Shown here: one piece after another, positions 1 to 58,296 of the stretch
Position numbering within the stretch: position 1 is the stretch's first letter
Layout: each line of letters opens with the position of its first letter
NCBI GenBank assembly: GCA_030613615.1
Contig: JAUWLR010000001.1
Location: forward strand, 1 to 58,296
Reading direction: 5' to 3'
Length of the DNA: 58,296 bases
From: Candidatus Eiseniibacteriota bacterium
GTDB lineage: Bacteria > Joyebacterota > Joyebacteria > Joyebacterales > Joyebacteraceae
Program-made: the position numbers and the translations under genes
The notes under the pieces: generated by a model
Told to the model about the DNA's origin: nothing
Seen by the model: the letters and a program-made list of their open reading frames with translations, nothing else
Databases searched by the model: none

Positions 1-2
1 CA

Positions 3-1253
3 TTCGCGCAGAAGGTGCTGGCCAGGGCCGCCGGTCTCGATTCGGTCGTGCCGGGACAGATCGTCGCGGTCAAGCCTGACCACCTGCTGACGCACGATAA
101 CACGGCGGCGATCATCGGGAAGATCGGCGACGAGCTCGACAAGTACGGTGTTGTCCGGAAGGACATGCCCATCATTGTGCTTGACCACGTCACGCCCGCC
201 GCGAACGAGAAGACGGCGACGGGGCACGCGAACATACGGAAGTTCGTGGCAAAGCATGGCATCCCTCACTTCTACGACGTCGGCACGGGTGTGTGCCATC
301 AGGTCGTCGTCGAGAAAGGGCACGCGCTGCCGGGCAAGATACTGGTGGGAAGCGACTCTCACACCTGTTCGTACGGGGCGGTCAACGCGTTCTCGACCGG
401 CATCGATCGCACGGAGGCCGCGGCGCTGCTGCTGGTGGGCGAGACGTGGTTCCGCGTGCCGCCTACGATCCGCGTGACGCTCAAAGGCGAGTTCAAGCCA
501 CGTGTGTCCGCGAAGGACCTGATACTTACCATCATCGGTGACATCTCGGCGGGCGGCGCCACGTACCAGGCCGTAGAGTTTCACGGCAACGTGGGCGCTC
601 TTACAATAGAGGACCGGTTCGTCGTTGCGAACATGGGCATCGAGATGGGCGGGAAGATCGCGGTCTTCCCGTTCGACGCGACGACGGAGGCATATCTGAC
701 CTCGATAGGTGCCGACCGCTCGTCCTACGAGCCGGTCTGGGCCGACTCGGACGCCGAGTACATCCGCGAGCTGAGTTACGACCTCAGTGAGATCGTTCCG
801 GTCGTTGCGTTGCCGCACAAGGTCGACAACGTGAGACCCGTGAGCGAGGTCGAGGGAATGGAGATCAACCAGGTTCTGCTCGGCACGTGCACGAACGGCA
901 GGCTGTCCGACCTGCGCGCGGCTGCGGCCATCCTGGACGGCAAGACAGTCAGCCCGAAGGTGCGGCTGCTCGTTCTGCCCGCGTCGCGCGAAGTGCTGGA
1001 GGCCGCGCTGGCCGACGGGACCATTGCGAAGCTCGTCAGGGCCGGCGGCGTACTGCTCCCGGTCGGTTGCGGTCCGTGCCTGGGCGCGCACCAGGGCGTG
1101 CTCGCGCCCGGCGAGAGGTGTCTCTCTACCGCCAACCGGAACTTCAAGGGGCGCATGGGCTGCAAGGACGCGGAGACCGTCCTAGCGAGTCCGGAGACAG
1201 TGGCGGCGTCCGCGATCAGTGGAGTTATCACGGACCCGAGGAAAGTGGCGTAG
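3..1253 (+). CDS. leuC: Aconitase-family dehydratase large subunit (3-isopropylmalate / homoaconitate dehydratase type); 5' end probably cut by the window edge
   Basis: Frame is open back to nt 3 ('FAQKVLARAAG...'). Aconitase-type motifs 'VGSDSHTCSYGA', 'LGTCTNGR', 'VGCGPCLGAH', 'NRNFKGRMG'. Followed by the small subunit. Confidence 0.85.
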   Translation, partial: FAQKVLARAAGLDSVVPGQIVAVKPDHLLTHDNTAAIIGKIGDELDKYGVVRKDMPIIVLDHVTPAANEKTATGHANIRKFVAKHGIPHFYDVGTGVCHQVVVEKGHALPGKILVGSDSHTCSYGAVNAFSTGIDRTEAAALLLVGETWFRVPPTIRVTLKGEFKPRVSAKDLILTIIGDISAGGATYQAVEFHGNVGALTIEDRFVVANMGIEMGGKIAVFPFDATTEAYLTSIGADRSSYEPVWADSDAEYIRELSYDLSEIVPVVALPHKVDNVRPVSEVEGMEINQVLLGTCTNGRLSDLRAAAAILDGKTVSPKVRLLVLPASREVLEAALADGTIAKLVRAGGVLLPVGCGPCLGAHQGVLAPGERCLSTANRNFKGRMGCKDAETVLASPETVAASAISGVITDPRKVA

Positions 1254-1323
1254 CAGCGACCCGTGCCGCGTGCCGGCGGCAGGTGTTGCCCGGCCGTGGC
1301 CGATGCGGCCAAGGAGGTGTCAG

Positions 1324-1812
1324 TTGAAGGTCTGGAAGTACGGTGACGACATCAACACCGACATGCTTTTCCCGGGGAAGTACACGTACACGTGCGCGAC
1401 CGCGGAGGAGGTCAAGCCGCACCTGCTCGAGGATCTCGATTCCGAGTTCGCGGGCGGGGTGTCGGCGGGCGACATACTGATGGCCGGAACGAACTTCGGG
1501 TGCGGAAGCTCGAGGGAGCAGCCGGTGCTTGGACTCAAGGCCGTCGGTATTTCGGCGGTCGTGGCGAAGAGCTTCGCGAGGATATTCTACCGTGCGGCCA
1601 TCAACCAGGGCCTCGTGCTCATCGAGGCGCCGGACGCCGTCGACGCATACAAGGACGGCGACGATTTGGTGCTGGACGTGGAGGGTGGAAGCATAACCGT
1701 CGGCGGGAAGGCGTTCACCTTCCCGGCGCTACCGCCGGAGATTCTGGCGATACGCGACGCGGGGGGACTGCTCAACTACGCACGGGCGAAGCTCGAGGCC
1801 GGAACGAAGTAG
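1324..1812 (+). CDS. leuD: Aconitase-family dehydratase small subunit (LeuD/HacB type)
   Basis: TTG start 6 nt after AAGGAGG (1311-1317). 'KVWKYGDDINTDMLFPGKY' and 'GTNFGCGSSREQ' are typical swivel-domain motifs. The upstream part of track ORF 1219.. overlaps leuC and is not needed. Confidence 0.85.
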   Translation: MKVWKYGDDINTDMLFPGKYTYTCATAEEVKPHLLEDLDSEFAGGVSAGDILMAGTNFGCGSSREQPVLGLKAVGISAVVAKSFARIFYRAAINQGLVLIEAPDAVDAYKDGDDLVLDVEGGSITVGGKAFTFPALPPEILAIRDAGGLLNYARAKLEAGTK

Positions 1813-1837
1813 GCGCGGCGCGCGCGAGGGGCGCCCA

Positions 1838-1890
1838 ACCGGGCGGCCGGCGCGCTCCCGGGACGCGACCGGGCAGCCGGCGCGCTCCCG
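1838..1890. repeat. Two copies of a 23-bp direct repeat (accgggcRgccggcgcgctcccg), period 30 bp
   Basis: 1838-1860 and 1868-1890 are identical at 22/23 positions by hand alignment. They lie between the leuD stop and the HD-gene start. Confidence 0.6.
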
Positions 1891-1926
1891 ATGCAGCCGA
1901 TTTCACACAAGACGCGAGGACACGAT

Positions 1927-2469
1927 ATGCCGACCAGAGACGAAGTGCGGGGGATCCTCCCCGAGCTGGAGCTGATCAAGGACGAGGCACTTCGAGAGAA
2001 GACGATCGATGTCTGGATCGACGCGATGGAAACGGGCGGCTGGGAAGTCAAGGACATGCCCGACATCCCGTTCACTCTTCTTATAGAGGACACCGACCTC
2101 AGCCTGCTGGACCACACGAGGGTCGTCACGCAGACGGCCATCGCGATCGCCGACACGATGTCAGGCTACTATCGCGACCTGATGCCCATCAACCGCGACT
2201 ACCTCATCTCCGGCGGCATTCTCCACGATGTCGGCAAGCTCGTGGAGTACGAGCGCAAGGGCGGCAAGGTCATGAAGAGCGAGGTGGGCAAAGACCTACG
2301 GCACCCGTTCTCCGGCACGGCGCTCGCGTACAAGCACGACATTCCCACGATGATCTGTCACCTCATCGCGATGCACGCGAAAGAGGGGGAGGGCGGTCGC
2401 CGGAACCCGGAGGCCTGGATCATCCATTACGCGGACTTCGTGAATTTCAGGTCGCTGCAGACGTTGTAG
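1927..2469 (+). CDS. HD-domain metal-dependent phosphohydrolase
   Basis: 'LDHTRVVT' and 'GGILHDVGKL' (H...HD motif). ATG 1927 is preceded by GAGGA. ATG 1891 is an alternative start. Confidence 0.75.
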   Translation: MPTRDEVRGILPELELIKDEALREKTIDVWIDAMETGGWEVKDMPDIPFTLLIEDTDLSLLDHTRVVTQTAIAIADTMSGYYRDLMPINRDYLISGGILHDVGKLVEYERKGGKVMKSEVGKDLRHPFSGTALAYKHDIPTMICHLIAMHAKEGEGGRRNPEAWIIHYADFVNFRSLQTL

Positions 2470-2477
2470 GTCTTTCC

Positions 2478-2510
2478 GAAGCGCCCTCGCAAGAGGGCGC
2501 TTCCTCTTAT
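2478..2510 (+). terminator. Rho-independent-type hairpin after the HD gene
   Basis: Perfect 11-bp stem gaagcgccctc / gagggcgcttc with GCAA tetraloop, followed by ctcttat. Confidence 0.6.
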
Positions 2511-4956
2511 GCCCGAGGTCGCTCGCATGCTTCGCAAAGGGCATCCAAAGCTGTCCCGTCCGGTTCCATCCGCCGGCCTCGCGCACCAGCGCCCCGGCGC
2601 GGTCGCCCGTGCGGTGTTGTGCTCGGCGCTCTGCTTGGCGCTGGCCTGCGCGGCCGCGGACGCGGCAACACTGACCACGGATCCGACGCACCTGCCGTTC
2701 CAGTTCGTGGAGCTCTGCCCCAGGGGCAGGCGGGCGCTCGAGGAGGGCATCGTTGACCTGGACGGTGACGGCGTGGATGAGATAGTCACCGCGCGCGCCT
2801 TCAACGAAGGACAGGGCTACTACCTCGGTCTGAACAGGATCGGCCCGGCCGGCTGGACCACACTGATACAGCTCAATTCCCCCTACGCCATGCGTCTAGC
2901 CGGCATCGCCGACGTCGATTCCGGAGACACGCCCGAGATCTTCCGAATGAGGCTGGAGCCGGGCGGTGTCCTGTCGGTCGATGTTCTCAGCGTGGCGGTG
3001 CACGCGAACTCCACCGATTGCACGTCGAGAGGCTCGTTCGAGATAGACGTGAACGAGTGGCTCTGGAATGAGAAGGAGAACGTCTGGAACGGCTCGATGG
3101 CCACTCACCTTCCCATCGACGACGACGGTGACGGGCTTCACGAGTCCGTCGTGTTCTCGATAGCCGGCGGCATGAGCAAACGCCCGAGGGGCATCGGCGT
3201 AGCGGATTGGACGACCGGCGAGACGCGGTGGTTCCTTCCGGTCGGAGCCGCACCGACACAGATACTGGAGTTCGAAGACCTCACGGGCGACGGCGTCCTT
3301 GACATCGTCTTTGCGATGGGAGCCCCCTGCAACGGGGTCTTCGAGGAGAACAGCATCGACACCCTCTCCTACGTGGCCGCCGCGACGCTCGGAGGTGAGT
3401 TGCTCTGGATCAGAGAGATAGGGGGCCCGTCGAGCGGGCCCTGTTTCACCGTCGCTGACGTGGACGGCGACGGCGCTGTCGAGGTACTGACGGGACAGGT
3501 GTACGGCCGGGAAACGGTATCGGACTACCATGCGCTCGCGGTCTGGAGCGGGCGTGACGGGGAGCCGCTGGCGAACTGGAACAATGGCTACGCGGTGAAC
3601 GCGGTTGCCGTCCTGCCCTCGGACGGAGGCAGCAGGATCTTCGCGGCCGTGGGTGACGGCGTGCTGCGGTCCTTCCGGCTGGTCCAGGGCGAATTGGAGC
3701 CAATCGGGGAGATGGACTGTGGGTCGCCGGTCGTATCTCTGTCGGTCGTCTCTCCTGACCCGCTCGAGTCGAAGTCGCTCCTGGCTGCCACCCACGACGG
3801 TGTCTTCGTACTCTTCGATGCGGACCTCCGCCCCCTGGCTCTGTTCGACTCGGAGGGCTCCAGCAGGTCCGGGAGGACCGGCCGCGACATGAGGTTCGCC
3901 GTCGGAGGGCGGGGCATCCTCGCGCGGACGGAAGAGGCGCTCTTCTGTCTGGGGCTCACGCGGACGCCTCTGGACCCCTGGCCGCTCGTGCTGCTGGGGT
4001 TGTGCGGCCTGGTGTGCGGAGCGGCTTGCGTTCCCGGGGTGAGACGCGCCTCCCTGGCGTCTCTTCGCCGGGCGCTCATGCCGTCGTCCGACAGGGCCGA
4101 CGCGGCGGACGAGTTGCGGGACGGCCTGGCCACCGCGGGCCACGGAACGCTCGCCGTGACATCCACTCTGAGAAGACTCCGCAAGCAGACCGTGATGAGC
4201 TCCGGGCTCGAGGGCCCCGCACCTGCGGAGCTGCAGGAGCGATGGCGGGGCGCGGTTCGGGACGCGCTCGAGGTTGGAGTGACCAGCCTCGACGGCGTGG
4301 TACTCATGGCGCGCAGGATGGGACTGGCGCCGTCCACCGTCGCCAGGCTCCACGCGGACCTCGACCGCGCGCGCAAGCTGCTGAGACGCGCCCCCGAGCG
4401 CGTGCCCACGGGCGTCGGTGCATCTGGATTCTCGGAGCGGCTCGAGCCCCTTCTCGAATCGGTAGAGAACCACCTGGCGGAACTCAAAGCTTCGGCCCGA
4501 CGGTATGTCTCGGCCGAACTCGTAGCGGAGCTCCGTCGGGTCACGGAGGCCCACAGGTCAGGCATGCTGAGCGCAGGCATCGAACTCCAGGCTCCCGCGG
4601 TGACGAGTATCGAGGGCGTGAGGGTGTTCGGCACGCGGCTCGAGGTGTGCTTCGTGCTGGACAACCTGCTGTCGAACGCGATAGAGGCGGTCAGGAACGC
4701 AGCGCAGCGTCGCATCGAGCTGTCGATGTGCCGCGACGGCGACAGGGTCTCGGTGATGGTGTCCGACACAGGAGTCGGCATTCCCGAGGAACTCAAGGAG
4801 GATGTGTTCAAGGCCGGTGTCTCGAGCAAGGCCGGCGGAGGGCACGGACTGCCTCGCAGCAGAGAACTGCTCAAGAAGCGCGGCGGAGACATCGTGCTCG
4901 TCCGCTCCACCACAGGAGAGGGCACGGAGTTCGCGGTCAGTTTCGAGGTCGCTTGA
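2509..4956 (+). CDS. Membrane sensor: extracytoplasmic FG-GAP/VCBS beta-propeller-like domain + TM + helical linker + HATPase_c (histidine-kinase-like ATPase)
   Basis: Signal-like N-terminus. Repeated 'DLDGDGVDEIV','DDDGDGLHE','DLTGDGVLDIV','DVDGDGAVEVL' motifs. TM 'WPLVLLGLCGLVCGAACV'. N/G1/G2 boxes 'LDNLLSNAIEAV','DTGVGIPEE','GGGHGLPRSRELLKKRGG'. Start could be ATG 2527. Confidence 0.8.
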   Translation: MPEVARMLRKGHPKLSRPVPSAGLAHQRPGAVARAVLCSALCLALACAAADAATLTTDPTHLPFQFVELCPRGRRALEEGIVDLDGDGVDEIVTARAFNEGQGYYLGLNRIGPAGWTTLIQLNSPYAMRLAGIADVDSGDTPEIFRMRLEPGGVLSVDVLSVAVHANSTDCTSRGSFEIDVNEWLWNEKENVWNGSMATHLPIDDDGDGLHESVVFSIAGGMSKRPRGIGVADWTTGETRWFLPVGAAPTQILEFEDLTGDGVLDIVFAMGAPCNGVFEENSIDTLSYVAAATLGGELLWIREIGGPSSGPCFTVADVDGDGAVEVLTGQVYGRETVSDYHALAVWSGRDGEPLANWNNGYAVNAVAVLPSDGGSRIFAAVGDGVLRSFRLVQGELEPIGEMDCGSPVVSLSVVSPDPLESKSLLAATHDGVFVLFDADLRPLALFDSEGSSRSGRTGRDMRFAVGGRGILARTEEALFCLGLTRTPLDPWPLVLLGLCGLVCGAACVPGVRRASLASLRRALMPSSDRADAADELRDGLATAGHGTLAVTSTLRRLRKQTVMSSGLEGPAPAELQERWRGAVRDALEVGVTSLDGVVLMARRMGLAPSTVARLHADLDRARKLLRRAPERVPTGVGASGFSERLEPLLESVENHLAELKASARRYVSAELVAELRRVTEAHRSGMLSAGIELQAPAVTSIEGVRVFGTRLEVCFVLDNLLSNAIEAVRNAAQRRIELSMCRDGDRVSVMVSDTGVGIPEELKEDVFKAGVSSKAGGGHGLPRSRELLKKRGGDIVLVRSTTGEGTEFAVSFEVA

Positions 4957-4961
4957 GATAG

Positions 4962-7373
4962 CTACGCGCTCTGGCAGAGCAACAGCCGAACCTCGAACGC
5001 CGCGCCCTCACCCGGCGACGACCTCACGAGTTCGATCTTGCCGCCACGCCTGCCGAGGATCTCCCTGCTCACTGGAAGACCGTGCCCGCCCCCGGTCCGG
5101 TCGCTGACACCGCGCGCGAACACCCGCTCGTGCTGCGTCTCTGGAATCCCCTTGCCCGAGTCCTCGACTCTCAGGACGACCCACCTCGGACCCATCTCGA
5201 CGGAGATCCGCAGACGGCGCACAGCCTCGTCGGCCATGGCCCTGATCGCGTTTCCGAGGAGGTTGTCCAGGACGAACGAGAGCTCCTGGGGGGTGCCCAG
5301 CACGCGGGCGCTTCTTAGAGCACCCGGGTCCGGGCTCTCAAGCTCGACGCCCAGTCTCTCGATCTCCGAGCTTCTTGACCTCAGCGCCCTGCCGAGCTCG
5401 ACCCCGAGAGACGAGGATCGCTCCAGCTCGGCCGCGTACTTGATTCCCCTGAGCGCCTCATCGATACCCTCGAGGATCTCGTCGAGCCCGGATTCGAGCG
5501 ATGCGGCATCGGACTCATCGGGGAGCGTCGCCGGCATATCATTGACAAGCGCCCGCAGCCTCTCGAGCGCCGACGACAGGCGTCGCGTGTGTGCCGGAGC
5601 AGTGCCCACTCGCTCCGAGAGCCGCACGATAGTCGCCACGCCGGGGATGCCGATGTCCCGGGAGTTGCCCAGGGCATCCCTGAACCTCTCCTGGAACGCA
5701 GCCGGGACGTCTCCCTCGTTTGCGCGGATCATCTCCGACTGTCTTCTCAGGCGACGGAACGTGGACGTGGCGGCCAGCTTGCCGTGCCCGGCCGTTGTGA
5801 GCGCGGTCAGGAGCTCCTCGATCGAATCGTCCCTTGTGTCCCTCGGGAGCAGCCACCGCCTGAGCGCGGCCAGTGACGCCCTCCTCGACGCCGGGACGAG
5901 GGCCGCGGCCGCGACCACGCTGAGCAGGGGCGCGAGCAGCCGCATCCAGAGCGGAAGAGGTTTCGTGGCGAGAATGTAGCGATGCGTCTTGTTGGTCGTA
6001 CGGACGAGAATCGCGCCCGCCGTCCCGTGAGGCGTCTCGACGTTAGTCGGTCTGATACTCGCGCTGCCGTCTATGGTCTCGCCGATGTGGACCATGGCGA
6101 GCGGATTCAGCCACTCGTCGACCACGGCTACCGTGCCCTTGCCCATGCCTACTGCCAGCCGCCACTCGTCGAGCAGCGGATGCAGTACGACCGGCGCCAT
6201 GGATTCCACGGCGTCGCGGCAGTTCAGCGTGCTCTCGACTTCCAGGACACCCTCCCCCCAGCTGAGACGCCTGAGAGTGCCGTCGGACGAGCCGGCGAAG
6301 ATGCGCTTCCCCTCCGCGCACTGCTCGATGAGCACGCAGTTGGTCGGGTGCCCGATTCTCAGCGTGTCGAGCAGGGTTCCGTCGGACCCCCTCCAGATGG
6401 CGAGCTCCGGGCGGACGGTGTCCAGCTCCGAGTGGTAGTTGAGGGCGGTCACGACCTCGATGGTCCCATCCCCATCCAGGTCATCTGCCGCGAGTTCGAC
6501 TCCGGAGGAGTATCCACCGAGCTGCCGTGACCAGAGAGTATCGCCCTCAACATTGACGGCGATCACGTAGGAATGACCATCGTTCCACGGGCCCGCTTCC
6601 ACAATATTGCCGGGAGCTCCAAGCCCCAGGAGCAGATCCGCACGAGCGTCGCCGTCGACGTCGACGATGGCCGACCCGCCGGTGGGCGTTGCTCCTGTCG
6701 GAAGACGCCACTCGATCTGTCCGCTCTCGAGATCCCAGAACATCACCTCCCTCGGTCTCTTGGTTATCCCCGCGTTTGCGGAGAGAGCCAGGGCGTCCGT
6801 TCTTCCATCTCCGTTCCGGTCGAACGATCCCAGGAGCCCGATGCTCGCCCCCCACTGCCCATCGGGGAGAAGACGATCCTCGGTGTCCAGCGCGAACGAG
6901 TAGACCTCAACGAGCTCCGCCGACGCGCCCTCCACGACGACCTCGGACGCGAATACACGCACCCGCTCGCGGCTTGTCTGCCACCACCAGATGAGCTCCG
7001 GCGCATCATCACCCGTGATCTCCGTGAACCCACAGACACCTCCCTTGCTCAGGAGGTGCCTGGTCATGAGTGCGTAGAACTGGTTCCCCTGGATTCGCGC
7101 GACCGACAGGAACGCCGCGCCACCGAAGCTGGCGTCGTACTTCACTGCCTCGTCCACGCCGTCGCCGTCGAGGTCGGCTACCTGGAAGCTGCCGCGGTAG
7201 TGCGCTGCGAGGACAGCGATGGGGAGCTCGTAGCGCAGACGGTCGCTGGACGCGGGAAGGGACCGTGGCCCGTCTCCGCAGCTGGTGAGCAGGAGGGACA
7301 GGCAGACAAGCACGACGGTGGCGCCAGGGCGGCGCCGGGAGAGGAGGTGCGCGAGAACGAGTCTGATAGTCAC
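4962..7373 (-). CDS. Paralogous FG-GAP propeller / HATPase_c membrane sensor (lipoprotein-like N-terminus)
   Basis: Colinear with 2509-4956: 'DLDGDGVDEAV','DRNGDGRTDAL','DVDGDARADLL','DLDGDGTIEVV', TM, 'LDNLLGNAIRAM','DSGKGIPET','GGGHGLPVSREILGRRGG'. GTG 7373 or 7379 gives 'VTIRLVLAHLLSRRRPGATVVLVCLSLLLTSCGDG' (lipobox-like LLTSC). The longer track ORF to 7640 has no signal-peptide logic. Confidence 0.8.
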   Translation of the reverse strand: MTIRLVLAHLLSRRRPGATVVLVCLSLLLTSCGDGPRSLPASSDRLRYELPIAVLAAHYRGSFQVADLDGDGVDEAVKYDASFGGAAFLSVARIQGNQFYALMTRHLLSKGGVCGFTEITGDDAPELIWWWQTSRERVRVFASEVVVEGASAELVEVYSFALDTEDRLLPDGQWGASIGLLGSFDRNGDGRTDALALSANAGITKRPREVMFWDLESGQIEWRLPTGATPTGGSAIVDVDGDARADLLLGLGAPGNIVEAGPWNDGHSYVIAVNVEGDTLWSRQLGGYSSGVELAADDLDGDGTIEVVTALNYHSELDTVRPELAIWRGSDGTLLDTLRIGHPTNCVLIEQCAEGKRIFAGSSDGTLRRLSWGEGVLEVESTLNCRDAVESMAPVVLHPLLDEWRLAVGMGKGTVAVVDEWLNPLAMVHIGETIDGSASIRPTNVETPHGTAGAILVRTTNKTHRYILATKPLPLWMRLLAPLLSVVAAAALVPASRRASLAALRRWLLPRDTRDDSIEELLTALTTAGHGKLAATSTFRRLRRQSEMIRANEGDVPAAFQERFRDALGNSRDIGIPGVATIVRLSERVGTAPAHTRRLSSALERLRALVNDMPATLPDESDAASLESGLDEILEGIDEALRGIKYAAELERSSSLGVELGRALRSRSSEIERLGVELESPDPGALRSARVLGTPQELSFVLDNLLGNAIRAMADEAVRRLRISVEMGPRWVVLRVEDSGKGIPETQHERVFARGVSDRTGGGHGLPVSREILGRRGGKIELVRSSPGEGAAFEVRLLLCQSA

Positions 7374-7526
7374 GGGCACGAGTATACACCATCTTGAGGT
7401 CGGAAATCTTAGATGCCGCCCTTTCCACGTGGACGAGGCGCGTGAGCGAAGTGTTGACGGCCCTCGCGCGTCACTTGTGTATGACGACCGCACGAGGAGG
7501 CACGCTGGCGAGAAAGGAAGCCGACA

Positions 7527-8282
7527 ATGCGCGTTGATGTGACAGGTTTCAGCGGTGGGCGCGGGGCTCTCATGTTGCTGCTGGTGGCGTTGCTGGCGAT
7601 TCTCCCGGCGGCCGCCCTGGCCAACCCCGGCATCGCACATGCTGGGGAGTTCGACGAGCTTCCCTCCATCGAATCGCTCCTCAAGAGGTACGTGGAGGCC
7701 GTGGGAGGTCGGGAGGCCATCCTGGCGCTCAGGACGCGCGTGGCCTCAATGCACATTGTCACCGACCTCAAGCGGGACCCACCCATCTACGAGGTCGATA
7801 CGCTGTCGGTCTACGGAACGTCCTCGGGCGAATTCCTGGTAGTCACCAGGACGTCCGGGGGAGTGATGCTCGAGGGCTGTGACGGCGACGAGGAGTGGAA
7901 GATCGACCTTGTCGGCACGGTTTTCAACTTCCACGCGAAGGACTCGCGCGACCGCTGGATGACCGATCCGCAGTTCCCGCTCAAGATGCGGCACTACTTC
8001 CCACACATGGCAGTCGTGGGTCTGGATGTCTGGGGCGGCGACAGGGTCTTCGTAGTCGAGACGGACGGGGAGGAGCTGCACCGTCTGGGCTTCGACGTCG
8101 ACACGGGCCTGCTGAGCAGACTGGGCTACAACCGTGAGCTGCGCGACTACCGGGAGGTGGACGGGGTGACGATGCCCCACTGCGTCGTGTACTCACGCAA
8201 GGGCGGGTCGAGCACCTTCGTTCTCGATTCGGTCGTTCACAACACGGTAATAGACAGGACCCTCTTCTCGCTTGCCAAGTAG
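7527..8282 (+). CDS. Secreted protein of unknown function
   Basis: Signal peptide 'ALMLLLVALLAILPAAALANPGIAHA'. GC3-rich coding frame. No motif that I can assign to a family with confidence. Confidence 0.6.
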   Translation: MRVDVTGFSGGRGALMLLLVALLAILPAAALANPGIAHAGEFDELPSIESLLKRYVEAVGGREAILALRTRVASMHIVTDLKRDPPIYEVDTLSVYGTSSGEFLVVTRTSGGVMLEGCDGDEEWKIDLVGTVFNFHAKDSRDRWMTDPQFPLKMRHYFPHMAVVGLDVWGGDRVFVVETDGEELHRLGFDVDTGLLSRLGYNRELRDYREVDGVTMPHCVVYSRKGGSSTFVLDSVVHNTVIDRTLFSLAK

Positions 8283-8409
8283 CTGTTCGTGAGCCGGGCG
8301 GGCAGCCGCATCTCAGCCGGCACGCGGCCGCGCGCCATCCCTGAGCCGGGCCCGCAGCGAGCCAAGTCCCGTCCCCGCGACGGATTCCGTCCTCCTGGGT
8401 AAGGTCGCG

Positions 8410-8441
8410 GAGCGAGCCGCCCATAGCTGAGCGGCTTGCTC
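8410..8441 (+). terminator. Hairpin (possible terminator for 7527-8282)
   Basis: gagcgagccgc / gcggcttgctc forms an 11-bp stem (one G-U pair) with a 10-nt loop. There is no U-tract, so it is weak. Confidence 0.3.
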
Positions 8442-8464
8442 TTGCGCCCATGCTGTGGTATAAT
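8436..8464 (+). promoter_or_regulatory. Sigma70-like promoter for the S8 protease gene
   Basis: TTGCTC - 17 nt - TGg-TATAAT (extended -10) in a local AT-rich patch. AGGAGGG (8491-8497) precedes ATG 8504. Confidence 0.5.
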
Positions 8465-8503
8465 GATAAGTAGCTACTTCTAGACGAGTTAGGAGGGATT
8501 GCA

Positions 8504-10222
8504 ATGTCTCCGAGACGGAGAGTGATGTACGCGGCGGCCGTCGCTGCCGCTCTGGCGCTCGCGCTGACGGCGCAGGCCTGGGCCGTCGACCCCGCGCGAG
8601 CCTCGCAGCTTGAGGGTGGCACGCAGAAGCTCTGGGTTTTCTTCACCGACAAGGGACTCACGAGGACCGAGGAAGAGAGTGCGATAGACGCGTTCCGAGC
8701 GGAGCTGCCGGAGCGTGCGCTCAGGCGTCGCGCGAAGGTTGGCTTCGATGTCAACATCAACGACCTCCCGGTCGCCGCCCGCTATGTCGACGACGTAGCA
8801 GCGACGGGTGCTGCAGTCGTCACGAGGAGCCGGTGGCTGAACGCCGTCTCGGTCTACGCCGACGGTGAGCAGGCAGAGGCGATCGCCGCTCTGCCCTTCG
8901 TGCGTGAGACGCGTCCTGTTGGGCGCGGCACGAAACGCCTGCCCGAGATAGTTCCTGCTGACGGCCAGCGTTCGCCCCGGCCGGAGGGACGCGTCCCGGA
9001 CTATGGCGAATCCCAGGGCCAGCTCGAGCAGATACAGGTCGACCAGCTCCACGACGATGGCTTCGACGGGACGGGCGTTCTCATCGCGATGCTCGACACC
9101 GGGTTCGATACCGACCACCAGGTCTACCGCCACCTGAACATCGTCGCCGAGCGTGACTTCATCAACGACGACGGTGAAACCGCCGATCAGCCGGGAGATC
9201 CCGAGGGCCAGGACGGTCACGGCACCGCGACGCTGTCGTGCGTCGGCGGCAAGTACCCTGGCGAGCTCTACGGAGGCTCCTATGCTGCCGGCTTCGTCCT
9301 TTGCAAGACCGAGATCCTCGACGAGGAGATCCAGACGGAAGAGGACTACTGGCAAGAGGCCATAGAATGGGCGGATAGCCTGGGCGCCGACGTCGTCTCC
9401 AGCTCACTGGGCTATCTCGACTGGTACACTTACGAGGACATGGACGGCAACACCGCCGTCACGACCATCGCGGCGGACATGGCCGCGGCGCGGGGCATAG
9501 TCGTCGTCAACTCGATGGGCAACGAGGGCGACGACCCGTGGCTTTACATGATCGCGCCCGCCGACGGTGACAGCGTGCTGTCCATCGGCGCGGTCGACAT
9601 CGACGGAGACCGGGTAGAATTCAGCTCGATCGGGCCGACGTACGACGGGCGGACCAAGCCCGACGTGATGGCGCTCGGCTCCTTCGCTTACGTGGCGACC
9701 ACGGGCGACACCGCCAGTTATGGTTACGCCAGCGGTACCTCGTTCTCCTGTCCGCTGACAGCCGGTGCCGTGGGCCTGCTCGTGCAGGCGCGCCCCGGCT
9801 GGTCCCCCATGGACGTCATCGATGCACTTCGTACGACAGCGACGCAGAATTCGTCGCCGGACAATCTGATGGGGTGGGGGATCGTCCAGGCGCACAACGC
9901 GACGTACGGGGGTTGGGCCGGGGTCGAGAATGGGGTGGTTCCCTCGGCGCGTGTCATCTGGGCGACTCCCAACCCGACATCGCGCGGGACCCTGATCGAG
10001 TTCGTCCTGCCGGAGCGTGGGCGCGCTCTCGTCACCATATACGACGCCGGTGGGCGGCTCGTGCGGACGCTGACGGACCGTGTCATGCTCGGTGGGCGGC
10101 ACGCGGCCGAGTGGGACGGCCGGGATGAATCGTCGCACCCCGTCGCGAGCGGCGTCTACTTCGCCAGACTTCGCGCGGCCGGCGGAGTTCGCTCAAGCAC
10201 GAAGGTGGCGGTTGTGAGGTAA
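8504..10222 (+). CDS. Subtilisin-family (S8) serine protease with propeptide and FlgD-Ig/T9SS-type C-terminal sorting domain
   Basis: Signal peptide. Catalytic D/H/S motifs 'IAMLDTGFD','GHGTATLS','SGTSFSCPLTAGA'. Tail 'LVTIYDAGGRLVRTL...AEWDGRDESSHPVASGVYFARL...KVAVVR'. Confidence 0.9.
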   Translation: MSPRRRVMYAAAVAAALALALTAQAWAVDPARASQLEGGTQKLWVFFTDKGLTRTEEESAIDAFRAELPERALRRRAKVGFDVNINDLPVAARYVDDVAATGAAVVTRSRWLNAVSVYADGEQAEAIAALPFVRETRPVGRGTKRLPEIVPADGQRSPRPEGRVPDYGESQGQLEQIQVDQLHDDGFDGTGVLIAMLDTGFDTDHQVYRHLNIVAERDFINDDGETADQPGDPEGQDGHGTATLSCVGGKYPGELYGGSYAAGFVLCKTEILDEEIQTEEDYWQEAIEWADSLGADVVSSSLGYLDWYTYEDMDGNTAVTTIAADMAAARGIVVVNSMGNEGDDPWLYMIAPADGDSVLSIGAVDIDGDRVEFSSIGPTYDGRTKPDVMALGSFAYVATTGDTASYGYASGTSFSCPLTAGAVGLLVQARPGWSPMDVIDALRTTATQNSSPDNLMGWGIVQAHNATYGGWAGVENGVVPSARVIWATPNPTSRGTLIEFVLPERGRALVTIYDAGGRLVRTLTDRVMLGGRHAAEWDGRDESSHPVASGVYFARLRAAGGVRSSTKVAVVR

Positions 10223-10269
10223 GTTCGGCGGATCTGGCGCACCCAGATGGTACTGGGACATTGTCTACG

Positions 10270-10301
10270 TGGCGGTGGTCGTTCAGGAACGGCCACCGCC
10301 A
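10270..10301 (+). terminator. Strong hairpin after the protease gene
   Basis: tggcggtggtcg / cggccaccgcca forms a 12-bp stem (one G-U pair) with an 8-nt loop. No clear U-tract. Confidence 0.5.
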
Positions 10302-10309
10302 TCGCGCTA

Positions 10310-10339
10310 TTGACATTCCTCTGTCTCCCCGACAAGATT
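10310..10339 (+). promoter_or_regulatory. Putative promoter of the polysaccharide operon
   Basis: TTGACA (10310-10315) - 18 nt - AAGATT. Confidence 0.4.
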
Positions 10340-10442
10340 CCCTGTAGGCGCACGCCGCAGCACGGATACTGATACCAACGCCGGCGTGGTCTGCCCGGCG
10401 TGTTCCCTCTCGAAGTGTCGTCCCCCGGGCTCCCGTGTGCGC

Positions 10443-11795
10443 ATGGAGGTGCGGTTCTTGAAGGAAGGTACGAAGGACACCGCGATCGCGCTTGGTAGCC
10501 GTCTGGGAGTGCTCGCCTTCGGTATCGGGATACAGAGCGCACTCGCGTGGCTGCTGGGCACCGACGGACGAGGGTCCTACGCGGTCTGTCTCATCTTCGC
10601 GACGATACTAGGGATCATCTTCACGTTCGGCACCGACCGCGCGGGGCAGTATTTCGTGGCGTCCGGGCGAATGGGTCGCTCGGAGGGCGTCACGTCCTCT
10701 CTGGTGCTGTTGGTCTTTGGGGCGGCGCTCGCCGTACTCGTCGGACGAGCGCTAATGATCTTCGACTTCGCGTTCTTCCAGAAGGCGGAACGCTCTTCAT
10801 TCCTGATCGCCCTCGGCATCATCCCCTTCGTCGGGTTGACCAACGCCTTCGCCCTCTTCTTCGTCGGCCTGCGGCGTTTCAAATGGATGGCAGTGGTCCA
10901 GGTGGTCAACGTCGCCGTGCACTTCGCCGCCACTCTGGTGCTCGTGATCGGGCTGCGATTGGGCGTGGACGGTGCGCTTCTCTCGATCATCATTGCGGGG
11001 TTTGTGACCACGGTCGTGTCGCTGTGGCTGCTTCGCAAGGAAGGAGCCCTCGAGAGTTGTCGAAGAACAGCGGAGGGATACGGCGGGCTCCTGTCGTACG
11101 GCCTGCGCTTCTTCGTGGCCAAGCTGAGCAACGTCTTCCACTTCAGGATCGGTACGATGATCCTGGCGTTCTTCATCGAGCCGTCGGGCATTGGACTCTT
11201 CGCGGCGGCATCGGCGCTCGTGATGCGGGTCACGATCGTCCCCAAGGCCGTCGAGACGGCGCTCTTCTCCCGCGTGGCGGGCCACCGGGATGGGCGACCT
11301 GAGCTGGTCGCTCAGGCGGGACGCGCAAGCGCGGTCGTGGCCGGCGTCGCGCTGGGGATCCTGGCGGCCGTGGCCGTCCCGCTCGTGCGCGTGCTCCTCT
11401 CAGATGAGTTCCTCCCGGCGGTTCCGCTCATCTGGATAATCATGCCAGGCGTCTTTCTTCGGGCTTCCACCTTGGCCTACTCGGCGTACTTCATGGGAAC
11501 CGACCGTCCCGCCGTCTGCTCGGTGGCCGTAGGCGTCGGCACGCTCGTCAATGTCGGCGTGCTGCTCTGGCTGCTGCCGGTTATCGGCCTCAAGGGGGCC
11601 GCGTGGGCCATGACGGCAGGGTACCTTGTGAGCGCGGTCATCCTGGTGGCCTCGTTCCGGCGGGCCACCGGGCAGCCGATTCGCGAGACGTGGGCGCTGC
11701 GGCGCGAGGACTTCGCACTCCTTCGCGACGTGCCCCGCTACCTCAGACGGGCGGGCCGCAAGGGCGGCGCCGTCGAGGGTCCGGAGGCGATGTGA
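10443..11795 (+). CDS. Polysaccharide biosynthesis flippase (Wzx / MOP superfamily)
   Basis: About 12 predicted hydrophobic helices. N-terminus 'KEGTKDTAIALGSRLGVLAFGIGIQSALAWLLGTDGRGSY' is typical of the family. Alternative starts are GTG 10386 and TTG 10458, the latter 8 nt after GGAGG. Confidence 0.8.
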   Translation: MEVRFLKEGTKDTAIALGSRLGVLAFGIGIQSALAWLLGTDGRGSYAVCLIFATILGIIFTFGTDRAGQYFVASGRMGRSEGVTSSLVLLVFGAALAVLVGRALMIFDFAFFQKAERSSFLIALGIIPFVGLTNAFALFFVGLRRFKWMAVVQVVNVAVHFAATLVLVIGLRLGVDGALLSIIIAGFVTTVVSLWLLRKEGALESCRRTAEGYGGLLSYGLRFFVAKLSNVFHFRIGTMILAFFIEPSGIGLFAAASALVMRVTIVPKAVETALFSRVAGHRDGRPELVAQAGRASAVVAGVALGILAAVAVPLVRVLLSDEFLPAVPLIWIIMPGVFLRASTLAYSAYFMGTDRPAVCSVAVGVGTLVNVGVLLWLLPVIGLKGAAWAMTAGYLVSAVILVASFRRATGQPIRETWALRREDFALLRDVPRYLRRAGRKGGAVEGPEAM

Positions 11796-13462
11796 TGGGT
11801 CAGCCAAACGACATCGAGCGGCCCGGCAGCAAGGTGCTCGTTATCGGTCTCGACGGAGGCACGTGGTCCGTGTTCGACCGCTTCATCGAACTCGGGTGCA
11901 TGCCGTTTCTGAAACGGCTCTGCGGTGAGGGGTACCGGGCAGACCTCGCATCGACCGTTCCACCCTTGACCCCGGTGGCCTGGTCCAGCTTCGCCACCGG
12001 CATGAATCCCGGGAAGCATGGGGTCTTCGGGTTCCTTGCGCCACAGAGTGAGCCTGGCAGCTATTTCCCACCACCCGCGCGCCGTGAGTGCATCCTTGCG
12101 CCCTCGCTCTGGCGGCGGCTGTCGGAGGTGGGTGTCCGCACGACCGTCCTCTCGGTGCCACTGACATACCCCCCCGAGCCTGTCAACGGCTTCATGGTGT
12201 CGGGTATGTTCACTCCGGATGCGGCTTCGGATTCCACGTTTCCGGCATCTCTTGCGGGGGAGCTCAGGTCGCAGGGCGCCATGCCCAGGTTCAGGCTCGA
12301 GTACACATCGAAGGCGGCTGCGCAGCGACGACGCGTGGGTTTCGGGGAAGCTCTGCGTCACGCGCCAGAGGAGTACTTCACCGATGTTCGAGACATGACG
12401 GAACGTCTCAGGCGCGCGGTGCTGACTCTAATGGAGAAGCCGTGGGACTTCCTCTCGCTCGTGTTCGTCGCGACCGACCGTGTTCAGCACGTGCTCTGGC
12501 ATGAGGTGATGTTCTCGGACCCGGAGTCGGAGCTGGGCAGGCACGTCGCCGAACTGTATTCCCTCGTGGACAGCGCTATCGAGGAGCTGGTTCACGCCGC
12601 TGGGCGGGACACAGTCACAATCTTGATGTCCGATCACGGGTTCGGCCCCTGCGGGGGCAGCTTCTCGATGATGCGGTGGCTGACGGACGCGGGCTTCGCC
12701 CACCACCGGCCCCGCCGCCTCTACGGCGCAGCGAAGAGAGCTGTGACCTCGCTGGGCCTTGCGGACCTCGCGGATCGCGCCATGAACAGGAGACACCTGG
12801 GCGCTGCCGTCAGACGGAGCTTCATCCCGCTCGACTGGACCCGGACCAGGGCATATTTCCAGCCGGGGACCTATGGAATCCGCGTGAATCTGAGAGGACG
12901 CGAGACGAACGGGATTGTCGAGCCGGGGAACGAGTACGAGCAGCTCCGCTCCGAGCTAATCGAGCGGGTGCTGAGCATCAAGGTCCCTCGGACCGGTGCC
13001 CCTGTCGTCACCGAAGCCTGGCGCGTCGAGGACGTATACGAGGGCGGGCACATCGGCTGGGCGCCCGACCTGCTCCTGCAGCCGAATCCGGACCTGGGGT
13101 ATCATCTTGTCCCCGGGGATCTGTCCGACCGCGCCCTGGTTCACCAGGATGCGAGGATGCGCGGGAGCCACCGGCCGAACGGGATCCTGCTGGTGGCCGG
13201 CCGCGGCGTGCGGCCGAATCCGACTGCCAAGCCACGACGCATCATCGACATCGCTCCGACCGTCCTTTGGCTTCTGTCCCAGCCCGTTCCACTTGAGCTT
13301 GACGGACAAGTTATCAGGGACGCCTTCGTCGGTGAGCCCGCTCAGCGCGAGTTCGCTCCACCCGAGTTCCTTCGGGACGCGTCCGATGAGACGGGGAAGT
13401 ACTCCGCGCAGGATGAGGAGCAGATAGTCGAACGGCTCCGCGGTCTTGGGTACGTGGACTGA
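11795..13462 (+). CDS. Alkaline-phosphatase-superfamily enzyme (type I phosphodiesterase / nucleotide pyrophosphatase family)
   Basis: 'KVLVIGLDGGTW', 'VPPLTPVAWSSFATGMNPGKHGVFGF', 'ILMSDHGFG', 'GSHRPNGILL'. The ATG overlaps the flippase TGA (gTGATGg). Confidence 0.8.
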   Translation: MGQPNDIERPGSKVLVIGLDGGTWSVFDRFIELGCMPFLKRLCGEGYRADLASTVPPLTPVAWSSFATGMNPGKHGVFGFLAPQSEPGSYFPPPARRECILAPSLWRRLSEVGVRTTVLSVPLTYPPEPVNGFMVSGMFTPDAASDSTFPASLAGELRSQGAMPRFRLEYTSKAAAQRRRVGFGEALRHAPEEYFTDVRDMTERLRRAVLTLMEKPWDFLSLVFVATDRVQHVLWHEVMFSDPESELGRHVAELYSLVDSAIEELVHAAGRDTVTILMSDHGFGPCGGSFSMMRWLTDAGFAHHRPRRLYGAAKRAVTSLGLADLADRAMNRRHLGAAVRRSFIPLDWTRTRAYFQPGTYGIRVNLRGRETNGIVEPGNEYEQLRSELIERVLSIKVPRTGAPVVTEAWRVEDVYEGGHIGWAPDLLLQPNPDLGYHLVPGDLSDRALVHQDARMRGSHRPNGILLVAGRGVRPNPTAKPRRIIDIAPTVLWLLSQPVPLELDGQVIRDAFVGEPAQREFAPPEFLRDASDETGKYSAQDEEQIVERLRGLGYVD

Positions 13463-13615
13463 CGGATGTCAGTACACGCGATTGCCCGTAACGCCAGCCT
13501 TCAAATCGATCGGAGGTGGCGGCTGCGAGCGGAATGGCATGTCGCCCCAACTTTCTCTTCCTGCTGGGTGGGTCACGATGTACCCATGCGTTGCCTCCTG
13601 CCGCGGAGTACCCTA

Positions 13616-13644
13616 TTGACACCGATTCTCGACTCAGCCAGAAT
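13616..13644 (+). promoter_or_regulatory. Possible internal promoter ahead of the export gene
   Basis: TTGACA - 17 nt - CAGAAT inside a 339-nt spacer. The -10 is weak. Confidence 0.3.
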
Positions 13645-13801
13645 CTACTCTGTGCATGCTGATGTATTCCCTTTGCTTCCTCGCTCACGGGGTGCCCGCC
13701 TGCATCCTGGCAGTGCCGCTACCGCCGCACGGCCCATGTGTAGGTGGTGGCGGCGGCCTGACGTGTCGGCGCCGGTACTGGGAGCGGTGAAGGAGTTCAA
13801 G

Positions 13802-16585
13802 ATGAAACGTCCCCGCAGAGAGTTCTGGGTCCGTCTCTTGGTGGTCGCCACCATCGGTGCTCTCTTCCTTCCGGCCACGGCCCAGCAGATCGATGAGGAG
13901 CTTCTCGACCTGCTGAAGACGCTCCCGGATGACGAGAGGGCGGAACTCCTGCGGGCATACGGGCTGCCGCCTGGCGGAGTGGACGCCGCTCCTGACAGGG
14001 ATGTAAGCACCCCCCAGGTCGTACTTCCAAGAGAACAGCTTCCGAGCGAAACTGAGGCCGCGGTTGCGGGAGAGCGCGTTCTGGAGAGCGACGAGGGGCC
14101 GGTTGCGCCTCCCCTCGAACGTCTGACGGGAGAGGCGCTCGAGATCCAGAGGGCGTTCGAGAACTTTCTGGCCGAGTCTCAGCCTCTCGAGGTTGACAGG
14201 CAGCTCGTGCAGTTCGGATACGAGCTCTTCGCGGGCGCTCCCACCACCTTCGCTCCGGCCACTGATATTCCCGTCAGCTCCGACTACATCATAGGTCCCG
14301 GCGACGAGATCCACATCCAGCTCTATGGCAAGACGGATTTCTCGAGGGACCTCATTGTCGACCGCGACGGGCAGGTGTCGTTCCCTGAGCTCGGGCCGAT
14401 CAGCGTCGCGGGTCTCACATTCCGTGAGATGAAGAACCTCCTGGCACGGGAGGTCGAGAACCGGATGATCGGTGTCGACGTCAGCGTGTCGATGGGACGG
14501 CTGCGCTCCATCAGGATCTTCGTCCTGGGAGATGTCTTCCGTCCGGGAAGCTATACCGTGAGCGGTCTGTCAACGCTCACGAACGCTCTGTTCGTCAGCG
14601 GTGGGGTCCGGAAGATCGGGAGTCTGCGACGGGTGCAGCTCAAGCGCAGCGGGACGGTGGTCACGGAGATGGACCTGTACGATCTGCTGATCCAGGGCGA
14701 CACGTCCGATGACGCAAGGCTGATGCCCGGTGACGTCATCTTCATTCCCACCGTCGGTCCTCTGGCCGCCGTCGCAGGCGAGGTGCTCAGGCCCGCCATC
14801 TATGAGATGAACGGACCAATGACCGTTCGTGAACTCATCGATCTTGCCGGAGGGCTCAGGTCCACCGCGTTCACCGACCTGATCCAGCTCGAGAGGATTG
14901 AGGACGCTCGGCATGTCACCTATGACTTCACCCTGGACCAAGCCAGGGAGTGGAAGCTCGAGAGGGGCGACCTCGTCAAGGTGTATCCCATCCGGACCGG
15001 CGACGAGCTCGCGGTCTTCCTGGGGGGCAATGTCGTCAGACCGGGGGCGCGGCAGTACTTCAAGGGCATGCGGTTGCTGGACCTGGTGCCCTCGCCGAAG
15101 GACCTTCTCCCGGAGACATTCTTCAGCTACGGCCTGATCGAGCGAGAGAACGACATCAACCGTGAATCAGAGTATCTGACGTTCGATCTCAGAGCAGCGC
15201 TCCTCGACAGTGTGCCGGAGGCCAACATCGGCCTCGCTCCGCGGGATCGCGTCTACGTGTTCCACCGCGCGCACTTCCGGGACATCCCCAGGGTGAGGGT
15301 GCGCGGCGAGGTGAGATCGCCTGGGTTGTACGAGTTCAAGAAGGACATGCGCATCCTCGATCTCGTGCTCGCGGCAGGCGGACTCACGCCCGACGCGTGG
15401 CTCGGTGAGGCCGAGCTCTTCCGAACAGAACCGCGCACGATGCAGGTCGACAGGATCTCCGCCAATCTGGAGCGGGTCATCGCGAACGACCCCTCGGAGA
15501 ACATCGTTCTCTGGGACATGGACGAACTCGCGGTCCACTCGGTCTGGGAGTTCAGGGAAGAGGACACCGTTGAGGTCCTGGGCGAGGTCAACACTCCAGG
15601 GACCTATCCGCTGTCCAGGGGAATGCGGATAGGTGATCTCATCTTCGTCGGCGGCAACCTGAGGGAGACCGCCTACAGGCAGGAAGCTGAGCTCACCAGG
15701 TATGAAGTCGTCGATGGAGAGCGACGCGAGCTTCATCACGTCGTCATCGACCTGCAGGCGGTTCTGGCAGGCGTAGGCGAGGCCGACCTCGAGCTGGTAC
15801 CCTACGACAGGCTTCTCATCAGACGGATCAAGAACTGGCGTCGCGACGAAGTGGTTCAGGTCTCCGGTGAGGTGGCGTTTCCCGGCAGCTACCCGATCGA
15901 AGAGGGCGAGCAGCTCAGTGAGCTGATCGAGCGATTCGGGGGCTTCCTGGAGGATGCGTACCTGCCCGCGGCCGTGTTCCAGCGCCGCGAGATAAGAGCG
16001 CTCCAGGCTGAGCAGCTCGAGAAGATGTCGGACCAGCTGGATGCCGACCTCGCGCGCCTGTCGGTGCCCGACCCGCGGCGCATGAGCGCCACTGAGGTGT
16101 CCCGCCGCCAGGCCGCCCTGGAGTCGGGCGCGCAGCTGTCCGAGGAGCTCCGGAACACGGTGGCCACCGGTCGCATGGTGATCCGTCTCGGGCGTGCCGA
16201 CGAGATCAGGGGGACCGATCAGGACCTCGTGTTGACTGACGGCGATGTGCTTCGCGTGCCGAAGAAGCCCGACTTCGTCATGGTGATGGGCCAGGTGAAC
16301 AACCAGACGGCCTTCCAGTTCGAGAGAAAGAAGAACGCGCGCCATTTCATTGGGCTCGCCGGTGGAATAACGACGTTCGGAGATCGGGGTAAGGCCTACG
16401 TGATCAAGTCCGATGGGTCCGTCAAGATGGGCACGCGGACTAGGGTCGATCCCGGTGATGTCATCGTGGTACCGGAGAATCTCGAGCGCTTCGATGGCAT
16501 GCAGTTCCTCCTGGACCTGAGCCAGGTCCTCTACCAGCTGGGATTGGCGGCGGCGAGTGCCTACACGATCGGGCTCTTCCAGTAG
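13802..16585 (+). CDS. Large polysaccharide export protein (Wza/KpsD family: Poly_export domain + multiple SLBB repeats)
   Basis: GAAGGAG 6 nt before the ATG. Signal peptide 'LLVVATIGALFLPATAQQ'. Poly_export domain 'IIGPGDEIHIQLYGKTDFSRDLIVDRDGQVSFPELGPISVAGLTFREMKNLL'. Recurrent SLBB-like 'V.V.GEV..PG.Y......R..DLI..AGG' units. Confidence 0.85.
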   Translation: MKRPRREFWVRLLVVATIGALFLPATAQQIDEELLDLLKTLPDDERAELLRAYGLPPGGVDAAPDRDVSTPQVVLPREQLPSETEAAVAGERVLESDEGPVAPPLERLTGEALEIQRAFENFLAESQPLEVDRQLVQFGYELFAGAPTTFAPATDIPVSSDYIIGPGDEIHIQLYGKTDFSRDLIVDRDGQVSFPELGPISVAGLTFREMKNLLAREVENRMIGVDVSVSMGRLRSIRIFVLGDVFRPGSYTVSGLSTLTNALFVSGGVRKIGSLRRVQLKRSGTVVTEMDLYDLLIQGDTSDDARLMPGDVIFIPTVGPLAAVAGEVLRPAIYEMNGPMTVRELIDLAGGLRSTAFTDLIQLERIEDARHVTYDFTLDQAREWKLERGDLVKVYPIRTGDELAVFLGGNVVRPGARQYFKGMRLLDLVPSPKDLLPETFFSYGLIERENDINRESEYLTFDLRAALLDSVPEANIGLAPRDRVYVFHRAHFRDIPRVRVRGEVRSPGLYEFKKDMRILDLVLAAGGLTPDAWLGEAELFRTEPRTMQVDRISANLERVIANDPSENIVLWDMDELAVHSVWEFREEDTVEVLGEVNTPGTYPLSRGMRIGDLIFVGGNLRETAYRQEAELTRYEVVDGERRELHHVVIDLQAVLAGVGEADLELVPYDRLLIRRIKNWRRDEVVQVSGEVAFPGSYPIEEGEQLSELIERFGGFLEDAYLPAAVFQRREIRALQAEQLEKMSDQLDADLARLSVPDPRRMSATEVSRRQAALESGAQLSEELRNTVATGRMVIRLGRADEIRGTDQDLVLTDGDVLRVPKKPDFVMVMGQVNNQTAFQFERKKNARHFIGLAGGITTFGDRGKAYVIKSDGSVKMGTRTRVDPGDVIVVPENLERFDGMQFLLDLSQVLYQLGLAAASAYTIGLFQ

Positions 16586-16647
16586 CACGGAGGCAGCGAC
16601 ACCACGGCTGTGGACTCCACGACCACGACACACGAGGTGAGCAGCAA

Positions 16648-17481
16648 GTGAGCGGATTCTGGGCGCATCTATGGGAGCGACGAGCCAGGCTGATCGGCAT
16701 ATGGCTTGTTGTCATGGTTCTGGTGCTCATTCGTCTGCTCGTTATGCACGCGGTCTTCACGAGCAGATCCGTGCTGATGCCCCTTCCGCTGCAGCAGGTC
16801 GAGCAGGGGTCCGGGGGCGGACTCGGGGGCGCATCGGTTCGCAGCCTCCTGGCCGGCGGAGGCAGCACGGACGCCTACGCGGCGGCAGCCTTCCTGGAAT
16901 CCGGACAACTGATGAACGCAGTGATCAAGGATCTCGACCTCGCCAAGGAACTCTTTCCCAAGTCGTGGGATTCGAAAGCGAAGAAGTGGCGGGACAAGGC
17001 GCCGCACCCCGGGAAGTCACGCAGGGCTTTCGACCGGCGAGTCGATGTGTCCTACGACGGCTACACCGGACTCATTGAGCTTCAGGTTCACTGGTGGTCA
17101 CCGGAGCGCGCACGAGAGATCACTGCGGCGATGATCGAGATCGGCGACAGGATGCTCCGCGACGCGGCGATCGCGGAAGGCGAACGGAGGGTGGAAGAGC
17201 TAGAGCGAGAGATGCACAACATGAGGGTGAGCGAGATCGGTAGTTTCCTCGCGGAGGAGATGACGCAGGCGATCTCGTCGCTGGCATCCATACGTGCGAG
17301 ATCAGGCTACGCGTTTCGTGTGATAGATCCGCCTCTTGCCCCGGACAAGAAGTCGTGGCCACCGAGGCTCATCCTGCTGATTCTCATGGGTATGGCAACG
17401 GCCGGCGTCGAGATCGGAGCGGTTGCCGGGGTCTACGCCAGAAGGTCGCGACAGGAAGACACCTCGGCATCTTCCACATGA
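16648..17481 (+). CDS. Wzz/PCP-like chain-length determinant (no kinase domain)
   Basis: N-terminal TM 'LIGIWLVVMVLVLIRLLV', a periplasmic helical region, and C-terminal TM 'PRLILLILMGMATAGVEIGAVAGVY' give the bitopic PCP topology. Confidence 0.6.
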   Translation: MSGFWAHLWERRARLIGIWLVVMVLVLIRLLVMHAVFTSRSVLMPLPLQQVEQGSGGGLGGASVRSLLAGGGSTDAYAAAAFLESGQLMNAVIKDLDLAKELFPKSWDSKAKKWRDKAPHPGKSRRAFDRRVDVSYDGYTGLIELQVHWWSPERAREITAAMIEIGDRMLRDAAIAEGERRVEELEREMHNMRVSEIGSFLAEEMTQAISSLASIRARSGYAFRVIDPPLAPDKKSWPPRLILLILMGMATAGVEIGAVAGVYARRSRQEDTSASST

Positions 17482-17799
17482 TAGAACTCTTCGACCATAC
17501 AGGGCTGTCCGCATCGTGAGGGCGAGTGCGGACATAGGCTCCGGTGCAAGGGACACGGCCATCACCTTCTTCACTCGGCTGTCGGTGATGGCCGCCTCGC
17601 TTGGTATTCAGGGCGCGCCGCGACACGGAGAGGGTTCCGGGAGACATGACTGCCCAGACGGGCTGACATCGCGCTTCTCAAGGACCTCGCGCGGAGCAGG
17701 AAGTGGACAAGGCAGGCCGCCTGAGGAGCTGCGCGTTGGTGATTCGAGGGCATGGAGGCGCGGAGGAGCACCATCTTGTCAGGCTACCTTGGTCAGTCC

Positions 17800-18822
17800 A
17801 TGCGATTCGCGTTTGTAGGTGACATCTATCTCGGCCCTGATGCGGAGCCCTGGCTCAATGCAGATATCCCGGACCTGCATCACTTGCTGGGAGTCGACGT
17901 TGTCGTCGGCAACTTCGAGTCGGTGATCGACGGTCCTTCCGTCGGCGATCCACACCCGGACAAGATACATCTTTCCACTCCTCGATCATCGCTTCCCAAG
18001 CTCAGGGACATGGGCATTGACTTCGTGAGCGTCGCGAACAATCACATCGGGGACTACGGTCCGGAGTCGGCGAGCCACACTATTGAGGTTCTTCGCGACG
18101 AGTTCGGCAGCGAGAGCGTGTTCGGATGGAGCGAGCGGCCCGTTGCTGAGCTGGCGACCGGCCTTCGAGTGGTCGGGGCGTGCTTCTCGGAGACCAATCC
18201 GCTGGTCACGGGCGACGCATCGCGCATATCTACAGCCGACGACTTGCACGATCTTCTTGCGAGAGAGACGAACTCATTCGGTCCGCTCATGGTCTACGCC
18301 CACTGGGGAGAGGAATACCTGTCGCTCACGGCTCCGGATCTTCGCAGCAGAGCGCGACAGCTCAGGGCGGCGGGAGTCGCACATGTTGTCGGCACGCACA
18401 GCCACGCCGTCGGCGCAGCAGAGAACATCGAGGGATCCAGCGTCATCTATGGTCTTGGGAACTTCCTGTTCCACGTTGTCCGCAAGGGGAACACCAGGAT
18501 GCTCAGACGAGAGAAGCGTGGCACCGTGGCCGTCTTCCGATGGGACGGCAGCACGGTTACGCTGGAGGAGTTCTGGAGGAGCGAGTTCGATGAGGATCTC
18601 AACCTCCGCCTCCGGAAGTTGGAACGGCGCTACCCCGGATCTCTGCTCTCGCAGCTGCATTTGAGGGCGCCGGCCCCGTTCGCGAGCTGGAGCTACGAGG
18701 CAGCTCTTGCCAGTCGATGGTTCAATCTGGGGCTGGCCAGGCTCATCGAGGGAGTGGAGCGGCCGAGTCTCAAGAAGGTGCACACCGCGCTGACGCAGCT
18801 CGGGCGGGGGCGGCCCCGTTGA
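17800..18822 (+). CDS. CapA/PgsA-family metallophosphatase-like protein (PGA_cap)
   Basis: 'FAFVGDIYLG','VVGNFESVI','FVSVANNHIGDYG','YAHWGEEY','VVGTHSHAV','YGLGNFLF'. Confidence 0.8.
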   Translation: MRFAFVGDIYLGPDAEPWLNADIPDLHHLLGVDVVVGNFESVIDGPSVGDPHPDKIHLSTPRSSLPKLRDMGIDFVSVANNHIGDYGPESASHTIEVLRDEFGSESVFGWSERPVAELATGLRVVGACFSETNPLVTGDASRISTADDLHDLLARETNSFGPLMVYAHWGEEYLSLTAPDLRSRARQLRAAGVAHVVGTHSHAVGAAENIEGSSVIYGLGNFLFHVVRKGNTRMLRREKRGTVAVFRWDGSTVTLEEFWRSEFDEDLNLRLRKLERRYPGSLLSQLHLRAPAPFASWSYEAALASRWFNLGLARLIEGVERPSLKKVHTALTQLGRGRPR

Positions 18823-18898
18823 GAGTGCTGGAAGAGGGCACGTTCTGCGAGAACGCCTGCCGCGATCTGAGAGTGGAGGCTCTGCTGGAGATGCTTGA

Positions 18899-20221
18899 AT
18901 GGAGGACGACGTGATACGCGGAGCCCTCAAGCGGTCGGCCCACCGTCTGGGGAGCCGGTGCGCCGCCCTAGCGGACGCGTGGCTGACGTCGACGGCCGTC
19001 CAGCACGAGTTCGAGTCGCTGCCTTGGTCTCTCAAGGTCGCCCTGAAGGGCTCTCTCATCGGGGTGGTCGCCAGTGTCGTCCTCCTGGGGTACATTACAG
19101 AGACCCAGCTTGCCTTCTACGCGCTCATCGGTGTGAGCCTCGTCGTCTACCTGCTGGCCCGGGGCGAGGAGCTGGTGGGGGCGCTTCTCGACTACCTGAC
19201 ATCGGGCAGGGTCCTCTGGCGATGGGCCTTTGTTGTGTGGGCGATTCTCTCGCTGCTGTGGACGACCAGGGGGCGCGTGAGTGTCGATCGAGCGATTACA
19301 TTGGTCGAAATACAGGCCGTCGGCCTCGTGTTCTACGACGCGGCAAAGAACCTGGGTCTCTCGAAGTGGATCCTGAACACCGTCTTCGCGTGCGTCGTGA
19401 TCGCGGCCGTCCAGGCCTTGGTGACTGAGGATCCGACCGTTGTCAAGAGGTTGGCGGGTCTCTACACGAGTCCTAATACGCTCGGAATGTTCTGCGTGAT
19501 AGGACTGGCGGTCTTCATCTCCATCGCTGCGAGAAGACGAAACGTGGCAGCGAGTATCGGTTTGTACGTCGCGGCCCTTGTTCTGCTTGTCGGGGTCGTG
19601 GCCTCCTCGTCGTTGAAGGGCCTGCTGGGATTGCTGCTCGTATGTAGCCTGGGCGCGGCTCTCGCTGCCAGCCGGGTTCGTGTGGCTACGTTCGTGGGTG
19701 TCGCCGCGGGCCTCGGAGCCGCACTGGTGGCCTTCGTGGAGCCGCTGAGGTTTATCTGGGAGCATGCGCTCTACAGGCTACAGATAGCGACGATCGGTAT
19801 GTCCGTCGGCGTCAACCAGAGCACCGTTGAGCGGGCCAGGTTCATCAAGAAGGGACTGAGCCTCATTGCGGAGGCTCCCATCTTCGGGAAGGGATTGGAC
19901 ACCTTCCGATGGCTTTCCGGTGAGGGGACCTACGCGCACAACAACCTCATCGAGATTGGGGTCGCACTCGGCCTTGTGGGCATTGTGCTCTACTATGGCT
20001 TCCACCTGTCCATTCTGAGAGCGGCCGCACGCCTGAGGCGAACTGATGACTTCGTGTGGCGGTTCATCGTGATCGCCGTGCCGACCCTGCTGCTTCTTGA
20101 CGTTGCCGTGGTCTCGTACGCCTCCAAGCTCTCTACCCTGCTTCTGATCATGAGTGCCGGGTGGCTCGAGCGGACCCGTGTCGTCGTCGGTCTCTCTGCC
20201 TCCAACGGGAGCGCGCAATGA
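18899..20221 (+). CDS. O-antigen polymerase/ligase family membrane protein (Wzy_C)
   Basis: Polytopic membrane protein. 'YAHNNLIEIGVALGLVGIVLYYGFH' is a typical Wzy_C motif. Confidence 0.75.
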   Translation: MEDDVIRGALKRSAHRLGSRCAALADAWLTSTAVQHEFESLPWSLKVALKGSLIGVVASVVLLGYITETQLAFYALIGVSLVVYLLARGEELVGALLDYLTSGRVLWRWAFVVWAILSLLWTTRGRVSVDRAITLVEIQAVGLVFYDAAKNLGLSKWILNTVFACVVIAAVQALVTEDPTVVKRLAGLYTSPNTLGMFCVIGLAVFISIAARRRNVAASIGLYVAALVLLVGVVASSSLKGLLGLLLVCSLGAALAASRVRVATFVGVAAGLGAALVAFVEPLRFIWEHALYRLQIATIGMSVGVNQSTVERARFIKKGLSLIAEAPIFGKGLDTFRWLSGEGTYAHNNLIEIGVALGLVGIVLYYGFHLSILRAAARLRRTDDFVWRFIVIAVPTLLLLDVAVVSYASKLSTLLLIMSAGWLERTRVVVGLSASNGSAQ

Positions 20222-21597
20222 TGGACGTGCGCCGGATCCTCGCTTCCCGCATCGTGGACCCTGTTCTCTGGAAGATCGTCAAGCGGTATCCGGTCTTCGA
20301 CCGGCTGTCGGAGTGGAGGCAGCGTCAGTGGGACACCGCTGCCGCTCTTGAGGCCCGGCAGGCGCGGGCACTGGGTGCCCTCCTCGGTCACGCGCTCGCG
20401 CGAGTGCCGTACTACGCGGAGAGGGTGCCAGGCCTCACGCCGGAGGGAGCCGCGGCCGCACCCGGCGACAGTCTCGCGAGGTTCCCCGTTCTCGAGAAGC
20501 GGGATCTGATCCTCCATGCGGACTCGCTCACCTGTGAGATGGACCGCGGGAGCTACTGGAATCTCACGGGTGGCTCGACCGGCGAACCCGTGCGATTCCG
20601 TCAGGATGTCGTCTATCAGACACACGCTCTTGCGACCACGATGCTTTTCTACGAGTGGGCCGGGGTGCCGCACGGAGCGAGCCACATCAAGTTGTGGGGT
20701 GCTCCACGCGATCTGGGAAGCGGAAGGGTCGCCCGGCGCAGACGGCTGGCGGACTGGTTGTTCAATAGGATAACTCTGGATGCCTTTGACATGTCGGAGC
20801 AGACCATGCGTCGATACGCGGAGACCATCGCCCGCTCTCGGCCGGCATGTCTCGAGGGTTACGCGGATGCGCTGTACGAGCTGGCCGTTCGCGTGGAGCG
20901 CCATGGTCTCCCGATGAGCGTGCCCGGTGCCATTGTCAGCAGTGCGGGGACTCTGCTGCCGCACATGCGGGAGAGAATCGAGAGCGCCTTCGGCACTGAG
21001 GTTTTCGATCGGTATGGGACCAGGGAGGTCGGCAACGTCGCCGCCGAGTGTGACAGGCACGAGGGTCTTCACGTTCTTGGGGAGACCACGATAGTCGAGG
21101 TCGTGGATGAGGATGGCCGGGCGGTGAGTGAAGGGGAAGAAGGGGAAATTCTCGTGACGAATCTCCACAACTACACGATGCCCCTCATTCGGTATCGCAT
21201 AGGCGACAGAGCAGTGCGCGGCGCAGACCGATGTAGCTGCGGGCGACCGTATCCTCTTCTCGAGCGGGTGGTGGGACGGTCCGAGTCGTGCGTCCGCCGA
21301 CGGGACGGCGGGGTTGTCCTTTCCGAGTTCTTTATCCACGTCATCGGCGTGGAGTACAATGATGGTTCGATCGGGAGGTTTCAGGTAGTGCAGGAAGCCC
21401 TCGATCGCATAACCGTGGTCATCGTCCCGTCCGAAGGAGCAGGCGAGAGAGCGCTGGCACGCGAGGACGAGATCCGCGCGCGGATCCAGCAGATGGTAGG
21501 CGACTGCGAGATCAGTTTCGTCTTGGCGGACCACATAGACCCGACACCGACTGGCAAGCACATGTACGTTGTGAACAAGATGGAGGAGCGCGAATGA
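20218..21597 (+). CDS. Adenylate-forming enzyme, phenylacetate-CoA ligase / F390 synthetase / CapK family (copy 1)
   Basis: 'NLTGGSTGEPVRF' P-loop-like AMP motif, 'FDRYGTREVG', 'PLIRYRIGDRA...CSCGRPYPLLERVVGR'. ATGA overlap with the previous gene. Confidence 0.8.
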   Translation: MMDVRRILASRIVDPVLWKIVKRYPVFDRLSEWRQRQWDTAAALEARQARALGALLGHALARVPYYAERVPGLTPEGAAAAPGDSLARFPVLEKRDLILHADSLTCEMDRGSYWNLTGGSTGEPVRFRQDVVYQTHALATTMLFYEWAGVPHGASHIKLWGAPRDLGSGRVARRRRLADWLFNRITLDAFDMSEQTMRRYAETIARSRPACLEGYADALYELAVRVERHGLPMSVPGAIVSSAGTLLPHMRERIESAFGTEVFDRYGTREVGNVAAECDRHEGLHVLGETTIVEVVDEDGRAVSEGEEGEILVTNLHNYTMPLIRYRIGDRAVRGADRCSCGRPYPLLERVVGRSESCVRRRDGGVVLSEFFIHVIGVEYNDGSIGRFQVVQEALDRITVVIVPSEGAGERALAREDEIRARIQQMVGDCEISFVLADHIDPTPTGKHMYVVNKMEERE

Positions 21598-22760
21598 CGC
21601 CGCTTCGCGTGCTCTACCTCATAGACTCGCTGGGCCCGGGCGGAGCTCAGAAGCAGCTCGTGACACTCGTGCGGTCGCTGGACCGGACGCTGGTTGCGCC
21701 CGAGGTCGCGATCTATCACGAGCTGTCTCACTTTCGCCCTGAACTTGAGGCGGCCGGGACGCCGGTTCATTATCTGAGCGGCTCGGGGGGTCGCGACCCG
21801 CGCGTTCTCATCGGTCTCGCGCGGCTCCTGGCGCGAGAGCGCTACGATATCGTGCACAGCTACCTCAGCACGCCCGGTACGCTGGTGCGTCTCGCGGCGC
21901 CTTTCTCCAGAGGGACCAGGGTCGTGGTCTCCCAGCGCAACGTGGACCTCGGGCGCTCGCGGGTGCGGCTCGCCCTCGAGCGGCTGCTCTGCCGGCGGGC
22001 GGACGCGATGATCGCCAACGCGGACGCCGTCGCGCGCGAGGTTGAGCAGCTGGTGCCCGCCTGGTCGGGACGCGTGCACGTCGTTCCGAACGGCGTGGAT
22101 TGGAGTGAGCCGACGGAGGCCGAACGCGCCTCGGGCAGCGAGTTCCGCGCACGGCATCTCGGTGACGCCGAGATCCTGCTCGGTGTCGTAGGCAGGGTGG
22201 AGCACCAGAAAGCGCCCCACCTTCTTGTGGATGCGCTGGAGCTGATCCCGGATCCGCTGCTGCGCAGACTGAGGGTCGTGTGGGTCGGCCCGCGCATCGA
22301 CGCCGAACTCGCGAACTCCGTGGAATCGAGGCTGGCTGGCTCCGCTCTCGACGGGCGTGTCGGGTTCATTGGGGAGACGAGAGACACGCGTGGAATCTAC
22401 CTCGGCGTCGACGGTGTCCTCCTGTGCTCGCGCTGGGAAGGGCTTCCCAACGTCGTACTGGAGGCGCTCGCTCACGGTTGTCCGGTCATAGCGACCGATG
22501 TGGGGGACACGGGGAAACTCCTTCGCGATGGATCGTGGGGATGGCTCGTGCCGCCCGATGACGCGCGGTCGCTCGCGGAAGCGCTGACCAAGCTCGTGGT
22601 CACTCCGCGTGAGGAGCTAGTTGCGATGGGTCGGCGGGGCGCTGAGTTCGTGCTGGAGAACTACTCCACATCCAGGCTCGCCGACAGGACGATTGAAGTG
22701 TACCGAGCTGTGATGGGACGGGACTGGCCGCAGGCGGGTGGTGAGCGTTCACGCGGCTGA
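21594..22760 (+). CDS. Glycosyltransferase family 4 (GT-B, Glycos_transf_1)
   Basis: 'LRVLYLIDSLGPGGAQK' and 'SRWEGLPNVVLEALAHGCPVIATDVGD'. ATGA overlap upstream. Confidence 0.85.
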   Translation: MTPLRVLYLIDSLGPGGAQKQLVTLVRSLDRTLVAPEVAIYHELSHFRPELEAAGTPVHYLSGSGGRDPRVLIGLARLLARERYDIVHSYLSTPGTLVRLAAPFSRGTRVVVSQRNVDLGRSRVRLALERLLCRRADAMIANADAVAREVEQLVPAWSGRVHVVPNGVDWSEPTEAERASGSEFRARHLGDAEILLGVVGRVEHQKAPHLLVDALELIPDPLLRRLRVVWVGPRIDAELANSVESRLAGSALDGRVGFIGETRDTRGIYLGVDGVLLCSRWEGLPNVVLEALAHGCPVIATDVGDTGKLLRDGSWGWLVPPDDARSLAEALTKLVVTPREELVAMGRRGAEFVLENYSTSRLADRTIEVYRAVMGRDWPQAGGERSRG

Positions 22761-22775
22761 CGAGTGGGGTCGAGC

Positions 22776-23849
22776 ATGGCAGATGATCGGAAAGAGACAC
22801 TGAACCTGCTCGCCGTCGGACCGCTTCCACCGCCTCTGGGCGGTACGACCGTGCTCTTCGAGCGGCTGGTCGGGCGCCTGCGAGAGCGCGAGGGCGTGTC
22901 GGTGGAGGTCATCGACACGGGGCGGGTCCGTGGCCGTGGGCTCGCGGGCGTCACCCGGTTCTTCCGGCTCATCGTCGACGTCGTCCGGCAGGCGCGCGGT
23001 CAGGACGTTGTGACCCTGCACGTCTCGACGAGCGGCCTCCACGTGATCGGGCCCCCGGTCGCGCTCGCGGCGCGGCTTCGCTCGACCGCACTGATCGTCC
23101 GGAAGTTCGGCGGCACCGATTTCTTCGAGTATCCTCCGCTGCGACGCTGTCTCATCCTCTGGACTTTGCGGAGGGCGGACCTGTACCTTGCCGAGACGAG
23201 AGACCTCGTGGAGCGGGCGCGGTCGGCGGGGCTTACGAACGCCGCGTGGTACGCGAACAGCCGTCCAATGCCCGAGCTTCCCGCGGAGCCGGTGTCCGAA
23301 CTTCCAGATGAGCCACGGCGCGGCTGCAGGCGCTTCGTCTTCCTCGGTCAGGTCCACGGGGGCAAGGGAGTTCGCGAACTCGTGGAGGCAGGCGAGCGTC
23401 TTCCCGAGGGCGTCACGGTCGACATCTACGGACCGTTGGGCTTCGACGTTCAGGAGTCCGAACTCACCGGCCGGGAGCGCGTGACGTATCGTGGTCCTGT
23501 CGACTCCGACGACGTGCACGGCGTGCTTTCGAAGTACGACGCTCTTGTGCTTCCAAGCTACCATCACGGTGAAGGGTACCCCGGTGTCATCCTCGAGGCC
23601 TACGCCGCCGGGCTCCCGGTTGTGTCGACTCGATGGAGGGCGATACCGGAGCTCGTCGACGACGGTGTCACCGGCCTGCTCGTGGAGCCCCGCGATTCGG
23701 GCGCTCTTCGTGGCGCCATGCTGTCTCTGGTGGAGGACGAGGAGCTCTACGCGCGGCTGTGCGAGGGCGTGCGCGCACGGCGCCATGAGTTCTCGGATGA
23801 AATCTGGTCGCAGAGGTTCGTCGATTACTGCCGTGGTCTCAAGGAGTAG
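22776..23849 (+). CDS. Glycosyltransferase family 4 (GT-B)
   Basis: 'LNLLAVGPLPPPLGGTT' and 'PSYHHGEGYPGVILEAYAAGLPVVSTRW'. GTG 22764 is an alternative start. Confidence 0.8.
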   Translation: MADDRKETLNLLAVGPLPPPLGGTTVLFERLVGRLREREGVSVEVIDTGRVRGRGLAGVTRFFRLIVDVVRQARGQDVVTLHVSTSGLHVIGPPVALAARLRSTALIVRKFGGTDFFEYPPLRRCLILWTLRRADLYLAETRDLVERARSAGLTNAAWYANSRPMPELPAEPVSELPDEPRRGCRRFVFLGQVHGGKGVRELVEAGERLPEGVTVDIYGPLGFDVQESELTGRERVTYRGPVDSDDVHGVLSKYDALVLPSYHHGEGYPGVILEAYAAGLPVVSTRWRAIPELVDDGVTGLLVEPRDSGALRGAMLSLVEDEELYARLCEGVRARRHEFSDEIWSQRFVDYCRGLKE

Positions 23850-23851
23850 CG

Positions 23852-25231
23852 ATGTCGTTTCCCGTCAAGCGTCGGATCTACGAGGCTCTACCCTCAGGGC
23901 TCACGCGAGTCGTCAACTTCATCCCGTTCTCGTGGATCGCCGGGCGCGCCTACCGCGAGGTGATGGCGCGGCACGACAAGTTCAGAAAGACCTCCCGCGA
24001 AGAGGTCCTTGCCTACCAGGAGGCAGAACTCGGGCGGACGCTCGAGTTCGTCACCGAGCAGGTCCCGGCGTACCGGTCTCTTCGCTCGACCGTCGAGCGC
24101 CTGAAGCCGTTCGATGCACTCAGGGACTTCCCTCTGGTCGATAAGGCCGTGCTTCAGGACGACATGCGCAACTACCTGCCGCGCGACCTCGAGAGGATCC
24201 CGCACTACGAGATCACGACCGGGGGAACGAGCGGCAACCAGCTCCATCTCCTCGTGGACGATGCGTCGCAATCGGTCGAGACCGCGTTCGTCCATCGCGT
24301 CTGGAGTCGCGTCGGGTACACGCCGCGCTGCCGCAAGGCCACGTTCCGCGGCGTCCCGTTCCCGAACCTGAGGCCCGGTATCTACTGGCAGCCGAACCCC
24401 ATCTACAACGAGCTCCAGTTCTCGCCGTTCCACATGAGCGAGAGTACGCTCAAGCTCTACGTCGACGAACTGGTCCGCTACGATCCCGGCTACTTCCAGG
24501 GGTATCCCTCCGCCATAGACCTGCTCGCGGAGTACGTTCTGCGGAACGACCTCACGCGTCTGTTCGAGCGAGTGCGCGCCGTGCTGCTTTCATCGGAAGG
24601 GTGTTCGACCGCGCAGACGGAGCGGATAGGGCAGGCCTTCGATGCGCGCGTCTTCCCGACATACGGCCACAGCGAGCGGCTCATCATCTCCGGCCCGTGC
24701 GAGGTGAGCGACATCCAGCACCACACGCCCGACTACGGCGTCGTGGAGATCGTCGGTGAGGACGACTCGCCGTGTGCGAGCCCCGGCGAGCGAGGCGAAC
24801 TCGTCGGCACCGGGCTTCTGAACAGGTCGCTGCCCCTGGTGCGCTATCGCACGGGTGACTTCGCGACCTTGGCCGAGTCCGACTGTGAGTGCGGCAGGCA
24901 CTGGGACCGCTTCACCGACATCGAGGGCAGATGGAAGCAGGACATGCTGGACGGCAGGTCGGGTTCGCGCATGTCGATCGCGGCGCTCAACATGCACGGT
25001 GAGATCTTCGAGCACGTCGCGCGCTACCAGTACTACCAGGACGAACCTGGCCGCTGTGTCCTCAGAGTTATGACGACTCCGGGTTTCTCCGAGGCCGACG
25101 AGGCCGCCATTCTGGAGGCCTACCACGCGAAGGTAGGGGACGAGCTGGACATGTCCGTCGAGGTGGTCGACGACATCCCGCTCACAGAGCGCGGGAAGCT
25201 CAAGCTGCTGGAAAGGGGCCCCGGGGTATGA
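23852..25231 (+). CDS. Adenylate-forming enzyme, PaaK/F390-synthetase/CapK family (copy 2)
   Basis: 'ITTGGTSGNQLHL', 'FPTYGHSERL', 'PLVRYRTGDFA...CECGRHWDRFTDIEGR'. Same length (459 aa) as copy 1 but divergent. Confidence 0.8.
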   Translation: MSFPVKRRIYEALPSGLTRVVNFIPFSWIAGRAYREVMARHDKFRKTSREEVLAYQEAELGRTLEFVTEQVPAYRSLRSTVERLKPFDALRDFPLVDKAVLQDDMRNYLPRDLERIPHYEITTGGTSGNQLHLLVDDASQSVETAFVHRVWSRVGYTPRCRKATFRGVPFPNLRPGIYWQPNPIYNELQFSPFHMSESTLKLYVDELVRYDPGYFQGYPSAIDLLAEYVLRNDLTRLFERVRAVLLSSEGCSTAQTERIGQAFDARVFPTYGHSERLIISGPCEVSDIQHHTPDYGVVEIVGEDDSPCASPGERGELVGTGLLNRSLPLVRYRTGDFATLAESDCECGRHWDRFTDIEGRWKQDMLDGRSGSRMSIAALNMHGEIFEHVARYQYYQDEPGRCVLRVMTTPGFSEADEAAILEAYHAKVGDELDMSVEVVDDIPLTERGKLKLLERGPGV

Positions 25232-26970
25232 GTGCTGTCGGGTGCTACTTCCGAACAGTGGTGCATCTCCGCCCGCGCCAGGTATGGACGCGCGTGGCGC
25301 GGCGCGTGGTGAAGCCGCGCCCGAGCTCGGAGCCGGCCCCGGCCCGACGCGCCCCCTCGGCCTCTCTGGTGCGACCGATTGCCTGCGAGGACGGCTGGCT
25401 CACTCCAACCCGCGTTCGTCTGCTCAACATCGACCGCGAGTTCGCCGGCGGCATGGACTGGCGGCCGTCCGACGTGCCGCGGCTCTGGACCTACACGCTC
25501 AACTACTTCGCGGACCTGCCGCAGTGCGCGGCGGGCGGCGACGATCACCCCGGCGGTGACAAGCACTCCGGCGGCCAGGTCGGACGTCTCAGCGCCGGGC
25601 AGGCCGCAAGTCTCGTCGACTTCTGGATCGATGCAAACCCGCCGGGCACGCCGGACACGTGGGACCCATATCCCATCTCCATCCGCGTGGTCAACTGGAT
25701 CAAATGGATGCTGCTGCTCGAGAACGACGGGGCCGGCTCGCTCGCTGGCGCACCGGGCCCCGGCTTGCCTGGCGACCGGATCCTCGACAGCTTGGCCTCG
25801 CAACTCCGCTTCCTTGAGCGCCGCGTCGAGTTCGACATCGCCGCCAATCATGTGATGGCCAACGCCGCGGCGCTGACCATCGGTGGCCTCTTCTTCGGAG
25901 GGCGGGAGGGCGACCGCTGGGCGAACAGGGGAGTAGCACTTCTCTTCCGCGAGCTTCAGGAGCAGGTGCGCGACGACGGCGGGCATTACGAGCGAACTCC
26001 TACGTACCACGCGGTCGTGCTGGAGCAGCTTCTGGACGTGCTGAATCTGTGGGACGTCTTCCCCGAGGGAGTCCCCCGCGAGTGGCGTGATGCGCGTCCT
26101 CGACTGGAGGGCAAGGCCCTCGCGATGCTGGAATGGCTCGATGCGATGACCCACCCGGACGGGGGCCCCGTCTTCTTCAACGACACGACGTTCGGGACCG
26201 CCGCCACGCGTGATGATCTCTTTGACTACGTCGAGAGACTGGGGCTCGTTTCAGAGCGGAGGGAGTTCAAGGGCGTTCACCGGCTCAGGGACACCGGCTT
26301 CTTCCGCCTCTCGTCGGCGGACGGCCGCACCGTTGCCGTCTTTGACGCGGGCGCGCCACAGCCACGGTACCAGCCCGGGCACGCTCACAGCGAGTCGCTC
26401 AGCTTCGAGCTGTCTCGCGATGGCCGGAGGCTCTTCGTCAACTCCGGGGTGTCGACCTACGAACCCGGACCCGAGCGCATGTGGCAGCGCCAGACCGCCG
26501 CGCACAACACGGTGCGCATCGACGAGGAAGAGCAGAGCGAACTGTGGGCGTCGCACCGCTGCGGCCGGCGCGCACGCGTGTCACAGGCGGGCGAACGCGA
26601 TGGTTGGGCGTACGCGGAGCACACGGGCTACCGGTTCCTTCCGGGCAGGCCGCGTCACCATCGCAAGATGCGTGTGACTGACGGGAGCGTTGAGATCGTC
26701 GACAACATCGAGGGTGTTGGCGAACACCTGCTGGAGTGGTTCTTCCACATCCACCCGGATGTGACCGCGCGCGTCCGCGACCGAATCGTGGAGCTCTTCC
26801 TCGACGGGCGTGCCGTGGCCACTGTGACCTTTCCCTCCGGGGCCGCCGCGGCCATCGTGGACGGCAGCTGGCACCCGGGGTTCAACATCTCCGTTCACAA
26901 CACGTTCGTGCACGTGGTGCTGCTGGTGAGCCTTCCCTTCGAGTTCCACACGACCATCGACTGGGTCTGA
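25228..26970 (+). CDS. Heparinase II/III-like (alginate-lyase-fold) protein
   Basis: 'DTWDPYPISIRVVNWIKW' (N-terminal toroid) and 'QPGHAHSESLSFEL...AAHNTVRIDEEEQSE' (Hepar_II_III C-domain). ATGA overlap upstream. Confidence 0.8.
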   Translation: MSAVGCYFRTVVHLRPRQVWTRVARRVVKPRPSSEPAPARRAPSASLVRPIACEDGWLTPTRVRLLNIDREFAGGMDWRPSDVPRLWTYTLNYFADLPQCAAGGDDHPGGDKHSGGQVGRLSAGQAASLVDFWIDANPPGTPDTWDPYPISIRVVNWIKWMLLLENDGAGSLAGAPGPGLPGDRILDSLASQLRFLERRVEFDIAANHVMANAAALTIGGLFFGGREGDRWANRGVALLFRELQEQVRDDGGHYERTPTYHAVVLEQLLDVLNLWDVFPEGVPREWRDARPRLEGKALAMLEWLDAMTHPDGGPVFFNDTTFGTAATRDDLFDYVERLGLVSERREFKGVHRLRDTGFFRLSSADGRTVAVFDAGAPQPRYQPGHAHSESLSFELSRDGRRLFVNSGVSTYEPGPERMWQRQTAAHNTVRIDEEEQSELWASHRCGRRARVSQAGERDGWAYAEHTGYRFLPGRPRHHRKMRVTDGSVEIVDNIEGVGEHLLEWFFHIHPDVTARVRDRIVELFLDGRAVATVTFPSGAAAAIVDGSWHPGFNISVHNTFVHVVLLVSLPFEFHTTIDWV

Positions 26971-26979
26971 GTCGCGCGG

Positions 26980-28020
26980 CTACGGTGTCATGAGTCCGAG
27001 CGTCTCTGCTAGGGCGGTCAGGCCGAAGGATATCCCCAGAGCCATCAGCGGCGCGACGATCCAAACGACCAGCAGCTTGCGGACGGACGTCCGCGACGCC
27101 ACGAACCGCCACCCTTCCTTTGTCACGCCCAGTGCCATAATCGCGGCGGTGTTCATCTGGACAAGCGACGTCGGGATGCCTCGGGACACCGATGCGACCA
27201 GAAGGAGCGTCGCGGTTACGACAGCTACGAGCACGGCTCCGAGCGGACCGAACTCGACGATCTCACGGCCCGTCGTCTCGAGCACCCTTCCGCCCATGAG
27301 CGAGCTGCCTATCGCGAAGCAGGGGGCAATGAGAAGCGTGGCGAAGATCATGATCAAGAGAGCCGTCGCCTCTGAGGGTGTGCCGATAGTCTTCAAGGCC
27401 ATGGCGATGATCGGCCCCGCCGCGTTCGCGACGTTGTTCGAGCCAATGGCGAACGCCACGTAGCACGACGCCGCGAGGACAGCGATCTTGATAGACGGGT
27501 GGCCGGCAATGCGTGAGAGCCCGTTCGTCAGTCGTTTGTTGAGTGGAGTGTAGAGGAACTTCCCTATCGCGAGCGTCAGGAAGAACGACACGACCGGTAG
27601 CAGAAGCCACGTGGGAATGACCTCGAACAGAAGCCTGTGAGCCTTCAGGACGTCGTAGTAGACTGCCGGTCCCACGAGGGCGGCGATGGTCGCCTGGCTC
27701 GTCGACTGCGGGACCCTCAACAGATTGGCCATCAGCAGGGACAGCGCCACCGACACGAGGACGATGGTTGTCAGTGTCAGTCCCATGACATCCTCGGGGA
27801 GGATGCCCCGGCTGATCGTCATGGCAACCTTCTTGCCCGCGATGAGAGCGCCGGCGAGGACGAAGATGCCGAACACGCCGGCGATCCGTTCGCGACGGAT
27901 AAGCCCGGCCCCGTAGGCGGCGGAGAACGAAGGAGCGGTTCCGCTTGCGCCCATGTTGATGGCCAGGAACATCGCGGCCAGGAATGGGATCAGTAAGATG
28001 GAGAACATCGGTGAGAACAT
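26980..28020 (-). CDS. Inorganic phosphate transporter, PiT (PHO4) family
   Basis: Duplicated PHO4 signatures 'NMGASGTAPSFSAAYGA' and 'AIGSNNVANAAGP'. Polytopic. GGAGGA precedes the ATG. Confidence 0.9.
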   Translation of the reverse strand: MFSPMFSILLIPFLAAMFLAINMGASGTAPSFSAAYGAGLIRRERIAGVFGIFVLAGALIAGKKVAMTISRGILPEDVMGLTLTTIVLVSVALSLLMANLLRVPQSTSQATIAALVGPAVYYDVLKAHRLLFEVIPTWLLLPVVSFFLTLAIGKFLYTPLNKRLTNGLSRIAGHPSIKIAVLAASCYVAFAIGSNNVANAAGPIIAMALKTIGTPSEATALLIMIFATLLIAPCFAIGSSLMGGRVLETTGREIVEFGPLGAVLVAVVTATLLLVASVSRGIPTSLVQMNTAAIMALGVTKEGWRFVASRTSVRKLLVVWIVAPLMALGISFGLTALAETLGLMTP

Positions 28021-28070
28021 GGCTTCCTCCTCACTGAGACCGCATGCATAAAGCTCGCCTTAACACTCTA

Positions 28071-28099
28071 ATAATACTCTAATGAGAGCCTGCGGTCAA
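28071..28099 (-). promoter_or_regulatory. Sigma70-like promoter for the PiT gene
   Basis: On the minus strand: TTGACC - 17 nt - TATTAT, about 45 nt upstream of the ATG, in an AT-rich island. Confidence 0.5.
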
Positions 28100-28131
28100 T
28101 AGGAGACCCCTCAGGGGGACTGCGAATGCGG

Positions 28132-28160
28132 TTGCCAAGGTAGCGGACACCTGCTAGAAA
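28132..28160 (+). promoter_or_regulatory. Putative divergent promoter for wecB-degT...
   Basis: TTGCCA - 17 nt - TGc-TAGAAA. Confidence 0.4.
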
Positions 28161-28204
28161 TAGGCGTTTACGCGGGGAAGAGCGATATCCTAAGGGGTTT
28201 GCGG

Positions 28205-29308
28205 ATGCGAGTGGTCCTGATAGCCGGTGCGCGGCCGAATTTCGTCAAGATAGCGTCCTTGAGAAGGGTGCTGTCGGGACGAAGCGGGATGGAGGTGCTC
28301 GTCGTTCACACGGGGCAGCACTACGACGATGAGATGTCGGGCGCGTTCTTCAGGGACCTTGAGATGGATGAGCCCGACCGGAACCTCGGCGTGGGCTCAG
28401 GTTCGCATGCCGTGCAGACGGCGGGCGTGATGACCAGGTTCGACGCGTTCCTGGACGAGGTCGCGACGGACATGGTCGTTGTCGTAGGGGACGTCAACTC
28501 CACGGTCGCCTGCTCACTGACGGCGGTCAAGCGCGGCATTCCGGTGGCGCACGTCGAAGCGGGCCTGAGGAGTTTCGACTGGGAGATGCCGGAGGAGATT
28601 AACCGGCTCGTGACGGACAGGCTGTCGTCGCTTCTGTTCACGCCCTCCCGCGACGGTGACGAGAACCTCAAGAAGGAAGGGAGACCGGCCGAGGCCATCC
28701 ACTTCGTCGGAAACGTCATGGTCGACACCTTGATTCGGTTCCGTGAGAAGGCCGCGCAGTCGGACGTGCTGGACCGGCTGGGTGTCGTCGCCGGCGAGTA
28801 CGCGGTCCTGACGCTGCACCGACCGCGCAACGTCGACACGCGCGAGGCGTTCGTAGGCTTACTCGACACGTTCGCCGGGATCGCCCGCCGCATACCCGTA
28901 GTGTACCCGATGCATCCACGCAGCAGGAGGACGCTCACCGAGGCCGGGTTGCTGGAACGCGCGGAGGCGATATCGGGTCTGATGATGACGGGGCCGCTCG
29001 GCTACCTCGACTTCATCGAACTCGAGGGGCGGGCCAGGCTCGTCATGACTGACTCGGGCGGCGTTCAGGAGGAGACGACGGTACTGGGCGTGCCCTGCCT
29101 GACGCTCAGGCCGAACACCGAGCGCCCGGTGACCATCACAGAGGGGACGAACACGCTCGTCGGCACGAACCCCGATGCCATCACGAAGGCCGCCATTGGA
29201 ATACTCGATGAAGGGTACAAGCTCTCCGGGCGTCTGCCGGAGTTGTGGGACGGACACGCGTCCGAACGGATCGCGGATATTGTAGAGGACTACGGAGGCC
29301 GGCCGTGA
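28205..29308 (+). CDS. wecB: UDP-N-acetylglucosamine 2-epimerase (non-hydrolysing)
   Basis: 'RVVLIAGARPNFVKIA','HTGQHYD','GDVNSTVA','HVEAGLRSFD','MTDSGGVQEETT'. AAGGGG 6 nt upstream of ATG 28205. Confidence 0.9.
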   Translation: MRVVLIAGARPNFVKIASLRRVLSGRSGMEVLVVHTGQHYDDEMSGAFFRDLEMDEPDRNLGVGSGSHAVQTAGVMTRFDAFLDEVATDMVVVVGDVNSTVACSLTAVKRGIPVAHVEAGLRSFDWEMPEEINRLVTDRLSSLLFTPSRDGDENLKKEGRPAEAIHFVGNVMVDTLIRFREKAAQSDVLDRLGVVAGEYAVLTLHRPRNVDTREAFVGLLDTFAGIARRIPVVYPMHPRSRRTLTEAGLLERAEAISGLMMTGPLGYLDFIELEGRARLVMTDSGGVQEETTVLGVPCLTLRPNTERPVTITEGTNTLVGTNPDAITKAAIGILDEGYKLSGRLPELWDGHASERIADIVEDYGGRP

Positions 29309-29377
29309 GACGGGCGCGACGCTCGAGCATCTCGCGCGACCGGCGCGGAATTCACCAGTAACAGAAAGCAGACACCG

Positions 29378-30487
29378 ATGAACGTACCGCTGCTCGACCT
29401 GAAGAGGCAGTACCAGACCATCAAAGATGAGATCAACGCGGCGATCGCGGAGGTCGTGGAGTCCCAGGGCTTCAAGCTCGGCCCGAAGGTCGCCGCCTTC
29501 GAAAAAGAGATCGCCGACTACTGCGGCACGAAGCACGCGATCGGCGTAGCGTCCGGGACCGACGCGATTCTGCTGGCTCTTATGGCCGTCGGCGTCGGGC
29601 GGGACGACGAGGTGATCACGACCCCGTACACCTTCTTCGCGACGGCGGGCGCCGTCACGAGAGTGGGGGCGGTTCCCGTCTTCGTCGACATCGACCCTAA
29701 GACCTACAACATCGACCCCCATAAGATCGAGGCTGCGGTCACGGAGAAGACGAAGGTCATTATGCCCGTTCATCTCTACGGGCAGTGCGCCGACATGGAT
29801 CCCATCCTGGAGGTGGCGGACAGACGCGGCATCGCAGTAGTGGAGGACGCGGCGCAGGCCATCGGATCGGAGTACAAGGGTCGCCGGGCGGGGTCGATGG
29901 GCCGGGCGGGCTGCTTCAGTTTCTTCCCGAGCAAGAATCTCGGCGGCTACGGCGACGGCGGCATGATAACGACCGACAGCGACGAGCTGGCCGACCTCCT
30001 GGTGAGCCTGCGCGAGCACGGGCAGACCGAGGCCTACCACCACTGGACCATCGGGACCAACAGCAGGCTCGACGCCCTGCAGGCCGCCGTCCTCAGTGTG
30101 AAGCTCAGACACCTGGACGCGTGGAGCGATGGCAGGTCGGCCAACGCGGACTACTACGGCTCGAGGTTCGAGGGAACGCCGGTGACCGCGCCCTGGCGCG
30201 AGGAGTGGAGCCGGCACATCTACAACCAGTGCATCATCCGGGTCCCCGATCGTGACGCGCTTCTGGCTCACCTCAGAGAGAGCGGCATCGGCTGCGCGCT
30301 CTACTACCCCGTGCCATTGCACCTTCAGAAGTGCTTCCAGACGCTCGGCCACACCGAGGGGGATCTGCCGGAGGCGGAGAGGGCGGCGCTCGAGACCATC
30401 TCCATCCCGGTGTTCTCGCTTCTCACTGATGAAGAGAAGGCGCACGTGGCGGACACGGTTCTCGAGTTCACGGGCGGCAGCGCCTAG
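29378..30487 (+). CDS. DegT/DnrJ/EryC1/StrS-family PLP-dependent sugar aminotransferase
   Basis: 'VPLLDLKRQYQTIKDEI','GVASGTDAILLAL','VHLYGQCADMD','FSFFPSKNLGGYGDGG' (Schiff-base Lys). Confidence 0.9.
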   Translation: MNVPLLDLKRQYQTIKDEINAAIAEVVESQGFKLGPKVAAFEKEIADYCGTKHAIGVASGTDAILLALMAVGVGRDDEVITTPYTFFATAGAVTRVGAVPVFVDIDPKTYNIDPHKIEAAVTEKTKVIMPVHLYGQCADMDPILEVADRRGIAVVEDAAQAIGSEYKGRRAGSMGRAGCFSFFPSKNLGGYGDGGMITTDSDELADLLVSLREHGQTEAYHHWTIGTNSRLDALQAAVLSVKLRHLDAWSDGRSANADYYGSRFEGTPVTAPWREEWSRHIYNQCIIRVPDRDALLAHLRESGIGCALYYPVPLHLQKCFQTLGHTEGDLPEAERAALETISIPVFSLLTDEEKAHVADTVLEFTGGSA

Positions 30488-30578
30488 GGAGCACCGCTCG
30501 CGCTGAGCGGAGTTCCGCTCCCGCAGCGTGGAGTGCTGCCAACGCGGCGTAGAGCACCGCCTACGGAGGACGGACGAG

Positions 30579-31520
30579 ATGGCCGGGGAGAAGCTCGGCA
30601 GGCACATCGACCTCTCATCCCCGAGGGGATACTACCTCGACTACTCGCACATGGCCGTGTGCGAGCCCGAGCGGAACGAGAGGGGCGTGCCGGTCGTCCG
30701 TGTCAGAGGTGGCGGCAGGGTGTGCTCCCCTCTACTCGCGGCCCGGGCCGCGCTCGGCAACCTTGAGGTCTACCTCGAGAACGGGAACTCCCAACGAAGA
30801 GAGCGCTTCAGCAGTCTCGCCCGCTGGCTTGTCGACAGCATGGAGATCCTGCCGGGTAGCTTCGGCGGCTGGTCGATGCCCGAGGTTCCTCGGGCGCTCC
30901 GAGGAGAGCTGCCACAAGGGTGGTTCTCGGCCTCCGCGCACGCGGAGTGCATCGCCGTCCTGGTCCGGGCGGTCTCACTCCTGCGTCAGGAGGGCGCCAT
31001 TGAGGCGGCCAGACGGGCCATGGGCGCCTTCTACACGAGCGTTGAGGACGGCGGATTCCTCCGCGAGATAGGCGAGGCCGGCGACGAGGGTGGTGTGGAG
31101 TCGCTCGCGTTCATCGATGAGTTCCCGGTTGCGGAAGCGCCCCGCATGGTTCTGGGCAGCCACATCAAGAGTATCTGGGCGATGTTCGACTACCTGAACG
31201 TCGATGATGACCCGGGGGCGCGCATCCTCCTCAATCGGTGCGTGGGCGGGCTCGCCTTCGCCCTCGACAGGTTCGATCTGGGCTACTGGACCAGCACCAG
31301 TCTGAACGGTCATCGCATGCGCCCCGCCAGCTCCCGGCGTCACGGCACCCACGTCCTGATGATGGGCGTGCTCCATCAGATGACCGGTAACGACGTGTTC
31401 GCGGAATCTGCGCGGCGGTGGGGCGGCTACGCGCGGAACTCACGCAACAGGGCGAGGGCGAAGCTGGAACGCGCGCGCGCGGCGCTCGCCAACGCGGGGG
31501 CCTCTGTGGCTCCGGAGTAG
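30579..31520 (+). CDS. D-glucuronyl C5-epimerase C-terminal-domain-like protein (tentative)
   Basis: GGAGGA 7 nt before ATG 30579. 'GGWSMP...QGWFSASAHAECIAVLVRA' and 'MVLGSHIKSIWAMFDY' resemble the conserved W-(I/F)-S-A-M-x-Q-G...S-(V/L)-L-x-R-A and VLNG-x-I-x-x-L-x-G-L-x-D blocks of C5-epimerases. Similarity was judged by eye only. Confidence 0.55.
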   Translation: MAGEKLGRHIDLSSPRGYYLDYSHMAVCEPERNERGVPVVRVRGGGRVCSPLLAARAALGNLEVYLENGNSQRRERFSSLARWLVDSMEILPGSFGGWSMPEVPRALRGELPQGWFSASAHAECIAVLVRAVSLLRQEGAIEAARRAMGAFYTSVEDGGFLREIGEAGDEGGVESLAFIDEFPVAEAPRMVLGSHIKSIWAMFDYLNVDDDPGARILLNRCVGGLAFALDRFDLGYWTSTSLNGHRMRPASSRRHGTHVLMMGVLHQMTGNDVFAESARRWGGYARNSRNRARAKLERARAALANAGASVAPE

Positions 31521-31565
31521 GGGCGTTGGTGGACCGGAGCATCCGCTTCATGACATGTTGCGTGT

Positions 31566-31593
31566 TTGGTTTTGCGCTGGTTGGTGCTATATT
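31566..31593 (+). promoter_or_regulatory. Possible promoter for the initiating transferase gene
   Basis: TTGGTT - 16 nt - TGc-TATATT in an AT-richer spacer. Confidence 0.35.
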
Positions 31594-31651
31594 CAAGGTT
31601 CGAACTGCGGAAACGGATGGCACGGGCGCGATCACCCGAACGAGGTAGTGC

Positions 31652-32968
31652 GTGGATCTGGTCAGCTGGTCACTCATCATACTGGGCTCAGCCGCGGCGC
31701 TGTCGTGGCTGCTCATGAAGCCGGTCGCCAGGCTCGGGCTGCGGGTGGGTCTCGTGGACCTTCCAAGCTCGCGCCGCACACGCGCGCGCCCTGTTCCCAC
31801 GACCGGCGGCATCGTCATATTCCTCACGACCGCCGCATCGCTGGTCTTCGCACTGAGGTTCTACAGCTACGTGGCTCCGAACGTGGCGTTCAGGTTCTCC
31901 GCGCTCCTGGTCGGGGGGACCGTCATCGTCGTCCTCGGCATAATCGACGACCGCGTCAACCTCAAACCCGGCGTGAAGCTCATGGTCCAGGTGGCCGTGG
32001 CCGTCGCGATGGTCGCGAGCGGCATCGCATTTGAGAGAATGCACCTTTTCTTCGGCCCGGCCCTCGAGCTGGGGTGGCTCAGCTATCCAATCACCGTCTT
32101 CTGGATCGTCGGCTTCATGAACGCCTTCAATCTCATCGACGGTCTGGACGGACTTGCGGGCGGGATAGCCGTTATCGCCGCTTCGGCCCTCTTTCTCGTG
32201 GGCCTCATGAACAACAACCCGCTGCTGTACATGATGGTAGCGGGCATTTTCGGCAGCGGCGTCGGGTTCCTCCTCCACAACTTCCGCGAGGGCAACGTCT
32301 ACCTGGGCGATGCGGGTAGTATGGGACTGGGGTTCTTCCTTGCGGGAGGCGCCGTTATTGGCGGCCGGAGCGACCTCGCCAGCAACGCCGTGCTCGTCGT
32401 CGGCGCCTGTATGATAGTGCCGGCGTTCGATGTGGTGACGACCATCGTCCGCCGGGGCCGGTCGCACGGGGGAGTGATGACACCAGACCAGTCCCACGTT
32501 CATCACCGCCTCATCCGCTTCGGGCTCAACCCGAAGGCGGCAGTGATCGTGCTGTGGGGAGTCACGGTCTTCTTCGGCTGGCAGATGCTCGGGTTCATCG
32601 CGCCCTACGGGTTGGTCTATCTGCTGGGGAGCTACATCGTCGCCCTCGGTGTGGCGAACGTGCTGATGGAGCAGCGGAGAAAGAACCTCAAAACCATAAA
32701 GAGTGACCTCAAGGAAGAGGTATCCAACCTCGTGGGGCTGCGTGTCGGCGACGAGGCCGAGAAAATCTCCTCGCTCCGCGAGATAATCGTCGCTCAGATC
32801 CGTCGCGAGGCCCTCTACCGGAGGATGGTGAGGGACGAGGCCGCCGGCCGCACTCCGGGCGGTGCGGTTCCACGCGAGCCCGTTTCTGCTGCTAGTGGGC
32901 CCGGCGAGCCCGTCCAGGACGACCAAGTGTCTCCAGCTAAGAGCAAAGCTGACGAGCTGCCCGTCTAG
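31652..32968 (+). CDS. Polyprenyl-phosphate N-acetylhexosamine-1-phosphate transferase (MraY/WecA family) with a ~100-aa charged C-terminal tail
   Basis: 'IIDDRVNLKPGVKL','MNAFNLIDGLDGLAGG','YLGDAGSMGLGF','SHVHHRL'. GTG start. Confidence 0.85.
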   Translation: MDLVSWSLIILGSAAALSWLLMKPVARLGLRVGLVDLPSSRRTRARPVPTTGGIVIFLTTAASLVFALRFYSYVAPNVAFRFSALLVGGTVIVVLGIIDDRVNLKPGVKLMVQVAVAVAMVASGIAFERMHLFFGPALELGWLSYPITVFWIVGFMNAFNLIDGLDGLAGGIAVIAASALFLVGLMNNNPLLYMMVAGIFGSGVGFLLHNFREGNVYLGDAGSMGLGFFLAGGAVIGGRSDLASNAVLVVGACMIVPAFDVVTTIVRRGRSHGGVMTPDQSHVHHRLIRFGLNPKAAVIVLWGVTVFFGWQMLGFIAPYGLVYLLGSYIVALGVANVLMEQRRKNLKTIKSDLKEEVSNLVGLRVGDEAEKISSLREIIVAQIRREALYRRMVRDEAAGRTPGGAVPREPVSAASGPGEPVQDDQVSPAKSKADELPV

Positions 32969-33085
32969 GACTCGAGACGGCTGACGACGTTGGATTGCGC
33001 CTCGACAACCTCAATGGCCTTCGCAGGTTCCGCGCAGGGAATCTCCCACATAGACGGACAACGGCAAGTGTGCGGCGGGTCGTGA

Positions 33086-33114
33086 TTGCCTCAGCGACGT
33101 GCTGATGATAAACT
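33086..33114 (+). promoter_or_regulatory. Putative ppdK promoter
   Basis: TTGCCT - 17 nt - TGa-TAAACT. It overlaps an inverted repeat tgctgat...atcagca. Confidence 0.4.
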
Positions 33115-33212
33115 CACCGGTTTGGGAATCAGCATCACGCGGGAGTCGCCCGTTCTCCAGGTCGGGACGCGACAGCGCGCCGGCGCCACGGACAGATGCA
33201 AGGAGCAGAGTA

Positions 33213-35897
33213 ATGCCACAGAGATACGTATACAACTTCGGCGGCGGGAAGGCCGACGGCCGCGGGGAGATGAAGGACATCCTTGGCGGCAAGGGCGCCA
33301 ATCTCGCCGAGATGACCAACCTCGGCGTGCCGGTGCCCGCGGGGTTCACCATCTCCACGCGCGTGTGCACCTATTACATGGAGCACGACTCGACGTTCCC
33401 CGACGGACTGGTCGAGGAAGTCGATGCCGCCATCGCGAAGGTGGGGAGTGAGATGAGGAGGGAGTTCGGCGGCTCCGTCAGCCCGTTGCTGCTCTCCGTG
33501 CGCTCGGGAGCGCGTGTGTCGATGCCGGGGATGATGGACTCCGTGCTCAACATAGGCATGAACGACACGACGGCGGCCAGCATAGTCGCGAAGACGGGCA
33601 CAGAGCGATTCGTCTACGACAGCTACCGTCGCCTCATTCAGATGTACTCCGACGTCGTCATGGACCTTCCGATAGGGGAGTTCAACGCCCTCCTCGACGA
33701 GCGCAAGAAGGAGAAAGGCGTCTGGCACGACACCGACCTCACCGCCGAGGATCTCAAGGACCTCGCGGGCAAGTTCAAGGAGAAGGTGAAGAAACTGTCG
33801 GGCAAGGACTTCCCGGACGACCCGCACGAGCAGCTCTGGGGCGCCATACGCGCGGTGTTCGACTCGTGGAACATCCCGCGCGCGATCGCCTACCGGAAGC
33901 TCAACGACATCCCCCACGACTGGGGCACGGCGGTCAACGTGCAGGCGATGGTCTTCGGCAACATGGGAGAGGGCAGCGCCACCGGGGTCGCGTTCACGCG
34001 AGACCCCGCGACCGGCGAGAAGGTCTTCTACGGCGAGTGGTTGTCCAACGCGCAGGGCGAGGACGTCGTATCGGGCGTCAGGACGCCCCAGCCCATCAAT
34101 CTCGCACAGAAGAAGGAGGACGAAGGGGACTCGCTCGAGGAAGCCATGCCCGAGATCTACGCGGAGCTCGACGCCATCCGGCAGATGCTCGAGCTGCACT
34201 ACACCGACACCCAGGACCTCGAGTTCACCATTCAGGCCGGCAAGCTCTGGATGCTCCAGACGAGGACCGGGAAACGCACCGCCGAGGCGGCCATCCGTAT
34301 CGCCGTGGAGATGGAGGCGGAGGGACTCATCGACCGCAAGACGGCCATCCTCCGCGTCGACCCGGACCAGCTCGAGCAGCAGCTCCACCAGAAGCTCGAT
34401 CCCAACGCGGAGTTCGAGGCGCTCACGAAAGGACTACCGGCGTCTCCCGGCGCCGCGGTCGGCCGCGTCGTCTTCACCGCCGAGGACGCCGTGGAATGGT
34501 CAGAAGACAGCGACGAAGAGAAGCACCGCACGGTCCTCGTCCGCGAGGAGACATCGCCGGAGGACATTGACGGGATGAACGCGTCGCAGGGCTTCCTGAC
34601 CGCCCGAGGCGGCATGACCTCACACGCTGCGGTCGTCGCGCGCGGGATGGGCAAGTGCTGCGTCGCCGGCGCCGGGCACATCAAGATCGACTACGCGTCC
34701 CGGACGTTCAGCGTCAAGGGAACAACGATTAAAGAGGGCGACTGGCTGACGCTCGACGGCTCGACAGGAGAGGTCATCCTCGGCCAGATGCCGACGGTCG
34801 ACCCGGAGCTCTCCGGCAACTTCGCGACGCTGATGGAATGGGCCGACGAGTTCCGGCAGCTCGGCGTCCGCACGAACGCCGACACACCCGAGGATGCGGC
34901 GCGCGCGAGGAGCTTCGGCGCCGAGGGCATCGGGCTCTGCCGCACTGAGCACATGTTCTTCGGAGAGGGACGCATCAAGTACATCCGCGCGATGATCATG
35001 GCGGCCGACGAGGACGAGCGACGGGAGGCTCTCGAGAAGCTCCTGCCGTTTCAGCGTGAGGATTTCGAGGGCATCCTCGAGGTGATGGAGGGGCGTCCGG
35101 TGACCATCAGGTTGCTGGACCCGCCGCTTCACGAGTTCATTCCAGCGACCGACAAGGAGATCGAGGGGCTCGCGGCGGAGCTGGGCAAGGACGCCGATGA
35201 GATGAAGGAGAGGGCCGCGGCGCTTCGCGAGGTGAACCCGATGCTGGGACACCGGGGCTGCAGGCTGGGCATCACCTACCCGGAAGTGTACGAGATGCAG
35301 GCTCGGGCCATATTCGAGGCGGCGAAGGCGCTTGCCGAGCGTGGCATCGACGCGCGACCGGAGGTGATGATACCGCTCGTGGGAGAGCCCAAGGAGCTGT
35401 CGATCCTGCGGAAGCTCGTCGAGAAAGTGGCGGCCGAGGTCCTCGGTGACGACACGGACGCCGTTCCGTACCACATCGGCACGATGATAGAGATACCGCG
35501 CGCCGCCATCGTGGCGGACGAGATCGCCGAACACGCCGACTTCTTCTCGTTCGGAACGAACGATCTGACGCAGATGACGTACGGCTTCAGTCGTGACGAC
35601 GCCAGTTCCTTCCTCAAGGACTACCTGAAGAGGGGAATCCTCAGGAAGGACCCCTTCCAGTCTCTGGACAAGCGCGGTGTCGGAGCTCTGGTGCAGATGG
35701 CGGTCGATAACGGCAGGCTGGCCAAGCCCGATCTTCACATGGGCATCTGCGGCGAGCACGGAGGCGACCCCGAGTCCATCTACTTCTGCCATCGCGTGGG
35801 GCTGGACTACGTGAGTTGCTCACCCTACCGCGTACCGGTGGCGCGTCTGGCGGCCGCACACGCGGTTCTGAGGGCCCGCATCAGGGGCATCATGTAG
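33213..35897 (+). CDS. ppdK: Pyruvate, phosphate dikinase
   Basis: AGGAG before the ATG. 'YVYNFGGGKADGRGEMKDILGGKGANLAEM', phospho-His motif 'GGMTSHAAVVARGMGK', 'GLCRTEHMFF','FSFGTNDLTQ','GICGEHGGDP'. Confidence 0.95.
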   Translation: MPQRYVYNFGGGKADGRGEMKDILGGKGANLAEMTNLGVPVPAGFTISTRVCTYYMEHDSTFPDGLVEEVDAAIAKVGSEMRREFGGSVSPLLLSVRSGARVSMPGMMDSVLNIGMNDTTAASIVAKTGTERFVYDSYRRLIQMYSDVVMDLPIGEFNALLDERKKEKGVWHDTDLTAEDLKDLAGKFKEKVKKLSGKDFPDDPHEQLWGAIRAVFDSWNIPRAIAYRKLNDIPHDWGTAVNVQAMVFGNMGEGSATGVAFTRDPATGEKVFYGEWLSNAQGEDVVSGVRTPQPINLAQKKEDEGDSLEEAMPEIYAELDAIRQMLELHYTDTQDLEFTIQAGKLWMLQTRTGKRTAEAAIRIAVEMEAEGLIDRKTAILRVDPDQLEQQLHQKLDPNAEFEALTKGLPASPGAAVGRVVFTAEDAVEWSEDSDEEKHRTVLVREETSPEDIDGMNASQGFLTARGGMTSHAAVVARGMGKCCVAGAGHIKIDYASRTFSVKGTTIKEGDWLTLDGSTGEVILGQMPTVDPELSGNFATLMEWADEFRQLGVRTNADTPEDAARARSFGAEGIGLCRTEHMFFGEGRIKYIRAMIMAADEDERREALEKLLPFQREDFEGILEVMEGRPVTIRLLDPPLHEFIPATDKEIEGLAAELGKDADEMKERAAALREVNPMLGHRGCRLGITYPEVYEMQARAIFEAAKALAERGIDARPEVMIPLVGEPKELSILRKLVEKVAAEVLGDDTDAVPYHIGTMIEIPRAAIVADEIAEHADFFSFGTNDLTQMTYGFSRDDASSFLKDYLKRGILRKDPFQSLDKRGVGALVQMAVDNGRLAKPDLHMGICGEHGGDPESIYFCHRVGLDYVSCSPYRVPVARLAAAHAVLRARIRGIM

Positions 35898-36031
35898 CCG
35901 TTTGGTCGCACGCGGGCAGCGCGCCTGCGATGAGCCGGCGGCGCGGGCACGGGACGCCGAGCACGCGGACACGGAGCGGCATGCACGTCCGCCGCGCGAG
36001 CCTGAAGCGTTGATAATTCAGGGGTTGACGC

Positions 36032-36061
36032 TTGACGGTGGCGCCGTCGGGCCGCTAGAAT
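36032..36061 (+). promoter_or_regulatory. Strong sigma70-like promoter
   Basis: TTGACG (tandem copy also at 36025) - 18 nt - TAGAAT, about 60 nt upstream of GTG 36125. Confidence 0.55.
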
Positions 36062-36124
36062 CCAGATGTACTCAAGAGCACTTGAAACCCGCGTTGTGCA
36101 GCTTCTGAAGGGAGCTGTGAGAAG

Positions 36125-36310
36125 GTGCGTTTCTTGAGCAAGGCGATCGACTTCCTGGTCAAGCCTGGCCCCGCGCGAACCGCGACATTCTTCGTCATCG
36201 GGCTCGTGGTGTTCGAGGCGTTTCTCATCGTTGGGCTCGTGACCGCGCACTTCTGGGAGACGCTGTCGAACGGCGCCTTGATCTGTCTGTCCTGTATCGG
36301 CGTAGGCTGA
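36125..36310 (+). CDS. Small hydrophobic protein (61 aa), hypothetical
   Basis: GTG start after GAGAAGG. Predicted TM 'TATFFVIGLVVFEAFLIVGLV'. It sits between the promoter and the polyferredoxin gene. No family recognised. Confidence 0.35.
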   Translation: MRFLSKAIDFLVKPGPARTATFFVIGLVVFEAFLIVGLVTAHFWETLSNGALICLSCIGVG

Positions 36311-36391
36311 TTCTGTTGCTGACGTCGTCCGGGCTCGCGGCCGGCGGCAGACGCGCGAGGCGGGGTTCGGGACCGGGGACGGGAGACCTAC

Positions 36392-37348
36392 TTGAAACGG
36401 CGGATCGTCCAGTTCATCGCGCTCCTCCTCACCAACTCCTACTTCGTTGCCATCCCGAGAGCGACCTTCTATCAGGGTGCGCTCAAGGGCGTCTGCGTCC
36501 CCGTGCTCAACTGCTATGCCTGTCCCCTCGCATGGGGCTCGTGCCCGATAGGCGCGCTTCAGCACTTCGTCATCATCAGGCAGTTCCCGTTCTATGTGCT
36601 GGGCATTCTGGGTTTGATCGGTGTCTTCGTCGGGCGGTTCCCGTGCGGGTGGCTCTGCCCGTTCGGCTGGTTCCAAGAGATCGTCTACAAGCTCAAGCTG
36701 CCGAAGTTCTCCGCTCCGAACTGGCTCAGGCACATGAAGTACGTCGTGCTCGTGGTCGTGTGCGGGCTGATCGCCTGGTGGACCTACGAGCCATGGTTCT
36801 GCAAGATCTGCCCCGCCGGGACGCTTGAGGGTGGTCTTCCCTGGCTCTTGTGGCAGGCGCGGGGCTCCGAGGGCGCGGAGGGGATGAGTTTTCTCACCTG
36901 GGTGTTCGGGCTCAAGGTCCTCATCCTGGCCGTGCTAGTGCTCTTGATGGGCATGATGAGGCGACCGTTCTGCCGATTCGTTTGTCCCCTGGGCGCTCTT
37001 CTGGGTCTGACGAACAAGTTCAGCCTGCTTCAGATGGACACCCATCTCGACGACTGCGCCATCGCCTACGCCCTGGGTTCCGACTTCAAGAACTGCGCCT
37101 CCTGCATGCACTGTTCGAAGGACTGCCCGATGGGGCTCAAGGTGCCGGAGGAGATAGGAAGCGTGGACTGCATTCGCTGCATGAACTGCACGAGTTACGG
37201 TTCTGTCTACTGGAAAATGAGCCTCGGACAAGGAGGTAGAGGAACGGACAGAGGCAGAGCGGAAGCGGCCGCTGCTCGGGGAGCGGCCCGAGAGGCGGCG
37301 ATAACCACCGAGACCGCCGAGAAGCTGGAAGCGCCCGACTCGAGTTGA
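36392..37348 (+). CDS. Membrane polyferredoxin, NapH/MauN-like 4Fe-4S binding protein
   Basis: 'CYACPLAWGSCP','CGWLCPFGW','CKICPAGT','CRFVCPLG' plus ferredoxin-type clusters 'CASCMHCSKDCP' and 'CIRCMNCTSY'. TTG start. Confidence 0.75.
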   Translation: MKRRIVQFIALLLTNSYFVAIPRATFYQGALKGVCVPVLNCYACPLAWGSCPIGALQHFVIIRQFPFYVLGILGLIGVFVGRFPCGWLCPFGWFQEIVYKLKLPKFSAPNWLRHMKYVVLVVVCGLIAWWTYEPWFCKICPAGTLEGGLPWLLWQARGSEGAEGMSFLTWVFGLKVLILAVLVLLMGMMRRPFCRFVCPLGALLGLTNKFSLLQMDTHLDDCAIAYALGSDFKNCASCMHCSKDCPMGLKVPEEIGSVDCIRCMNCTSYGSVYWKMSLGQGGRGTDRGRAEAAAARGAAREAAITTETAEKLEAPDSS

Positions 37349-37378
37349 GAGTCGGATTGCCCTGGAAGGGGGGAAGCA

Positions 37379-38182
37379 ATGGAACCCGCCAGTGGCGTTA
37401 CGAAAAGGTTGGTGGAGCGGCTGAGCATGGCGAAGGACTTGGCCGTTCTCACCGGCGCGGGAGTGTCTCAGGAGAGCGGCGTCCCGACGTTCAGGGGCGA
37501 GGAAGGGTTGTGGAAGCAGCACCGGGCCGAGGAACTCGCGACGTGGAGGGCGTTCGAGAGTGACCCCGGGCTGGTCTGGAGTTGGTACGACTACAGGCGT
37601 CAGCTCGTCTCAGACGCCGAGCCCAATCCGGCCCACAGAGCCATCGCCGAGCTGGAAGAGGGCTACCCCCACTTCTCTCTCATTACTCAGAACACCGATG
37701 GACTCCACGACAGGGCCGGTAGCTCGGCCCCGGTCGAGCTTCACGGCAACATCTGGAGAGCGCGCTGCACGCTCGAGCAGACGGTCTGCGAGCTGCTGGA
37801 GAGCCCGCTACCCGACGTGCCGCCGCACTGCCCTACGTGCGGGTCACTCCTTCGGCCGGACGTCGTGTGGTACGGCGAGCCGCTGCCGATGGACGCGTAC
37901 GAGCGCTCCCACCAGATCGCGGCGCGTTGCGACGCAATGCTGGTCATCGGCACGTCGGCCGTTGTCCATCCGGCGGCGTCGCTCCCGCTGGTTGCCAAGC
38001 ACAATGGCGCCTTCGTGGTCGAGGTGAACACGGCATACACACCCATATCCGCCCTAGTCGATGCCACCTTGCTCGGGAAGGCCGGCGACCTCTTGCCCGA
38101 GATCGCTCGCCGAGTCCTGGAAGCCGTGGGGAACCGCGGCAGCGGGGCCGCGAACCCCGTGAGCGAGAGCGCGCCCGCTTGA
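37379..38182 (+). CDS. cobB: NAD-dependent protein deacylase (Sir2/CobB family)
   Basis: 'LTGAGVSQESGVPTFRG','ITQNTDGLH','ELHGN', Zn ribbon 'C...CPTCGSLLRPDVVWYGE','VIGTS'. Confidence 0.85.
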   Translation: MEPASGVTKRLVERLSMAKDLAVLTGAGVSQESGVPTFRGEEGLWKQHRAEELATWRAFESDPGLVWSWYDYRRQLVSDAEPNPAHRAIAELEEGYPHFSLITQNTDGLHDRAGSSAPVELHGNIWRARCTLEQTVCELLESPLPDVPPHCPTCGSLLRPDVVWYGEPLPMDAYERSHQIAARCDAMLVIGTSAVVHPAASLPLVAKHNGAFVVEVNTAYTPISALVDATLLGKAGDLLPEIARRVLEAVGNRGSGAANPVSESAPA

Positions 38183-38277
38183 CCGGTCCCTCATGCTCTG
38201 ATAGCCTCTAGCATGTGTCACGGCCGTGTGGAGAACCGGCCGTGCATTCCCGTATCCAGGCAACGAACCGTACAACG

Positions 38278-38359
38278 CGTTCACCCGGGGCGCCCTCAGC
38301 GGGCTTCCGGAGACATCCCGTTCACCCGGGGCGTCCCCAGCGGGGTCCCGGAGATATCG
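38278..38359. repeat. Two tandem copies of a 41-bp unit immediately upstream of the giant gene
   Basis: cgttcacccggggcgccctcagcgggcttccggagacatcc / cgttcacccggggcgtccccagcggggtcccggagatatcg. About 35/41 positions are identical by hand alignment. The repeat ends 30 nt before ATG 38389. Confidence 0.7.
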
Positions 38360-38388
38360 CACTGGACACCATTCCTAAGGAAATCGAC

Positions 38389-41300
38389 ATGCGAAGATAC
38401 GCTGCTGCCGTCGCCGTTCTTCTTCTGCTGGTGGCCGCATCCGCCCTGTCGAACAGCTACAACAGGCCTACGATCGACGGGCGCGTGACCACCCTGGAGG
38501 GCGATTGGGAAAGCGATGAGTGGGTGGGGCGGGACCCTCGCGATGACTGCCGCCACTACCCGGACCAAGGGGACCTCAGAGATCTCTGGGTCACCTGGGA
38601 CGAGACGAATCTGTACTTCGGAGTCAGGACCGTCAATGGTCCGGCCGACAACGGCTACGTGCTCTATATCGATGAGGACGCTCAGGAGGGCATCACCGGT
38701 GCCACCGACTTCACGAGCGCCGCTTTCTATCCGAGGCGTGTGACCTTCAGCACCATGGGAGTCGACGCGATATTCGGGGTCTGGAAACTCGAGCCGGGCA
38801 CCGAGGGGATCCGGCACTGCGACGACCTGTCGGTCATGTCTCCCATCGAGGGCGCGTACGCCCAGATGAACCCGGGGATCAAGCACTACGAGGGCGTCAT
38901 TCCTTGGGACGGGCTCTACGGGCTCGGCGAGGGTGTGGTTCCCGAGGGAACGATCCTCCGGTTCGTCGCGGCTGTTGTGGGCGTAGACAACACGGGAGCA
39001 TTCGACGCTCTGCCCACAACGACATCCGGGATGGAGTCCGACCCCTCCACTCCAGACGGAGCCTATACCGATCTGGATCTCTTCATCGAGATACCAGTGG
39101 ACACAGACGAGGACGGAGTGCCCGACACCAACTATCCGCCGGGGGGCAGCATCTCCGGGACAGTGGCGCTGGGCGACACAACCGACCACGAGACGGTCGT
39201 TACCGTCACTGCCTATCAGGGCGGAGAGGCCATCTGGAGCGACAGAACGCCGGCCGGTGGAGGCGAATACGAGATCGAGCGTCTTGCGCCCGGGATCTAC
39301 GACGTGAAGACGAACGCCTTCTCATACCTGCCGGTCACGATTGAGGGCGTCGCGGTCGCCGACACTAGCGAGACCGCCGGTATCAACTTCCTGCTCGAGA
39401 AGGTCACCGGGCGCGTTGAGGGTGAGGTGGTTCTGGACGGTGGCCCCGCCGTTGATGTCACCGTGGGCGTCTACGACGCGACGACGGGCGAGATGGGCGG
39501 CGAGGGTGAGGTGGTTGTCGAGGGTGGAACGGGCGCCTTCTCGATTGGTACCGTCCTCGACGGGACCTGGCTCGTTCTGGCGGAGGGGAAGGGGTACGTT
39601 GAGGCCGACACCATGGCCACGATCACAGACGGCGACACGACCAACGTGGGGCTCCTCACTCTTCCTGTCGTTGTTGCGACGAAGTACGGCTTCTCCGATT
39701 CTCTGGGGAACAGCATCTACGGCGCCGGGACGACCGTCAGCCTGCCGGACAGTGGAATCTACTACTACGCGCGGGCGTGGGTGGAGCCGCGCGACGATGG
39801 CGATCGAGTGGCCTACTGGGACTACGACGCCCAGGGCGGGATAGTGCTCAGCGCGACGAAGCTGGACCCGGCCTATGATCCGACGGGCACGGTGGTCTTG
39901 GCGGACACGAGCGAGGTGCCCCTCCCGGATGCCACGTTGACGTCGGACATGTTCGACGACGGCAGGGCGCCGTTCCTGACGGCAGACGATGCGATCGAGG
40001 TCGTGAGGGTCTTTGCGACGAACGCTGCGCTGCGTGACACGCTCCAGGGTGTGCTCGAGGTCGGCATCGCCCCGCCCGCTCCCGTCAGGCTGGCGTTGTC
40101 CACGGACGTGTCAACCATCGCGGCCGGCGTGGGCGTCGCGACCATATCGGGACAGCTCGTTGACGCAAGCAGCAACGCGGCGAAGGTGCCGGGTATTATC
40201 GCGAACATGACCGCATGGGGCGCGGGAGGAGGATTCAGTGTGCCCTCGCCCGAGACCGATGCGGACGGCAAGTTCGCGGTCGACTTCTCCGGGACGGTCA
40301 CGGGCACGGCCTACGTGAGCGCCGCCATCGATCCGGGCTCGGCGTACCCGAACCTCGAGGTGGACGAGCTGACCATCGTGCTGGAGCCCGACGTGGCGGC
40401 CTTCGTGGAGATCGAGCCCGATCCCAGGGCGCTGAGAGCCGGAGACCTGTCGACGCTCAGCGCGCAGGTCGTCGACGCCTGGGGCAACAACGTCGCGCTT
40501 GGGGACCTGTCCATAGCACTTGTGGCATCACCGCCCTTGCTTCTTGCCTCGATCGACTCGCCGATAGTCACGGACGGGACCGGCTGGGCAACGGGCGAGA
40601 TCGAAGCCGGAAGCACCTACGGCACCGTTGAGATCTCGGGCGCCGCCACGGGCGTCGAGGTCGAGACCATCTACGTGCCCATCGACGCGACCGTCAGGGC
40701 CATGGACGAGGTCGCGCCTGAAACGGACCCCGACCACAACAGCGACCCGGGCATGGACCTCACTGTGCTCAGGATCACGAACAGCGCCGACGAGCTGATC
40801 GTCGGCCTGATCTTCGACTCCGAGTGGAACGGCGCGCACCTGGGCATCTGCATAGAGGCCAATGGAGATGCGGCGGGAGCGCCGGCGGAGCCGTTCCGCT
40901 TCCCGATCACCTACGGACACGCGCTCCTCCCGGACTACGCCTTCACCTACAAGTTCTACGACCAGAGCTACGCCGATTTCCGCCGGTGGAACGTCGGCGC
41001 GGGAGCCTGGCAGTTTCTCGATTGGGACACAGACAGTTGGGTGAACGAAGACGCATGGGTGATCGGCGTCGAGGCCCAGGACGGGCAGATGGACCGGGAC
41101 CAGTGGGACGTCTACTTTCGCATTCCGTTCTCAACGATCGGTGTGTCGGTGGGAGACACCGTGCGCGTCCAGGGCTACACGATGCAGGAGGTCCCTGGAG
41201 ACCCGGACGCCGTCAAGTACACTGCACTGGACTCGACGCCGCACGATGCTACGCACGACATGTTGCCGGACGTCGGGGACTGGTGGGAGACCGCGACTGA

Positions 41301-43746
41301 CGCAGTCACGCTCTCGAACTACCAGACCTACGTTCTCAGGGCAGAAGGTCTGGCGCCTGCCCTCTCCGAAGGTGAAGCAGATCCCTCGCCGGCGCAGCCC
41401 GGGGACCTCGTCACATACACGGTCCAGGTCACGGACACGGGCGGGGGCGTCGGCGACGTGTTCCTCAACCTCTCGGACATTGGTGGTGACAGGTTCGTCC
41501 GGATGACGGACGACGGGGTCGATCCGGATGCAGCCGAGGGCGATGGCGTGTACACGACCTCAGAGGTGCTTTCCTCCTCCGCATCCGACGGCGATCACAC
41601 GGTCACGGTCACCGCTCGCGACGGGGAGAACATCGCTGCCGCCACGCTGGACATCGACATCAACGCGAACAACCCCGCGACCGCGATCCGCCAGTTCGAC
41701 GACCCGGAGTTCGACGACCACGGGCCGAACGGGGGAACTGATCATCCCGGCGAACAGATCGAGGGACTCTACTACAGGTACCCGACGAATCTCGTGTTCC
41801 TTCCGGGGTCTTTCGACATTACCGGGGTGGAGATATTCGCGGACGGCGACCGCATCGTCTTCCGCACGCACATTCGCGACCTGGTCTATCATCAGGACCC
41901 GTCGGCCGCGGACTGGGGTGCGCCCCAGCCGAGCCAACAGACGTGCGACAACCCCAATCGGACCGACCTCAACCTGCAGAAGCTCGACATCTATATAGAT
42001 GCGTATGAAGGAGAGGGCGCGACCAGCGGTTTCCCGAACAGGTACGTCGATATCGCGACAGTCGACGCCTGGGACTACGGTATCTCTGCCGAGGGCTGGG
42101 GCAAGTGGTTCGTCGTCTCGAACAGCTCAAACTCCACGGCGAGCTGGGACCTCTACAAGAACGACAGCGACATCTCAATGTGTGACGACCACATCGAGAA
42201 CTACATCGACGTCAGCATCGACCGCGCGCTGCTCGGGCTTGACCCGGACAACACGGACAACGACGACATCCTGTCCTGGGACATCATCGTCTGCCTGTCG
42301 TCGCACGATGGCGAGACGAACGACCAGAATCTCGGAGGGATCCGCTGGGTCAACGGCACCACCAGCGAGTGGCAGATCGGCGGCGGTCTGGACAGCGAAG
42401 GGGGGAGGGACAGGGACCCCAACATCATTGACGTAGCGATCTCGCCCGGTGAAGGACACGAGCCCGGGCGGACCCAGGAGGAGATGCTCGACTACACCAC
42501 CACGGAGGCGGAGGCTAGGTTCGACAACAACCGGGTGGCGTGCGTGCTCGAAGCTAGCTTCGCCGTCGACACCGCACCGCCAGTCATCTACGACTTCACG
42601 AGCGACCCCGAACTCGCGTTCATCCCGTGGGTGGCGCTGGACGGCGCTCCAGCCGTCATGTGGACGACCATCACCGACGTTACCGGCATCGAGACCGCGC
42701 GCTTTCACTGGCAGCCCGTTGGACTTCCGACCTTCCGGGATTCGGTGGACATGGTCAACCTGATCGGCGACATCTGGGCGGCCGACATCCCGCGCGCCGA
42801 CGTCACGGCCGGCACGAACGTCGTCGGCCTGAACAAGGTGGGCGACGCGCGTGTGCTCGAGGGTTGGATCTACGCTGCCGACTCGTCGGAGGCCGAGAAC
42901 GAGATACAGAGCGCTCCCCTGACATTCGGCATCCCCGAGCCATGGGCGGGCTCGCAGACGCTCTCTCTACCCGACACACTGCATGAGAACGACGAACGTC
43001 TCCTCGTCTTCCAGGACGGAACCGTGCTGACGGTGGACGGCGGTGACCTGCCGGGCGAAGGCGGCGCCATGGAGCTCACCGTCACTCCCATATCTGAGAG
43101 TCTGGTGGACGTCTCCGATATCCGTGACGACATGGAGTTCGTCAGCGTCGCCAGAGACCTGGCGGCGCAGTACGCGGACGGGACGGCCGTGTCGCTCGTC
43201 GGGAAGCCGAGTCTGACACTGCACTACCCGCAGTACGAGGTAGGAGGGCTCGACGAGGAGGACTTCGGCCTGTTCGGGTGGATCCCGGAGACGGAGCGGT
43301 GGATTCTCAAGGGAGGCGCCGGCAATCCTCCCGGCAACACCGTGACCGGGGAAATACTCGACTTCGGCACCTACGGCATCTTCTACTGGGAGGCGCTGGA
43401 CGTGGGTTCCGCGAGAGGGCTGTCGGGCGTGCTGACCGAGCCGAATCCATTCTCGCCCAACGGTGACGGGCTATACGACGAGACCGTTGTCACGTTCTAC
43501 CTCGGCCGCGAGGCCGACTACGTCAACATCGAGTTCTACGACCTCGAGGGCCGGCTGGCCCGCAGGCTCGTGTTCAAGGGACCGACCGACTACATGGGGC
43601 GATCCCAGCATACCATGACCTGGGATGGAACGGACGTGGACGGCAACGTCGTGCCATACGGCATATATGTGATGCGTGTTGAGGCAAGGTTCAAGACCGA
43701 ACCGACGTTCGAGCGAGTCAACAGACCCGTCGTTGTCATCAAGTAG
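38389..43746 (+). CDS. Giant (1785 aa) secreted multidomain surface protein with glycan-binding-type modules and a FlgD-Ig/CHU_C-type C-terminal sorting domain
   Basis: Signal peptide 'AVAVLLLLVAASALS'. Two CBM9/DOMON-like modules ('TIDGRV...DLWVTWDETNLYFGV'; 'LTVLRITNSADELIVGLIF'). CarboxypepD_reg-like units ('YEIERLAPGIYDVKT'). Big-like units ('ISGQLVDASSN','LSAQVVDAWGNN'). Glucodextranase-C-like module 'DDPEFDDHGPNGG...YYRYPTNLVFLPGSFDITGVEIFADGDRIVF'. Tail 'NPFSPNGDGLYDE...WDGTDVDGNVVPYGIYVMRV'. I recognise no catalytic domain. Confidence 0.85.
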   Translation: MRRYAAAVAVLLLLVAASALSNSYNRPTIDGRVTTLEGDWESDEWVGRDPRDDCRHYPDQGDLRDLWVTWDETNLYFGVRTVNGPADNGYVLYIDEDAQEGITGATDFTSAAFYPRRVTFSTMGVDAIFGVWKLEPGTEGIRHCDDLSVMSPIEGAYAQMNPGIKHYEGVIPWDGLYGLGEGVVPEGTILRFVAAVVGVDNTGAFDALPTTTSGMESDPSTPDGAYTDLDLFIEIPVDTDEDGVPDTNYPPGGSISGTVALGDTTDHETVVTVTAYQGGEAIWSDRTPAGGGEYEIERLAPGIYDVKTNAFSYLPVTIEGVAVADTSETAGINFLLEKVTGRVEGEVVLDGGPAVDVTVGVYDATTGEMGGEGEVVVEGGTGAFSIGTVLDGTWLVLAEGKGYVEADTMATITDGDTTNVGLLTLPVVVATKYGFSDSLGNSIYGAGTTVSLPDSGIYYYARAWVEPRDDGDRVAYWDYDAQGGIVLSATKLDPAYDPTGTVVLADTSEVPLPDATLTSDMFDDGRAPFLTADDAIEVVRVFATNAALRDTLQGVLEVGIAPPAPVRLALSTDVSTIAAGVGVATISGQLVDASSNAAKVPGIIANMTAWGAGGGFSVPSPETDADGKFAVDFSGTVTGTAYVSAAIDPGSAYPNLEVDELTIVLEPDVAAFVEIEPDPRALRAGDLSTLSAQVVDAWGNNVALGDLSIALVASPPLLLASIDSPIVTDGTGWATGEIEAGSTYGTVEISGAATGVEVETIYVPIDATVRAMDEVAPETDPDHNSDPGMDLTVLRITNSADELIVGLIFDSEWNGAHLGICIEANGDAAGAPAEPFRFPITYGHALLPDYAFTYKFYDQSYADFRRWNVGAGAWQFLDWDTDSWVNEDAWVIGVEAQDGQMDRDQWDVYFRIPFSTIGVSVGDTVRVQGYTMQEVPGDPDAVKYTALDSTPHDATHDMLPDVGDWWETATDAVTLSNYQTYVLRAEGLAPALSEGEADPSPAQPGDLVTYTVQVTDTGGGVGDVFLNLSDIGGDRFVRMTDDGVDPDAAEGDGVYTTSEVLSSSASDGDHTVTVTARDGENIAAATLDIDINANNPATAIRQFDDPEFDDHGPNGGTDHPGEQIEGLYYRYPTNLVFLPGSFDITGVEIFADGDRIVFRTHIRDLVYHQDPSAADWGAPQPSQQTCDNPNRTDLNLQKLDIYIDAYEGEGATSGFPNRYVDIATVDAWDYGISAEGWGKWFVVSNSSNSTASWDLYKNDSDISMCDDHIENYIDVSIDRALLGLDPDNTDNDDILSWDIIVCLSSHDGETNDQNLGGIRWVNGTTSEWQIGGGLDSEGGRDRDPNIIDVAISPGEGHEPGRTQEEMLDYTTTEAEARFDNNRVACVLEASFAVDTAPPVIYDFTSDPELAFIPWVALDGAPAVMWTTITDVTGIETARFHWQPVGLPTFRDSVDMVNLIGDIWAADIPRADVTAGTNVVGLNKVGDARVLEGWIYAADSSEAENEIQSAPLTFGIPEPWAGSQTLSLPDTLHENDERLLVFQDGTVLTVDGGDLPGEGGAMELTVTPISESLVDVSDIRDDMEFVSVARDLAAQYADGTAVSLVGKPSLTLHYPQYEVGGLDEEDFGLFGWIPETERWILKGGAGNPPGNTVTGEILDFGTYGIFYWEALDVGSARGLSGVLTEPNPFSPNGDGLYDETVVTFYLGREADYVNIEFYDLEGRLARRLVFKGPTDYMGRSQHTMTWDGTDVDGNVVPYGIYVMRVEARFKTEPTFERVNRPVVVIK

Positions 43747-43759
43747 CAAGGACCTGTCT

Positions 43760-44641
43760 ATGTTGAGAACCACGGCAAGCACGGTCGTCGCACTCCTTCT
43801 TCTTGCCGGGGCGGTTCAGGCGAACTTCCTCGAGACGGAGCTTGGGGCGAGAGCGATGGGTATGGGCGGCGCCTTCGTGGCCGTCGCGGACGACGTCACT
43901 GCGCTGCACTGGAATCCGGCGGGGCTGGCAGGACTGCCTGGAGTTCAGGTCTTCGGAATGCGGACCAGCGTCTACAGCGTCGACGGTCTGTCGGAGGACG
44001 CGGTTCTGACGTCGTATGGAACGGGAAGCATGGGGTACGGCCTGGGGTGGATGAGAACGGGGGCGGCGGACCTCTACAGCGAGGACACGCTCCTGGCGGG
44101 CTACGGTACGGAAACGCCGATCGACGGCCTGGCCGCGGGCATTACGCTCAAACGTTTCTCCGTCGAGGCGCCTGGATACGAGTACTACAACGACCCGGCG
44201 TTCGCCGCGGGCGGCGACGACGCCTACGCCGCCGACCTGGGCGCACTCTATCGACGTGGGAAGTGGAGCGTCGGCGCCACGGTCAGGAATCTGGGAGAGC
44301 CCAAGCTGCAGCTGCTTTCCACGACCGCGGAGGAGGACCTCGACCCGATAATGAGCGAGCTGCGCCTCGGCGGGACATACCTGTTCCGCGACGTCATGCT
44401 GATGACGGTCGAGTGGCGCGCGCCGAGGGAGGCCCCCGAGTACTACGAGAACCAGTACAGCATCAATTTGGGGAGCGAGGTCTGGTTCTACGATGCCTTC
44501 GCATTGAGAGCGGGCATGAACCGCGACAGGATCACCGCGGGGCTGGGCATAAGGACGAAGCACATTCAGATAGACGTCGCCCTGCTGTCGGAGCGGAGGA
44601 TCGGGAGTCTCTACAGGTTGTCGGCGATCTTCCTGTGGTAG
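43760..44641 (+). CDS. PorV/PorP-SprF-like outer-membrane beta-barrel
   Basis: Signal peptide. 'GARAMGMGGAFVAVADDVTALHWNPAGLAG' is the hallmark N-terminal motif of PorV/PorQ/UPF0164-type barrels. Alternating beta pattern. C-terminal 'LSAIFLW'. Confidence 0.7.
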   Translation: MLRTTASTVVALLLLAGAVQANFLETELGARAMGMGGAFVAVADDVTALHWNPAGLAGLPGVQVFGMRTSVYSVDGLSEDAVLTSYGTGSMGYGLGWMRTGAADLYSEDTLLAGYGTETPIDGLAAGITLKRFSVEAPGYEYYNDPAFAAGGDDAYAADLGALYRRGKWSVGATVRNLGEPKLQLLSTTAEEDLDPIMSELRLGGTYLFRDVMLMTVEWRAPREAPEYYENQYSINLGSEVWFYDAFALRAGMNRDRITAGLGIRTKHIQIDVALLSERRIGSLYRLSAIFLW

Positions 44642-44714
44642 GAGGGTTGCGGCAGGGGGCCCCGCGAGGGGCGCCGCGCACTGACCGGCGTTACAGATTC
44701 CGAAGGAGCTTCCG

Positions 44715-46310
44715 TTGGTTCGAACCAAGAGAATAAGAGGTCGCCACCTCTCGGTCCTCCTGCTCGCGAGTCTGATGCTCGCGTCGTGGGTCGCTCCCGC
44801 CTCAGGCATAACGACCCTGGACGGCTACTCCTCGTTCATGGCCGAGCTTCGGAACAGCGGTGGAGGAGACCCCAGCTGGGAGCTCGGCAATCCTGAGCTC
44901 CTGGTTGAGTTTCGTCTCAAGTCGAGCCCGTGGCAGGACATCGACAGCTTCCTGAAGGTCGCGGGGGAGTCGGACACGTGGGTGGATCGGGGCGAGGATG
45001 AGGTGGTCAAAGAGACGAAGTTCTTCTTCCAGGAGGCACACGTCCGGTTCCGCGCGAGCAAGTTCGAGACGCACCTCTTTGCGGGGCAGGACAGGTTCTG
45101 GCTGAACGAGCCGCTGCTGCAGATCGTGCACTCGGACCAGGTGAAGCACGACGACTGGGGCCCGAAGGCGCAGGGAATCAGGCTCGACTTCTGGGACCTC
45201 TACGGATTCTCGGGCGCGGCCTTCGTGAGCGAGAGGAGCGACTACAAGTTCATGGACTGGGCGAGGCTCTCCTCGGCCGAGCAGGGGTACTATCCGGGTT
45301 CGGCGGAGGGCGACACGATCACGAGCAGCACCTCCGACTATCGCGGCTTCAGGGTCAACAGGGCGCTGCTGTCCGATCAGTTGCACGTCGGGACGACCTA
45401 CGCGCGGAAGGACTACGAGGATCTCAACTCGCCCTACTGGGGCGATCGCAGCTTCTTCGACGAGACCATCGCCTTCGACATCGAGATGGCCTTGGGCGAT
45501 ATCGTGCCCGCGCTGACGCGCTTAGGACGTGTCACGTGGGTCTCCGAGTACGGCCGGACACTGTCGGGGCATCTGTGGACCGCTGAGGACCCGGGCGTCA
45601 ACGGTTTCAAGACGGAGGTCAGGGATGTCCGCGTGGGGCCCTTGAGCTTCATGGGTTCCTGGGAGGCGTACGGGAAGGACTTCTACAATCAGGGTCTGGC
45701 GCACGGCGACCAGCAGAACCTCAACGACTACACGCAGTACTACGCCGAGGGGCACTACCGCATTCCCGCCAAGGCCGTCAACCTCAAGGGCTGGGTCAAG
45801 CGCGCCGAGCCCCGGAGTTCCGTGTCGACCAGCTACGCCCGGTCGACGGGCATCATCGCCGAGTGGGGGAGCGAGGCCTACATCGAGTTTCTCAACGGAT
45901 TCACTGGCAAGACGGAGTACAAGGTCTACCGGAACAAGAGCGGCATCTGGCCGAACCTCTTCTTTGAGCTGACCGGTGAGAACCGACTGGTCAAGCTTCG
46001 CACGCAGTTCCGCATCAAGGACATCGACTCTGACTACGAGGTGACCGCGTACGGCTTCGAGGCCAACGTCAACCTGAGCGACGTCTGGAAGTTCTACGCG
46101 CGAGTGATGAATATCGATGAGGCCACCGAGTCCAGGCAGACCGCTTTCGCGCAGCTCAGGTACCTGGGGTGGCAAAGCGCCGAGTTCTTCGTCGAGTTTG
46201 GCAACCCGGACCACAGCAACGACCTGGTGAACGACGACGACTTCGCAACGCACGGCTCGAACGCGATCACGGAGCCGGTGTTCAAGGCGTTCGTGAGGAT
46301 CTACTACTAA
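44715..46310 (+). CDS. Predicted outer-membrane beta-barrel of an unrecognised family
   Basis: TTG start 6 nt after GAAGGAG. Signal peptide 'LLLASLMLASWVAPASG'. Amphipathic beta-strand periodicity throughout. Terminal 'FKAFVRIYY' (aromatic beta-signal). Paralogous blocks shared with 46395-48476. Confidence 0.6.
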   Translation: MVRTKRIRGRHLSVLLLASLMLASWVAPASGITTLDGYSSFMAELRNSGGGDPSWELGNPELLVEFRLKSSPWQDIDSFLKVAGESDTWVDRGEDEVVKETKFFFQEAHVRFRASKFETHLFAGQDRFWLNEPLLQIVHSDQVKHDDWGPKAQGIRLDFWDLYGFSGAAFVSERSDYKFMDWARLSSAEQGYYPGSAEGDTITSSTSDYRGFRVNRALLSDQLHVGTTYARKDYEDLNSPYWGDRSFFDETIAFDIEMALGDIVPALTRLGRVTWVSEYGRTLSGHLWTAEDPGVNGFKTEVRDVRVGPLSFMGSWEAYGKDFYNQGLAHGDQQNLNDYTQYYAEGHYRIPAKAVNLKGWVKRAEPRSSVSTSYARSTGIIAEWGSEAYIEFLNGFTGKTEYKVYRNKSGIWPNLFFELTGENRLVKLRTQFRIKDIDSDYEVTAYGFEANVNLSDVWKFYARVMNIDEATESRQTAFAQLRYLGWQSAEFFVEFGNPDHSNDLVNDDDFATHGSNAITEPVFKAFVRIYY

Positions 46311-46394
46311 CGGAAGAAAGCTGGGGCCGGTCGACCCGGTCCACGAGAATCGCTTGAGGGAGGCGTGATAGGCGCCCCATCCGGAGAAGAATCG

Positions 46395-48476
46395 ATGAAG
46401 CACAGAGGCATCGCACGTGTGGCACTCTTGGTAGCCGTTGCTCTTCTCGCAGCCGCGCCCGCGCGGGCCGGTGTGTCCAGGGTGGACGGTGGCATAGAGT
46501 TCACCTTCGACCACCCGAGCGCGGGCAGCGTGAGCCTGGCCGGCGACTTCAACGGCTGGGACATGAACGCCGAACCGCTCACTCAGGATGAAGACGGGGT
46601 CTGGAGGGTGGTTGTTGACCTGGGGCCGGGCGAGTACGCGTACAAGTTCGTCGTCAACGGCTCCGAGTGGATAGCCGACCCCGAGAATCCGAGGGTGGTC
46701 GGCGACTTCGGGAACTCAGGGATCACGATCAACGACGACGGCGATCCGGTGTCAGGAGAGGACGCGGACCCCATCTCGAATACGTCCGTGAACTCCAGGG
46801 TGCAGCTGAACGGCTGGTATCGGGCGACGTTCGACTGGCAGGCGGACATGCCGAGCGATTCCCGGTGGCGGCTCACCAGGCCGGCGCACGAGTTCTACAT
46901 CGCCGTCAATCCGACCGTGACGTCCGTTGCTTCCGGAAACGCCACGGTGCGCCTTTCGACGGGCGCCGGCGATATCAAGGAGATATCGGCCGACATCTAC
47001 AGCGGCCACCTCACGCTGGAGGGCGGCCCGTTTTCCGTGACGGGGTTCTACAACGAGGAACGGCTGCAGTACGATAACCCCCTCGAAACCGTGGGGCACA
47101 TCGACCTCGACAACACTATCCCCGAGGAGCACATCCCGTTCGGCAGGGGTGCGCAGGGCATCATGGTCGACACGGAGTTCTGGGACTTCACGCTGAACGC
47201 CGCATACGCAAACATCTACGACTACTACATTATGAACGACCCGAGCGTATACGACAACACGGAGACCGATCTCCTGGCCGCGCGTCTCAAACGGCCCGTC
47301 GGTCCAGTGACGCTCGGAGCGACGTACACGAGCTGGAGAGACAGCTGGTGGATAGGCTTCGAGGGCACGAACACGAGCCCCCACATCGACCAGTACCTCG
47401 CTGACAATCCCGAGTCTCAGAGCAGCTGGTTCGAGCTCTCCAACACCGAGACCTGGATCGGCTTCGACGCCGACATGCCCGTCGTGAGTGACCTGCTCTA
47501 CGCAAAGGCCGAGTACTCACTCTACAGCTACGACAGCCTCTTCGACGTGGGCAACAAGGAGAGGATCGAGGGCGAGGACTACTCAAACGGCGCGATCAAT
47601 GTCCCCGTCGGCAGCATGGATGGCTGGGTCGCGACGGGCGTCCTGGAAAGCTCACCGCTCCCGTACCTGGACCTGAGATTCCAGGTCACGAAGACCGCGA
47701 TCGACTCCATGAGCTCGGGTGAGCAGTACGTGGCCTACGGCTTCCCTTCCTGGCTGGCCATATGGGAAGGCGTGTTCACCGAGGTCAAGGGCACCGGTTC
47801 GCCGCTCTCGGTGAACGTCTTCGGTCAGGCGCCGGAGCGGGACGAACTCGAACTCAAGTTCGACGCCGACTTCGGGTTCGGCATCTTCGACGTGGGATTC
47901 GAGTACGACCGCGCCGACTTCGAGTGGCGCTACCACGAGGAGATCGAAGGCCACTTCGGTTCATTCGACACCTGGAAGGAACGCATCTCGAGGCTTTCGG
48001 TGACCGGCGGAGCAGACGTAGCCGAGAGAATTCGCGTCGGTTTCGCCACCGAGCGGATCTCGGGCTACTACGACGTCGACTACCTCGAGGATCCGAGCAG
48101 ATTTGAAGCCATAGTGACCGCGGACGTCGGGCTCTGGCAGGACTGGAGCGTGCTGCTCGACGTCAGGAGCGCCTCGTATAAGAACATCCCACGCTTCGCA
48201 CAGTCGACTCCCGACTCGCTCCACTACGAGGACGAGGCTTTCCTGGCTCCGTACGTCGCCCTGGTCTACAGCCCGCGGGAGAACATCGAGGTCAGAGTGG
48301 GCTACGGTGTCAGCCCGACCAACTACGTGGACACGCCGGTCGAGGGCAGAGGGGACGGTCGCGGGCGGTGGGTCTCCGAGTACCTGTGGAACCGCAGCGA
48401 CCACGACGGCCTGGATGCCGAGAAGGCGCTGGCGGACGCTAAGACGATCGGTGTCATGGCGGTCATAACGTTCTAG
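46395..48476 (+). CDS. CBM48 (AMPK-beta/glycogen-binding) module fused to a predicted outer-membrane beta-barrel
   Basis: Signal peptide 'VALLVAVALLAAAPARA'. CBM48 'IEFTFDHPSAGSVSLAGDFNGWDMNAEPLTQDEDGVWRVVVDLGPGEYAYKFVVNGSEWIADPENP'. About 560 aa of beta-strand-rich sequence ending 'IGVMAVITF'. Confidence 0.7.
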   Translation: MKHRGIARVALLVAVALLAAAPARAGVSRVDGGIEFTFDHPSAGSVSLAGDFNGWDMNAEPLTQDEDGVWRVVVDLGPGEYAYKFVVNGSEWIADPENPRVVGDFGNSGITINDDGDPVSGEDADPISNTSVNSRVQLNGWYRATFDWQADMPSDSRWRLTRPAHEFYIAVNPTVTSVASGNATVRLSTGAGDIKEISADIYSGHLTLEGGPFSVTGFYNEERLQYDNPLETVGHIDLDNTIPEEHIPFGRGAQGIMVDTEFWDFTLNAAYANIYDYYIMNDPSVYDNTETDLLAARLKRPVGPVTLGATYTSWRDSWWIGFEGTNTSPHIDQYLADNPESQSSWFELSNTETWIGFDADMPVVSDLLYAKAEYSLYSYDSLFDVGNKERIEGEDYSNGAINVPVGSMDGWVATGVLESSPLPYLDLRFQVTKTAIDSMSSGEQYVAYGFPSWLAIWEGVFTEVKGTGSPLSVNVFGQAPERDELELKFDADFGFGIFDVGFEYDRADFEWRYHEEIEGHFGSFDTWKERISRLSVTGGADVAERIRVGFATERISGYYDVDYLEDPSRFEAIVTADVGLWQDWSVLLDVRSASYKNIPRFAQSTPDSLHYEDEAFLAPYVALVYSPRENIEVRVGYGVSPTNYVDTPVEGRGDGRGRWVSEYLWNRSDHDGLDAEKALADAKTIGVMAVITF

Positions 48477-48478
48477 CG

Positions 48479-49294
48479 ATGGAGGTTCGGAGGATCGTGA
48501 GAGAAACCACCAACAGACGGAGCCGCCGCGGGACGCTTCTGGTCGTGACGCTGGCGGTAGCACTGACGCTCAGCTCGTGCGCGGGCACACTGGACTGGAT
48601 ACAGGACCGGCTGCCACCACCGTCGGAAGTGGAAGGCGGGATCATGTTCCGCTACCACGCGCCGTCGGCGCGCCTGGTGACGTTGGCGGGCAACTTCAAC
48701 AACTGGGGCGGCACGCAGGGCGGCGGACGATACGACCCGAGCATCAATCCGATGAGCGACACCAACGGCGACGGCACGTGGACCCTCGTTGTTCCCCTTC
48801 CACCCGGTCGCTATCAGTACAAGTTCGTGATCGACGGTGGCGTGGGGTGGGAGCAGGACCCCAACAACCCCGACAAGGCGATGGAAGGCGGGATCGAGAA
48901 CTCGCTCGTCGTGGTTCCCCCGACGGTCTCGTACGATTTCGAGCACATCACGGGCACGGTCATTGGTGAGAGCATCAGAGAGGGACTGCTGAAGCGCCCG
49001 GGCGACGCGCCCACTGCAGCCGAGCCGACCGTGACCGCGGAAGGCGTGGAGTTCGAGGTCGATTTCCCGGATGCCGGCGCGGTCTATCTCGCGGGAACGT
49101 TCAACGACTGGGATCCGGACGCACACCCGCTAACGAAGGGTGACGATAGCCTGTGGCGGGTGACCATTGAGCTCGACCCGGGAGAGTATTTCTACAAGTT
49201 CGTCGTCGACGGCACATGGATGGAAGATCCGGGCAACCCGGAGAGCGTCGACGACGGCTACGGCGGCGTCAATTCAATCCTGACCGTTGAGTGA
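48479..49294 (+). CDS. Lipoprotein with two CBM48 glycogen-binding modules
   Basis: Lipobox 'LTLSSCAG'. 'MFRYHAPSARLVTLAGNFNNWGG...WTLVVPLPPGRYQYKFVIDG...WEQDPNNP' and 'VEFEVDFPDAGAVYLAGTFNDWDPDAHPL...WRVTIELDPGEYFYKFVVDGTWMEDPGNP'. Confidence 0.8.
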   Translation: MEVRRIVRETTNRRSRRGTLLVVTLAVALTLSSCAGTLDWIQDRLPPPSEVEGGIMFRYHAPSARLVTLAGNFNNWGGTQGGGRYDPSINPMSDTNGDGTWTLVVPLPPGRYQYKFVIDGGVGWEQDPNNPDKAMEGGIENSLVVVPPTVSYDFEHITGTVIGESIREGLLKRPGDAPTAAEPTVTAEGVEFEVDFPDAGAVYLAGTFNDWDPDAHPLTKGDDSLWRVTIELDPGEYFYKFVVDGTWMEDPGNPESVDDGYGGVNSILTVE

Positions 49295-49369
49295 GATCTT
49301 TGGTCGGATCAGCCCTGACCGTTGAGTGAGATCTTTGGTCGGATCAGTCCTGACCGTTGAGTGAGATCC
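49279..49369. repeat. 35-bp tandem repeat, about 2.6 copies, starting inside the last codons of the CBM48 lipoprotein gene
   Basis: The unit cctgaccgttgagtgagatctttggtcggatcagN occurs at 49279, 49314 and 49349. Each copy re-creates the '..LTVE-stop' end of the CDS. Confidence 0.85.
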
Positions 49370-49431
49370 ATCGGTTGGAAGCGGCCCCCTGATCTCTCGC
49401 GGGGGTCGGTGACAGGAGGCCGTGACCGCCG

Positions 49432-50430
49432 ATGCCACGCCACGATGGTCGGACGCGCAGGCACGAACGTCCTGGATCGGACGGGCCCGGTGTGAACCCG
49501 GGACCCAGGCCGCGTCTCTCCAGGCGAACGGGCGACTCGGCCACCTCCTACGCGTTTCTCGCGCCGTTCCTCATCACCTTCGCCGTCTTTCTGGCTTTCC
49601 CGGTCTTCTACTCGCTCTATCTGGCGCTGCACCAGGTGCCCGCTGACTCCTTCGACATATTCGGGGGGCTCGAGTTCGTCGCCTTCAGGAACTTCGCGAA
49701 GCTCTTCGCCGACACCAAGTTCTGGTGGTCGGTGCTCATGACTCTCTACTATGCGGCACTCATCATCCCAGCAGGGATAGTGGCGTCGCTCGTGCTCGCG
49801 CTCCTTCTCAACAACAGGCTCAGGTTGGTCGCGGCCTACCGGAGCGCGTTCTTCATGCCCTACGTGCTGGACATGCTGGTCGTGGGCATCGTCTGGACGC
49901 TGATATACAGCCCGCACGTGGGGATTCTCACGCGCATCTTCGAAGCAATAGGCATCACGACGTTCTCGGAGCGCGGGTTTCTGGGGATGCCCGCCTCCGC
50001 GATGCCGTCGGTCGTGTTCGCGAACGTGCTCAAGGGCGCGGGGTTCGGAATGATCCTGTACCTCTCGGCGATCCAGAACATCCCGCAGTCGCTGTACGAG
50101 GCCGCCGAGATCGACGGGGCCACGCCGTGGAAGCGCTTCACCTCGATAACGCTCCCGCTGGTGAAGCCCATCACACTCTTCATGGTCATCATAGGGACCA
50201 TCGGCGCCCTGAACGCGTTCGCCGAGGTCTACGCAATGACGGGCGGCGGGCCGAACATCGACGTCGGCGGCCGCGCGCTCGGGGCGACGTGGGTGACGGG
50301 GTACTACGTTTTCGACACGTTCTACACGCAGTTCAAGCTCGGATACGCCGCTGCGATGTCGTACGTGCTTCTGGCGCTCACGCTCATCATTTCGCTCGTC
50401 AACAGGCGCTTCCTCAGGGCGGAGGTGTAG
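49432..50430 (+). CDS. ABC carbohydrate transporter permease (CUT1, MalF/UgpA-like)
   Basis: Six hydrophobic segments. EAA loop 'EAAEIDGATPWKRFTSITLPLVKP'. GTG 49492 is an alternative start. Confidence 0.85.
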   Translation: MPRHDGRTRRHERPGSDGPGVNPGPRPRLSRRTGDSATSYAFLAPFLITFAVFLAFPVFYSLYLALHQVPADSFDIFGGLEFVAFRNFAKLFADTKFWWSVLMTLYYAALIIPAGIVASLVLALLLNNRLRLVAAYRSAFFMPYVLDMLVVGIVWTLIYSPHVGILTRIFEAIGITTFSERGFLGMPASAMPSVVFANVLKGAGFGMILYLSAIQNIPQSLYEAAEIDGATPWKRFTSITLPLVKPITLFMVIIGTIGALNAFAEVYAMTGGGPNIDVGGRALGATWVTGYYVFDTFYTQFKLGYAAAMSYVLLALTLIISLVNRRFLRAEV

Positions 50431-50432
50431 AG

Positions 50433-51260
50433 GTGGCACGCACGCGCGCGGCGGTTCTCAGGAGGACGCTTCTCTACACCGGCCTGACGGTCGCGGCGAT
50501 CGTAGTGCTGTTCCCGTTCTTCTGGATGGTCGTGACGGCGTTCAAGGAACCGGGTCAGGCCTTCAGCCAGGAGATTCTTCCCTCCAGTCCGACGCTCGAG
50601 AACTTCAGGCGCGTCCTCACCGACTACGGGTTCGCGCGCTACTTCGTGAACAGCGTCGTCGTGGCGACCTCGGCCGCGCTTTTCGCGACGTTCTTTGCCA
50701 CGATGGCGGGCTACGTCTTCGCGAAGAAGGAGTTCATCGGGCGTGACAAGGTGTTCGGGTTTCTGCTCGCGTCGCTCATGATCCCCGGGATGATGTACGT
50801 GGTGCCGCAGTTCGCGATTATCAACTGGCTCGGGTGGATGAACAGCTACAAGGCGATGATCATCCCGCACCTCGCGAACGTCTTCGGCCTCTTCCTGATG
50901 AGACAGTACATGATGACCATCCCCTCGGAGCTTCTGGAGGCGGCCAAGATCGACGGTGCGGGGGAGTGGCAGGTCTTCAGGACCATCATGGTGCCGCTGT
51001 CCATCCCGATCATCGCGACGCTCTTCCTGCTGACGTTCCAGTTCCACTGGAACAACTTCCTCTGGCAGCTCATAGTGACGAACGTCGAGCGCCTCTACAC
51101 CGTTCCGGTGGGGCTCGCGATGTTCAAGAGCGCGCACGAGGAGTTGTACACATTGAAGATGGCAGGTTCGTGTATCTCTGTGCTGCCGATCGCCGCTCTC
51201 TTCTTCTTTGCTCAGAGGTACTTCATTGAGGGGATGACGATGGGGGCGCTCAAGGGTTAG
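50433..51260 (+). CDS. ABC carbohydrate transporter permease (CUT1, MalG/UgpE-like)
   Basis: GTG start 2 nt after the upstream stop. 'LFPFFWMVVTAFK' and EAA loop 'EAAKIDGAGEWQVFRTIMVPLSIP'. Confidence 0.85.
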   Translation: MARTRAAVLRRTLLYTGLTVAAIVVLFPFFWMVVTAFKEPGQAFSQEILPSSPTLENFRRVLTDYGFARYFVNSVVVATSAALFATFFATMAGYVFAKKEFIGRDKVFGFLLASLMIPGMMYVVPQFAIINWLGWMNSYKAMIIPHLANVFGLFLMRQYMMTIPSELLEAAKIDGAGEWQVFRTIMVPLSIPIIATLFLLTFQFHWNNFLWQLIVTNVERLYTVPVGLAMFKSAHEELYTLKMAGSCISVLPIAALFFFAQRYFIEGMTMGALKG

Positions 51261-51311
51261 GCAGCGGAGCGCGGCCGGACGAGCGGGAGCTCGAAGCGAA
51301 AGGGAACAGAC

Positions 51312-52550
51312 ATGAGAAGAACGCTGTCTATAGGAGGGGCGCTTCTGGTAGCGTGCGCGTTTGCGCTCTTGGCCGGCTGCGGAGGAGGGCAGGACGCCGC
51401 CGCGACACTTACGATCTGGCAGACTTACAATGACGAAGAGTATCCGGTCTTCAAGGAGATCGTCGAGAGCTTCAGAGCGGCGCATCCGGACATCACGATC
51501 GACGTGGTCAGGCTCCCCTTCGCCGGCGCCGAGCCCAAGATCCAGACGGCTCTCACAACGCGCACCGAGCCCGACATCGCAAGGGTGGACGTCTCGTTCC
51601 TGGCGAAGCTCGCGGGCAAGAACGCGCTTCTCGACCTCGGTCCGTACATCCCTTCTGAGTTCCGCGACGAGATCCTCCCCGTGGCGCTCTCGAGCTGCTA
51701 CTACGACGACACGCTGTGGGGGCTGCCGGACCAGACCAACGGTCTCTGCCTCTTCTATAATAGAGAGCACTTCCGCAGTGCCGGGTTGGACCCCGAGCGT
51801 CCCCCGGTGACGTGGGACGAGCTGATATCGTACGGGAGGAAGCTGACGAACAGGGACGAGGGTGTCTTCGGCATCGGCCTCTCCAACTCGCTCTGGTGGA
51901 CGCTCCCGTTCTTCTACACGCACGGCGCCGATTTTCTCTCCGAGGATGGCACGCGCTGCGTGCTGAACAGTCCCGAGGGTATCGCCGCATTCCAGCTCAA
52001 GGTGGACCTGTACCAGAAACACGGCATCGAGGGTGGCGCGTGGCGCGCGGGCGGCATCATCCATGACCTGGGTTTCCAGAACGGACGATACTCGATGATC
52101 CTGAACGGGCCCTGGGCCGTAGAGAGCCTCAAGCGCACGGGCATCGATTTCGGGGTCGGTCTGATTCCCGCGGGACCGGTCGGTACGGCGACCAACGTTG
52201 GCGGGAACAATCTGGTCGTGTTCAGAAGCACGAAGCGGCCCGAGCTCGCCTCCGAGTTTCTGCGGTTCGTGGCCAGCGAGGAGACGCAGCGCATGTGGGC
52301 GTCGAGGCTCGGCCAGATCCCGGTGAACGTCAAGGCCTCGGACGCCATCACGTCCGAGGAGCATCCGTACCTCGCCGTCTTCGTCGAGCAGATGGAGACA
52401 GCGATCCCGCGCCCGCAGGTGATGGGCTACCCCGAGATCGAGAACCTGATGAATCCGGAGATGCAGGCCGCTCTGGACGGCACAAAGTCAGTTGAGGCGG
52501 CGCTCAACTCCGCCGTCGCGGAGATAGACAAACTGCTCGCGAGCGATTAG
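51312..52550 (+). CDS. ABC transporter extracellular solute-binding lipoprotein (family 1, sugar)
   Basis: Lipobox 'ALLAGCGGG'. 'LTIWQTYNDEE','GLPDQTNGLCLFYN','NGPWA' are typical of MalE-like sugar-binding proteins. Confidence 0.85.
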   Translation: MRRTLSIGGALLVACAFALLAGCGGGQDAAATLTIWQTYNDEEYPVFKEIVESFRAAHPDITIDVVRLPFAGAEPKIQTALTTRTEPDIARVDVSFLAKLAGKNALLDLGPYIPSEFRDEILPVALSSCYYDDTLWGLPDQTNGLCLFYNREHFRSAGLDPERPPVTWDELISYGRKLTNRDEGVFGIGLSNSLWWTLPFFYTHGADFLSEDGTRCVLNSPEGIAAFQLKVDLYQKHGIEGGAWRAGGIIHDLGFQNGRYSMILNGPWAVESLKRTGIDFGVGLIPAGPVGTATNVGGNNLVVFRSTKRPELASEFLRFVASEETQRMWASRLGQIPVNVKASDAITSEEHPYLAVFVEQMETAIPRPQVMGYPEIENLMNPEMQAALDGTKSVEAALNSAVAEIDKLLASD

Positions 52551-52602
52551 ATTGTGAGCGGTGAAACCATCCGGCATCAGGCAGAGCGCGGCCCGGGCCG
52601 GA

Positions 52603-52659
52603 CAGACGCACACGGGTGGACAGGCGCACACGGGTGGACAGACGCACACGGGTGGACAG
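52603..52659. repeat. 18-bp tandem repeat, about 3.2 copies (cagRcgcacacgggtgga)
   Basis: Copies at 52603, 52621 and 52639, with one A/G difference. They lie in the spacer between the binding-protein gene and the next gene. The track ORF start at 52616 ('MDRRTRVDRRTRVDR') is just this repeat translated. Confidence 0.85.
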
Positions 52660-52714
52660 AACTGAGACGAAACTTAGGGAACGCTCAGGCGTTGCTGCAT
52701 CCAAGGGGGCAGAT

Positions 52715-53491
52715 GTGAAGCTGTTGCGCGGGGCTGTTGTGCTCCTTGCGTTTCTTGCCGTCGCGATTCCGGCGGTGGCCGAGGAACTGGCGAGATGGGA
52801 CGACCCGGTCGGAGACGACACCGGTGACGGGGACTACACGTATCCTCTGAACGAGGCGTTTGGAGAGGGTGGACAGGCGGACCTTCTGTCGTTCGCGATC
52901 GAGAAGGAGAACGGTTCGCTGATCTTCGAGCTCACGATACGCAACCTCGTCGACCCGTGGAACGTCGGCAACCGGCTGACCATGGTCGCGGTCGCCATCG
53001 ACACGGAGGAGGGCGGCGACGAAGAGCTTCGGCGCAACGCGAACGCGCGTCTGGCCGAGCCGTCCGAATATCAGATCTTCGTGGCCGGAGAGACCGTGGA
53101 GGTCATAGACATGTACGCCGAGCGTGTTGACATCGGCGCGAGTGTCGAGACGGACATGGAGAAGGGCACCATCAGAATAAGTGTTCCGATCGACGCCCTC
53201 GACGGCGCGGCGGCCGACTGGCGATTCACGGTGGCGGTCGGGCTTCAGGACGACTACGGCGCCGGGGGGTTAGGTGACTTCCGCGAAGTCAAGAAGGTCG
53301 AGGAGGAGTGGCGGGGCGGCGGCGGTGACGACCTGTCGCTCGATACGAATGTGTACGACATCATTGTGCCCGAGCCGAAGAAGATCCTCTTCATCTTCGG
53401 CGGGGGGCAGAGGTCGCAGGAAGAGATTCTGGGCGACTGCAGCCTGGAGACCGGTGAGCTGGTAGTACTCCCGGCTCTGGCACTGGAATAG
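52715..53491 (+). CDS. Secreted protein consisting of a glucodextranase C-terminal-like (Glucodextran_C) module
   Basis: GTG after AAGGGGG. Signal peptide 'AVVLLAFLAVAIPAVA'. 'WDDPVGDDTGDGDYTYPLNEAFGEGGQADLLSFAIEKENGSLIFELTIRNLVDPWN' parallels the module in the giant protein. Confidence 0.65.
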   Translation: MKLLRGAVVLLAFLAVAIPAVAEELARWDDPVGDDTGDGDYTYPLNEAFGEGGQADLLSFAIEKENGSLIFELTIRNLVDPWNVGNRLTMVAVAIDTEEGGDEELRRNANARLAEPSEYQIFVAGETVEVIDMYAERVDIGASVETDMEKGTIRISVPIDALDGAAADWRFTVAVGLQDDYGAGGLGDFREVKKVEEEWRGGGGDDLSLDTNVYDIIVPEPKKILFIFGGGQRSQEEILGDCSLETGELVVLPALALE

Positions 53492-53524
53492 AGCGGACAG
53501 AAGACTCGCAGGGCTTCTCATCGG

Positions 53525-53551
53525 TCGCCCGGCGGCTGCATGGCCGGGCGA
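53525..53551 (+). terminator. Hairpin downstream of 52715-53491
   Basis: tcgcccggc / gccgggcga forms a 9-bp stem with a 9-nt loop. No U-tract. Confidence 0.35.
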
Positions 53552-53918
53552 GCGGTGCATCTGGGGGAGCACCGGTGGCCCGCGGCGTGGCGAGCATCGT
53601 CAACGTGCTTGACGCCCTAGAGCGGCTAACGAGCCGAAAGGCTCGCCTCACGGGCGACGGTGGGCATGGCAGCGAAGTTGCAGTTGCACAGGAGACGCCG
53701 CGATCAGAGACCCGAAAGAGACATCAGGCTCGCAGAGGCTGCCGCTGAAGGGATACCGCCGGGGACTGCAGATAGTCGTCGGCGCCCGCGAGACTCGCGA
53801 GTACATCCTCACCAACAAAGAGAAGGCGTACTTCGCCGGTGAGACGGGCACGACGAACACGAGGAGCTACGAGGGCCTCATCGTCGAGCTTCACAAGTAC
53901 CTGGAGGGTTGGGACCTC

Positions 53919-56057
53919 GTGCTGGGCGACGTGCCGCTCTCCTCGTGGGGCCTGAAGAGCGCCTGCGTCCTGCCCCAGAGCGTCACGCGCGAGTACGTCA
54001 TCGAGCAGACGACAGAGACCGTCTTCCTGGCGGACCGGGAGAACATCCTCCTGGTGTCGTACAGCTCCAACCACTCCGGGCGCGCGGCCTTCGAGCCCAG
54101 GATCGACATCAGGAGCATCTGGGAGGAGGGCCAGCCCGAGTACGAGACCCGCTGGGACGAGAACCGGCGCGTACTCGCCCTGAAGCGGGTGGATCATCCC
54201 AAGCGGACCGAGGAGCAAGACTACCCCGTGTGGGTCGCCGTTGCGTGCGACCGCCCGGCGGAGTTCGTCCCTCGCGAGGCCTACAGGAAGACCACCTACA
54301 CCAAGGACGCGGCGCGAAGGGCCATGGCTTCCGCGATTCCCTACTCCCCGGGGAAGCTCGAGTTCGCGTTCGAGAGCGGCGCGGGTTTCGCGGGGAGCGT
54401 CACCTTCTGCGTGGCCGTCGGGGACACTCTGGCCGAGGCCTCGGAGCTGGCGCTCAGGGGTCTTCTGGACGAGTTCACGCTCTACGACGATAAGATGAGG
54501 AGGACGGCCGATCTCCTTGATCGTGTCGGCATCGCCGCGCACGACAACGACTACCGGCTGGCACTTCAGTGGGCCGCGGCGTCGGTGGACGCGCTCATCA
54601 TGAATCAGCTCGGCCGGGGCATCTTCGCCGGTCTGCACTGGTTCCCGAACTACTGGGGACGAGACACGTTCATCGCCCTTCCCGGGGCGTGTCTCGTGCG
54701 CGGTGAGTTCGACACAGCCAGAGAAATCTTAGAATCGTTCGCCGCGCTGCAGGAAACGGACGAGGGCAGTCTGCTGTTCGGGCGCATTCCCAATCTCGCG
54801 ATGCCCGGCGATGTCTACTACAACACGGCCGACGGGACATGGTGGTTCGTCCGCGAGGCGTACGAGTACCTGAGATACACCGGTGACCTTGAGTTCGCGG
54901 AGCGGTTCTTTCCTGTCATCGAGCGGGCGATCGACGGCGCGCTCGCGCGCAGGACGGACGCCGACGGATTCCTGCTGCACGGTCAGGCGGAGACCTGGAT
55001 GGACGCCGGCGGGGAGGAGAACCCGTTCTCGCCCCGGGGCAACCGGGCGGTCGAGGTAGAGGTCCTGTGGCACACGGCCCTTCTCTCCGGAGCGGCCATC
55101 GCGGATGCACTGGGCAGGGAGGAGCCGGCTTCCAGGTGGCGTGAGGTCGCCGGGCGCGTCGGAGATGCGTTCGCTCGTGAGTTCCCCGATCCGGATACGG
55201 GCGGCCTCTTCGATCACCTCGACCCCGACGGCGCGCCCGATCGGCAGATCCGACCGAACCAGGTACTCGCAGCGACCGTGCCGTGGAACGACCTGCTCCC
55301 GCGCGAGACCGAAAGGGCAATGCTCGAGCTGGTCCGGGAGACCTGCGTGCTGAGACACGGTGTCACGTCGCTGCATACGGAGGACCCCAACTTCCACCCG
55401 TGCCACCTCGACCTGGAGCGATATCACTTCGACGAGGCTTATCACAACGGCGACGTGTGGGTGTGGCTGACCGGACCCGTGGTGTCCGCTCTTGTGAAGC
55501 ACGGGCAGGTCGGCGCCGCCTGGGAGCAGACGTCGGTTCTCACGGATCTCGTGTTCGACGAGGGCGCGGCGGGCACTCTCCCCGAGCTTCGAAACGGCGT
55601 GCCCCCGGAGTACGGAGAGAACGTGGCGGGCGCCGTGTCGCAGGCGTGGAGCCTCTCCGAGTTCCTCAGGAACTTCTATCAGGACTACCTCGGCGTGCGC
55701 CCCAACGTCCTCGAGGGGACGGTTGATATCAGGCCCGCACTCCCGCCATCCTGTAGCTGGCTGGCCGCCCCCGTCCGGGTGGGCGAGGGATCTCTCTTCG
55801 TGCTGCATCGCGTGGACGCCGAAAGCGAGCGGGCCTGCACGAGGGTCGTCGCTGACGGCGATGCGCCGCCTCTTACCGTCCGATTCACTCCCCGCGTGCC
55901 CCCCGGGGCCGACGTCCAGGAAGAGGGGGAGACCATCGAGACGGTCCTGGAGCCAGGTGGCGGGGTCAGGTTCACCGTCGAGAAGCACGCCGGGAAGTGG
56001 GAAACCCGACTGGCCGATGCGGACGAGAGTTCCCCGTGCGCGGGTGAGCTGCCGTGA
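53919..56057 (+). CDS. Glycogen-debranching-enzyme-type amylo-alpha-1,6-glucosidase (GDE_N + GDE_C); true N-terminus unresolved and lies upstream of 53919
   Basis: 'GLHWFPNYWGRDTFIALPGA' (GDE_C), 'YHNGDVWVWLTGP'. No signal peptide. The same frame is open from 53613 and encodes 'REYILTNKEKAYFAGETGTTNTRSYEGLIVE' (GDE_N-like) but contains no ATG/GTG/TTG. Confidence 0.85.
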   Translation: MLGDVPLSSWGLKSACVLPQSVTREYVIEQTTETVFLADRENILLVSYSSNHSGRAAFEPRIDIRSIWEEGQPEYETRWDENRRVLALKRVDHPKRTEEQDYPVWVAVACDRPAEFVPREAYRKTTYTKDAARRAMASAIPYSPGKLEFAFESGAGFAGSVTFCVAVGDTLAEASELALRGLLDEFTLYDDKMRRTADLLDRVGIAAHDNDYRLALQWAAASVDALIMNQLGRGIFAGLHWFPNYWGRDTFIALPGACLVRGEFDTAREILESFAALQETDEGSLLFGRIPNLAMPGDVYYNTADGTWWFVREAYEYLRYTGDLEFAERFFPVIERAIDGALARRTDADGFLLHGQAETWMDAGGEENPFSPRGNRAVEVEVLWHTALLSGAAIADALGREEPASRWREVAGRVGDAFAREFPDPDTGGLFDHLDPDGAPDRQIRPNQVLAATVPWNDLLPRETERAMLELVRETCVLRHGVTSLHTEDPNFHPCHLDLERYHFDEAYHNGDVWVWLTGPVVSALVKHGQVGAAWEQTSVLTDLVFDEGAAGTLPELRNGVPPEYGENVAGAVSQAWSLSEFLRNFYQDYLGVRPNVLEGTVDIRPALPPSCSWLAAPVRVGEGSLFVLHRVDAESERACTRVVADGDAPPLTVRFTPRVPPGADVQEEGETIETVLEPGGGVRFTVEKHAGKWETRLADADESSPCAGELP

Positions 56058-58222
56058 CAATCCTGTTTAATCAGACACACGCGTGGGTCTTCCTGCTGCT
56101 CGGCGCCGTGGCCGTCGTTTCCGTCGTCTGGTTCTATCGGAGAGTACCGCCCGCCGCCGGACGTCTCAGACCCCTTCTGATAGCCCTGAGGTCGGCAGGT
56201 CTGGTGCTCCTCTGCGTGGCCCTGCTCGAGCCCGTCCTTGCGTTCTCGAGGACGGTCACCGACCGGCCCGTCGTCGGGCTGCTGCTGGATGTGTCCAGGA
56301 GCATGGCTGTTCGCGACGGGACAGGAGGCGCCCGGCGCGGCGACGAGGCCGTGTCCCTCCTGAACGAGTTGATGCTTCCCCGCATCGCGCGCGATGCCGA
56401 ACTCGTCGCACTCGCTTTCTCCTCCGGGTCGCGCGAGCTGGACGTCGATCGAGGAATTCTCGCACGGTCGCCCGTTTTCGACGGCGGCGTGACGGACATC
56501 GCTCAGGGTTTCGAGGCGCTGGGCGACCTGCTCTCTGGCAGAAACCTGGGGTCCGTGGTCATCGCAACTGACGGCGCCGACAATCGCGGCGCCGGCCCGT
56601 ACGACGCCGCCCGCGCCCTGGGTGTTCCCGTGTTCGTGCTCGGCGTGGGCAGCCCGGAAGCGGGAACGGACATCGCCATCGAGGACGCCGTGACCAATAG
56701 GATCTCGTACGCGGGTGAGAGCGTGCCTATCGAGGTCACCGTCTCGAGCGCCGGCTTTGCGGGCGCGGAGACCGTCGTCGAGCTCTCCGAAGGCGGATCG
56801 ACGCTCGATTCGAAGCAGATAGACCTCTCGGGCACGGGCGAGGAAGTGCGCGTGACGTTCCGGGTGACACCGTCGACACCGGGCGTGCACCGCTACTCGG
56901 TGTCCGTGCCGCCGGCCGCCGGCGAGCTGTCGACTGCGAACAACTCGCGCGTGGTGGTCACCACTGCGATGAAAGGCAAGATCCGGGTGCTGCTGCTGGC
57001 GGGACGCCCCTCGTGGGACTTCGCCTTCCTCAGCCGTGAGCTCGCGGCCGACCGCAACGTCGATGTCGAGTCGGTCGTGAGAAAAAGTGGCTCACCCATA
57101 TCCGCCGTCGACGGGTCGCCGCCTGGGTCGAGAGCGGAGCTCTTCGACTACGATCTCGTCGTTCTGTTCGAGCCGGACTGGTCCGACCCGCTGGTGTCGC
57201 CGGAATGGCTGCGAGCGTTCGCGCGGGACAGGGGCGGAGGGCTGCTGTTTGCGGGCATTCCCCGTGAACGTCCTCCGGACGACGTCGCTGCCATCCTGCC
57301 GTTCGTCTTCGACGCCGACCTGTCCTCGAGCTTCCGGGACGTGCGTGTCCGTCTGACGGAGGAGGGCGAATCGGCGCCCGCGACGCGCGTTGCAGCAGAT
57401 CGGTTCGTGAACGTTGACGTGTGGAAGGCGCTGCCTCCCGTTCGCACGTTCACGTCCTCTGCGTGGTCGGCCCGCGCCGATGCCAGTGTTCTCGTGGAAG
57501 GCCACGGGGCCGAGGGTGGTACTGTTCCGATTGTCGCGGGTGTACGGGTCGGGGCCGGAAACGTCATGGCGATACTGGCCGACGGTATCTGGCGCTGGAA
57601 GATGGCTGGCGACGCAGGCGTAGACGTCTACGACAGGTTCGTGACGAACGCCGCCAGGTGGCTGACGGCGCGCGGAGAGCTGGAGCGCGTCGTGGTGACG
57701 CCCGACAAGGACGTCTACCAGGCGGGTGAGGACATCGGGTTCTCGGCGCAGGTCTACGGAAGCGACTATCGCCTGGCGACCGACGCCCTGGTGCGGGTGT
57801 CTGTCGCGAGCGGCGAGGCCGCCGCGCCCGTCGCCACGATCGATCTCGAGGCCGCGGGGGACTACTACCGTGGCTCCGTCCCGCACCTCCCTCCGGGTCC
57901 GTACGTGCTGCGGGCGACCGCCTCCCTGGGCGGGGAGGACGTCGGCACGGCGGCCGGCGAGTTTATCGTCGAGCGCTTCAGCCTGGAGGACTCCGAGACC
58001 AGACGGAGGTCCGCCCTCCTGCGCAGGATCGCCGACGAGACCGGAGGGGGTTACTACACACCTGAGACACTCGACGGTTTCCCCGAGGACGTCCCGATGG
58101 CGTGGACAGAGCGTACGACGAAGCGCGAGTTCGAACTGTGGAACTCACCTTGGCTGCTCCTCGGCTTCGTCGGGCTCATGGCGGGCGAGTGGGCGTTGAG
58201 AAGGAAGCAGGGGCTGCCGTAG
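56054..58222 (+). CDS. Membrane-anchored vWA-domain protein (BatA-N / vWA / GATase1-like architecture)
   Basis: GTGA overlap with the GDE stop. N-terminal TMs 'WVFLLLGAVAVVSVVWF'. MIDAS 'LLLDVSRSM' and 'VVIATDGADN'. 'KIRVLLLAGRPSWDFAFL'. C-terminal TM 'WLLLGFVGLMAGEWAL'. Confidence 0.7.
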   Translation: MTILFNQTHAWVFLLLGAVAVVSVVWFYRRVPPAAGRLRPLLIALRSAGLVLLCVALLEPVLAFSRTVTDRPVVGLLLDVSRSMAVRDGTGGARRGDEAVSLLNELMLPRIARDAELVALAFSSGSRELDVDRGILARSPVFDGGVTDIAQGFEALGDLLSGRNLGSVVIATDGADNRGAGPYDAARALGVPVFVLGVGSPEAGTDIAIEDAVTNRISYAGESVPIEVTVSSAGFAGAETVVELSEGGSTLDSKQIDLSGTGEEVRVTFRVTPSTPGVHRYSVSVPPAAGELSTANNSRVVVTTAMKGKIRVLLLAGRPSWDFAFLSRELAADRNVDVESVVRKSGSPISAVDGSPPGSRAELFDYDLVVLFEPDWSDPLVSPEWLRAFARDRGGGLLFAGIPRERPPDDVAAILPFVFDADLSSSFRDVRVRLTEEGESAPATRVAADRFVNVDVWKALPPVRTFTSSAWSARADASVLVEGHGAEGGTVPIVAGVRVGAGNVMAILADGIWRWKMAGDAGVDVYDRFVTNAARWLTARGELERVVVTPDKDVYQAGEDIGFSAQVYGSDYRLATDALVRVSVASGEAAAPVATIDLEAAGDYYRGSVPHLPPGPYVLRATASLGGEDVGTAAGEFIVERFSLEDSETRRRSALLRRIADETGGGYYTPETLDGFPEDVPMAWTERTTKREFELWNSPWLLLGFVGLMAGEWALRRKQGLP

Positions 58223-58296
58223 CAGCCGCTCCCCAGAGCAATCTCCCCTGAAATCAGAATACAGCGAGTCGCCAGCCCCCTGGAAGGAGTGGTGGT

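Follow-up and report, generated by a model that had tools for sequence, protein, structure and literature searches.

The analysed DNA, referred to here as the window, is a stretch of 58,296 nt from Candidatus Eiseniibacteriota bacterium (GCA_030613615.1 JAUWLR010000001.1:1-58296). Ten co-directional and tightly spaced genes on its + strand, designated G1 to G10, occupy positions 38389-56057 and are treated below as one uptake locus (Table 1). A preliminary description of this DNA had counted eleven genes at the locus, and no credible ORF exists in the interval 53491-53766 to account for the additional one; the rest of its parts list, i.e. a giant secreted protein, barrels, a CBM48 lipoprotein, an importer and a GDE, was found on the + strand in the same tight spacing. 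All ten ORFs are intact in the window copy, and the Pfam calls for CBM48 (three modules), Glucodextran_C (two), GDE_C, SBP_bac_1 and BPD_transp_1 lie above the curated thresholds. We found no published description of the locus in the literature.

Table 1. Positions of genes, modules and other features of the locus and its immediate neighbours in the window
Feature	Position	Strand	Predicted product and evidence
G0	37379..38182	+	SIR2-family deacetylase, Pfam SIR2 E 4e-49; conserved upstream context
G1	38389..43746	+	1785 aa, signal peptide; secreted, multi-module
Glucodextran_C module of G1 (residues 1100-1373)	41686..42507	+	PF09985, 102 bits, E 3e-29
C-terminal domain of G1 (residues ~1685-1785)	43441..43743	+	FlgD_ig / CHU_C (type-B T9SS CTD-like) kind; FlgD_ig 27.0 bits, CHU_C 17.9 bits
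G2	43760..44641	+	PorV/PorQ/PorP-superfamily outer-membrane barrel; signal peptide, C-terminal W
G3	44715..46310	+	531-aa outer-membrane beta-barrel, ~24 strands, plug-less; AF2 pLDDT 85.9
G4	46395..48476	+	693 aa: signal peptide, CBM48, flexible ~22-aa linker, ~22-strand beta-barrel; AF2 pLDDT 84.5
CBM48 module of G4 (residues ~27-112)	46473..46730	+	CBM_48 and AMPK1_CBM, 41 bits, E ~2e-10
G5	48479..49294	+	lipoprotein, two CBM48 modules; AMPK1_CBM E 9e-24 over two stretches
G6	49432..50430	+	CUT1-type permease (MalF/UgpA-like); BPD_transp_1 E 2e-15
G7	50427..51260	+	CUT1-type permease (MalG/UgpE-like); BPD_transp_1 E 1e-18
G8	51312..52550	+	lipoprotein solute-binding protein of CUT1 importer; SBP_bac_1 E 4e-40, lipobox LAGC
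G9	52718..53491	+	small secreted Glucodextran_C protein; PF09985 E 4.5e-37 to 7e-37
Deletion scar	53554..53570	.	junction at GGGAGC microhomology; ~2.56 kb with CBM48-GH57 gene, present in L005, missing here
G10	53766..56057	+	cytoplasmic GDE_C / GH133-type amylo-alpha-1,6-glucosidase-like enzyme; GDE_C 224.8 bits, E 2e-66
G11	56054..58222	+	membrane protein, two N-terminal TM helices, weak VWA_2/CARDB matches

The giant protein G1 is composed of CarboxypepD_reg-like, Big_1-like Ig, unassigned beta-rich and Glucodextran_C modules, followed by a C-terminal sorting/anchor domain, and no catalytic domain was detected in it. The glucodextranase-C-like module noted for G1 at the outset scores above the Pfam threshold for Glucodextran_C (a domain termed 'SLH-like' by Pfam), is found in 12 of 12 G1 orthologues and yields a profile that matches residues 727-1000 of glucodextranase 1UG9. 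Other modules that had been named fared differently: the CarboxypepD_reg and Big-like modules are sub-threshold in the window copy and recur in 10 to 12 of the 12 orthologues (best E values of 6e-12 for CarboxypepD_reg and 5e-14 for Big_1/Invasin_D3), while no HMM supports a CBM9/DOMON-like module, either in G1 or in the 11 orthologues searched. For the proposed FlgD-Ig/CHU_C tail, the window copy scores exactly at the FlgD_ig cutoff of 27 bits and below the CHU_C cutoff, likewise 27, and its tail gave no match to TIGR04183 or TIGR04131 in a profile search. Both domains recur in the orthologous tails (CHU_C in 10 of 12, best E 2e-7; FlgD_ig in 11 of 12), most of which carry precomputed PF13585 and PF13860 matches, and the motif PNPFSPNGDG is invariant at columns P1685-G1694. 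Between G1 and its counterpart in L005, the closest relative that bears a GH57 gene, identity is 48-86% over the N-terminal ~1100 aa and 90-95% over the Glucodextran_C module and tail. Faster divergence of the distal part than of the tail is expected for a surface protein; the dN/dS of G1 is 0.23-0.28. We propose that G1 is a putative surface scaffold that captures alpha-glucan.

The gene directly downstream encodes the PorV/PorP-like barrel that had been recognized earlier, an assignment in line with the NCBIfam PorV/PorQ family NF033709, which matches G2 with an E value of 1.7e-23 at 83.7 bits (cutoff 90) and all 14 of the 14 orthologues tested (best E 5.7e-26); the PorP_SprF score of G2, 21.7 bits, falls just short of the 22.3 required. 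Secreted cargo with type-B C-terminal domains is anchored on PorP-like barrels, PorP holding PG1035 and SprF holding SprB (PMC9143113). The juxtaposition of a gene for a giant CHU_C-like secreted protein with that of a PorV/PorQ/PorP-superfamily barrel resembles these pairs, and by this analogy we propose G2 as the putative anchor for the C-terminal domain of G1. The present case differs from the known type-B pairs in that the G1 tail and G2 of the window score at or below the curated cutoffs, the lineage lies outside the Bacteroidota, and G1 and G2 form part of a proposed locus for glycan uptake. None of the T9SS core genes (SprA/Sov, PorK/L/M/N, PorU) occurs within the 58-kb window. A subtilase encoded in the window bears a C-terminal tag of the same kind as that of G1, which we count toward the overall reading of the locus.

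Proteins G3 and G4 had been described as paralogous barrels of no nameable family. AlphaFold models both as beta-barrels rather than soluble proteins, and each ends in an aromatic residue. Their paralogy is distant: hhalign aligns the first ~200 barrel residues with 96% probability (E 1.6e-9) and BLASTP reaches only E 7e-5. No Pfam or NCBIfam family matches G3, a PDB-sequence profile search with G3 was empty, and the same search with G4 returned CBM48 matches only and nothing for the barrel. The Foldseek matches of the two models are generic (TM 0.3-0.5, 7-10% identity), with usher pores as the best ones for G3 (TM 0.4-0.5, 7-9% identity) and TonB-dependent transporters (TBDTs) as the top ones for G4. 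PF00593 weakly matches 9 of 47 G4 orthologues, out of register and with 27.5 bits at most, the plug domain PF07715 is matched by none of the ten locus proteins, and no TonB box was found in G3 or G4. The G3 family is represented by only 144 members among 1.84 billion cluster representatives. The barrel fold is seen in the models, and a channel role is proposed for both proteins.

The DSSP strings of the G3 and G4 models show the same alternation, odd-numbered connections being long and even-numbered ones short (4 residues or fewer), and the strand count places the N-termini of the models on the periplasmic side. The CBM48 module of G4, which was confirmed as its N-terminal domain and is present in 47 of 47 orthologues, would thus most likely be periplasmic rather than surface-exposed, so that the surface capture by a channel-borne CBM envisaged in the preliminary description is probably wrong in detail. 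The two CBM48 modules of the lipoprotein G5 (84 and 69 bits) had also been predicted, and their assignment is sustained together with that of the lipobox, LSSC, which is conserved in orthologues; G5 aligns to the glycogen-binding domain of AMPK beta1 (1Z0M). Residues W55, K84, W92 and N107 of the G4 module are invariant in the 47 orthologues, and W/K/W/N residues are aligned in all three CBM48 modules of the locus, at positions that we take to correspond to the glycogen-binding residues W100, K126, W133 and N150 of AMPK beta1. These similarities support the prediction that the CBM48 modules bind alpha-glucan.

The genes downstream of G5 specify the two CUT1 permeases and the lipoprotein binding protein that had been expected there. 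Matches of G6 to UgpA, GlcT and MalF are below cutoff, G7 matches GlcU, UgpE and MalG, and G8 is weakly similar to GanS, MalE and UgpB. No ABC ATPase is encoded in the locus or elsewhere in the window; CUT1 systems commonly share ATPases. One clade of relatives carries a different CUT1 importer beside the same core (25-33% identity, versus 52-69% at equal core divergence), so that the core has remained associated with sugar import even though the transporter was exchanged. The small secreted second copy of the glucodextranase-C-like module, G9, is also as described; its ORF extends from 52616 onward, a GTG at 52718 being the likely start, and its dN/dS is 0.13-0.25. In G10, the predicted cytoplasmic amylo-alpha-1,6-glucosidase, the match to PF06202 (GDE_C, the catalytic (alpha/alpha)6 domain) covers profile positions 12-367 of 367. 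The start of this gene had been placed at 53919, whereas the conserved coding region opens at ~53766, as indicated by homologue alignments that begin at residue 1 and by the dN/dS of the full set of 763 codons (0.09-0.10). No in-frame ATG, GTG or TTG occurs after the upstream stop and before 53919, and the start is thus probably CTG or ATA; a start context of GGGG(A), six nucleotides and then ATA or ATC is common to the lineages that lack the GH57 gene.

Most relatives carry in the locus a gene for a signal-peptide CBM48-GH57 protein whose closest solved structures are the amylopullulanase 8ZYI/9IHT (E ~1e-76, with the whole catalytic domain aligned). This GH57 is fused at its C-terminus to Glucodextran_C (the module of G9) in a distant clade and split from it in another, and the most distant loci encode a 3xCBM48-GH13 amylase or CBM20 protein. 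In blastn comparisons, window positions 52618-53570 correspond to L005 positions 17863-18814 and window positions 53554-53768 to L005 positions 21371-21587, which brackets the segment missing here. An independent assembly has the same arrangement, and at least three diverged lineages (L006, L007 and L048) lack the GH57 gene in this way. When the GH57 proteins of two relatives were used as tblastn queries, only CBM48 and Glucodextran_C regions of the window matched and no GH57 catalytic domain was found; nor was any extracytoplasmic glycoside hydrolase found in the window. As judged from these alignments, the gene was cleanly and secondarily deleted in the lineage of the window, and the seemingly missing hydrolase is explained by this loss.

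Relatives were examined as 20-kb loci, this genome as the 58-kb window. Among 52 genome loci, which belong to Eisenbacteria/Effluviviacota and to a few genomes labelled Krumholzibacteriota or Fibrobacteraceae, every locus with recovered flanks, including those of only 26-30% identity, has the order G1-G5, which answers the question of synteny in relatives raised by the preliminary description. The clustering is far beyond chance. The G1-G5 core almost always adjoins genes for alpha-glucan enzymes, namely the secreted CBM48-GH57 amylopullulanase, GH13, CBM20 or GDE, and dN/dS values of 0.07-0.31 across all genes of the locus indicate purifying selection. Farther upstream in the window lies an EPS/capsule cluster (10386-32968); in relatives Fer4_5 and SIR2 are the neighbours of the locus and the EPS cluster is not syntenic.

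On the strength of these sequence comparisons and structural models, we consider it rather probable that the locus is a TonB-independent, non-Sus system by which Eisenbacteria/Effluviviacota acquire alpha-glucans of the glycogen, starch or pullulan type. The capture and import reading with which the analysis began is thereby retained, is strengthened by the CBM48-GH57, 3xCBM48-GH13 and CBM20 proteins of relatives, and is amended in two respects, the deletion of the GH57 gene and the side of the membrane on which the channel-borne CBM48 resides. In the sequence of events that we envisage, G1 would rely on its CHU_C/FlgD_ig-type C-terminal domain for export and for display at the cell surface, where G2 would hold it in the manner of the PorP-PG1035 and SprF-SprB pairs, and its long Ig-like stalk would present the Glucodextran_C and unassigned beta-modules for binding of the polymer. 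Glucan chains or dextrins might then pass the outer membrane through the plug-less paralogous barrels G3 and G4, to be bound at the periplasmic face by the linker-tethered CBM48 of G4 and the lipoprotein G5, which could provide retention and directionality without TonB; the identity and conserved residues of the CBM48 modules are seen directly in the proteins, and their periplasmic location is suggested by the barrel topology and by the lack of a surface-export tag. In most relatives the Sec-exported CBM48-GH57 amylopullulanase would cut the chain, either in concert with the Glucodextran_C module of G9 or as a fusion to it. Since the GH57 gene is deleted in the window, cleavage here would have to be carried out by enzymes from other parts of the genome, unless use is restricted to short dextrins. 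Oligosaccharides could then be imported by G8 and the permeases G6 and G7, powered by an ATPase encoded elsewhere, and their alpha-1,6 branches removed in the cytoplasm by the GDE_C (GH133) enzyme G10. A more specific version of this scheme, which we put forward only tentatively and regard as unlikely, is that G3 and G4 are a new class of TonB-independent glycan translocons through which chains are threaded, with the CBM48s, namely the channel-tethered one and the pair of the lipoprotein, gating the pore and ratcheting the polymer inward by binding alone, from a position at the exit to the periplasm or within the lumen as plugs that can be removed, and with the T9SS-type scaffold on its PorV/PorP-like barrel feeding the channel.

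A plug-less pore of 22 to 24 strands would need some form of gating, which counts against uptake through G3 and G4. Further points against the acquisition reading are that the window encodes neither an extracytoplasmic glycoside hydrolase nor an ABC ATPase, that the GDE gene has a non-canonical start, that Glucodextran_C is termed SLH-like and that the scores of the G1 tail and of G2 are borderline. One can ask whether G2, G3 and G4 constitute instead a platform or usher-like translocon that exports and anchors G1, with the CBM48s holding glucan near the cell and the sugars entering through unrelated general porins and then the ABC importer. We think it quite improbable that the locus is such a display apparatus. 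The idea draws on the invariance of the G1-G5 core as compared to the ABC importer and enzymes, which move, are replaced or are lost, on the membership of G2 in the PorV/PorQ/PorP anchor superfamily, and on the 24-strand usher pores PapC and FimD as the best structural matches of G3. These matches are generic, however, and G3 has neither the plug nor the periplasmic domains of ushers; G1 is already paired with a PorV/PorP-like partner of its own, and a substrate path is the simpler interpretation of a CBM48-barrel fusion that is directly followed by a CBM48 lipoprotein and then by an importer.

It is very unlikely, in our estimate, that the polymer in question is made by the cell itself, such that the locus would anchor, remodel or recycle an alpha-glucan capsule or S-layer-like coat in which G1 is the coat protein, Glucodextran_C binds the wall and the CBM48s bind the cell's own glucan. 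The SLH-like designation of Glucodextran_C, the EPS/capsule cluster upstream and the rank 33 occurrence of the Deinococcus S-layer barrel complex 8AGD among the Foldseek matches of G4 are compatible with a coat of this kind. Against it, no glycosyltransferase, synthase or exporter was found in the locus, the transporter depends on a binding protein and is therefore an importer, the EPS cluster is not retained beside the locus in relatives, and the recurrent partners of the core are the catabolic GH57, GH13 and GDE enzymes. Still more remote is the prospect that the locus is a decaying relic of the relatives' system, as might be suspected because the GH57 gene is cleanly deleted and the GDE gene has no conventional start codon upstream of 53919. 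The intactness of all ten ORFs and the purifying selection on every gene contradict such decay, which is also difficult to reconcile with the dN/dS values of G9 and of the full 763-codon GDE gene, which hold in comparisons among GH57-less lineages, and with the recurrence of the GH57-less arrangement and the non-canonical start context in at least three diverged lineages.

The proposed acquisition system shares features with several known ones. Like the Bacteroides SusCDEFG and Sus-like PULs, it is a set of co-localised genes devoted to a single glycan, with surface glycan-binding proteins, a barrel in the outer membrane and trimming in the periplasm or cytoplasm; the starch-binding-module lipoproteins SusE/F are comparable to G5, and both systems occur in the FCB superphylum. 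The absence of a TonB-dependent SusC/SusD pair, noted from the start, is confirmed: besides the lack of plug matches, no SusD-family match at E <= 0.1 exists in the locus. In contrast to Sus, the locus has at the outer membrane two undescribed barrel families and a PorV/PorP-like barrel in place of a SusC-type transporter, uses a CUT1 ABC system at the inner membrane, has a CBM fused to a barrel and, in relatives, employs a GH57 enzyme rather than a surface GH13 like SusG. The LamB and MalE-MalFGK2 system of E. coli similarly combines passive, TonB-independent passage of the outer membrane with a binding protein and CUT1 import, and G6, G7 and G8 are distant relatives of MalF, MalG and MalE. 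LamB has 18 strands compared to ~24 in G3 and ~22 in G4, no LamB Pfam match occurs in the locus, and Foldseek alignments to 1MPR are generic (TM 0.33/0.48, 9% identity); furthermore, the LamB system lacks a tethered CBM, a CBM lipoprotein and a giant surface protein. TBDTs, among them the maltodextrin transporter MalA of Caulobacter, are 22-strand barrels closed by an N-terminal plug. The ~22-strand barrel of G4 is likewise preceded by an N-terminal globular domain, but this domain is a CBM48 on a flexible, low-confidence linker.

The glycan routes across Gram-negative outer membranes that are known to us are small specific porins (LamB, ChiP, CymA) or TonB-powered SusC-type transporters. If the acquisition reading is correct, the locus would add a third design, consisting of large plug-less barrels, a CBM built into the channel, a CBM-only lipoprotein and a secretion-type anchor for a giant capture protein, and three protein families so far lacking any function could be assigned one. 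Cold seeps and hydrothermal sediments commonly harbour Eisenbacteria/Effluviviacota, and the system might account for the ability of this widespread and as yet uncultured sediment lineage to live on necromass resembling glycogen or starch.

The enzymes associated with the locus also deviate from their nearest known counterparts. Relative to the GH57 amylopullulanases 8ZYI/9IHT, the GH57 of the relatives' loci is distinguished by its signal peptide and its flanking CBM48 and/or Glucodextran_C, and G10 has the full GDE_C domain of an archaeal-type GDE (GH133) but falls below the cutoff of gde_arch TIGR01561 (170 vs 364 bits). At the margins of the locus, G0 lies directly upstream of G1 in most relatives, and G11, whose membership in the locus is uncertain, overlaps the GDE stop codon by 4 nt and is a conserved downstream neighbour.

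Capture and import of alpha-glucans is, in our assessment, the fairly probable overall function of ten tightly spaced genes, G1 to G10, that lie on the + strand at positions 38389-56057. We rate them as a glycan-utilization locus with a new outer-membrane apparatus. Literature searches found no published description of the locus or of a fusion between a CBM and a barrel, and a genome paper on the Effluviviacota names only GH13 and GH57 among the starch-related CAZymes, as counts. The logic of the locus is similar to that of the Sus-like PULs and of the LamB/MalEFGK system, but the SusC, SusD and plug of the former and the LamB domain of the latter are absent from it; the Pfam scan returned neither SusC nor SusD and no plug, in agreement with what the preliminary description had said of this pair. 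The parts list of that description was likewise borne out by the Pfam and NCBIfam scans, aside from three corrections. It had claimed eleven genes where we count ten, and an eleventh gene was rejected at 53491-53766, which contains just short, unsupported ORFs. The "CBM9/DOMON-like" modules that it placed in the giant secreted protein G1 find no HMM support, either in G1 itself or in 11 orthologues, and the G1 matches to CarboxypepD_reg and Big_1/Invasin_D3 are below threshold in the window copy. The GDE enzyme is present as described, but its coding region opens ~150 nt before a canonical start codon first occurs. Promoter and terminator scans of the window gave the counts of shuffled sequence, and scans for Rfam families and tRNAs found none.

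Features of the alpha-glucan locus and of the neighboring genes in the window
Feature	Position	Strand	Properties
Two convergent sensor kinases	2509-4956; 4962-7640	+; -	Each with FG-GAP repeats and HATPase_c
Subtilase (Peptidase_S8)	8504-10222		Terminates in a FlgD_ig domain (31.9 bits)
EPS/capsule biosynthesis cluster	10386-32968		Flippase, phosphodiesterase, PGA_cap, Wzy, two GT4 enzymes
Wza-like exporter	13466-16585		Within EPS cluster; five SLBB domains
Heparinase II/III-like protein	25228-26970		Within EPS cluster
Fer4_5 and SIR2 genes	36392-38182		Directly upstream of G1
G1	38389-43746	+	1785 aa; signal peptide; Glucodextran_C (E 3e-29); C-terminal FlgD_ig/CHU_C-like domain
G2	43760-44641	+	PorV/PorQ family, 83.7 bits against a cutoff of 90 (E 1.7e-23); weaker PorP/SprF and FadL matches
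G3	44715-46310	+	No Pfam or NCBIfam match
G4	46395-48476	+	N-terminal CBM48 (E ~2e-10); other ~560 residues without family
G5	48479-49294	+	Lipoprotein of two CBM48 modules
G6, G7		+	Permeases, CUT1-type ABC importer
G8		+	Binding protein of CUT1-type ABC importer; lipoprotein
G9	52616/52718-53491	+	Small, secreted; Glucodextran_C (E 7e-37)
Deletion junction	53554-53570		GGGAGC microhomology
G10 (GDE)		+	GDE_C (GH133-type) enzyme (E 2e-66)
G11	56054-58222		Two N-terminal TM helices; weak VWA_2/CARDB similarity; 4-nt overlap with GDE stop codon

The apparatus includes the large barrels G3 and G4, which the preliminary description could assign to no family. This was upheld by profile searches of Pfam, NCBIfam and PDB sequences and by structural matches of a generic kind only. 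Neither barrel matched a PDB sequence, and G3 had no match in NCBIfam or in the Pfam copy that was scanned, from which PF27098 is missing; that Pfam family has a precomputed match on one G3 homologue, the protein P0172. The structures of the two proteins were predicted, as had been proposed, with 47 aligned sequences as input for G4 and 49 for G3, and both contain barrels: G3 (pLDDT 85.9) has ~24 strands, and G4 (pLDDT 84.5) consists of a CBM48 sandwich, a low-confidence linker of ~22 residues and a barrel of ~22 long strands. All three barrel proteins, G2 included, end in an aromatic residue. The Foldseek matches in the PDB, with TM-scores of 0.3-0.5 and identities of 7-11%, are to generic outer-membrane barrels, namely TonB-dependent transporters, AlgE and maltoporin for G4 and the usher pores PapC and FimD for G3. 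Assignment of G4 to the TonB-dependent transporters was rejected, since its PF00593 matches (9 of 47 orthologues, 27.5 bits at most) are weak and out of register and there is neither a plug nor a TonB box; the likeness in the top Foldseek matches is kept as an analogy of modeled size and shape. Although BLASTP alone scarcely detects a relation between G3 and the G4 barrel, profile-profile comparison (96% probability, E 1.6e-9, over the first ~200 residues) shows the two, at this level of similarity, to be distant paralogues. The G3 family is rare: of 1.84 billion cluster representatives, 144 belong to it. A distant G3-like barrel, P0252 (698 aa), carries a CsgG-like N-terminal domain, which suggests that the family tolerates other N-terminal fusions.

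The strands of both models are joined by connections of alternating length, the even-numbered ones being short (2-4 residues throughout in G4) and the odd-numbered ones long, up to 46 residues, in addition to the tips of very long hairpins. In outer-membrane barrels the periplasmic turns are short and the external loops long, and the first strand would therefore start at the periplasmic face. On the basis of DSSP strings only, the G4 CBM48 most likely lies in the periplasm or the barrel lumen and not at the cell surface. All three CBM48 modules of the locus, one in G4 and two in G5, align to the glycogen-binding domain of AMPK beta1 and retain its Trp, Lys, Trp and Asn, which we take to be the sugar contacts of that domain; in the G4 family the corresponding W55, K84, W92 and N107 are invariant among 47 sequences.

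The other outer-membrane components, G1 and G2, look like a type-B CTD cargo and its barrel anchor. Such a pairing is known from the Bacteroidota, in which a neighboring PorP-like barrel holds a type-B CTD protein on the surface, as with PG1035-PorP and SprB-SprF (PMC9143113). The CHU_C domain, the type-B T9SS signal, is matched by 10 of 12 G1 orthologues and by most orthologous tail fragments, the motif PNPFSPNGDG of the G1 tail is invariant, and all 14 of the G2 orthologues tested match the PorV/PorQ family; the scores, however, do no more than equal the curated cutoffs or fall slightly short of them. When the G1 tail alone was used as the query in a search for other classes of cargo, only fragments of G1 orthologues were returned. 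In keeping with such a pair, the subtilase of the window bears a tag of the G1 type, which suggests that this tail is a signal used generally for secretion or sorting in the organism. Searches of Pfam and of PDB profiles revealed no hidden catalytic domain in G1. Its N-terminal ~1100 residues are 48-86% identical between close relatives, as against 90-95% for Glucodextran_C and the tail, and megablast cannot align 38537-41389 (the N-terminal ~1000 aa) to the homologous locus of the close relative L005, whereas the flanks are 90-92% identical. To judge from this, the distal part of G1 is either hypervariable or recombining, and its fast divergence, which also suits the proposed pairing with G2, fits what is expected of an exposed surface protein. 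A conserved module, "DEAAPESDxxHNS...", occupies residues ~770-990 of the window G1, and an additional N-terminal copy occurs in the G1 orthologues of 2200-2300 aa at L028 722-7609 and L037 2484-9098.

MAGs of Candidatus Eisenbacteria/Effluviviacota are almost the only source of G3 and G4 homologues, and when genomes were scanned, one for each species, 52 loci emerged. Synteny in relatives, which had been proposed as a test of the locus, was found for its core: the order G1-G2-G3-G4-G5 is held in every locus with recovered flanks, even where identity has fallen to 26-30%; MAGs labeled Krumholzibacteriota or Fibrobacteraceae are among the most distant examples. In most Eisenbacteria loci the core is followed by the ABC importer, G9, a CBM48-GH57 enzyme and GDE. 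The GH57 enzyme, whose nearest solved structure is a GH57 amylopullulanase (E ~1e-76), has a Sec signal peptide and neither a lipobox nor a C-terminal sorting domain. GH57 and Glucodextran_C form one protein in one clade, and in another the latter is the separate protein G9, a pattern of fusion and splitting that ties G9 to the GH57 enzyme. In the fusion clade a different CUT1 importer adjoins the core. Its identity is 25-33%, in comparison with 52-69% for a clade whose core has diverged equally far, and its gene order is SBP-permease-permease (L001 16110-19136 and the same region of L040 and L042). By these identities a non-orthologous system has taken the importer's place at this position, and the association of the core with sugar import has therefore outlasted a change of transporter. 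The most distant loci encode a 3xCBM48-GH13 amylase or a CBM20 protein, together with proteins that end in FlgD_ig/Por_Secre_tail.

The window itself encodes no GH57 catalytic domain anywhere in its 58 kb, and relocation of the gene within it is thereby ruled out. Compared with L005, which is 90-93% identical in DNA and keeps the gene, the window misses a 2.56-kb segment that contains exactly the GH57 gene (L005 18815-21370); to judge from this alignment, the CBM48-GH57 amylopullulanase gene is cleanly excised from the lineage of the window. The arrangement lacking GH57 is shared by the independent assembly L057 (99.7% identical) and by the lineages L006, L007 and L048. The conserved N-terminus of the downstream GDE starts at 53766, with a codon that is CTG in the window and ATG in a relative; CTG, CTA or CTC is found in relatives at this codon. 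Since the frame contains no ATG, GTG or TTG before 53919, and since all relatives keep a context of GGGG(A), six nucleotides and then ATA or ATC, the GDE start codon is likely to be non-canonical, either ATA/ATC or CTG. The upstream extension is evidently coding, because dN/dS is 0.09-0.10 across the full 763 codons.

By computation the analysis shows the identity of the domains, their folds, the conservation of binding residues, synteny, the associated enzymes and selection; we infer where the proteins reside, what the substrate is, that there is a channel function and in which order the steps occur. In the mechanism that we propose, G1 would be displayed on G2 and capture alpha-glucan, and chains or dextrins would cross the outer membrane via G3 and/or G4, independently of TonB. 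On the periplasmic side the incoming chain would be bound by the CBM48 tethered to the G4 channel and by the 2xCBM48 lipoprotein G5, and the Sec-exported amylopullulanase that most relatives possess would, with Glucodextran_C, cleave it. The products would be imported by G8, G6 and G7 and debranched by the cytoplasmic GDE. That the CBM48 modules act as a ratchet or gate of the glycan channels is a tentative and rather doubtful extension of this scheme.

It is also conceivable, if unlikely, that the barrels merely anchor G1 or serve as its export platform. A locus that handles an envelope glucan or coat made by the cell itself seems highly improbable, given that the transporter is of the importer type, that no synthase whatever is encoded in the locus and that the partner enzymes are catabolic. 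More improbable still is that the window copy represents a relic: dN/dS is 0.07-0.31 for every gene of the locus, G9 and all 763 GDE codons included, and decay was rejected on the strength of this purifying selection.

Among the neighboring genes, the EPS cluster also encodes a UDP-GlcNAc 2-epimerase, a DegT aminotransferase, a C5-epimerase-like protein and a WecA-like GT; a link to the glucan locus was rejected, as the two are not syntenic in relatives. The sensor kinases are apparently paralogous. SIR2 lies directly 5' of G1 in most of the relatives' loci, the closer of which have 66-94% identity in it, and Fer4_5 was observed upstream of G1 in L003/L004. The membrane protein G11 follows the locus in relatives as well, even in L028 and L033, which have neither GDE nor GH57.

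Follow-up and report, generated by a model that had tools for sequence, protein, structure and literature searches.

A giant all-beta surface protein of Candidatus Eisenbacteria, the probable non-catalytic arm with which a conserved operon for alpha-glucan uptake captures its substrate

The 1785-aa protein described here is probably a non-catalytic, elongated arm at the cell surface that captures glucan for the alpha-glucan uptake operon of the Eisenbacteria. Its gene, defined by open reading frame and translation, occupies nt 38389-43746 (stop codon at 43744-43746) of the window, the whole 58,296-nt stretch of DNA that was analysed; this and all other features given below lie on the + strand. 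A Shine-Dalgarno sequence, AAGGA, is found 9 nt 5' of the start of the reading frame, and a scan of the locus for promoters and terminators gave no signal above chance. Homologues of the protein number 54, the majority full-length, and full-length orthologues are present in 30 of the 31 species genomes of the phylum, representing all eight genera (8/8), where the gene is a core, single-copy gene. The Eisenbacteria are uncultured, and their feeding is known from gene lists only. The giant gene heads an operon conserved in nearly all genomes of the phylum, and it therefore provides a concrete hypothesis for starch capture that would proceed without SusC/D.

The N-terminus of the protein reads MRRYAAAVAVLLLLVAASA, followed by LS. 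Reading of the sequence predicts a Sec signal peptide at aa 1-20 (nt 38389-38448), in which an MRR n-region leads into a hydrophobic core and the cleavage motif is A-S-A, of the AXA type (ASA before LS); aa 4-17 form the sole helix in the AF2 model that contains the signal peptide. The signal region, read in the same way, has no lipobox Cys.

Two AF2 models, covering aa 1-1029 (pLDDT 86.6) and aa 1000-1785 (pLDDT 82.9), together span the entire chain, and both show an all-beta chain, of about 12 beta-sandwich modules of Ig size. The mature protein starts with a tip module, taken up below, which is followed by two CarboxypepD_reg-like beta-sandwich domains (aa 253-427; nt 39145-39669), recognized by two stretches of PF13620 likeness and by the AF2 strand pattern. 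Next come an unclassified beta-sandwich (aa 428-566; nt 39670-40086), with AF2 strands at aa 432-560 (pLDDT 82-94) and no match in a Pfam family search, and two Big_1/Invasin_D3-like Ig domains (aa 567-770; nt 40087-40698), again seen as two stretches (PF09134/PF02369) and modelled by AF2 at pLDDT ~90-95. The CarboxypepD_reg and Big_1/Invasin_D3 matches are sub-threshold in the giant protein itself and above threshold in its homologues, which bears out the CarboxypepD_reg-like and Big-like modules that an earlier note had named from the letters of the DNA. Further along, a module here called b, an Ig-like domain and a Glucodextran_C module make up a cassette, of which the distant clade P0047-P0051 has two copies. 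The Ig-like domain of the cassette (aa 993-1095; nt 41365-41673) is drawn from AF2 strands and from weak choice-of-anchor-X, DUF11 and PKD likeness: NCBIfam NF041940 gave 23.1 bits against a cut-off of 25, and TIGR01451 and Pfam PKD were also sub-threshold.

Between the Glucodextran_C module and the C-terminal domain lies a region, aa 1377-1675 (nt 42517-43413), to which the earlier note had assigned no family. The note had put this stretch at ~500 residues, roughly aa 1290-1690; it is in fact ~300 residues long because Glucodextran_C extends to aa 1373. The structure prediction proposed for it gave confident beta-sandwich domains: AF2 shows a short linker with two small helices and then beta-sandwich domains, all-beta, with pLDDT mostly 80-94. 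Profile searches of aa 1377-1675 against the PDB and Pfam were empty. Conservation across the region is 43-72%, mostly 43-65%, which places it with the less conserved stretches of the chain. The suggestion that aa 1290-1690 might carry a novel catalytic domain gained no support, given an all-beta fold, no profile match and conservation below that of Glucodextran_C and the tail; fold and conservation also led us to reject a hidden enzyme there as the main interpretation.

The search for an enzyme domain elsewhere in the protein was equally negative. No GH or PL family was found in it with Pfam or NCBIfam, sequence searches of the PDB returned FlgD and chance matches only and no catalytic domain, and the best Foldseek PDB matches of each half are Ig/MG-domain chains. 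The top 50 Foldseek matches of either half contain no glycosidase fold, these being whole-half queries in which single domains are not resolved. Some room is left for a small all-beta catalytic fold, because whole-chain Foldseek cannot resolve single domains. The earlier statement that the protein carries no GH13, GH15 or other catalytic signature thus agrees with blank Pfam, NCBIfam and PDB searches for enzymes and with an all-beta AF2 fold, and no known glycoside hydrolase or lyase domain came to light in any of the three collections. An enzyme activity on alpha-glucans that is cryptic and undescribed, housed in the highly conserved and Asp/Trp/His-rich Glucodextran_C cassette or in an unclassified beta-sandwich module, is given very little weight. 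It could draw on the ~80 invariant residues of Glucodextran_C, many of them acidic or aromatic, on the lack of a proven biochemical role for that family (PMC10074034), and on the three modules that match no known family. Set against it are the accessory status of Glucodextran_C in characterized enzymes, where the catalytic domain is separate, the Ig-size beta-sandwich form of every module, top structural matches that have no glycosidase fold, and the position of the suspected region, aa 1290-1690, among the less conserved parts.

A Glucodextran_C module, of the DOMON-like superfamily, occupies aa 1096-1376 (nt 41674-42516; PF09985, E=3e-29). PF09985 covers aa 1100-1373 and scores 102.4 bits, the cut-off being 22 (104 bits in the genome scan), and the family profile matches domain C of glucodextranase, residues 792-999 of 1UG9/1ULV (E=4e-7); the single glucodextranase-C-like module noted earlier is thus confirmed by both searches. 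Mean identity to homologues is 72-83% in this module; it and the tail are better conserved than any other part of the chain. Only two copies of Glucodextran_C occur in the genome, both at this locus. The second is a stand-alone gene at nt 52715-53491, as the earlier note had also reported (PF09985 E=7e-37, 128 bits); its product has a signal peptide, lacks both a lipobox and a sorting tail, and is predicted to be periplasmic. The two copies are, on sequence grounds, distant paralogues. A recent duplication was ruled out: the copies share ~30% identity in short blocks and are invisible to each other in tblastn. Homologous domains are found in the GH15 glucodextranase of Arthrobacter globiformis (domain C, 1UG9/1ULV) and in a Microbacterium GH65 dextran debranching enzyme (D-domain, PMC10074034); the module is linked to the use of alpha-glucans and to enzymes of the cell surface. 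Removal of the Glucodextran_C domain from the GH65 enzyme tripled its Km for alpha-glucans, and direct sugar binding by the domain remains undemonstrated (PMC10074034). Unlike those enzymes, the proteins described here carry Glucodextran_C without a catalytic domain, in one case embedded in a scaffold and in the other as a stand-alone, putative periplasmic protein.

The tip module (aa 22-252; nt 38452-39144) is an unclassified beta-sandwich of ~230 aa, modelled by AF2 at pLDDT ~90, whose C-terminal end carries a D-x-D-x-DG-x-PD motif. It has ~104 distant relatives, including copies within the GH13 alpha-amylases P0090 and P0067 of other organisms, and a conserved signature is common to 18 tip-module copies. 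In P0067 and P0090 the homologous module (E 2e-15 and 3e-10) is flanked by the GH13 catalytic domain and a T9SS tail. The tip module is a candidate alpha-glucan-binding module. Module b (aa 775-992; nt 40711-41364), the first part of the cassette, is likewise an unclassified beta-sandwich, of ~215 aa, and aligns weakly and colinearly with the tip module in hhalign (E=0.048). Profile searches of both modules against Pfam and the PDB were without a match, and hhalign of both against Glucodextran_C found nothing. The earlier note had called two such modules CBM9/DOMON-like. They are real beta-sandwiches of ~220 aa, for which CBM9/DOMON is at most a tentative label: neither CBM9_1 (PF06452) nor any other HMM of the DOMON clan matched either module at E<=10 in member scans, and no other Pfam or PDB model did. 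CBM9_1 matches three other genes in the genome and not the giant gene. Alignment by hhalign with the CBM9 domains of the genome gave weak, local likeness for the tip module (E=0.004, 49 columns, probability 8%) and weak likeness confined to the C-terminal CBM9 motif for module b (E=0.0008, 35 columns, probability 24%). The roles proposed for the tip module, module b and aa 1377-1675 are candidate roles that rest on context.

Part of that context is provided by the genes 3' of the giant gene. Beyond a barrel gene discussed below, nt 44715-49294 encode three proteins: an uncharacterized one of 531 aa, one of 703 aa that bears CBM48, and one of 271 aa with CBM48 twice (Pfam CBM48/AMPK1_CBM; PDB CBM48 matches). 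The 531-aa and 703-aa proteins show weak similarity to each other (E=8e-5), and all three genes are also present in L016. They are followed by two ABC sugar permeases (nt 49432-50430 and ~50433-51260; Pfam BPD_transp_1 twice), a solute-binding protein (nt 51312-52550; SBP_bac_1/8), the stand-alone Glucodextran_C gene, and an amylo-alpha-1,6-glucosidase (GDE_C) debranching enzyme (nt 53919-56057; PF06202 E=2e-66; TIGR01561). A SusC/SusD pair is absent from the locus. Operon synteny is kept in a relative at 59% identity, where the locus adds a GH57-CBM48 enzyme. The genes most likely form one conserved operon, headed by the giant gene, for the uptake of alpha-glucans (starch, glycogen or maltodextrin). 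Housekeeping genes, PPDK and Sir2, adjoin the giant gene and are likewise syntenic.

Secreted GH13 enzymes are encoded elsewhere in the genome, and the GH13 enzyme on contig C13 has its own T9SS tail. The presence of these enzymes, the addition of a GH57-CBM48 enzyme to the locus in related genomes, and the numerous non-catalytic modules of unknown partner would fit a scaffold that docks secreted amylases and pullulanases, like the amylosome of Ruminococcus bromii, with substrate binding secondary. We consider such a docking role improbable: Pfam and NCBIfam found no cohesin- or dockerin-like family in the giant protein, repeated identical docking modules are lacking, and a GH13 enzyme with a T9SS tail of its own needs no scaffold for surface display.

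The protein ends in a sorting domain (aa 1676-1785; nt 43414-43743) that is FlgD_ig/CHU_C-like and carries the motif NPFSPNGDGLYDE. FlgD_ig covers aa 1700-1766 at 27.0 bits, exactly the Pfam cut-off; CHU_C gave 17.9 bits, under its cut-off of 27, and Por_Secre_tail and TIGR04183 did not match the tail. The tail has ~70 homologues in the genome (73 tblastn matches, 72 of them outside the giant gene) at 25-40% identity, among them the C-terminal tail of a GH13 amylase, and it matches the tail region of PorU weakly (E=0.019). Among the terminal tails of the genome, that of the giant protein alone has a PNGDG motif, and across homologues its conservation is 67-84%. Judged by these matches, the tail is related to the T9SS-type tails of the genome and is an atypical one, of FlgD-Ig/CHU_C-like form. 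The genome encodes SprA (482 bits), PorU (528 bits) and a canonical PorV (236 bits), all over their cut-offs. The GldL/GldM models TIGR03517, TIGR03513 and PF12081 had no match in this genome, which is 94.5% complete, and control genomes were likewise below the cut-off. A literature search returned no paper combining Eisenbacteria and type IX secretion.

The tail appears to have a partner next door. A gene for a 293-aa outer-membrane barrel of the PorV/PorQ family (nt 43760-44641) begins 13 nt past the stop of the giant gene; it scored 83.7 bits with NF033709 (E=1.7e-23), slightly below the cut-off of 90, and 27.5 bits with the PorP/SprF model TIGR03519, whose cut-off is 90.55. At least 8 PorV-family genes occur in the genome, and this barrel is a dedicated paralogue among them. 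It lies behind the orthologue of the giant gene in 6 of 6 loci at 69-93% identity, and is better conserved than its cargo. With its tail in the genome's T9SS-type population and a private barrel adjacent, the protein is aptly described as a sorted surface protein with a terminal FlgD-Ig/CHU_C-like domain, as had been claimed.

A path for the protein and its substrate may be drawn from these findings. The predicted signal peptide would send the protein through Sec, and the FlgD-Ig-like tail would direct it over the outer membrane via a T9SS-type translocon. By analogy with PorQ-PorZ and with PorP-like barrels and their type-B cargo in Bacteroidota, the tail would remain bound to the private PorV/PorQ-family barrel, giving a non-covalent tether. 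Alpha-glucan chains would then be bound by the tip module, at the membrane-distal end, and by the Glucodextran_C cassette, with the CarboxypepD_reg and Ig modules as presumed spacers. Captured polymer would be cut by separately secreted enzymes, such as the T9SS-tailed GH13 amylase on contig C13, and the fragments would be handed on, first to the CBM48-bearing proteins of the outer membrane and then to the binding proteins of the periplasm, the ABC importer and the debranching enzyme, all of one operon.

A non-catalytic glycan scaffold or adhesin was among the possibilities raised in the earlier note, and this part of its proposal is the one favoured here, given a chain of beta-sandwiches throughout, structural matches to Ig/MG chains, two modules tied to alpha-glucan enzymes and a glucan-uptake operon. 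An S-layer-like component, also raised there, gained no specific support: an SLH domain is absent, and the resemblance to EA1, Sap and SbsB is that of Ig chains in general. We regard it as unlikely that the protein is a structural surface coat of this kind, or a general adhesin, exported by a T9SS-type route, with the adjacency of the glucan genes historical and Glucodextran_C used for envelope attachment. The near-universal conservation of a single-copy core gene (30/31 genomes) fits a structural coat too, the syntenic neighbours PPDK and Sir2 are housekeeping genes, Pfam calls Glucodextran_C an 'SLH-like' binding module, and T9SS-dependent S-layers are known, namely TfsA/TfsB of Tannerella forsythia (PMC4175972). 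The S-layer proteins among the Foldseek matches, however, show a TM-score of ~0.1, and neither an SLH domain nor a self-assembly motif was found with Pfam and NCBIfam. Further, the tip module recurs in secreted GH13 amylases, the genome's other Glucodextran_C gene is in the same operon, beside a sugar-binding protein, and the operon is tight, with the 13-nt gap to the barrel and the CBM48 genes next. These points argue for a glucan-capturing arm.

Among the surface glycan-binding proteins that Bacteroidota encode in polysaccharide utilization loci, SusE and SusF of the starch system of B. thetaiotaomicron are non-catalytic. A further relevant case is Cf-SGBP of Christiangramia forsetii, a multimodular protein proposed to act as a sugar-trapping surface antenna (bioRxiv 10.1101/2023.09.07.556657). 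Like these proteins, the giant protein appears non-catalytic and elongated, combines Ig-like spacers with putative binding modules, is encoded in a glycan-uptake locus, and would likewise serve as a sugar-trapping antenna. Unlike proteins of the SusE/SusF type, it has no lipoprotein anchor, its predicted anchor being a T9SS-type tail with its private barrel, its length is 3-5 times theirs, its candidate binding modules fall outside every CAZy CBM family tested, and its locus is without SusC/SusD. More tentatively, and with rather less than even confidence, we suggest that starch import in the Eisenbacteria runs, as a core trait, through an outer-membrane machine that is undescribed and not of the SusC/D type, with the giant protein as its receptor arm and the private PorV paralogue as the tether. 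The tip module, which also occurs in T9SS-tailed GH13 amylases and in minimal proteins made of module plus tail, and the Glucodextran_C cassette would then represent two new families of alpha-glucan-binding CBMs. Two or three candidate new carbohydrate-binding modules come into consideration: the tip module, module b and Glucodextran_C.

A T9SS-type cargo with a private PorV-family barrel outside the Bacteroidota bears on final targeting by type IX secretion. If the proposal is true, a specialization of the T9SS-type cargo shuttle known only for type-B tails of Bacteroidota would also have arisen along the PorV branch, in a different phylum that may lack a recognizable PorLM motor. The arrangement resembles PorZ-PorQ and PorU-PorV of P. 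gingivalis (PMC5562754) in pairing a T9SS-tailed surface protein with a PorV/PorQ-family barrel, an interaction that we infer here, and PorU and PorZ were among the Foldseek matches of the C-terminal half; unlike in those pairs, the cargo is a glucan-locus protein and not a component of the secretion system. As in SprB-SprF, the Fjoh pairs and PG1035-PorP (PMC9143113, PMC12618676), a small barrel gene lies directly 3' of its cargo and the pair is co-conserved, and as in type-B CTD cargo the tail has a PNGDG-type motif and a weak CHU_C match. It differs from the type-B/PorP-SprF pairs in that CHU_C is sub-threshold, the barrel is of the PorV/PorQ family and the host is outside the Bacteroidota. 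The cargo-plus-barrel layout recurs on C162, C155 and C114.

The best-supported reading of the 1785-residue product of 38389-43746 (+) is that of a non-catalytic, elongated surface protein that would capture alpha-glucan, undergo T9SS-type export, be tethered by a private barrel and feed a non-SusC/D uptake system; we consider this reading probable, with moderate confidence. The open reading frame claimed in an earlier note is real. Its longest form begins at GTG 38215, the likely start is ATG 38389, with an AAGGA Shine-Dalgarno sequence 9 nt 5' of it, and the N-terminus, MRRYAAAVAVLLLLVAASA followed by LS, reads as a signal peptide of the classical type, which has an A-x-A site and lacks a lipobox cysteine. 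Two tandem 41-bp GC-rich direct repeats at 38278-38359 (cgttcacccggggcg...ccggaga) end 30 nt 5' of the ATG and could be an operator or 5' leader; when 37900-53700 was scanned for the sigma-70 consensus, nothing promoter-like was detected 5' of the gene. There are 54 homologues, mostly full-length and colinear (35-86% identity); the sources of several assign them to Candidatus Eisenbacteria, and one has the annotation 'glucodextranase DOMON-like domain-containing protein'. In a six-frame search the gene was found, essentially in single copy, in 30 of the phylum's 31 species-representative genomes and in all 8 of its genera.

Pfam placed a Glucodextran_C domain at aa 1100-1373 (102 bits, cut-off 22), and the profile of this region matched the crystal structure of Arthrobacter glucodextranase (1UG9/1ULV) in its domain C (E=4e-7). 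FlgD_ig at aa 1700-1766 scored exactly at its cut-off and CHU_C fell under its own; two CarboxypepD_reg and two Big_1/Invasin_D3 stretches were sub-threshold in this protein and over threshold in homologues, and NCBIfam added only weak Ig-type matches. In Pfam, NCBIfam and PDB sequence searches, catalytic families, glycoside hydrolases and lyases included, went undetected. Two AlphaFold2 models from a 47-sequence family alignment, which jointly span the whole chain (mean pLDDT 86.6 for residues 1-1029 and 82.9 for residues 1000-1785), were beta-strand throughout except for the helix of the signal peptide and a few others, all very short, and comprised about twelve sandwich-type modules. When the two halves were compared with the PDB by Foldseek, the matches were only Ig, MG or FN3 domain chains, and included complement C3, alpha-2-macroglobulins, the FN3 tail of C5a peptidase and titin, as well as PorU, PorZ and the S-layer proteins EA1, Sap and SbsB; a glycosidase fold was absent among the top 50 matches of either half. 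T9SS-dependent S-layers exist (PMC4175972), and that the protein is an S-layer-like coat or a general adhesin is a reading we hold to be unlikely. The earlier note had also left aa 1290-1690 unassigned, as a possible site of a novel catalytic domain. The part up to aa 1373 overlaps Glucodextran_C, and the remaining ~300 residues indeed lack any PDB or Pfam profile match. The catalytic proposal did not hold up, as these residues are confidently predicted beta-sandwiches and belong to the protein's less conserved stretches, with a mean identity of 43-72%, mostly 43-65%, the best-conserved parts being Glucodextran_C (72-83%) and the C-terminal domain (67-84%). That the protein is a cryptic enzyme is very improbable.

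The two modules previously described as CBM9/DOMON-like, at aa 22-252 (the tip module) and aa 775-992 (module b), are genuine beta-sandwiches of about 220 residues, but no Pfam or PDB model matched either of them, even at E<=10, and a CBM9_1 scan of the genome matched three other genes and not this one. In profile-profile comparisons, the two modules showed a weak colinear relation to each other (E=0.048) and, at positionally equivalent motifs, short stretches of weak similarity to CBM9 domains from the same genome (E=0.004, probability 8%, and E=0.0008, probability 24%), while the comparison of both with Glucodextran_C was empty. On this evidence the CBM9/DOMON label is plausible but tentative for both. 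An exhaustive HMMER search found about 104 cluster representatives related to the tip module, in three contexts: at the N-terminus of giant scaffolds, in small proteins of 330-420 residues consisting of the module and a FlgD_ig/CHU_C tail (for example, the homologue P0078), and inside secreted GH13 alpha-amylases. In the amylases, the tip module lies between He_PIG Ig domains, which follow the GH13 catalytic domain, and a Por_Secre_tail; two of these enzymes, P0090 and P0067, match solved alpha-amylases (E=1e-53 and 5e-32), and a further relative, P0077, retains the amylase C-domain. That the tip module has an accessory position in amylases independently supports a role related to alpha-glucans. 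Alignment of 18 divergent copies gave a common signature ending in a D-x-D-x-DG-x-PD motif, and we regard the module as an unclassified domain family that is a candidate for a new CBM family associated with starch. Several genomes of the phylum also have it as stand-alone copies (~48% identity).

Alpha-glucan capture would be shared by the tip module and a cassette of module b, Ig and Glucodextran_C. In P0047-P0051, a distant clade of the family (2184-2281 aa), each protein has two Glucodextran_C modules because this cassette has been duplicated at the N-terminus, which marks it as a functional unit. When a GH65 debranching enzyme was deprived of its Glucodextran_C 'D-domain', the Km for alpha-glucans rose threefold and small substrates were unaffected; according to the same paper, direct sugar binding by this domain was not demonstrated (PMC10074034). 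Glucodextran_C occurs twice in the source genome, both times at this locus, and the second, stand-alone gene noted earlier (52715-53491, +) is real. Its product carries a type-I signal peptide, lacks both lipobox and sorting tail, and is therefore probably periplasmic; its place directly after an ABC solute-binding protein suggests that the module family serves to hold glucan or dextrin in the periplasm.

The giant gene is the first of a same-strand (+) cluster. Its stop is followed 13 nt later by the private barrel gene, of the PorV/PorQ family (43760-44641), and then by genes for a 531-aa protein with no family match (44715-46310), a 703-aa protein whose sole family match is an N-terminal CBM48 (46365-48476), a 271-aa double-CBM48 protein, two ABC permeases and the solute-binding protein, the stand-alone Glucodextran_C protein and an amylo-alpha-1,6-glucosidase (a GDE_C debranching enzyme). 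The 531- and 703-aa proteins are weakly similar to each other (E=8e-5 over 91 residues). Captured substrate might be handed to an uptake system made up of the CBM48-bearing proteins, putatively in the outer membrane, periplasmic binders and the ABC importer. Gene order is kept in a related Eisenbacteria genome (locus L016) with an orthologue only 59% identical. At L016:25126-25295 the cluster ends in an 815-aa GH57 enzyme with CBM48 modules, whereas the window has the GDE_C enzyme and a 722-aa protein without family match in that place (53919-58222); the enzymes at this end of the locus thus vary. Catalytic capacity is also encoded outside the locus, by three GH57 genes and by genes for two secreted GH13 enzymes, one on contig C13 and the other on C119. 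The C13 enzyme (C13:2630-5197), of the GH13 alpha-amylase family, combines a signal peptide with a T9SS-type tail of the classical kind, and is likely a secreted partner of the locus. That the giant protein is instead a scaffold on which enzymes dock appears improbable.

The description of the protein as sorted gained support: its tail is related to other C-terminal tails of the genome, and T9SS components are encoded over curated cut-offs (SprA, 482 bits; PorU, 528 bits; canonical PorV, 236 bits, its gene directly after PorU). The last 110 residues are homologous to about 70 other tails (25-40% identity), nearly all of the classical 'PNPFNPxT...RKMVLLK' kind; among terminal tails, only this one bears the FlgD-Ig/CHU_C-like motif 'NPFSPNGDGLYDE' plus an additional strand at the end. 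Flavobacterium-trained GldL/GldM (PorL/PorM) models were silent in the 94.5%-complete genome, as were the controls; if this silence is real, the motor proteins have diverged strongly or the translocon draws its energy in another way. The exported protein may be held at the surface through its tail by the private barrel. This 293-residue protein scores 83.7 bits against the PorV/PorQ family model (E=1.7e-23; cut-off 90), with a weaker match to PorP/SprF. In each of the six loci examined, which come from different genera, the barrel gene comes after the orthologue, and at 69-93% identity the barrel is better conserved than its cargo. In Bacteroidota, multimodular non-catalytic glycan-binding surface proteins such as SusE/F are well known. 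A laminarin SGBP of that phylum has been termed a 'sugar-trapping antenna' (bioRxiv 10.1101/2023.09.07.556657). Unlike these, the giant protein lacks a lipid anchor and SusC/D, its modules belong to none of the CBM families tested, and its private barrel is of the PorV branch. Also in Bacteroidota, PorU and PorZ are kept on the surface by PorV and PorQ (PMC5562754), type-B cargo binds cognate PorP-like barrels (PMC9143113), and final localisation is set by specialised shuttles (PMC12618676). Judged by sequence, the giant protein and its barrel form a like arrangement, but the pair fell outside the type-B/PorP class in both HMM membership tests. While T9SS cargo-barrel pairs were already known, here one is united with a glycan-binding surface protein in an uncultured phylum; a full-text literature search for papers that treat Eisenbacteria together with type IX secretion came back empty. 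At least eight paralogues of the PorV family are encoded in the genome. Besides the barrel described above, three others of the PorV/PorQ family lie directly downstream of open reading frames that end in T9SS-type tails (C162:584-5741, C155:564-3381 and C114:33938-37167), so that giving individual cargo a barrel of its own seems to be widespread in this organism.

What the first reader, a model, noticed from the sequence alone, without database searches (positions are those of the whole stretch)
46395..48476. CBM48 glycogen-binding module fused to the N-terminus of a predicted outer-membrane beta-barrel
After a signal peptide comes a textbook AMPK-beta-type CBM48 ('VSLAGDFNGWD...WRVVVDLGPGEYAYKFVVNGSEWIADPENP'). 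About 560 aa of amphipathic beta-strand sequence follows, ending in an OMP-type aromatic terminus ('MAVITF'). CBM48 is normally attached to GH13 enzymes or to soluble or lipoprotein scaffolds. I know of no characterised example fused to a membrane barrel. If the CBM is surface-exposed, this is a self-contained glycan-grabbing channel. If it is periplasmic, it may tether periplasmic glycogen-like polymers.
Basis: partly seen in the sequence, partly recalled or inferred. Interest (0 to 1): 0.7.

Follow-up and report, generated by a model that had tools for sequence, protein, structure and literature searches.

The report
Starch-binding module fused to membrane barrel
This gene encodes an outer-membrane barrel protein carrying a starch/glycogen-binding module, and it belongs to a conserved five-gene outer-membrane gene set that uncultured bacteria (Eisenbacteria and relatives) appear to use to take up starch-like sugars; nobody has characterised it.

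Summary
ORF 46395-48476 (+, 693 aa) has three parts:
- a Sec signal peptide;
- a CBM48 that scores above Pfam's threshold, with the AMPK-beta sugar-binding residues invariant across the family;
- a confidently modelled, roughly 22-stranded beta-barrel ending in an invariant Phe.

The barrel matches no Pfam, NCBIfam or PDB sequence. By fold it resembles only generic large barrels (TonB-dependent transporters, AlgE, LamB), and it has no plug domain or TonB box.

A barrel-only profile finds just 138 clusters among 1.84 billion representatives. Of 69 distant full-length members, 63 carry one to three CBM48 and 2 carry CBM20, so the fusion is old and close to obligatory.

The gene is always fourth in a five-gene module:
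1. a surface protein with a T9SS-like C-terminal domain;
2. a PorV/PorP-like barrel;
3. a paralogous barrel without a CBM;
4. this protein;
5. a CBM48 lipoprotein.

The module lies in alpha-glucan utilisation loci, next to an ABC importer and GH13, GH57 or GDE genes.

The best reading is an alpha-glucan passage through the outer membrane. Loop and turn lengths place the barrel's N-terminus, and so most simply the CBM48, on the periplasmic side. Surface exposure is not excluded. This is a new variant of a known kind.

The parts
46395..48476 (+). Whole gene: CBM48-barrel outer-membrane protein, 693 aa plus stop codon
   Evidence: ORF; RBS GGAG upstream of the ATG; about 93 full-length homologues
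46395..46469 (+). Sec signal peptide, aa 1-25, with cleavage site ARA|G
   Evidence: Read from the sequence; modelled as a low-confidence helix aa 3-19
46473..46730 (+). CBM48 (AMPK-beta type) beta-sandwich, aa 27-112
   Evidence: Pfam scores above gathering threshold; PDB alignment to AMPK beta CBM; W55, K84, W92 and N107 invariant
46731..46796 (+). Linker of constrained length, aa 113-134, containing the invariant S128-N129-T130 motif
   Evidence: pLDDT below 50 at aa 123-132; 19 residues between the GNS and SNT motifs in 37 of 42 homologues, and 17 in 20 of 69 distant members, with 59 of 69 between 17 and 24
46797..48473 (+). Beta-barrel of about 22 strands, aa 135-693, with long conserved loops L1-L4, L6 and L11 and a C-terminal beta-signal ...GVMAVITF
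   Evidence: AF2 secondary structure; Foldseek hits; strand hydrophobicity and loop conservation; F693 invariant
38389..43746 (+). Module gene 1: giant secreted protein. It has a conserved N-terminal domain of about 230 aa, Ig-like repeats, Glucodextran_C and a T9SS-like C-terminal domain
   Evidence: Pfam; C-terminal domain resembles those of PorU and PorZ; N-terminal domain and C-terminal domain conserved in orthologues of 360-2005 aa
43760..44641 (+). Module gene 2: PorV/PorQ/PorP-like small outer-membrane barrel
   Evidence: NF033709 scores 83.7 bits against a cut-off of 90; weak PorP_SprF match; orthologues present in every locus examined
44715..46310 (+). Module gene 3: paralogous large barrel without a CBM, 531 aa, ending in ...RIYY
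   Evidence: AF2 pLDDT 84.7; Foldseek matches usher and TBDT barrels; hhalign to the target family gives 96% probability, E 1.5e-9
48479..49294 (+). Module gene 5: lipoprotein with two CBM48 modules, starting 2 nt after the target's stop codon
   Evidence: Pfam; lipobox LSSC and a conserved motif after the Cys
49432..52550 (+). ABC sugar importer: two permeases and a MalE-like lipoprotein solute-binding protein
   Evidence: Pfam and NCBIfam; N-terminus ...LLAGC
52616..56057 (+). Secreted Glucodextran_C protein and a GDE_C amylo-alpha-1,6-glucosidase with no evident signal peptide
   Evidence: Pfam and NCBIfam; N-termini

Best explanation
**What it is.** The gene encodes an outer-membrane protein made of a sugar-binding CBM48 joined by a linker of fixed length to a plug-less beta-barrel of about 22 strands.

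**Where it sits.** It is the fourth gene of a conserved five-gene outer-membrane module inside an alpha-glucan (starch, glycogen, maltodextrin) utilisation locus:
1. a surface protein with a T9SS-type C-terminal domain;
2. a PorV/PorP-like anchor barrel;
3. a paralogous barrel without a CBM;
4. this CBM-barrel;
5. a CBM48 lipoprotein.

**How it most likely works.**
- Enzymes and binding proteins displayed on the surface through T9SS hold and cut alpha-glucan outside the cell.
- The chains cross the outer membrane through this barrel, possibly together with its paralogue. Long conserved loops narrow the barrel lumen.
- The CBM48 is held at the periplasmic mouth, where strand 1 begins. It catches the emerging chain, which biases diffusion inwards and hinders back-sliding.
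- The CBM48 passes the chain to the CBM48 lipoprotein, and then to the MalE-like binding protein and ABC permeases.

**Shown.** Domain make-up, barrel fold class, topology pattern, conservation of the binding residues, near-obligatory CBM fusion, conserved gene order.

**Inferred.** Channel activity, the substrate, periplasmic placement of the CBM, and the capture and hand-over role.
For: **The CBM48 is real and under selection.**
- It scores above Pfam's thresholds.
- Its sugar-binding Trp, Lys and Trp align with AMPK beta and are invariant in the family.
- Across the wider superfamily the nearly invariant columns include six in the CBM and only a handful spread over the far longer barrel.

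**The barrel.**
- The AF2 model has pLDDT 84.6 and 22 strands.
- Foldseek returns only outer-membrane barrels.
- Every strand has a hydrophobic face, and the terminal Phe is invariant.

**Topology.**
- All ten even-numbered connections are turns of 2-3 residues.
- Most odd-numbered connections are long loops of up to 46 aa. L6 and L8 are short but sit at the tips of long hairpins.
- This places the start of strand 1 at the periplasmic face.

**The fusion is functional.** With a barrel-only profile, 63 of 69 distant members carry CBM48 (one to three copies) and 2 carry CBM20, a different starch-binding fold.

**Context.**
- The same five genes occur in the same order in 30 GTDB loci and in 6 distant loci.
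- They lie next to sugar ABC importers, GH13, GH57, GDE, GH77, phosphorylase and MalK.

**Surface sorting.**
- Soluble surface domains in this organism use T9SS C-terminal domains. The subtilase at 8504-10222 passes TIGR04183, and the C-terminal domain of gene 1 resembles those of PorU and PorZ.
- The CBM-barrel and the lipoprotein have no such domain.

**Precedent.** The sucrose porin ScrY has a periplasmic N-terminal domain proposed to act as an 'extended sugar slide' (Dumas 2000, cited in PMC6173795).
Against: - There is no direct evidence of conductance or of sugar specificity.
- I could not inspect model coordinates or PAE, so the state of the lumen and the position of the CBM relative to the barrel are unknown.
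- Tandem arrays of one to three starch-binding CBMs are typical of extracellular capture of polymers.
- The linker is tightly constrained in length. That fits a docked or threaded domain better than a free tether.
- The loops assigned to the outside (L1-L4, L6, L11) are more conserved than the strands, which is unusual. It shows that something specific happens there which I have not explained.
- The only hydrolase in this window's locus, GDE, has no evident signal peptide. A need to bring long chains into the periplasm is therefore not demonstrated here.
- The role of the paralogous barrel is unknown.
Confidence: 0.5

Rival explanations
1. The CBM is exposed on the surface. The 20-odd-residue linker runs back through the barrel lumen, as in type Va autotransporters. 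The CBM48 would then sit outside and hold starch at the mouth of its own channel, or simply act as a self-anchored starch adhesin.
For: - An N-terminal passenger followed by a C-terminal barrel is the autotransporter arrangement (established knowledge).
- The 22 residues from aa 113 to 134 span about 70 Å when extended, enough to cross a barrel.
- The linker length is tightly constrained and it carries an invariant SNT motif.
- Tandem copies of one to three CBM48 or CBM20 resemble the surface starch binders SusE and SusF.
- The loops predicted to face outward are highly conserved and could dock the CBM.
Against: - No outer-membrane protein with 22 strands is known to export its own N-terminal domain.
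- No helix or other ordered segment is predicted in the linker.
- Surface proteins in this organism and in related loci use T9SS C-terminal domains, and this protein has none.
- The conserved loops are shared with the paralogue that has no CBM, so they are a feature of the barrel family and not a CBM docking site.
- Passing two or three folded CBMs through the barrel would be needed in some members.
Confidence: 0.25
2. The CBM48 is a ligand-sensing plug. It docks in or against the periplasmic opening of the 22-stranded barrel, in the place a TonB-dependent transporter's plug occupies, and binding of alpha-glucan opens the gate without TonB.
For: - 22 strands is the number found in TonB-dependent transporters.
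- The top Foldseek hits are TonB-dependent transporters.
- Two homologues just reach the PF00593 threshold (27.5 bits against 27).
- The fixed linker length implies a fixed geometry.
- A barrel this wide must be closed off by something.
Against: - The paralogous barrel has no N-terminal domain at all, yet shares the long conserved loops that could fill the lumen.
- Members with two or three CBMs cannot fit them all inside the barrel.
- The segment next to strand 1 has pLDDT below 50.
- There is no Plug domain or TonB box (and the sequence itself).
Confidence: 0.1
3. It is a scaffold and not a channel. The two large barrels and the PorV-like barrel form an outer-membrane platform that anchors the T9SS-delivered gene 1 protein and the starch-degrading enzymes. 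The CBM48 only helps keep the substrate or the complex in place. Sugars would cross the membrane elsewhere.
For: - The gene is tightly and universally linked to a cargo protein bearing a T9SS C-terminal domain and to a PorV/PorP-like gene.
- PorP-like barrels anchor type B cargo (PMC9143113).
- Glucodextran_C recurs on several proteins of the locus.
Against: - Known T9SS anchors are small barrels related to the FadL fold (my own knowledge, not tested here), and none needs two additional barrels of 22-24 strands.
- No other candidate outer-membrane sugar channel is encoded in any of the loci examined, although each has an ABC importer.
Confidence: 0.1
4. It is an exporter, or a periplasmic tether, for a glycogen-like polymer that the cell makes itself.
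For: - AlgE, an 18-stranded polysaccharide exporter, is among the Foldseek hits.
- CBM48 binds glycogen (established knowledge).
Against: - The conserved neighbours are solute-binding-protein-dependent importers and alpha-glucan hydrolases or debranching enzymes.
- No glycosyltransferase or synthase belongs to the module.
Confidence: 0.03

Closest known systems
Bacteroidota starch utilisation system (SusC TonB-dependent transporter, SusD, SusE/F surface glycan-binding lipoproteins, SusG)
   Same: - An outer-membrane apparatus encoded in an alpha-glucan utilisation locus.
- A large barrel of about 22 strands.
- Accessory lipoprotein(s) built from starch-binding modules.
- Surface-located amylases.
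- Found in the FCB group of bacteria.
   Different: - No Plug domain, no TonB box and no SusD-like gene.
- The CBM is fused to the barrel itself.
- A second paralogous barrel and a pair of T9SS-type cargo and PorV-like anchor belong to the module.
- Import across the inner membrane uses an ABC system, whereas Sus-type loci use an MFS-type transporter (own knowledge).
- The only sequence similarity to SusC-type barrels is a threshold-level PF00593 hit in two homologues.
Sugar porins LamB (maltoporin) and ScrY (PF02264)
   Same: - The proposed job is the same: TonB-independent passage of maltooligosaccharides towards a MalE-type binding protein.
- ScrY carries a periplasmic N-terminal extension proposed to extend the sugar slide (Dumas 2000, cited in PMC6173795).
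   Different: - 18-stranded trimeric porins, against about 22 strands here.
- No PF02264 match.
- TM-scores are at most 0.48.
- ScrY's extension is a coiled coil, not a CBM.
CymA cyclodextrin channel of Klebsiella oxytoca
   Same: An outer-membrane channel dedicated to alpha-glucan, with an N-terminal segment that affects passage (own knowledge).
   Different: A 14-stranded monomer whose N-terminus is a short peptide, not a folded CBM. It was not detected in any search here.
Type Va autotransporters
   Same: The same order of parts: signal peptide, N-terminal soluble domain, linker, C-terminal barrel.
   Different: A 12-stranded barrel (PF03797) with a helical linker in the pore. There is no such match and no helix is predicted here.
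T9SS cargo-anchor pairs (PorP-PG1035, SprF-SprB; PorQ-PorZ, PorV-PorU)
   Same: This applies to the neighbouring genes 1 and 2. A secreted protein whose C-terminal domain resembles those of PorU and PorZ is encoded directly upstream of a PorV/PorQ/PorP-family barrel (PMC9143113).
   Different: - It concerns the neighbours, not the target gene.
- It is not known whether these phyla have the T9SS core machinery.
- The NCBIfam PorV_fam score is just below its cut-off (83.7 against 90).

Membership tests
CBM48 (Pfam PF02922 / PF16561) | Profile score above the curated gathering threshold | tested here: met
   PF16561 scores 41.3 bits against 26.8. PF02922 scores 41.2 bits against 22.4, over aa 32-107.
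CBM48 (Pfam PF02922 / PF16561) | Conserved alpha-glucan-binding residues, equivalent to W100, K126, W133 and N150 of AMPK beta1 | tested here: met
   W55, K84 and W92 align to these positions. They and N107 are invariant in 42 homologues. The N107-to-N150 equivalence is inferred, because the printed alignment stops just before it.
CBM48 (Pfam PF02922 / PF16561) | Measured binding to glycogen, starch or maltooligosaccharides | not testable with these tools
   This needs isothermal titration calorimetry, a pull-down or an affinity gel with the isolated module.
Outer-membrane beta-barrel protein (BAM substrate) | Sec signal peptide, closed antiparallel barrel with an even number of strands, and short periplasmic turns with long outer loops | tested here: met
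   Signal peptide read from the sequence. 22 strands, ten even-numbered turns of 2-3 residues, and most odd-numbered loops long, up to 46 aa. All top Foldseek hits are outer-membrane barrels. This rests on a model, not on an experiment.
Outer-membrane beta-barrel protein (BAM substrate) | C-terminal beta-signal ending in an aromatic residue | tested here: met
   The protein ends ...GVMAVITF. F693 is invariant in 42 homologues and at least 90% conserved in 73 distant members.
TonB-dependent transporter / SusC | N-terminal Plug domain (PF07715) | tested here: not met
   No Plug hit even at E <= 0.1. The N-terminal domain is a CBM48.
TonB-dependent transporter / SusC | TonB box ahead of the plug | tested here: not met
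   The mature N-terminus, GVSRVDGGIEFTF, runs straight into the first strand of the CBM48 (read from the sequence).
TonB-dependent transporter / SusC | 22-stranded barrel matching PF00593 | tested here: inconclusive
   About 22 strands are modelled. The target itself has no PF00593 hit. Two homologues score 27.5 and 25.3 bits against a threshold of 27. Foldseek TM-scores to TonB-dependent transporters are 0.28-0.41.
Sugar porin LamB/ScrY (PF02264) | Profile match and an 18-stranded barrel | tested here: not met
   No PF02264 hit. About 22 strands. No PDB sequence hit to the barrel at E <= 10.
Type Va autotransporter (PF03797) | 12-stranded C-terminal barrel with a helical linker in the pore | tested here: not met
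   No PF03797 hit. 22 strands, and no helix in aa 113-134.
New family proposed here: starch-CBM-fused large barrel of the five-gene module | Homologous barrel carrying one or more N-terminal starch-binding CBMs, encoded between a paralogous barrel without a CBM and a CBM48 lipoprotein | tested here: met
   Window gene order. The same order in 30 GTDB loci and 6 distant loci. 65 of 69 distant members carry CBM48 or CBM20.

The most novel reading that the evidence does not exclude
The five-gene module is a previously unrecognised kind of outer-membrane polysaccharide-uptake machine in uncultured FCB-group phyla. It would be a counterpart of SusC/D that does not use TonB. In this reading, starch-binding modules fixed to a plug-less 22-stranded barrel, and to a partner lipoprotein with a conserved tether motif, either gate the pore in response to ligand or ratchet long alpha-glucan chains inwards. 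Binding energy would take the place of TonB-driven plug movement.
Probability: 0.3. Interest if true: 0.8.

Novelty: new variant of a known kind. Interest (0 to 1): 0.62.

Why it matters
Two ways of moving glycans across the outer membrane are well understood. One is the small specific porin, such as LamB, ScrY, CymA or chitoporin. The other is the TonB-powered SusC/D-type transporter.

This family offers a third design: a TBDT-sized barrel with no plug or TonB box and with starch-binding modules built in. It is always encoded with a sister barrel, a CBM48 lipoprotein and a surface protein anchored in the T9SS manner.

- If it is a channel, it shows how phyla without SusC/D (Eisenbacteria, Krumholzibacteria and relatives) feed on alpha-glucans in soils and sediments.
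- It gives a concrete system for testing whether tethered binding modules can drive or gate polymer import.
- It defines two protein families that Pfam does not cover, and a gene-order signature that can be used to annotate such loci in metagenomes.

Tried and rejected
- **Sequence homology of the barrel to solved structures.** A full-length profile searched at E <= 10 returned only CBM48 hits.
- **Pfam and NCBIfam for the barrel and its paralogue.** The target gave only a sub-threshold Porin_4 hit (E 0.004), and the 531-aa paralogue gave nothing. PF27098, listed for one paralogue homologue, is not in the local Pfam copy.
- **Foldseek.** There is no close structural relative. TM-scores are at most 0.49 for the target and at most 0.52 for the paralogue, to usher barrels.
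- **Model coordinates and PAE.** These are not exposed to the script environment.
- **The conserved N-terminal domain of gene 1 (giant protein aa 59-322).** No Pfam or PDB match even at E <= 10. No catalytic domain was found in the giant protein.
- **Literature.** Searches on Eisenbacteria with starch, on CBM48 with outer-membrane barrels, on Krumholzibacteriota with polysaccharide, on CBM-porin fusions, and on Eisenbacteria with T9SS found nothing on this architecture.
- **Rejected: artefact or non-barrel protein.** The hydrophobic strand faces, the invariant terminal Phe and the confident model argue against it.
- **Rejected: exporter.** The surrounding genes are for import and breakdown.
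- **Not attempted: residue co-variation between the CBM and the barrel.** There are too few independent sequences.
Full report

The ORF list gives 46365..48476 (+) starting at GTG. A GGAG lies 9-12 nt upstream, and full-length homologues are 693 aa and cover 100% of the query. All the quoted peptide strings are in the translation.

After a typical Sec signal peptide (…LLAAAPARA|GV), residues 32-107 score above Pfam's curated thresholds for both CBM48 models. AMPK1_CBM scores 41.3 bits against 26.8, and CBM_48 scores 41.2 bits against 22.4. The closest solved sequences are AMPK beta CBMs. W55, K84 and W92 align to the FNNW, YKF and GQW sugar-contact positions. These residues and N107 are invariant in an alignment of 42 homologues that reach down to 31% identity.

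An AlphaFold2 model built on that alignment is confident (pLDDT 84.6, pTM 0.78). It shows a beta-sandwich at aa 27-112, a low-confidence segment at aa 123-132, and then 22 long antiparallel strands from aa 135 to 692. Every strand has one hydrophobic face. The last residue, Phe, is invariant. All of the 50 best Foldseek matches in the PDB are outer-membrane barrels.

**2. What kind of barrel is it?**

It belongs to no described family.
- Pfam gives only a sub-threshold Porin_4 hit, and NCBIfam gives only CBM-level hits to GlgB.
- A profile of the whole family finds no solved barrel sequence even at E <= 10.
- By fold it resembles large barrels in general: TonB-dependent transporters with 22 strands (TM normalised to the query up to 0.41), and AlgE and LamB (TM normalised to the target up to 0.49).
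- There is no Plug domain, and there is no room for a TonB box. The mature N-terminus runs straight into the CBM's first strand.
- Two homologues just touch the threshold of the TBDT barrel model PF00593 (27.5 bits against 27). I treat this as a hint of very remote kinship at most.

The connection lengths are informative. All ten even-numbered connections are turns of 2-3 residues. Most odd-numbered ones are long loops: L3 33 aa, L7 44 aa, and L11 46 aa with two helices. L6 and L8 are short but sit at the tips of very long hairpins. This is the standard outer-membrane-protein pattern. It puts both ends of the barrel, and so the point where the CBM is attached, at the periplasmic face.

Unusually, loops L1-L4, L6 and L11 are more conserved (0.70-0.80) than the strands (0.59), while L8-L10 are variable (0.20-0.28). 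The conserved loops probably fold into the lumen or line it. A barrel this wide must be closed off somehow.

**3. Relatives**

A word-indexed search found about 93 full-length homologues. Every one that carries an organism name is from Candidatus Eisenbacteria, and they are labelled only 'glycogen-binding domain-containing', 'isoamylase early set domain-containing' or 'hypothetical'.

A barrel-only profile (A3) was searched against 1.84 billion representative proteins. It found only 138 clusters at E <= 1e-3. Of 69 full-length distant members, 63 carry AMPK1_CBM/CBM48 and 2 carry CBM20. Copy number ranges from one to three, and one member (P0238) has two CBM20 modules in place of CBM48.

The barrel profile contains no CBM, so this shows that fusion of a starch-binding module to this barrel is old and nearly obligatory. 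The CBM type can be swapped while the ligand class stays the same. Named distant members come from Candidatus Krumholzibacteria. One lies on a closed 6.45-Mb metagenomic contig. I found no cultured or characterised representative.

**4. Context**

The gene upstream, 44715-46310 (531 aa), is itself a confidently modelled large barrel (pLDDT 84.7). Its best fold matches are usher and TBDT barrels. It has no Pfam match. Profile-profile comparison shows it is a distant paralogue of the target's barrel (96% probability, E 1.5e-9), and it has no CBM.

Upstream again lie a PorV/PorQ/PorP-family barrel (43760-44641; NF033709 83.7 bits against a cut-off of 90) and a giant secreted protein (38389-43746). 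The giant protein has Glucodextran_C, Ig-like repeats, and a C-terminal domain that resembles the T9SS C-terminal domains of PorU and PorZ.

Two nucleotides after the target's stop codon begins a lipoprotein with two CBM48 modules (48479-49294). After it come two ABC permeases, a MalE-like lipoprotein binding protein, a secreted Glucodextran_C protein and an amylo-alpha-1,6-glucosidase.

tblastn of these proteins against 30 loci from GTDB genomes shows the same order in every contig that extends far enough, down to 37% identity of the target. All these genomes are Eisenbacteria or unclassified MAGs.

In six much more distant loci, where the barrel is about 20-35% identical, the core five genes are still there in the same order (homology confirmed by blastp):
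1. a protein with the same N-terminal domain of about 230 aa and a T9SS-type C-terminal domain, 360-2005 aa long;
2. a PorV/PorP-like barrel;
3. the paralogous barrel;
4. the CBM-barrel;
5. a small CBM48 lipoprotein.

These loci also hold GH13 amylases carrying CBM48 (in two of them with T9SS-type C-terminal domains), GH57, GDE, GH77, phosphorylase and MalK. The lipoprotein has a lipobox in all seven cases examined. After the Cys come 3-6 variable residues and then a conserved motif, [IV][KRQ]x[RK][LIV][PSK]x P.

The target is therefore one part of a conserved outer-membrane module in alpha-glucan utilisation loci, not a stand-alone device.

**5. How it most likely works**

The genes around it are all about binding, cutting and importing alpha-glucan. 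No other candidate outer-membrane sugar passage is encoded in any of these loci, yet each has a periplasmic-binding-protein-dependent importer. The simplest role for a large barrel with conserved lumen-lining loops is the outer-membrane passage for alpha-glucan chains.

For the position of the CBM I weigh four points.
- The topology pattern places the start of strand 1 at the periplasmic face.
- N-terminal domains of large outer-membrane barrels are periplasmic as a rule. This is established knowledge for BamA, LptD, TBDT extensions and ushers.
- In this organism, soluble surface proteins carry T9SS C-terminal domains. The subtilase at 8504-10222 passes TIGR04183 with 33.6 bits against 23. The CBM-barrel and the lipoprotein have none.
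- There is a precedent in ScrY's periplasmic 'extended sugar slide' (Dumas 2000, cited in PMC6173795).

I therefore favour a CBM48 at the periplasmic mouth. It would catch the incoming chain, bias diffusion inwards, and hand the chain to the CBM48 lipoprotein and the MalE-like protein. I give this whole picture a probability of about 0.5.

Several points count against it.
- Tandem starch-binding arrays are typical of surface proteins.
- The linker is strikingly constant in length: 19 residues between the GNS and SNT motifs in 37 of 42 close homologues. In the 69 distant members the commonest length is 17 (20 members), and 59 fall between 17 and 24. This points to a fixed geometry, either docked or threaded, and not a loose tether.
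- I could not look at the model's coordinates.

The rivals are: surface exposure through a threaded linker (0.25); a ligand-sensing CBM plug (0.10); a non-channel scaffold for the T9SS-delivered proteins (0.10); and an exporter (0.03).

**6. Comparison with known systems**

In function it most resembles the Bacteroidota Sus apparatus and the LamB/ScrY/CymA sugar channels. It is not a member of any of these families.
- The features that define a TonB-dependent transporter (Plug, TonB box) were tested and not met.
- The sugar-porin profile and strand number were tested and not met.
- The autotransporter barrel was tested and not met.
- The CBM is a bona fide CBM48.
- The neighbouring genes 1 and 2 look like a T9SS cargo-anchor pair of the PorP-PG1035 or PorQ-PorZ kind (PMC9143113). 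I did not test whether these phyla have the T9SS core.

**7. Novelty and verdict**

I found no description of a carbohydrate-binding module fused to an outer-membrane barrel, and none of this module, in the searchable literature. No curated profile covers either barrel.

It is a new variant of a known kind of system: outer-membrane glycan acquisition encoded in a utilisation locus. It is restricted, as far as can be seen, to uncultured lineages.

Interest is 0.62. A specialist in glycan transport would find the plug-less, TBDT-sized barrel with built-in CBMs and its conserved partners surprising and worth testing. Function and orientation remain inferred.

Noticed in passing
window 44715-46310 (+): A 531-aa protein with no Pfam or NCBIfam match is a confidently modelled large outer-membrane barrel. 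Its best fold matches are FimD/PapC usher barrels. It is a distant paralogue of the target's barrel but has no CBM, and it is always encoded immediately upstream of the target.
   Followed up: yes
window 38389-43746 (+) and 43760-44641 (+): A giant secreted protein is followed after 13 nt by a PorV/PorQ/PorP-family barrel, which looks like a T9SS cargo-anchor pair. The giant protein has an unknown N-terminal domain of about 230 aa, Ig-like repeats, Glucodextran_C and a PorU/PorZ-like C-terminal domain. The N-terminal domain is conserved in orthologues of 360-2005 aa and matches nothing in Pfam or the PDB. No catalytic domain was found.
   Followed up: partly
window 48479-49294 (+); L001, L033-L037: The CBM48 lipoprotein downstream of the target has a lipobox in all seven loci checked. 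After the lipidated Cys come 3-6 variable residues and then a conserved basic, proline-rich motif, [IV][KRQ]x[RK][LIV][PSK]x P. This could be a docking or sorting signal. It is unlike the acidic surface-export signal of Bacteroidota lipoproteins.
   Followed up: partly
window 46731-46796 (aa 113-134 of the target): The segment between the CBM48 and strand 1 varies in sequence but is almost fixed in length across the family, and it ends in an invariant Ser-Asn-Thr. The reason is not explained.
   Followed up: partly
window 53492-53918, compared with L003, L008, L010, L012, L014, L016, L017, L019, L020: Many relatives have an extra gene of about 2.5-3 kb between the Glucodextran_C gene and the GDE gene. 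It gives CBM48 hits at both ends. A possibly equivalent gene in L001 and L033, in a different position in the locus, is GH57 plus Glucodextran_C. The extra gene is absent from this window and from L006 and L007, so this locus encodes no obvious secreted amylase.
   Followed up: partly
window 51312-52550 (+): The MalE-like solute-binding protein has a lipoprotein signal (…LLAGC). It is probably membrane-anchored, not free in the periplasm.
   Followed up: no
window 56054-58222 (+): A 722-aa protein with transmembrane segments at both ends and no family match closes the locus. It keeps that position in distant relatives at 27-87% identity. Its function is unknown.
   Followed up: no
window 8504-10222 (+): A subtilase (Peptidase_S8) has a C-terminal T9SS type A sorting domain (TIGR04183, 33.6 bits against a cut-off of 23). 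This shows that the organism uses T9SS-type sorting signals.
   Followed up: partly
window 10386-32968: An unrelated polysaccharide synthesis and export cluster. It includes a flippase-like protein, a Wza-like Poly_export/SLBB protein of 1039 aa (13466-16585), a heparinase II/III-like protein (25228-26970) and a WecA-like transferase (31652-32968).
   Followed up: no
L033 10001-12508 (protein P0238): One member of the barrel family carries two CBM20 modules in place of CBM48, within the same five-gene module. The starch-binding fold has been swapped while the architecture is kept.
   Followed up: yes
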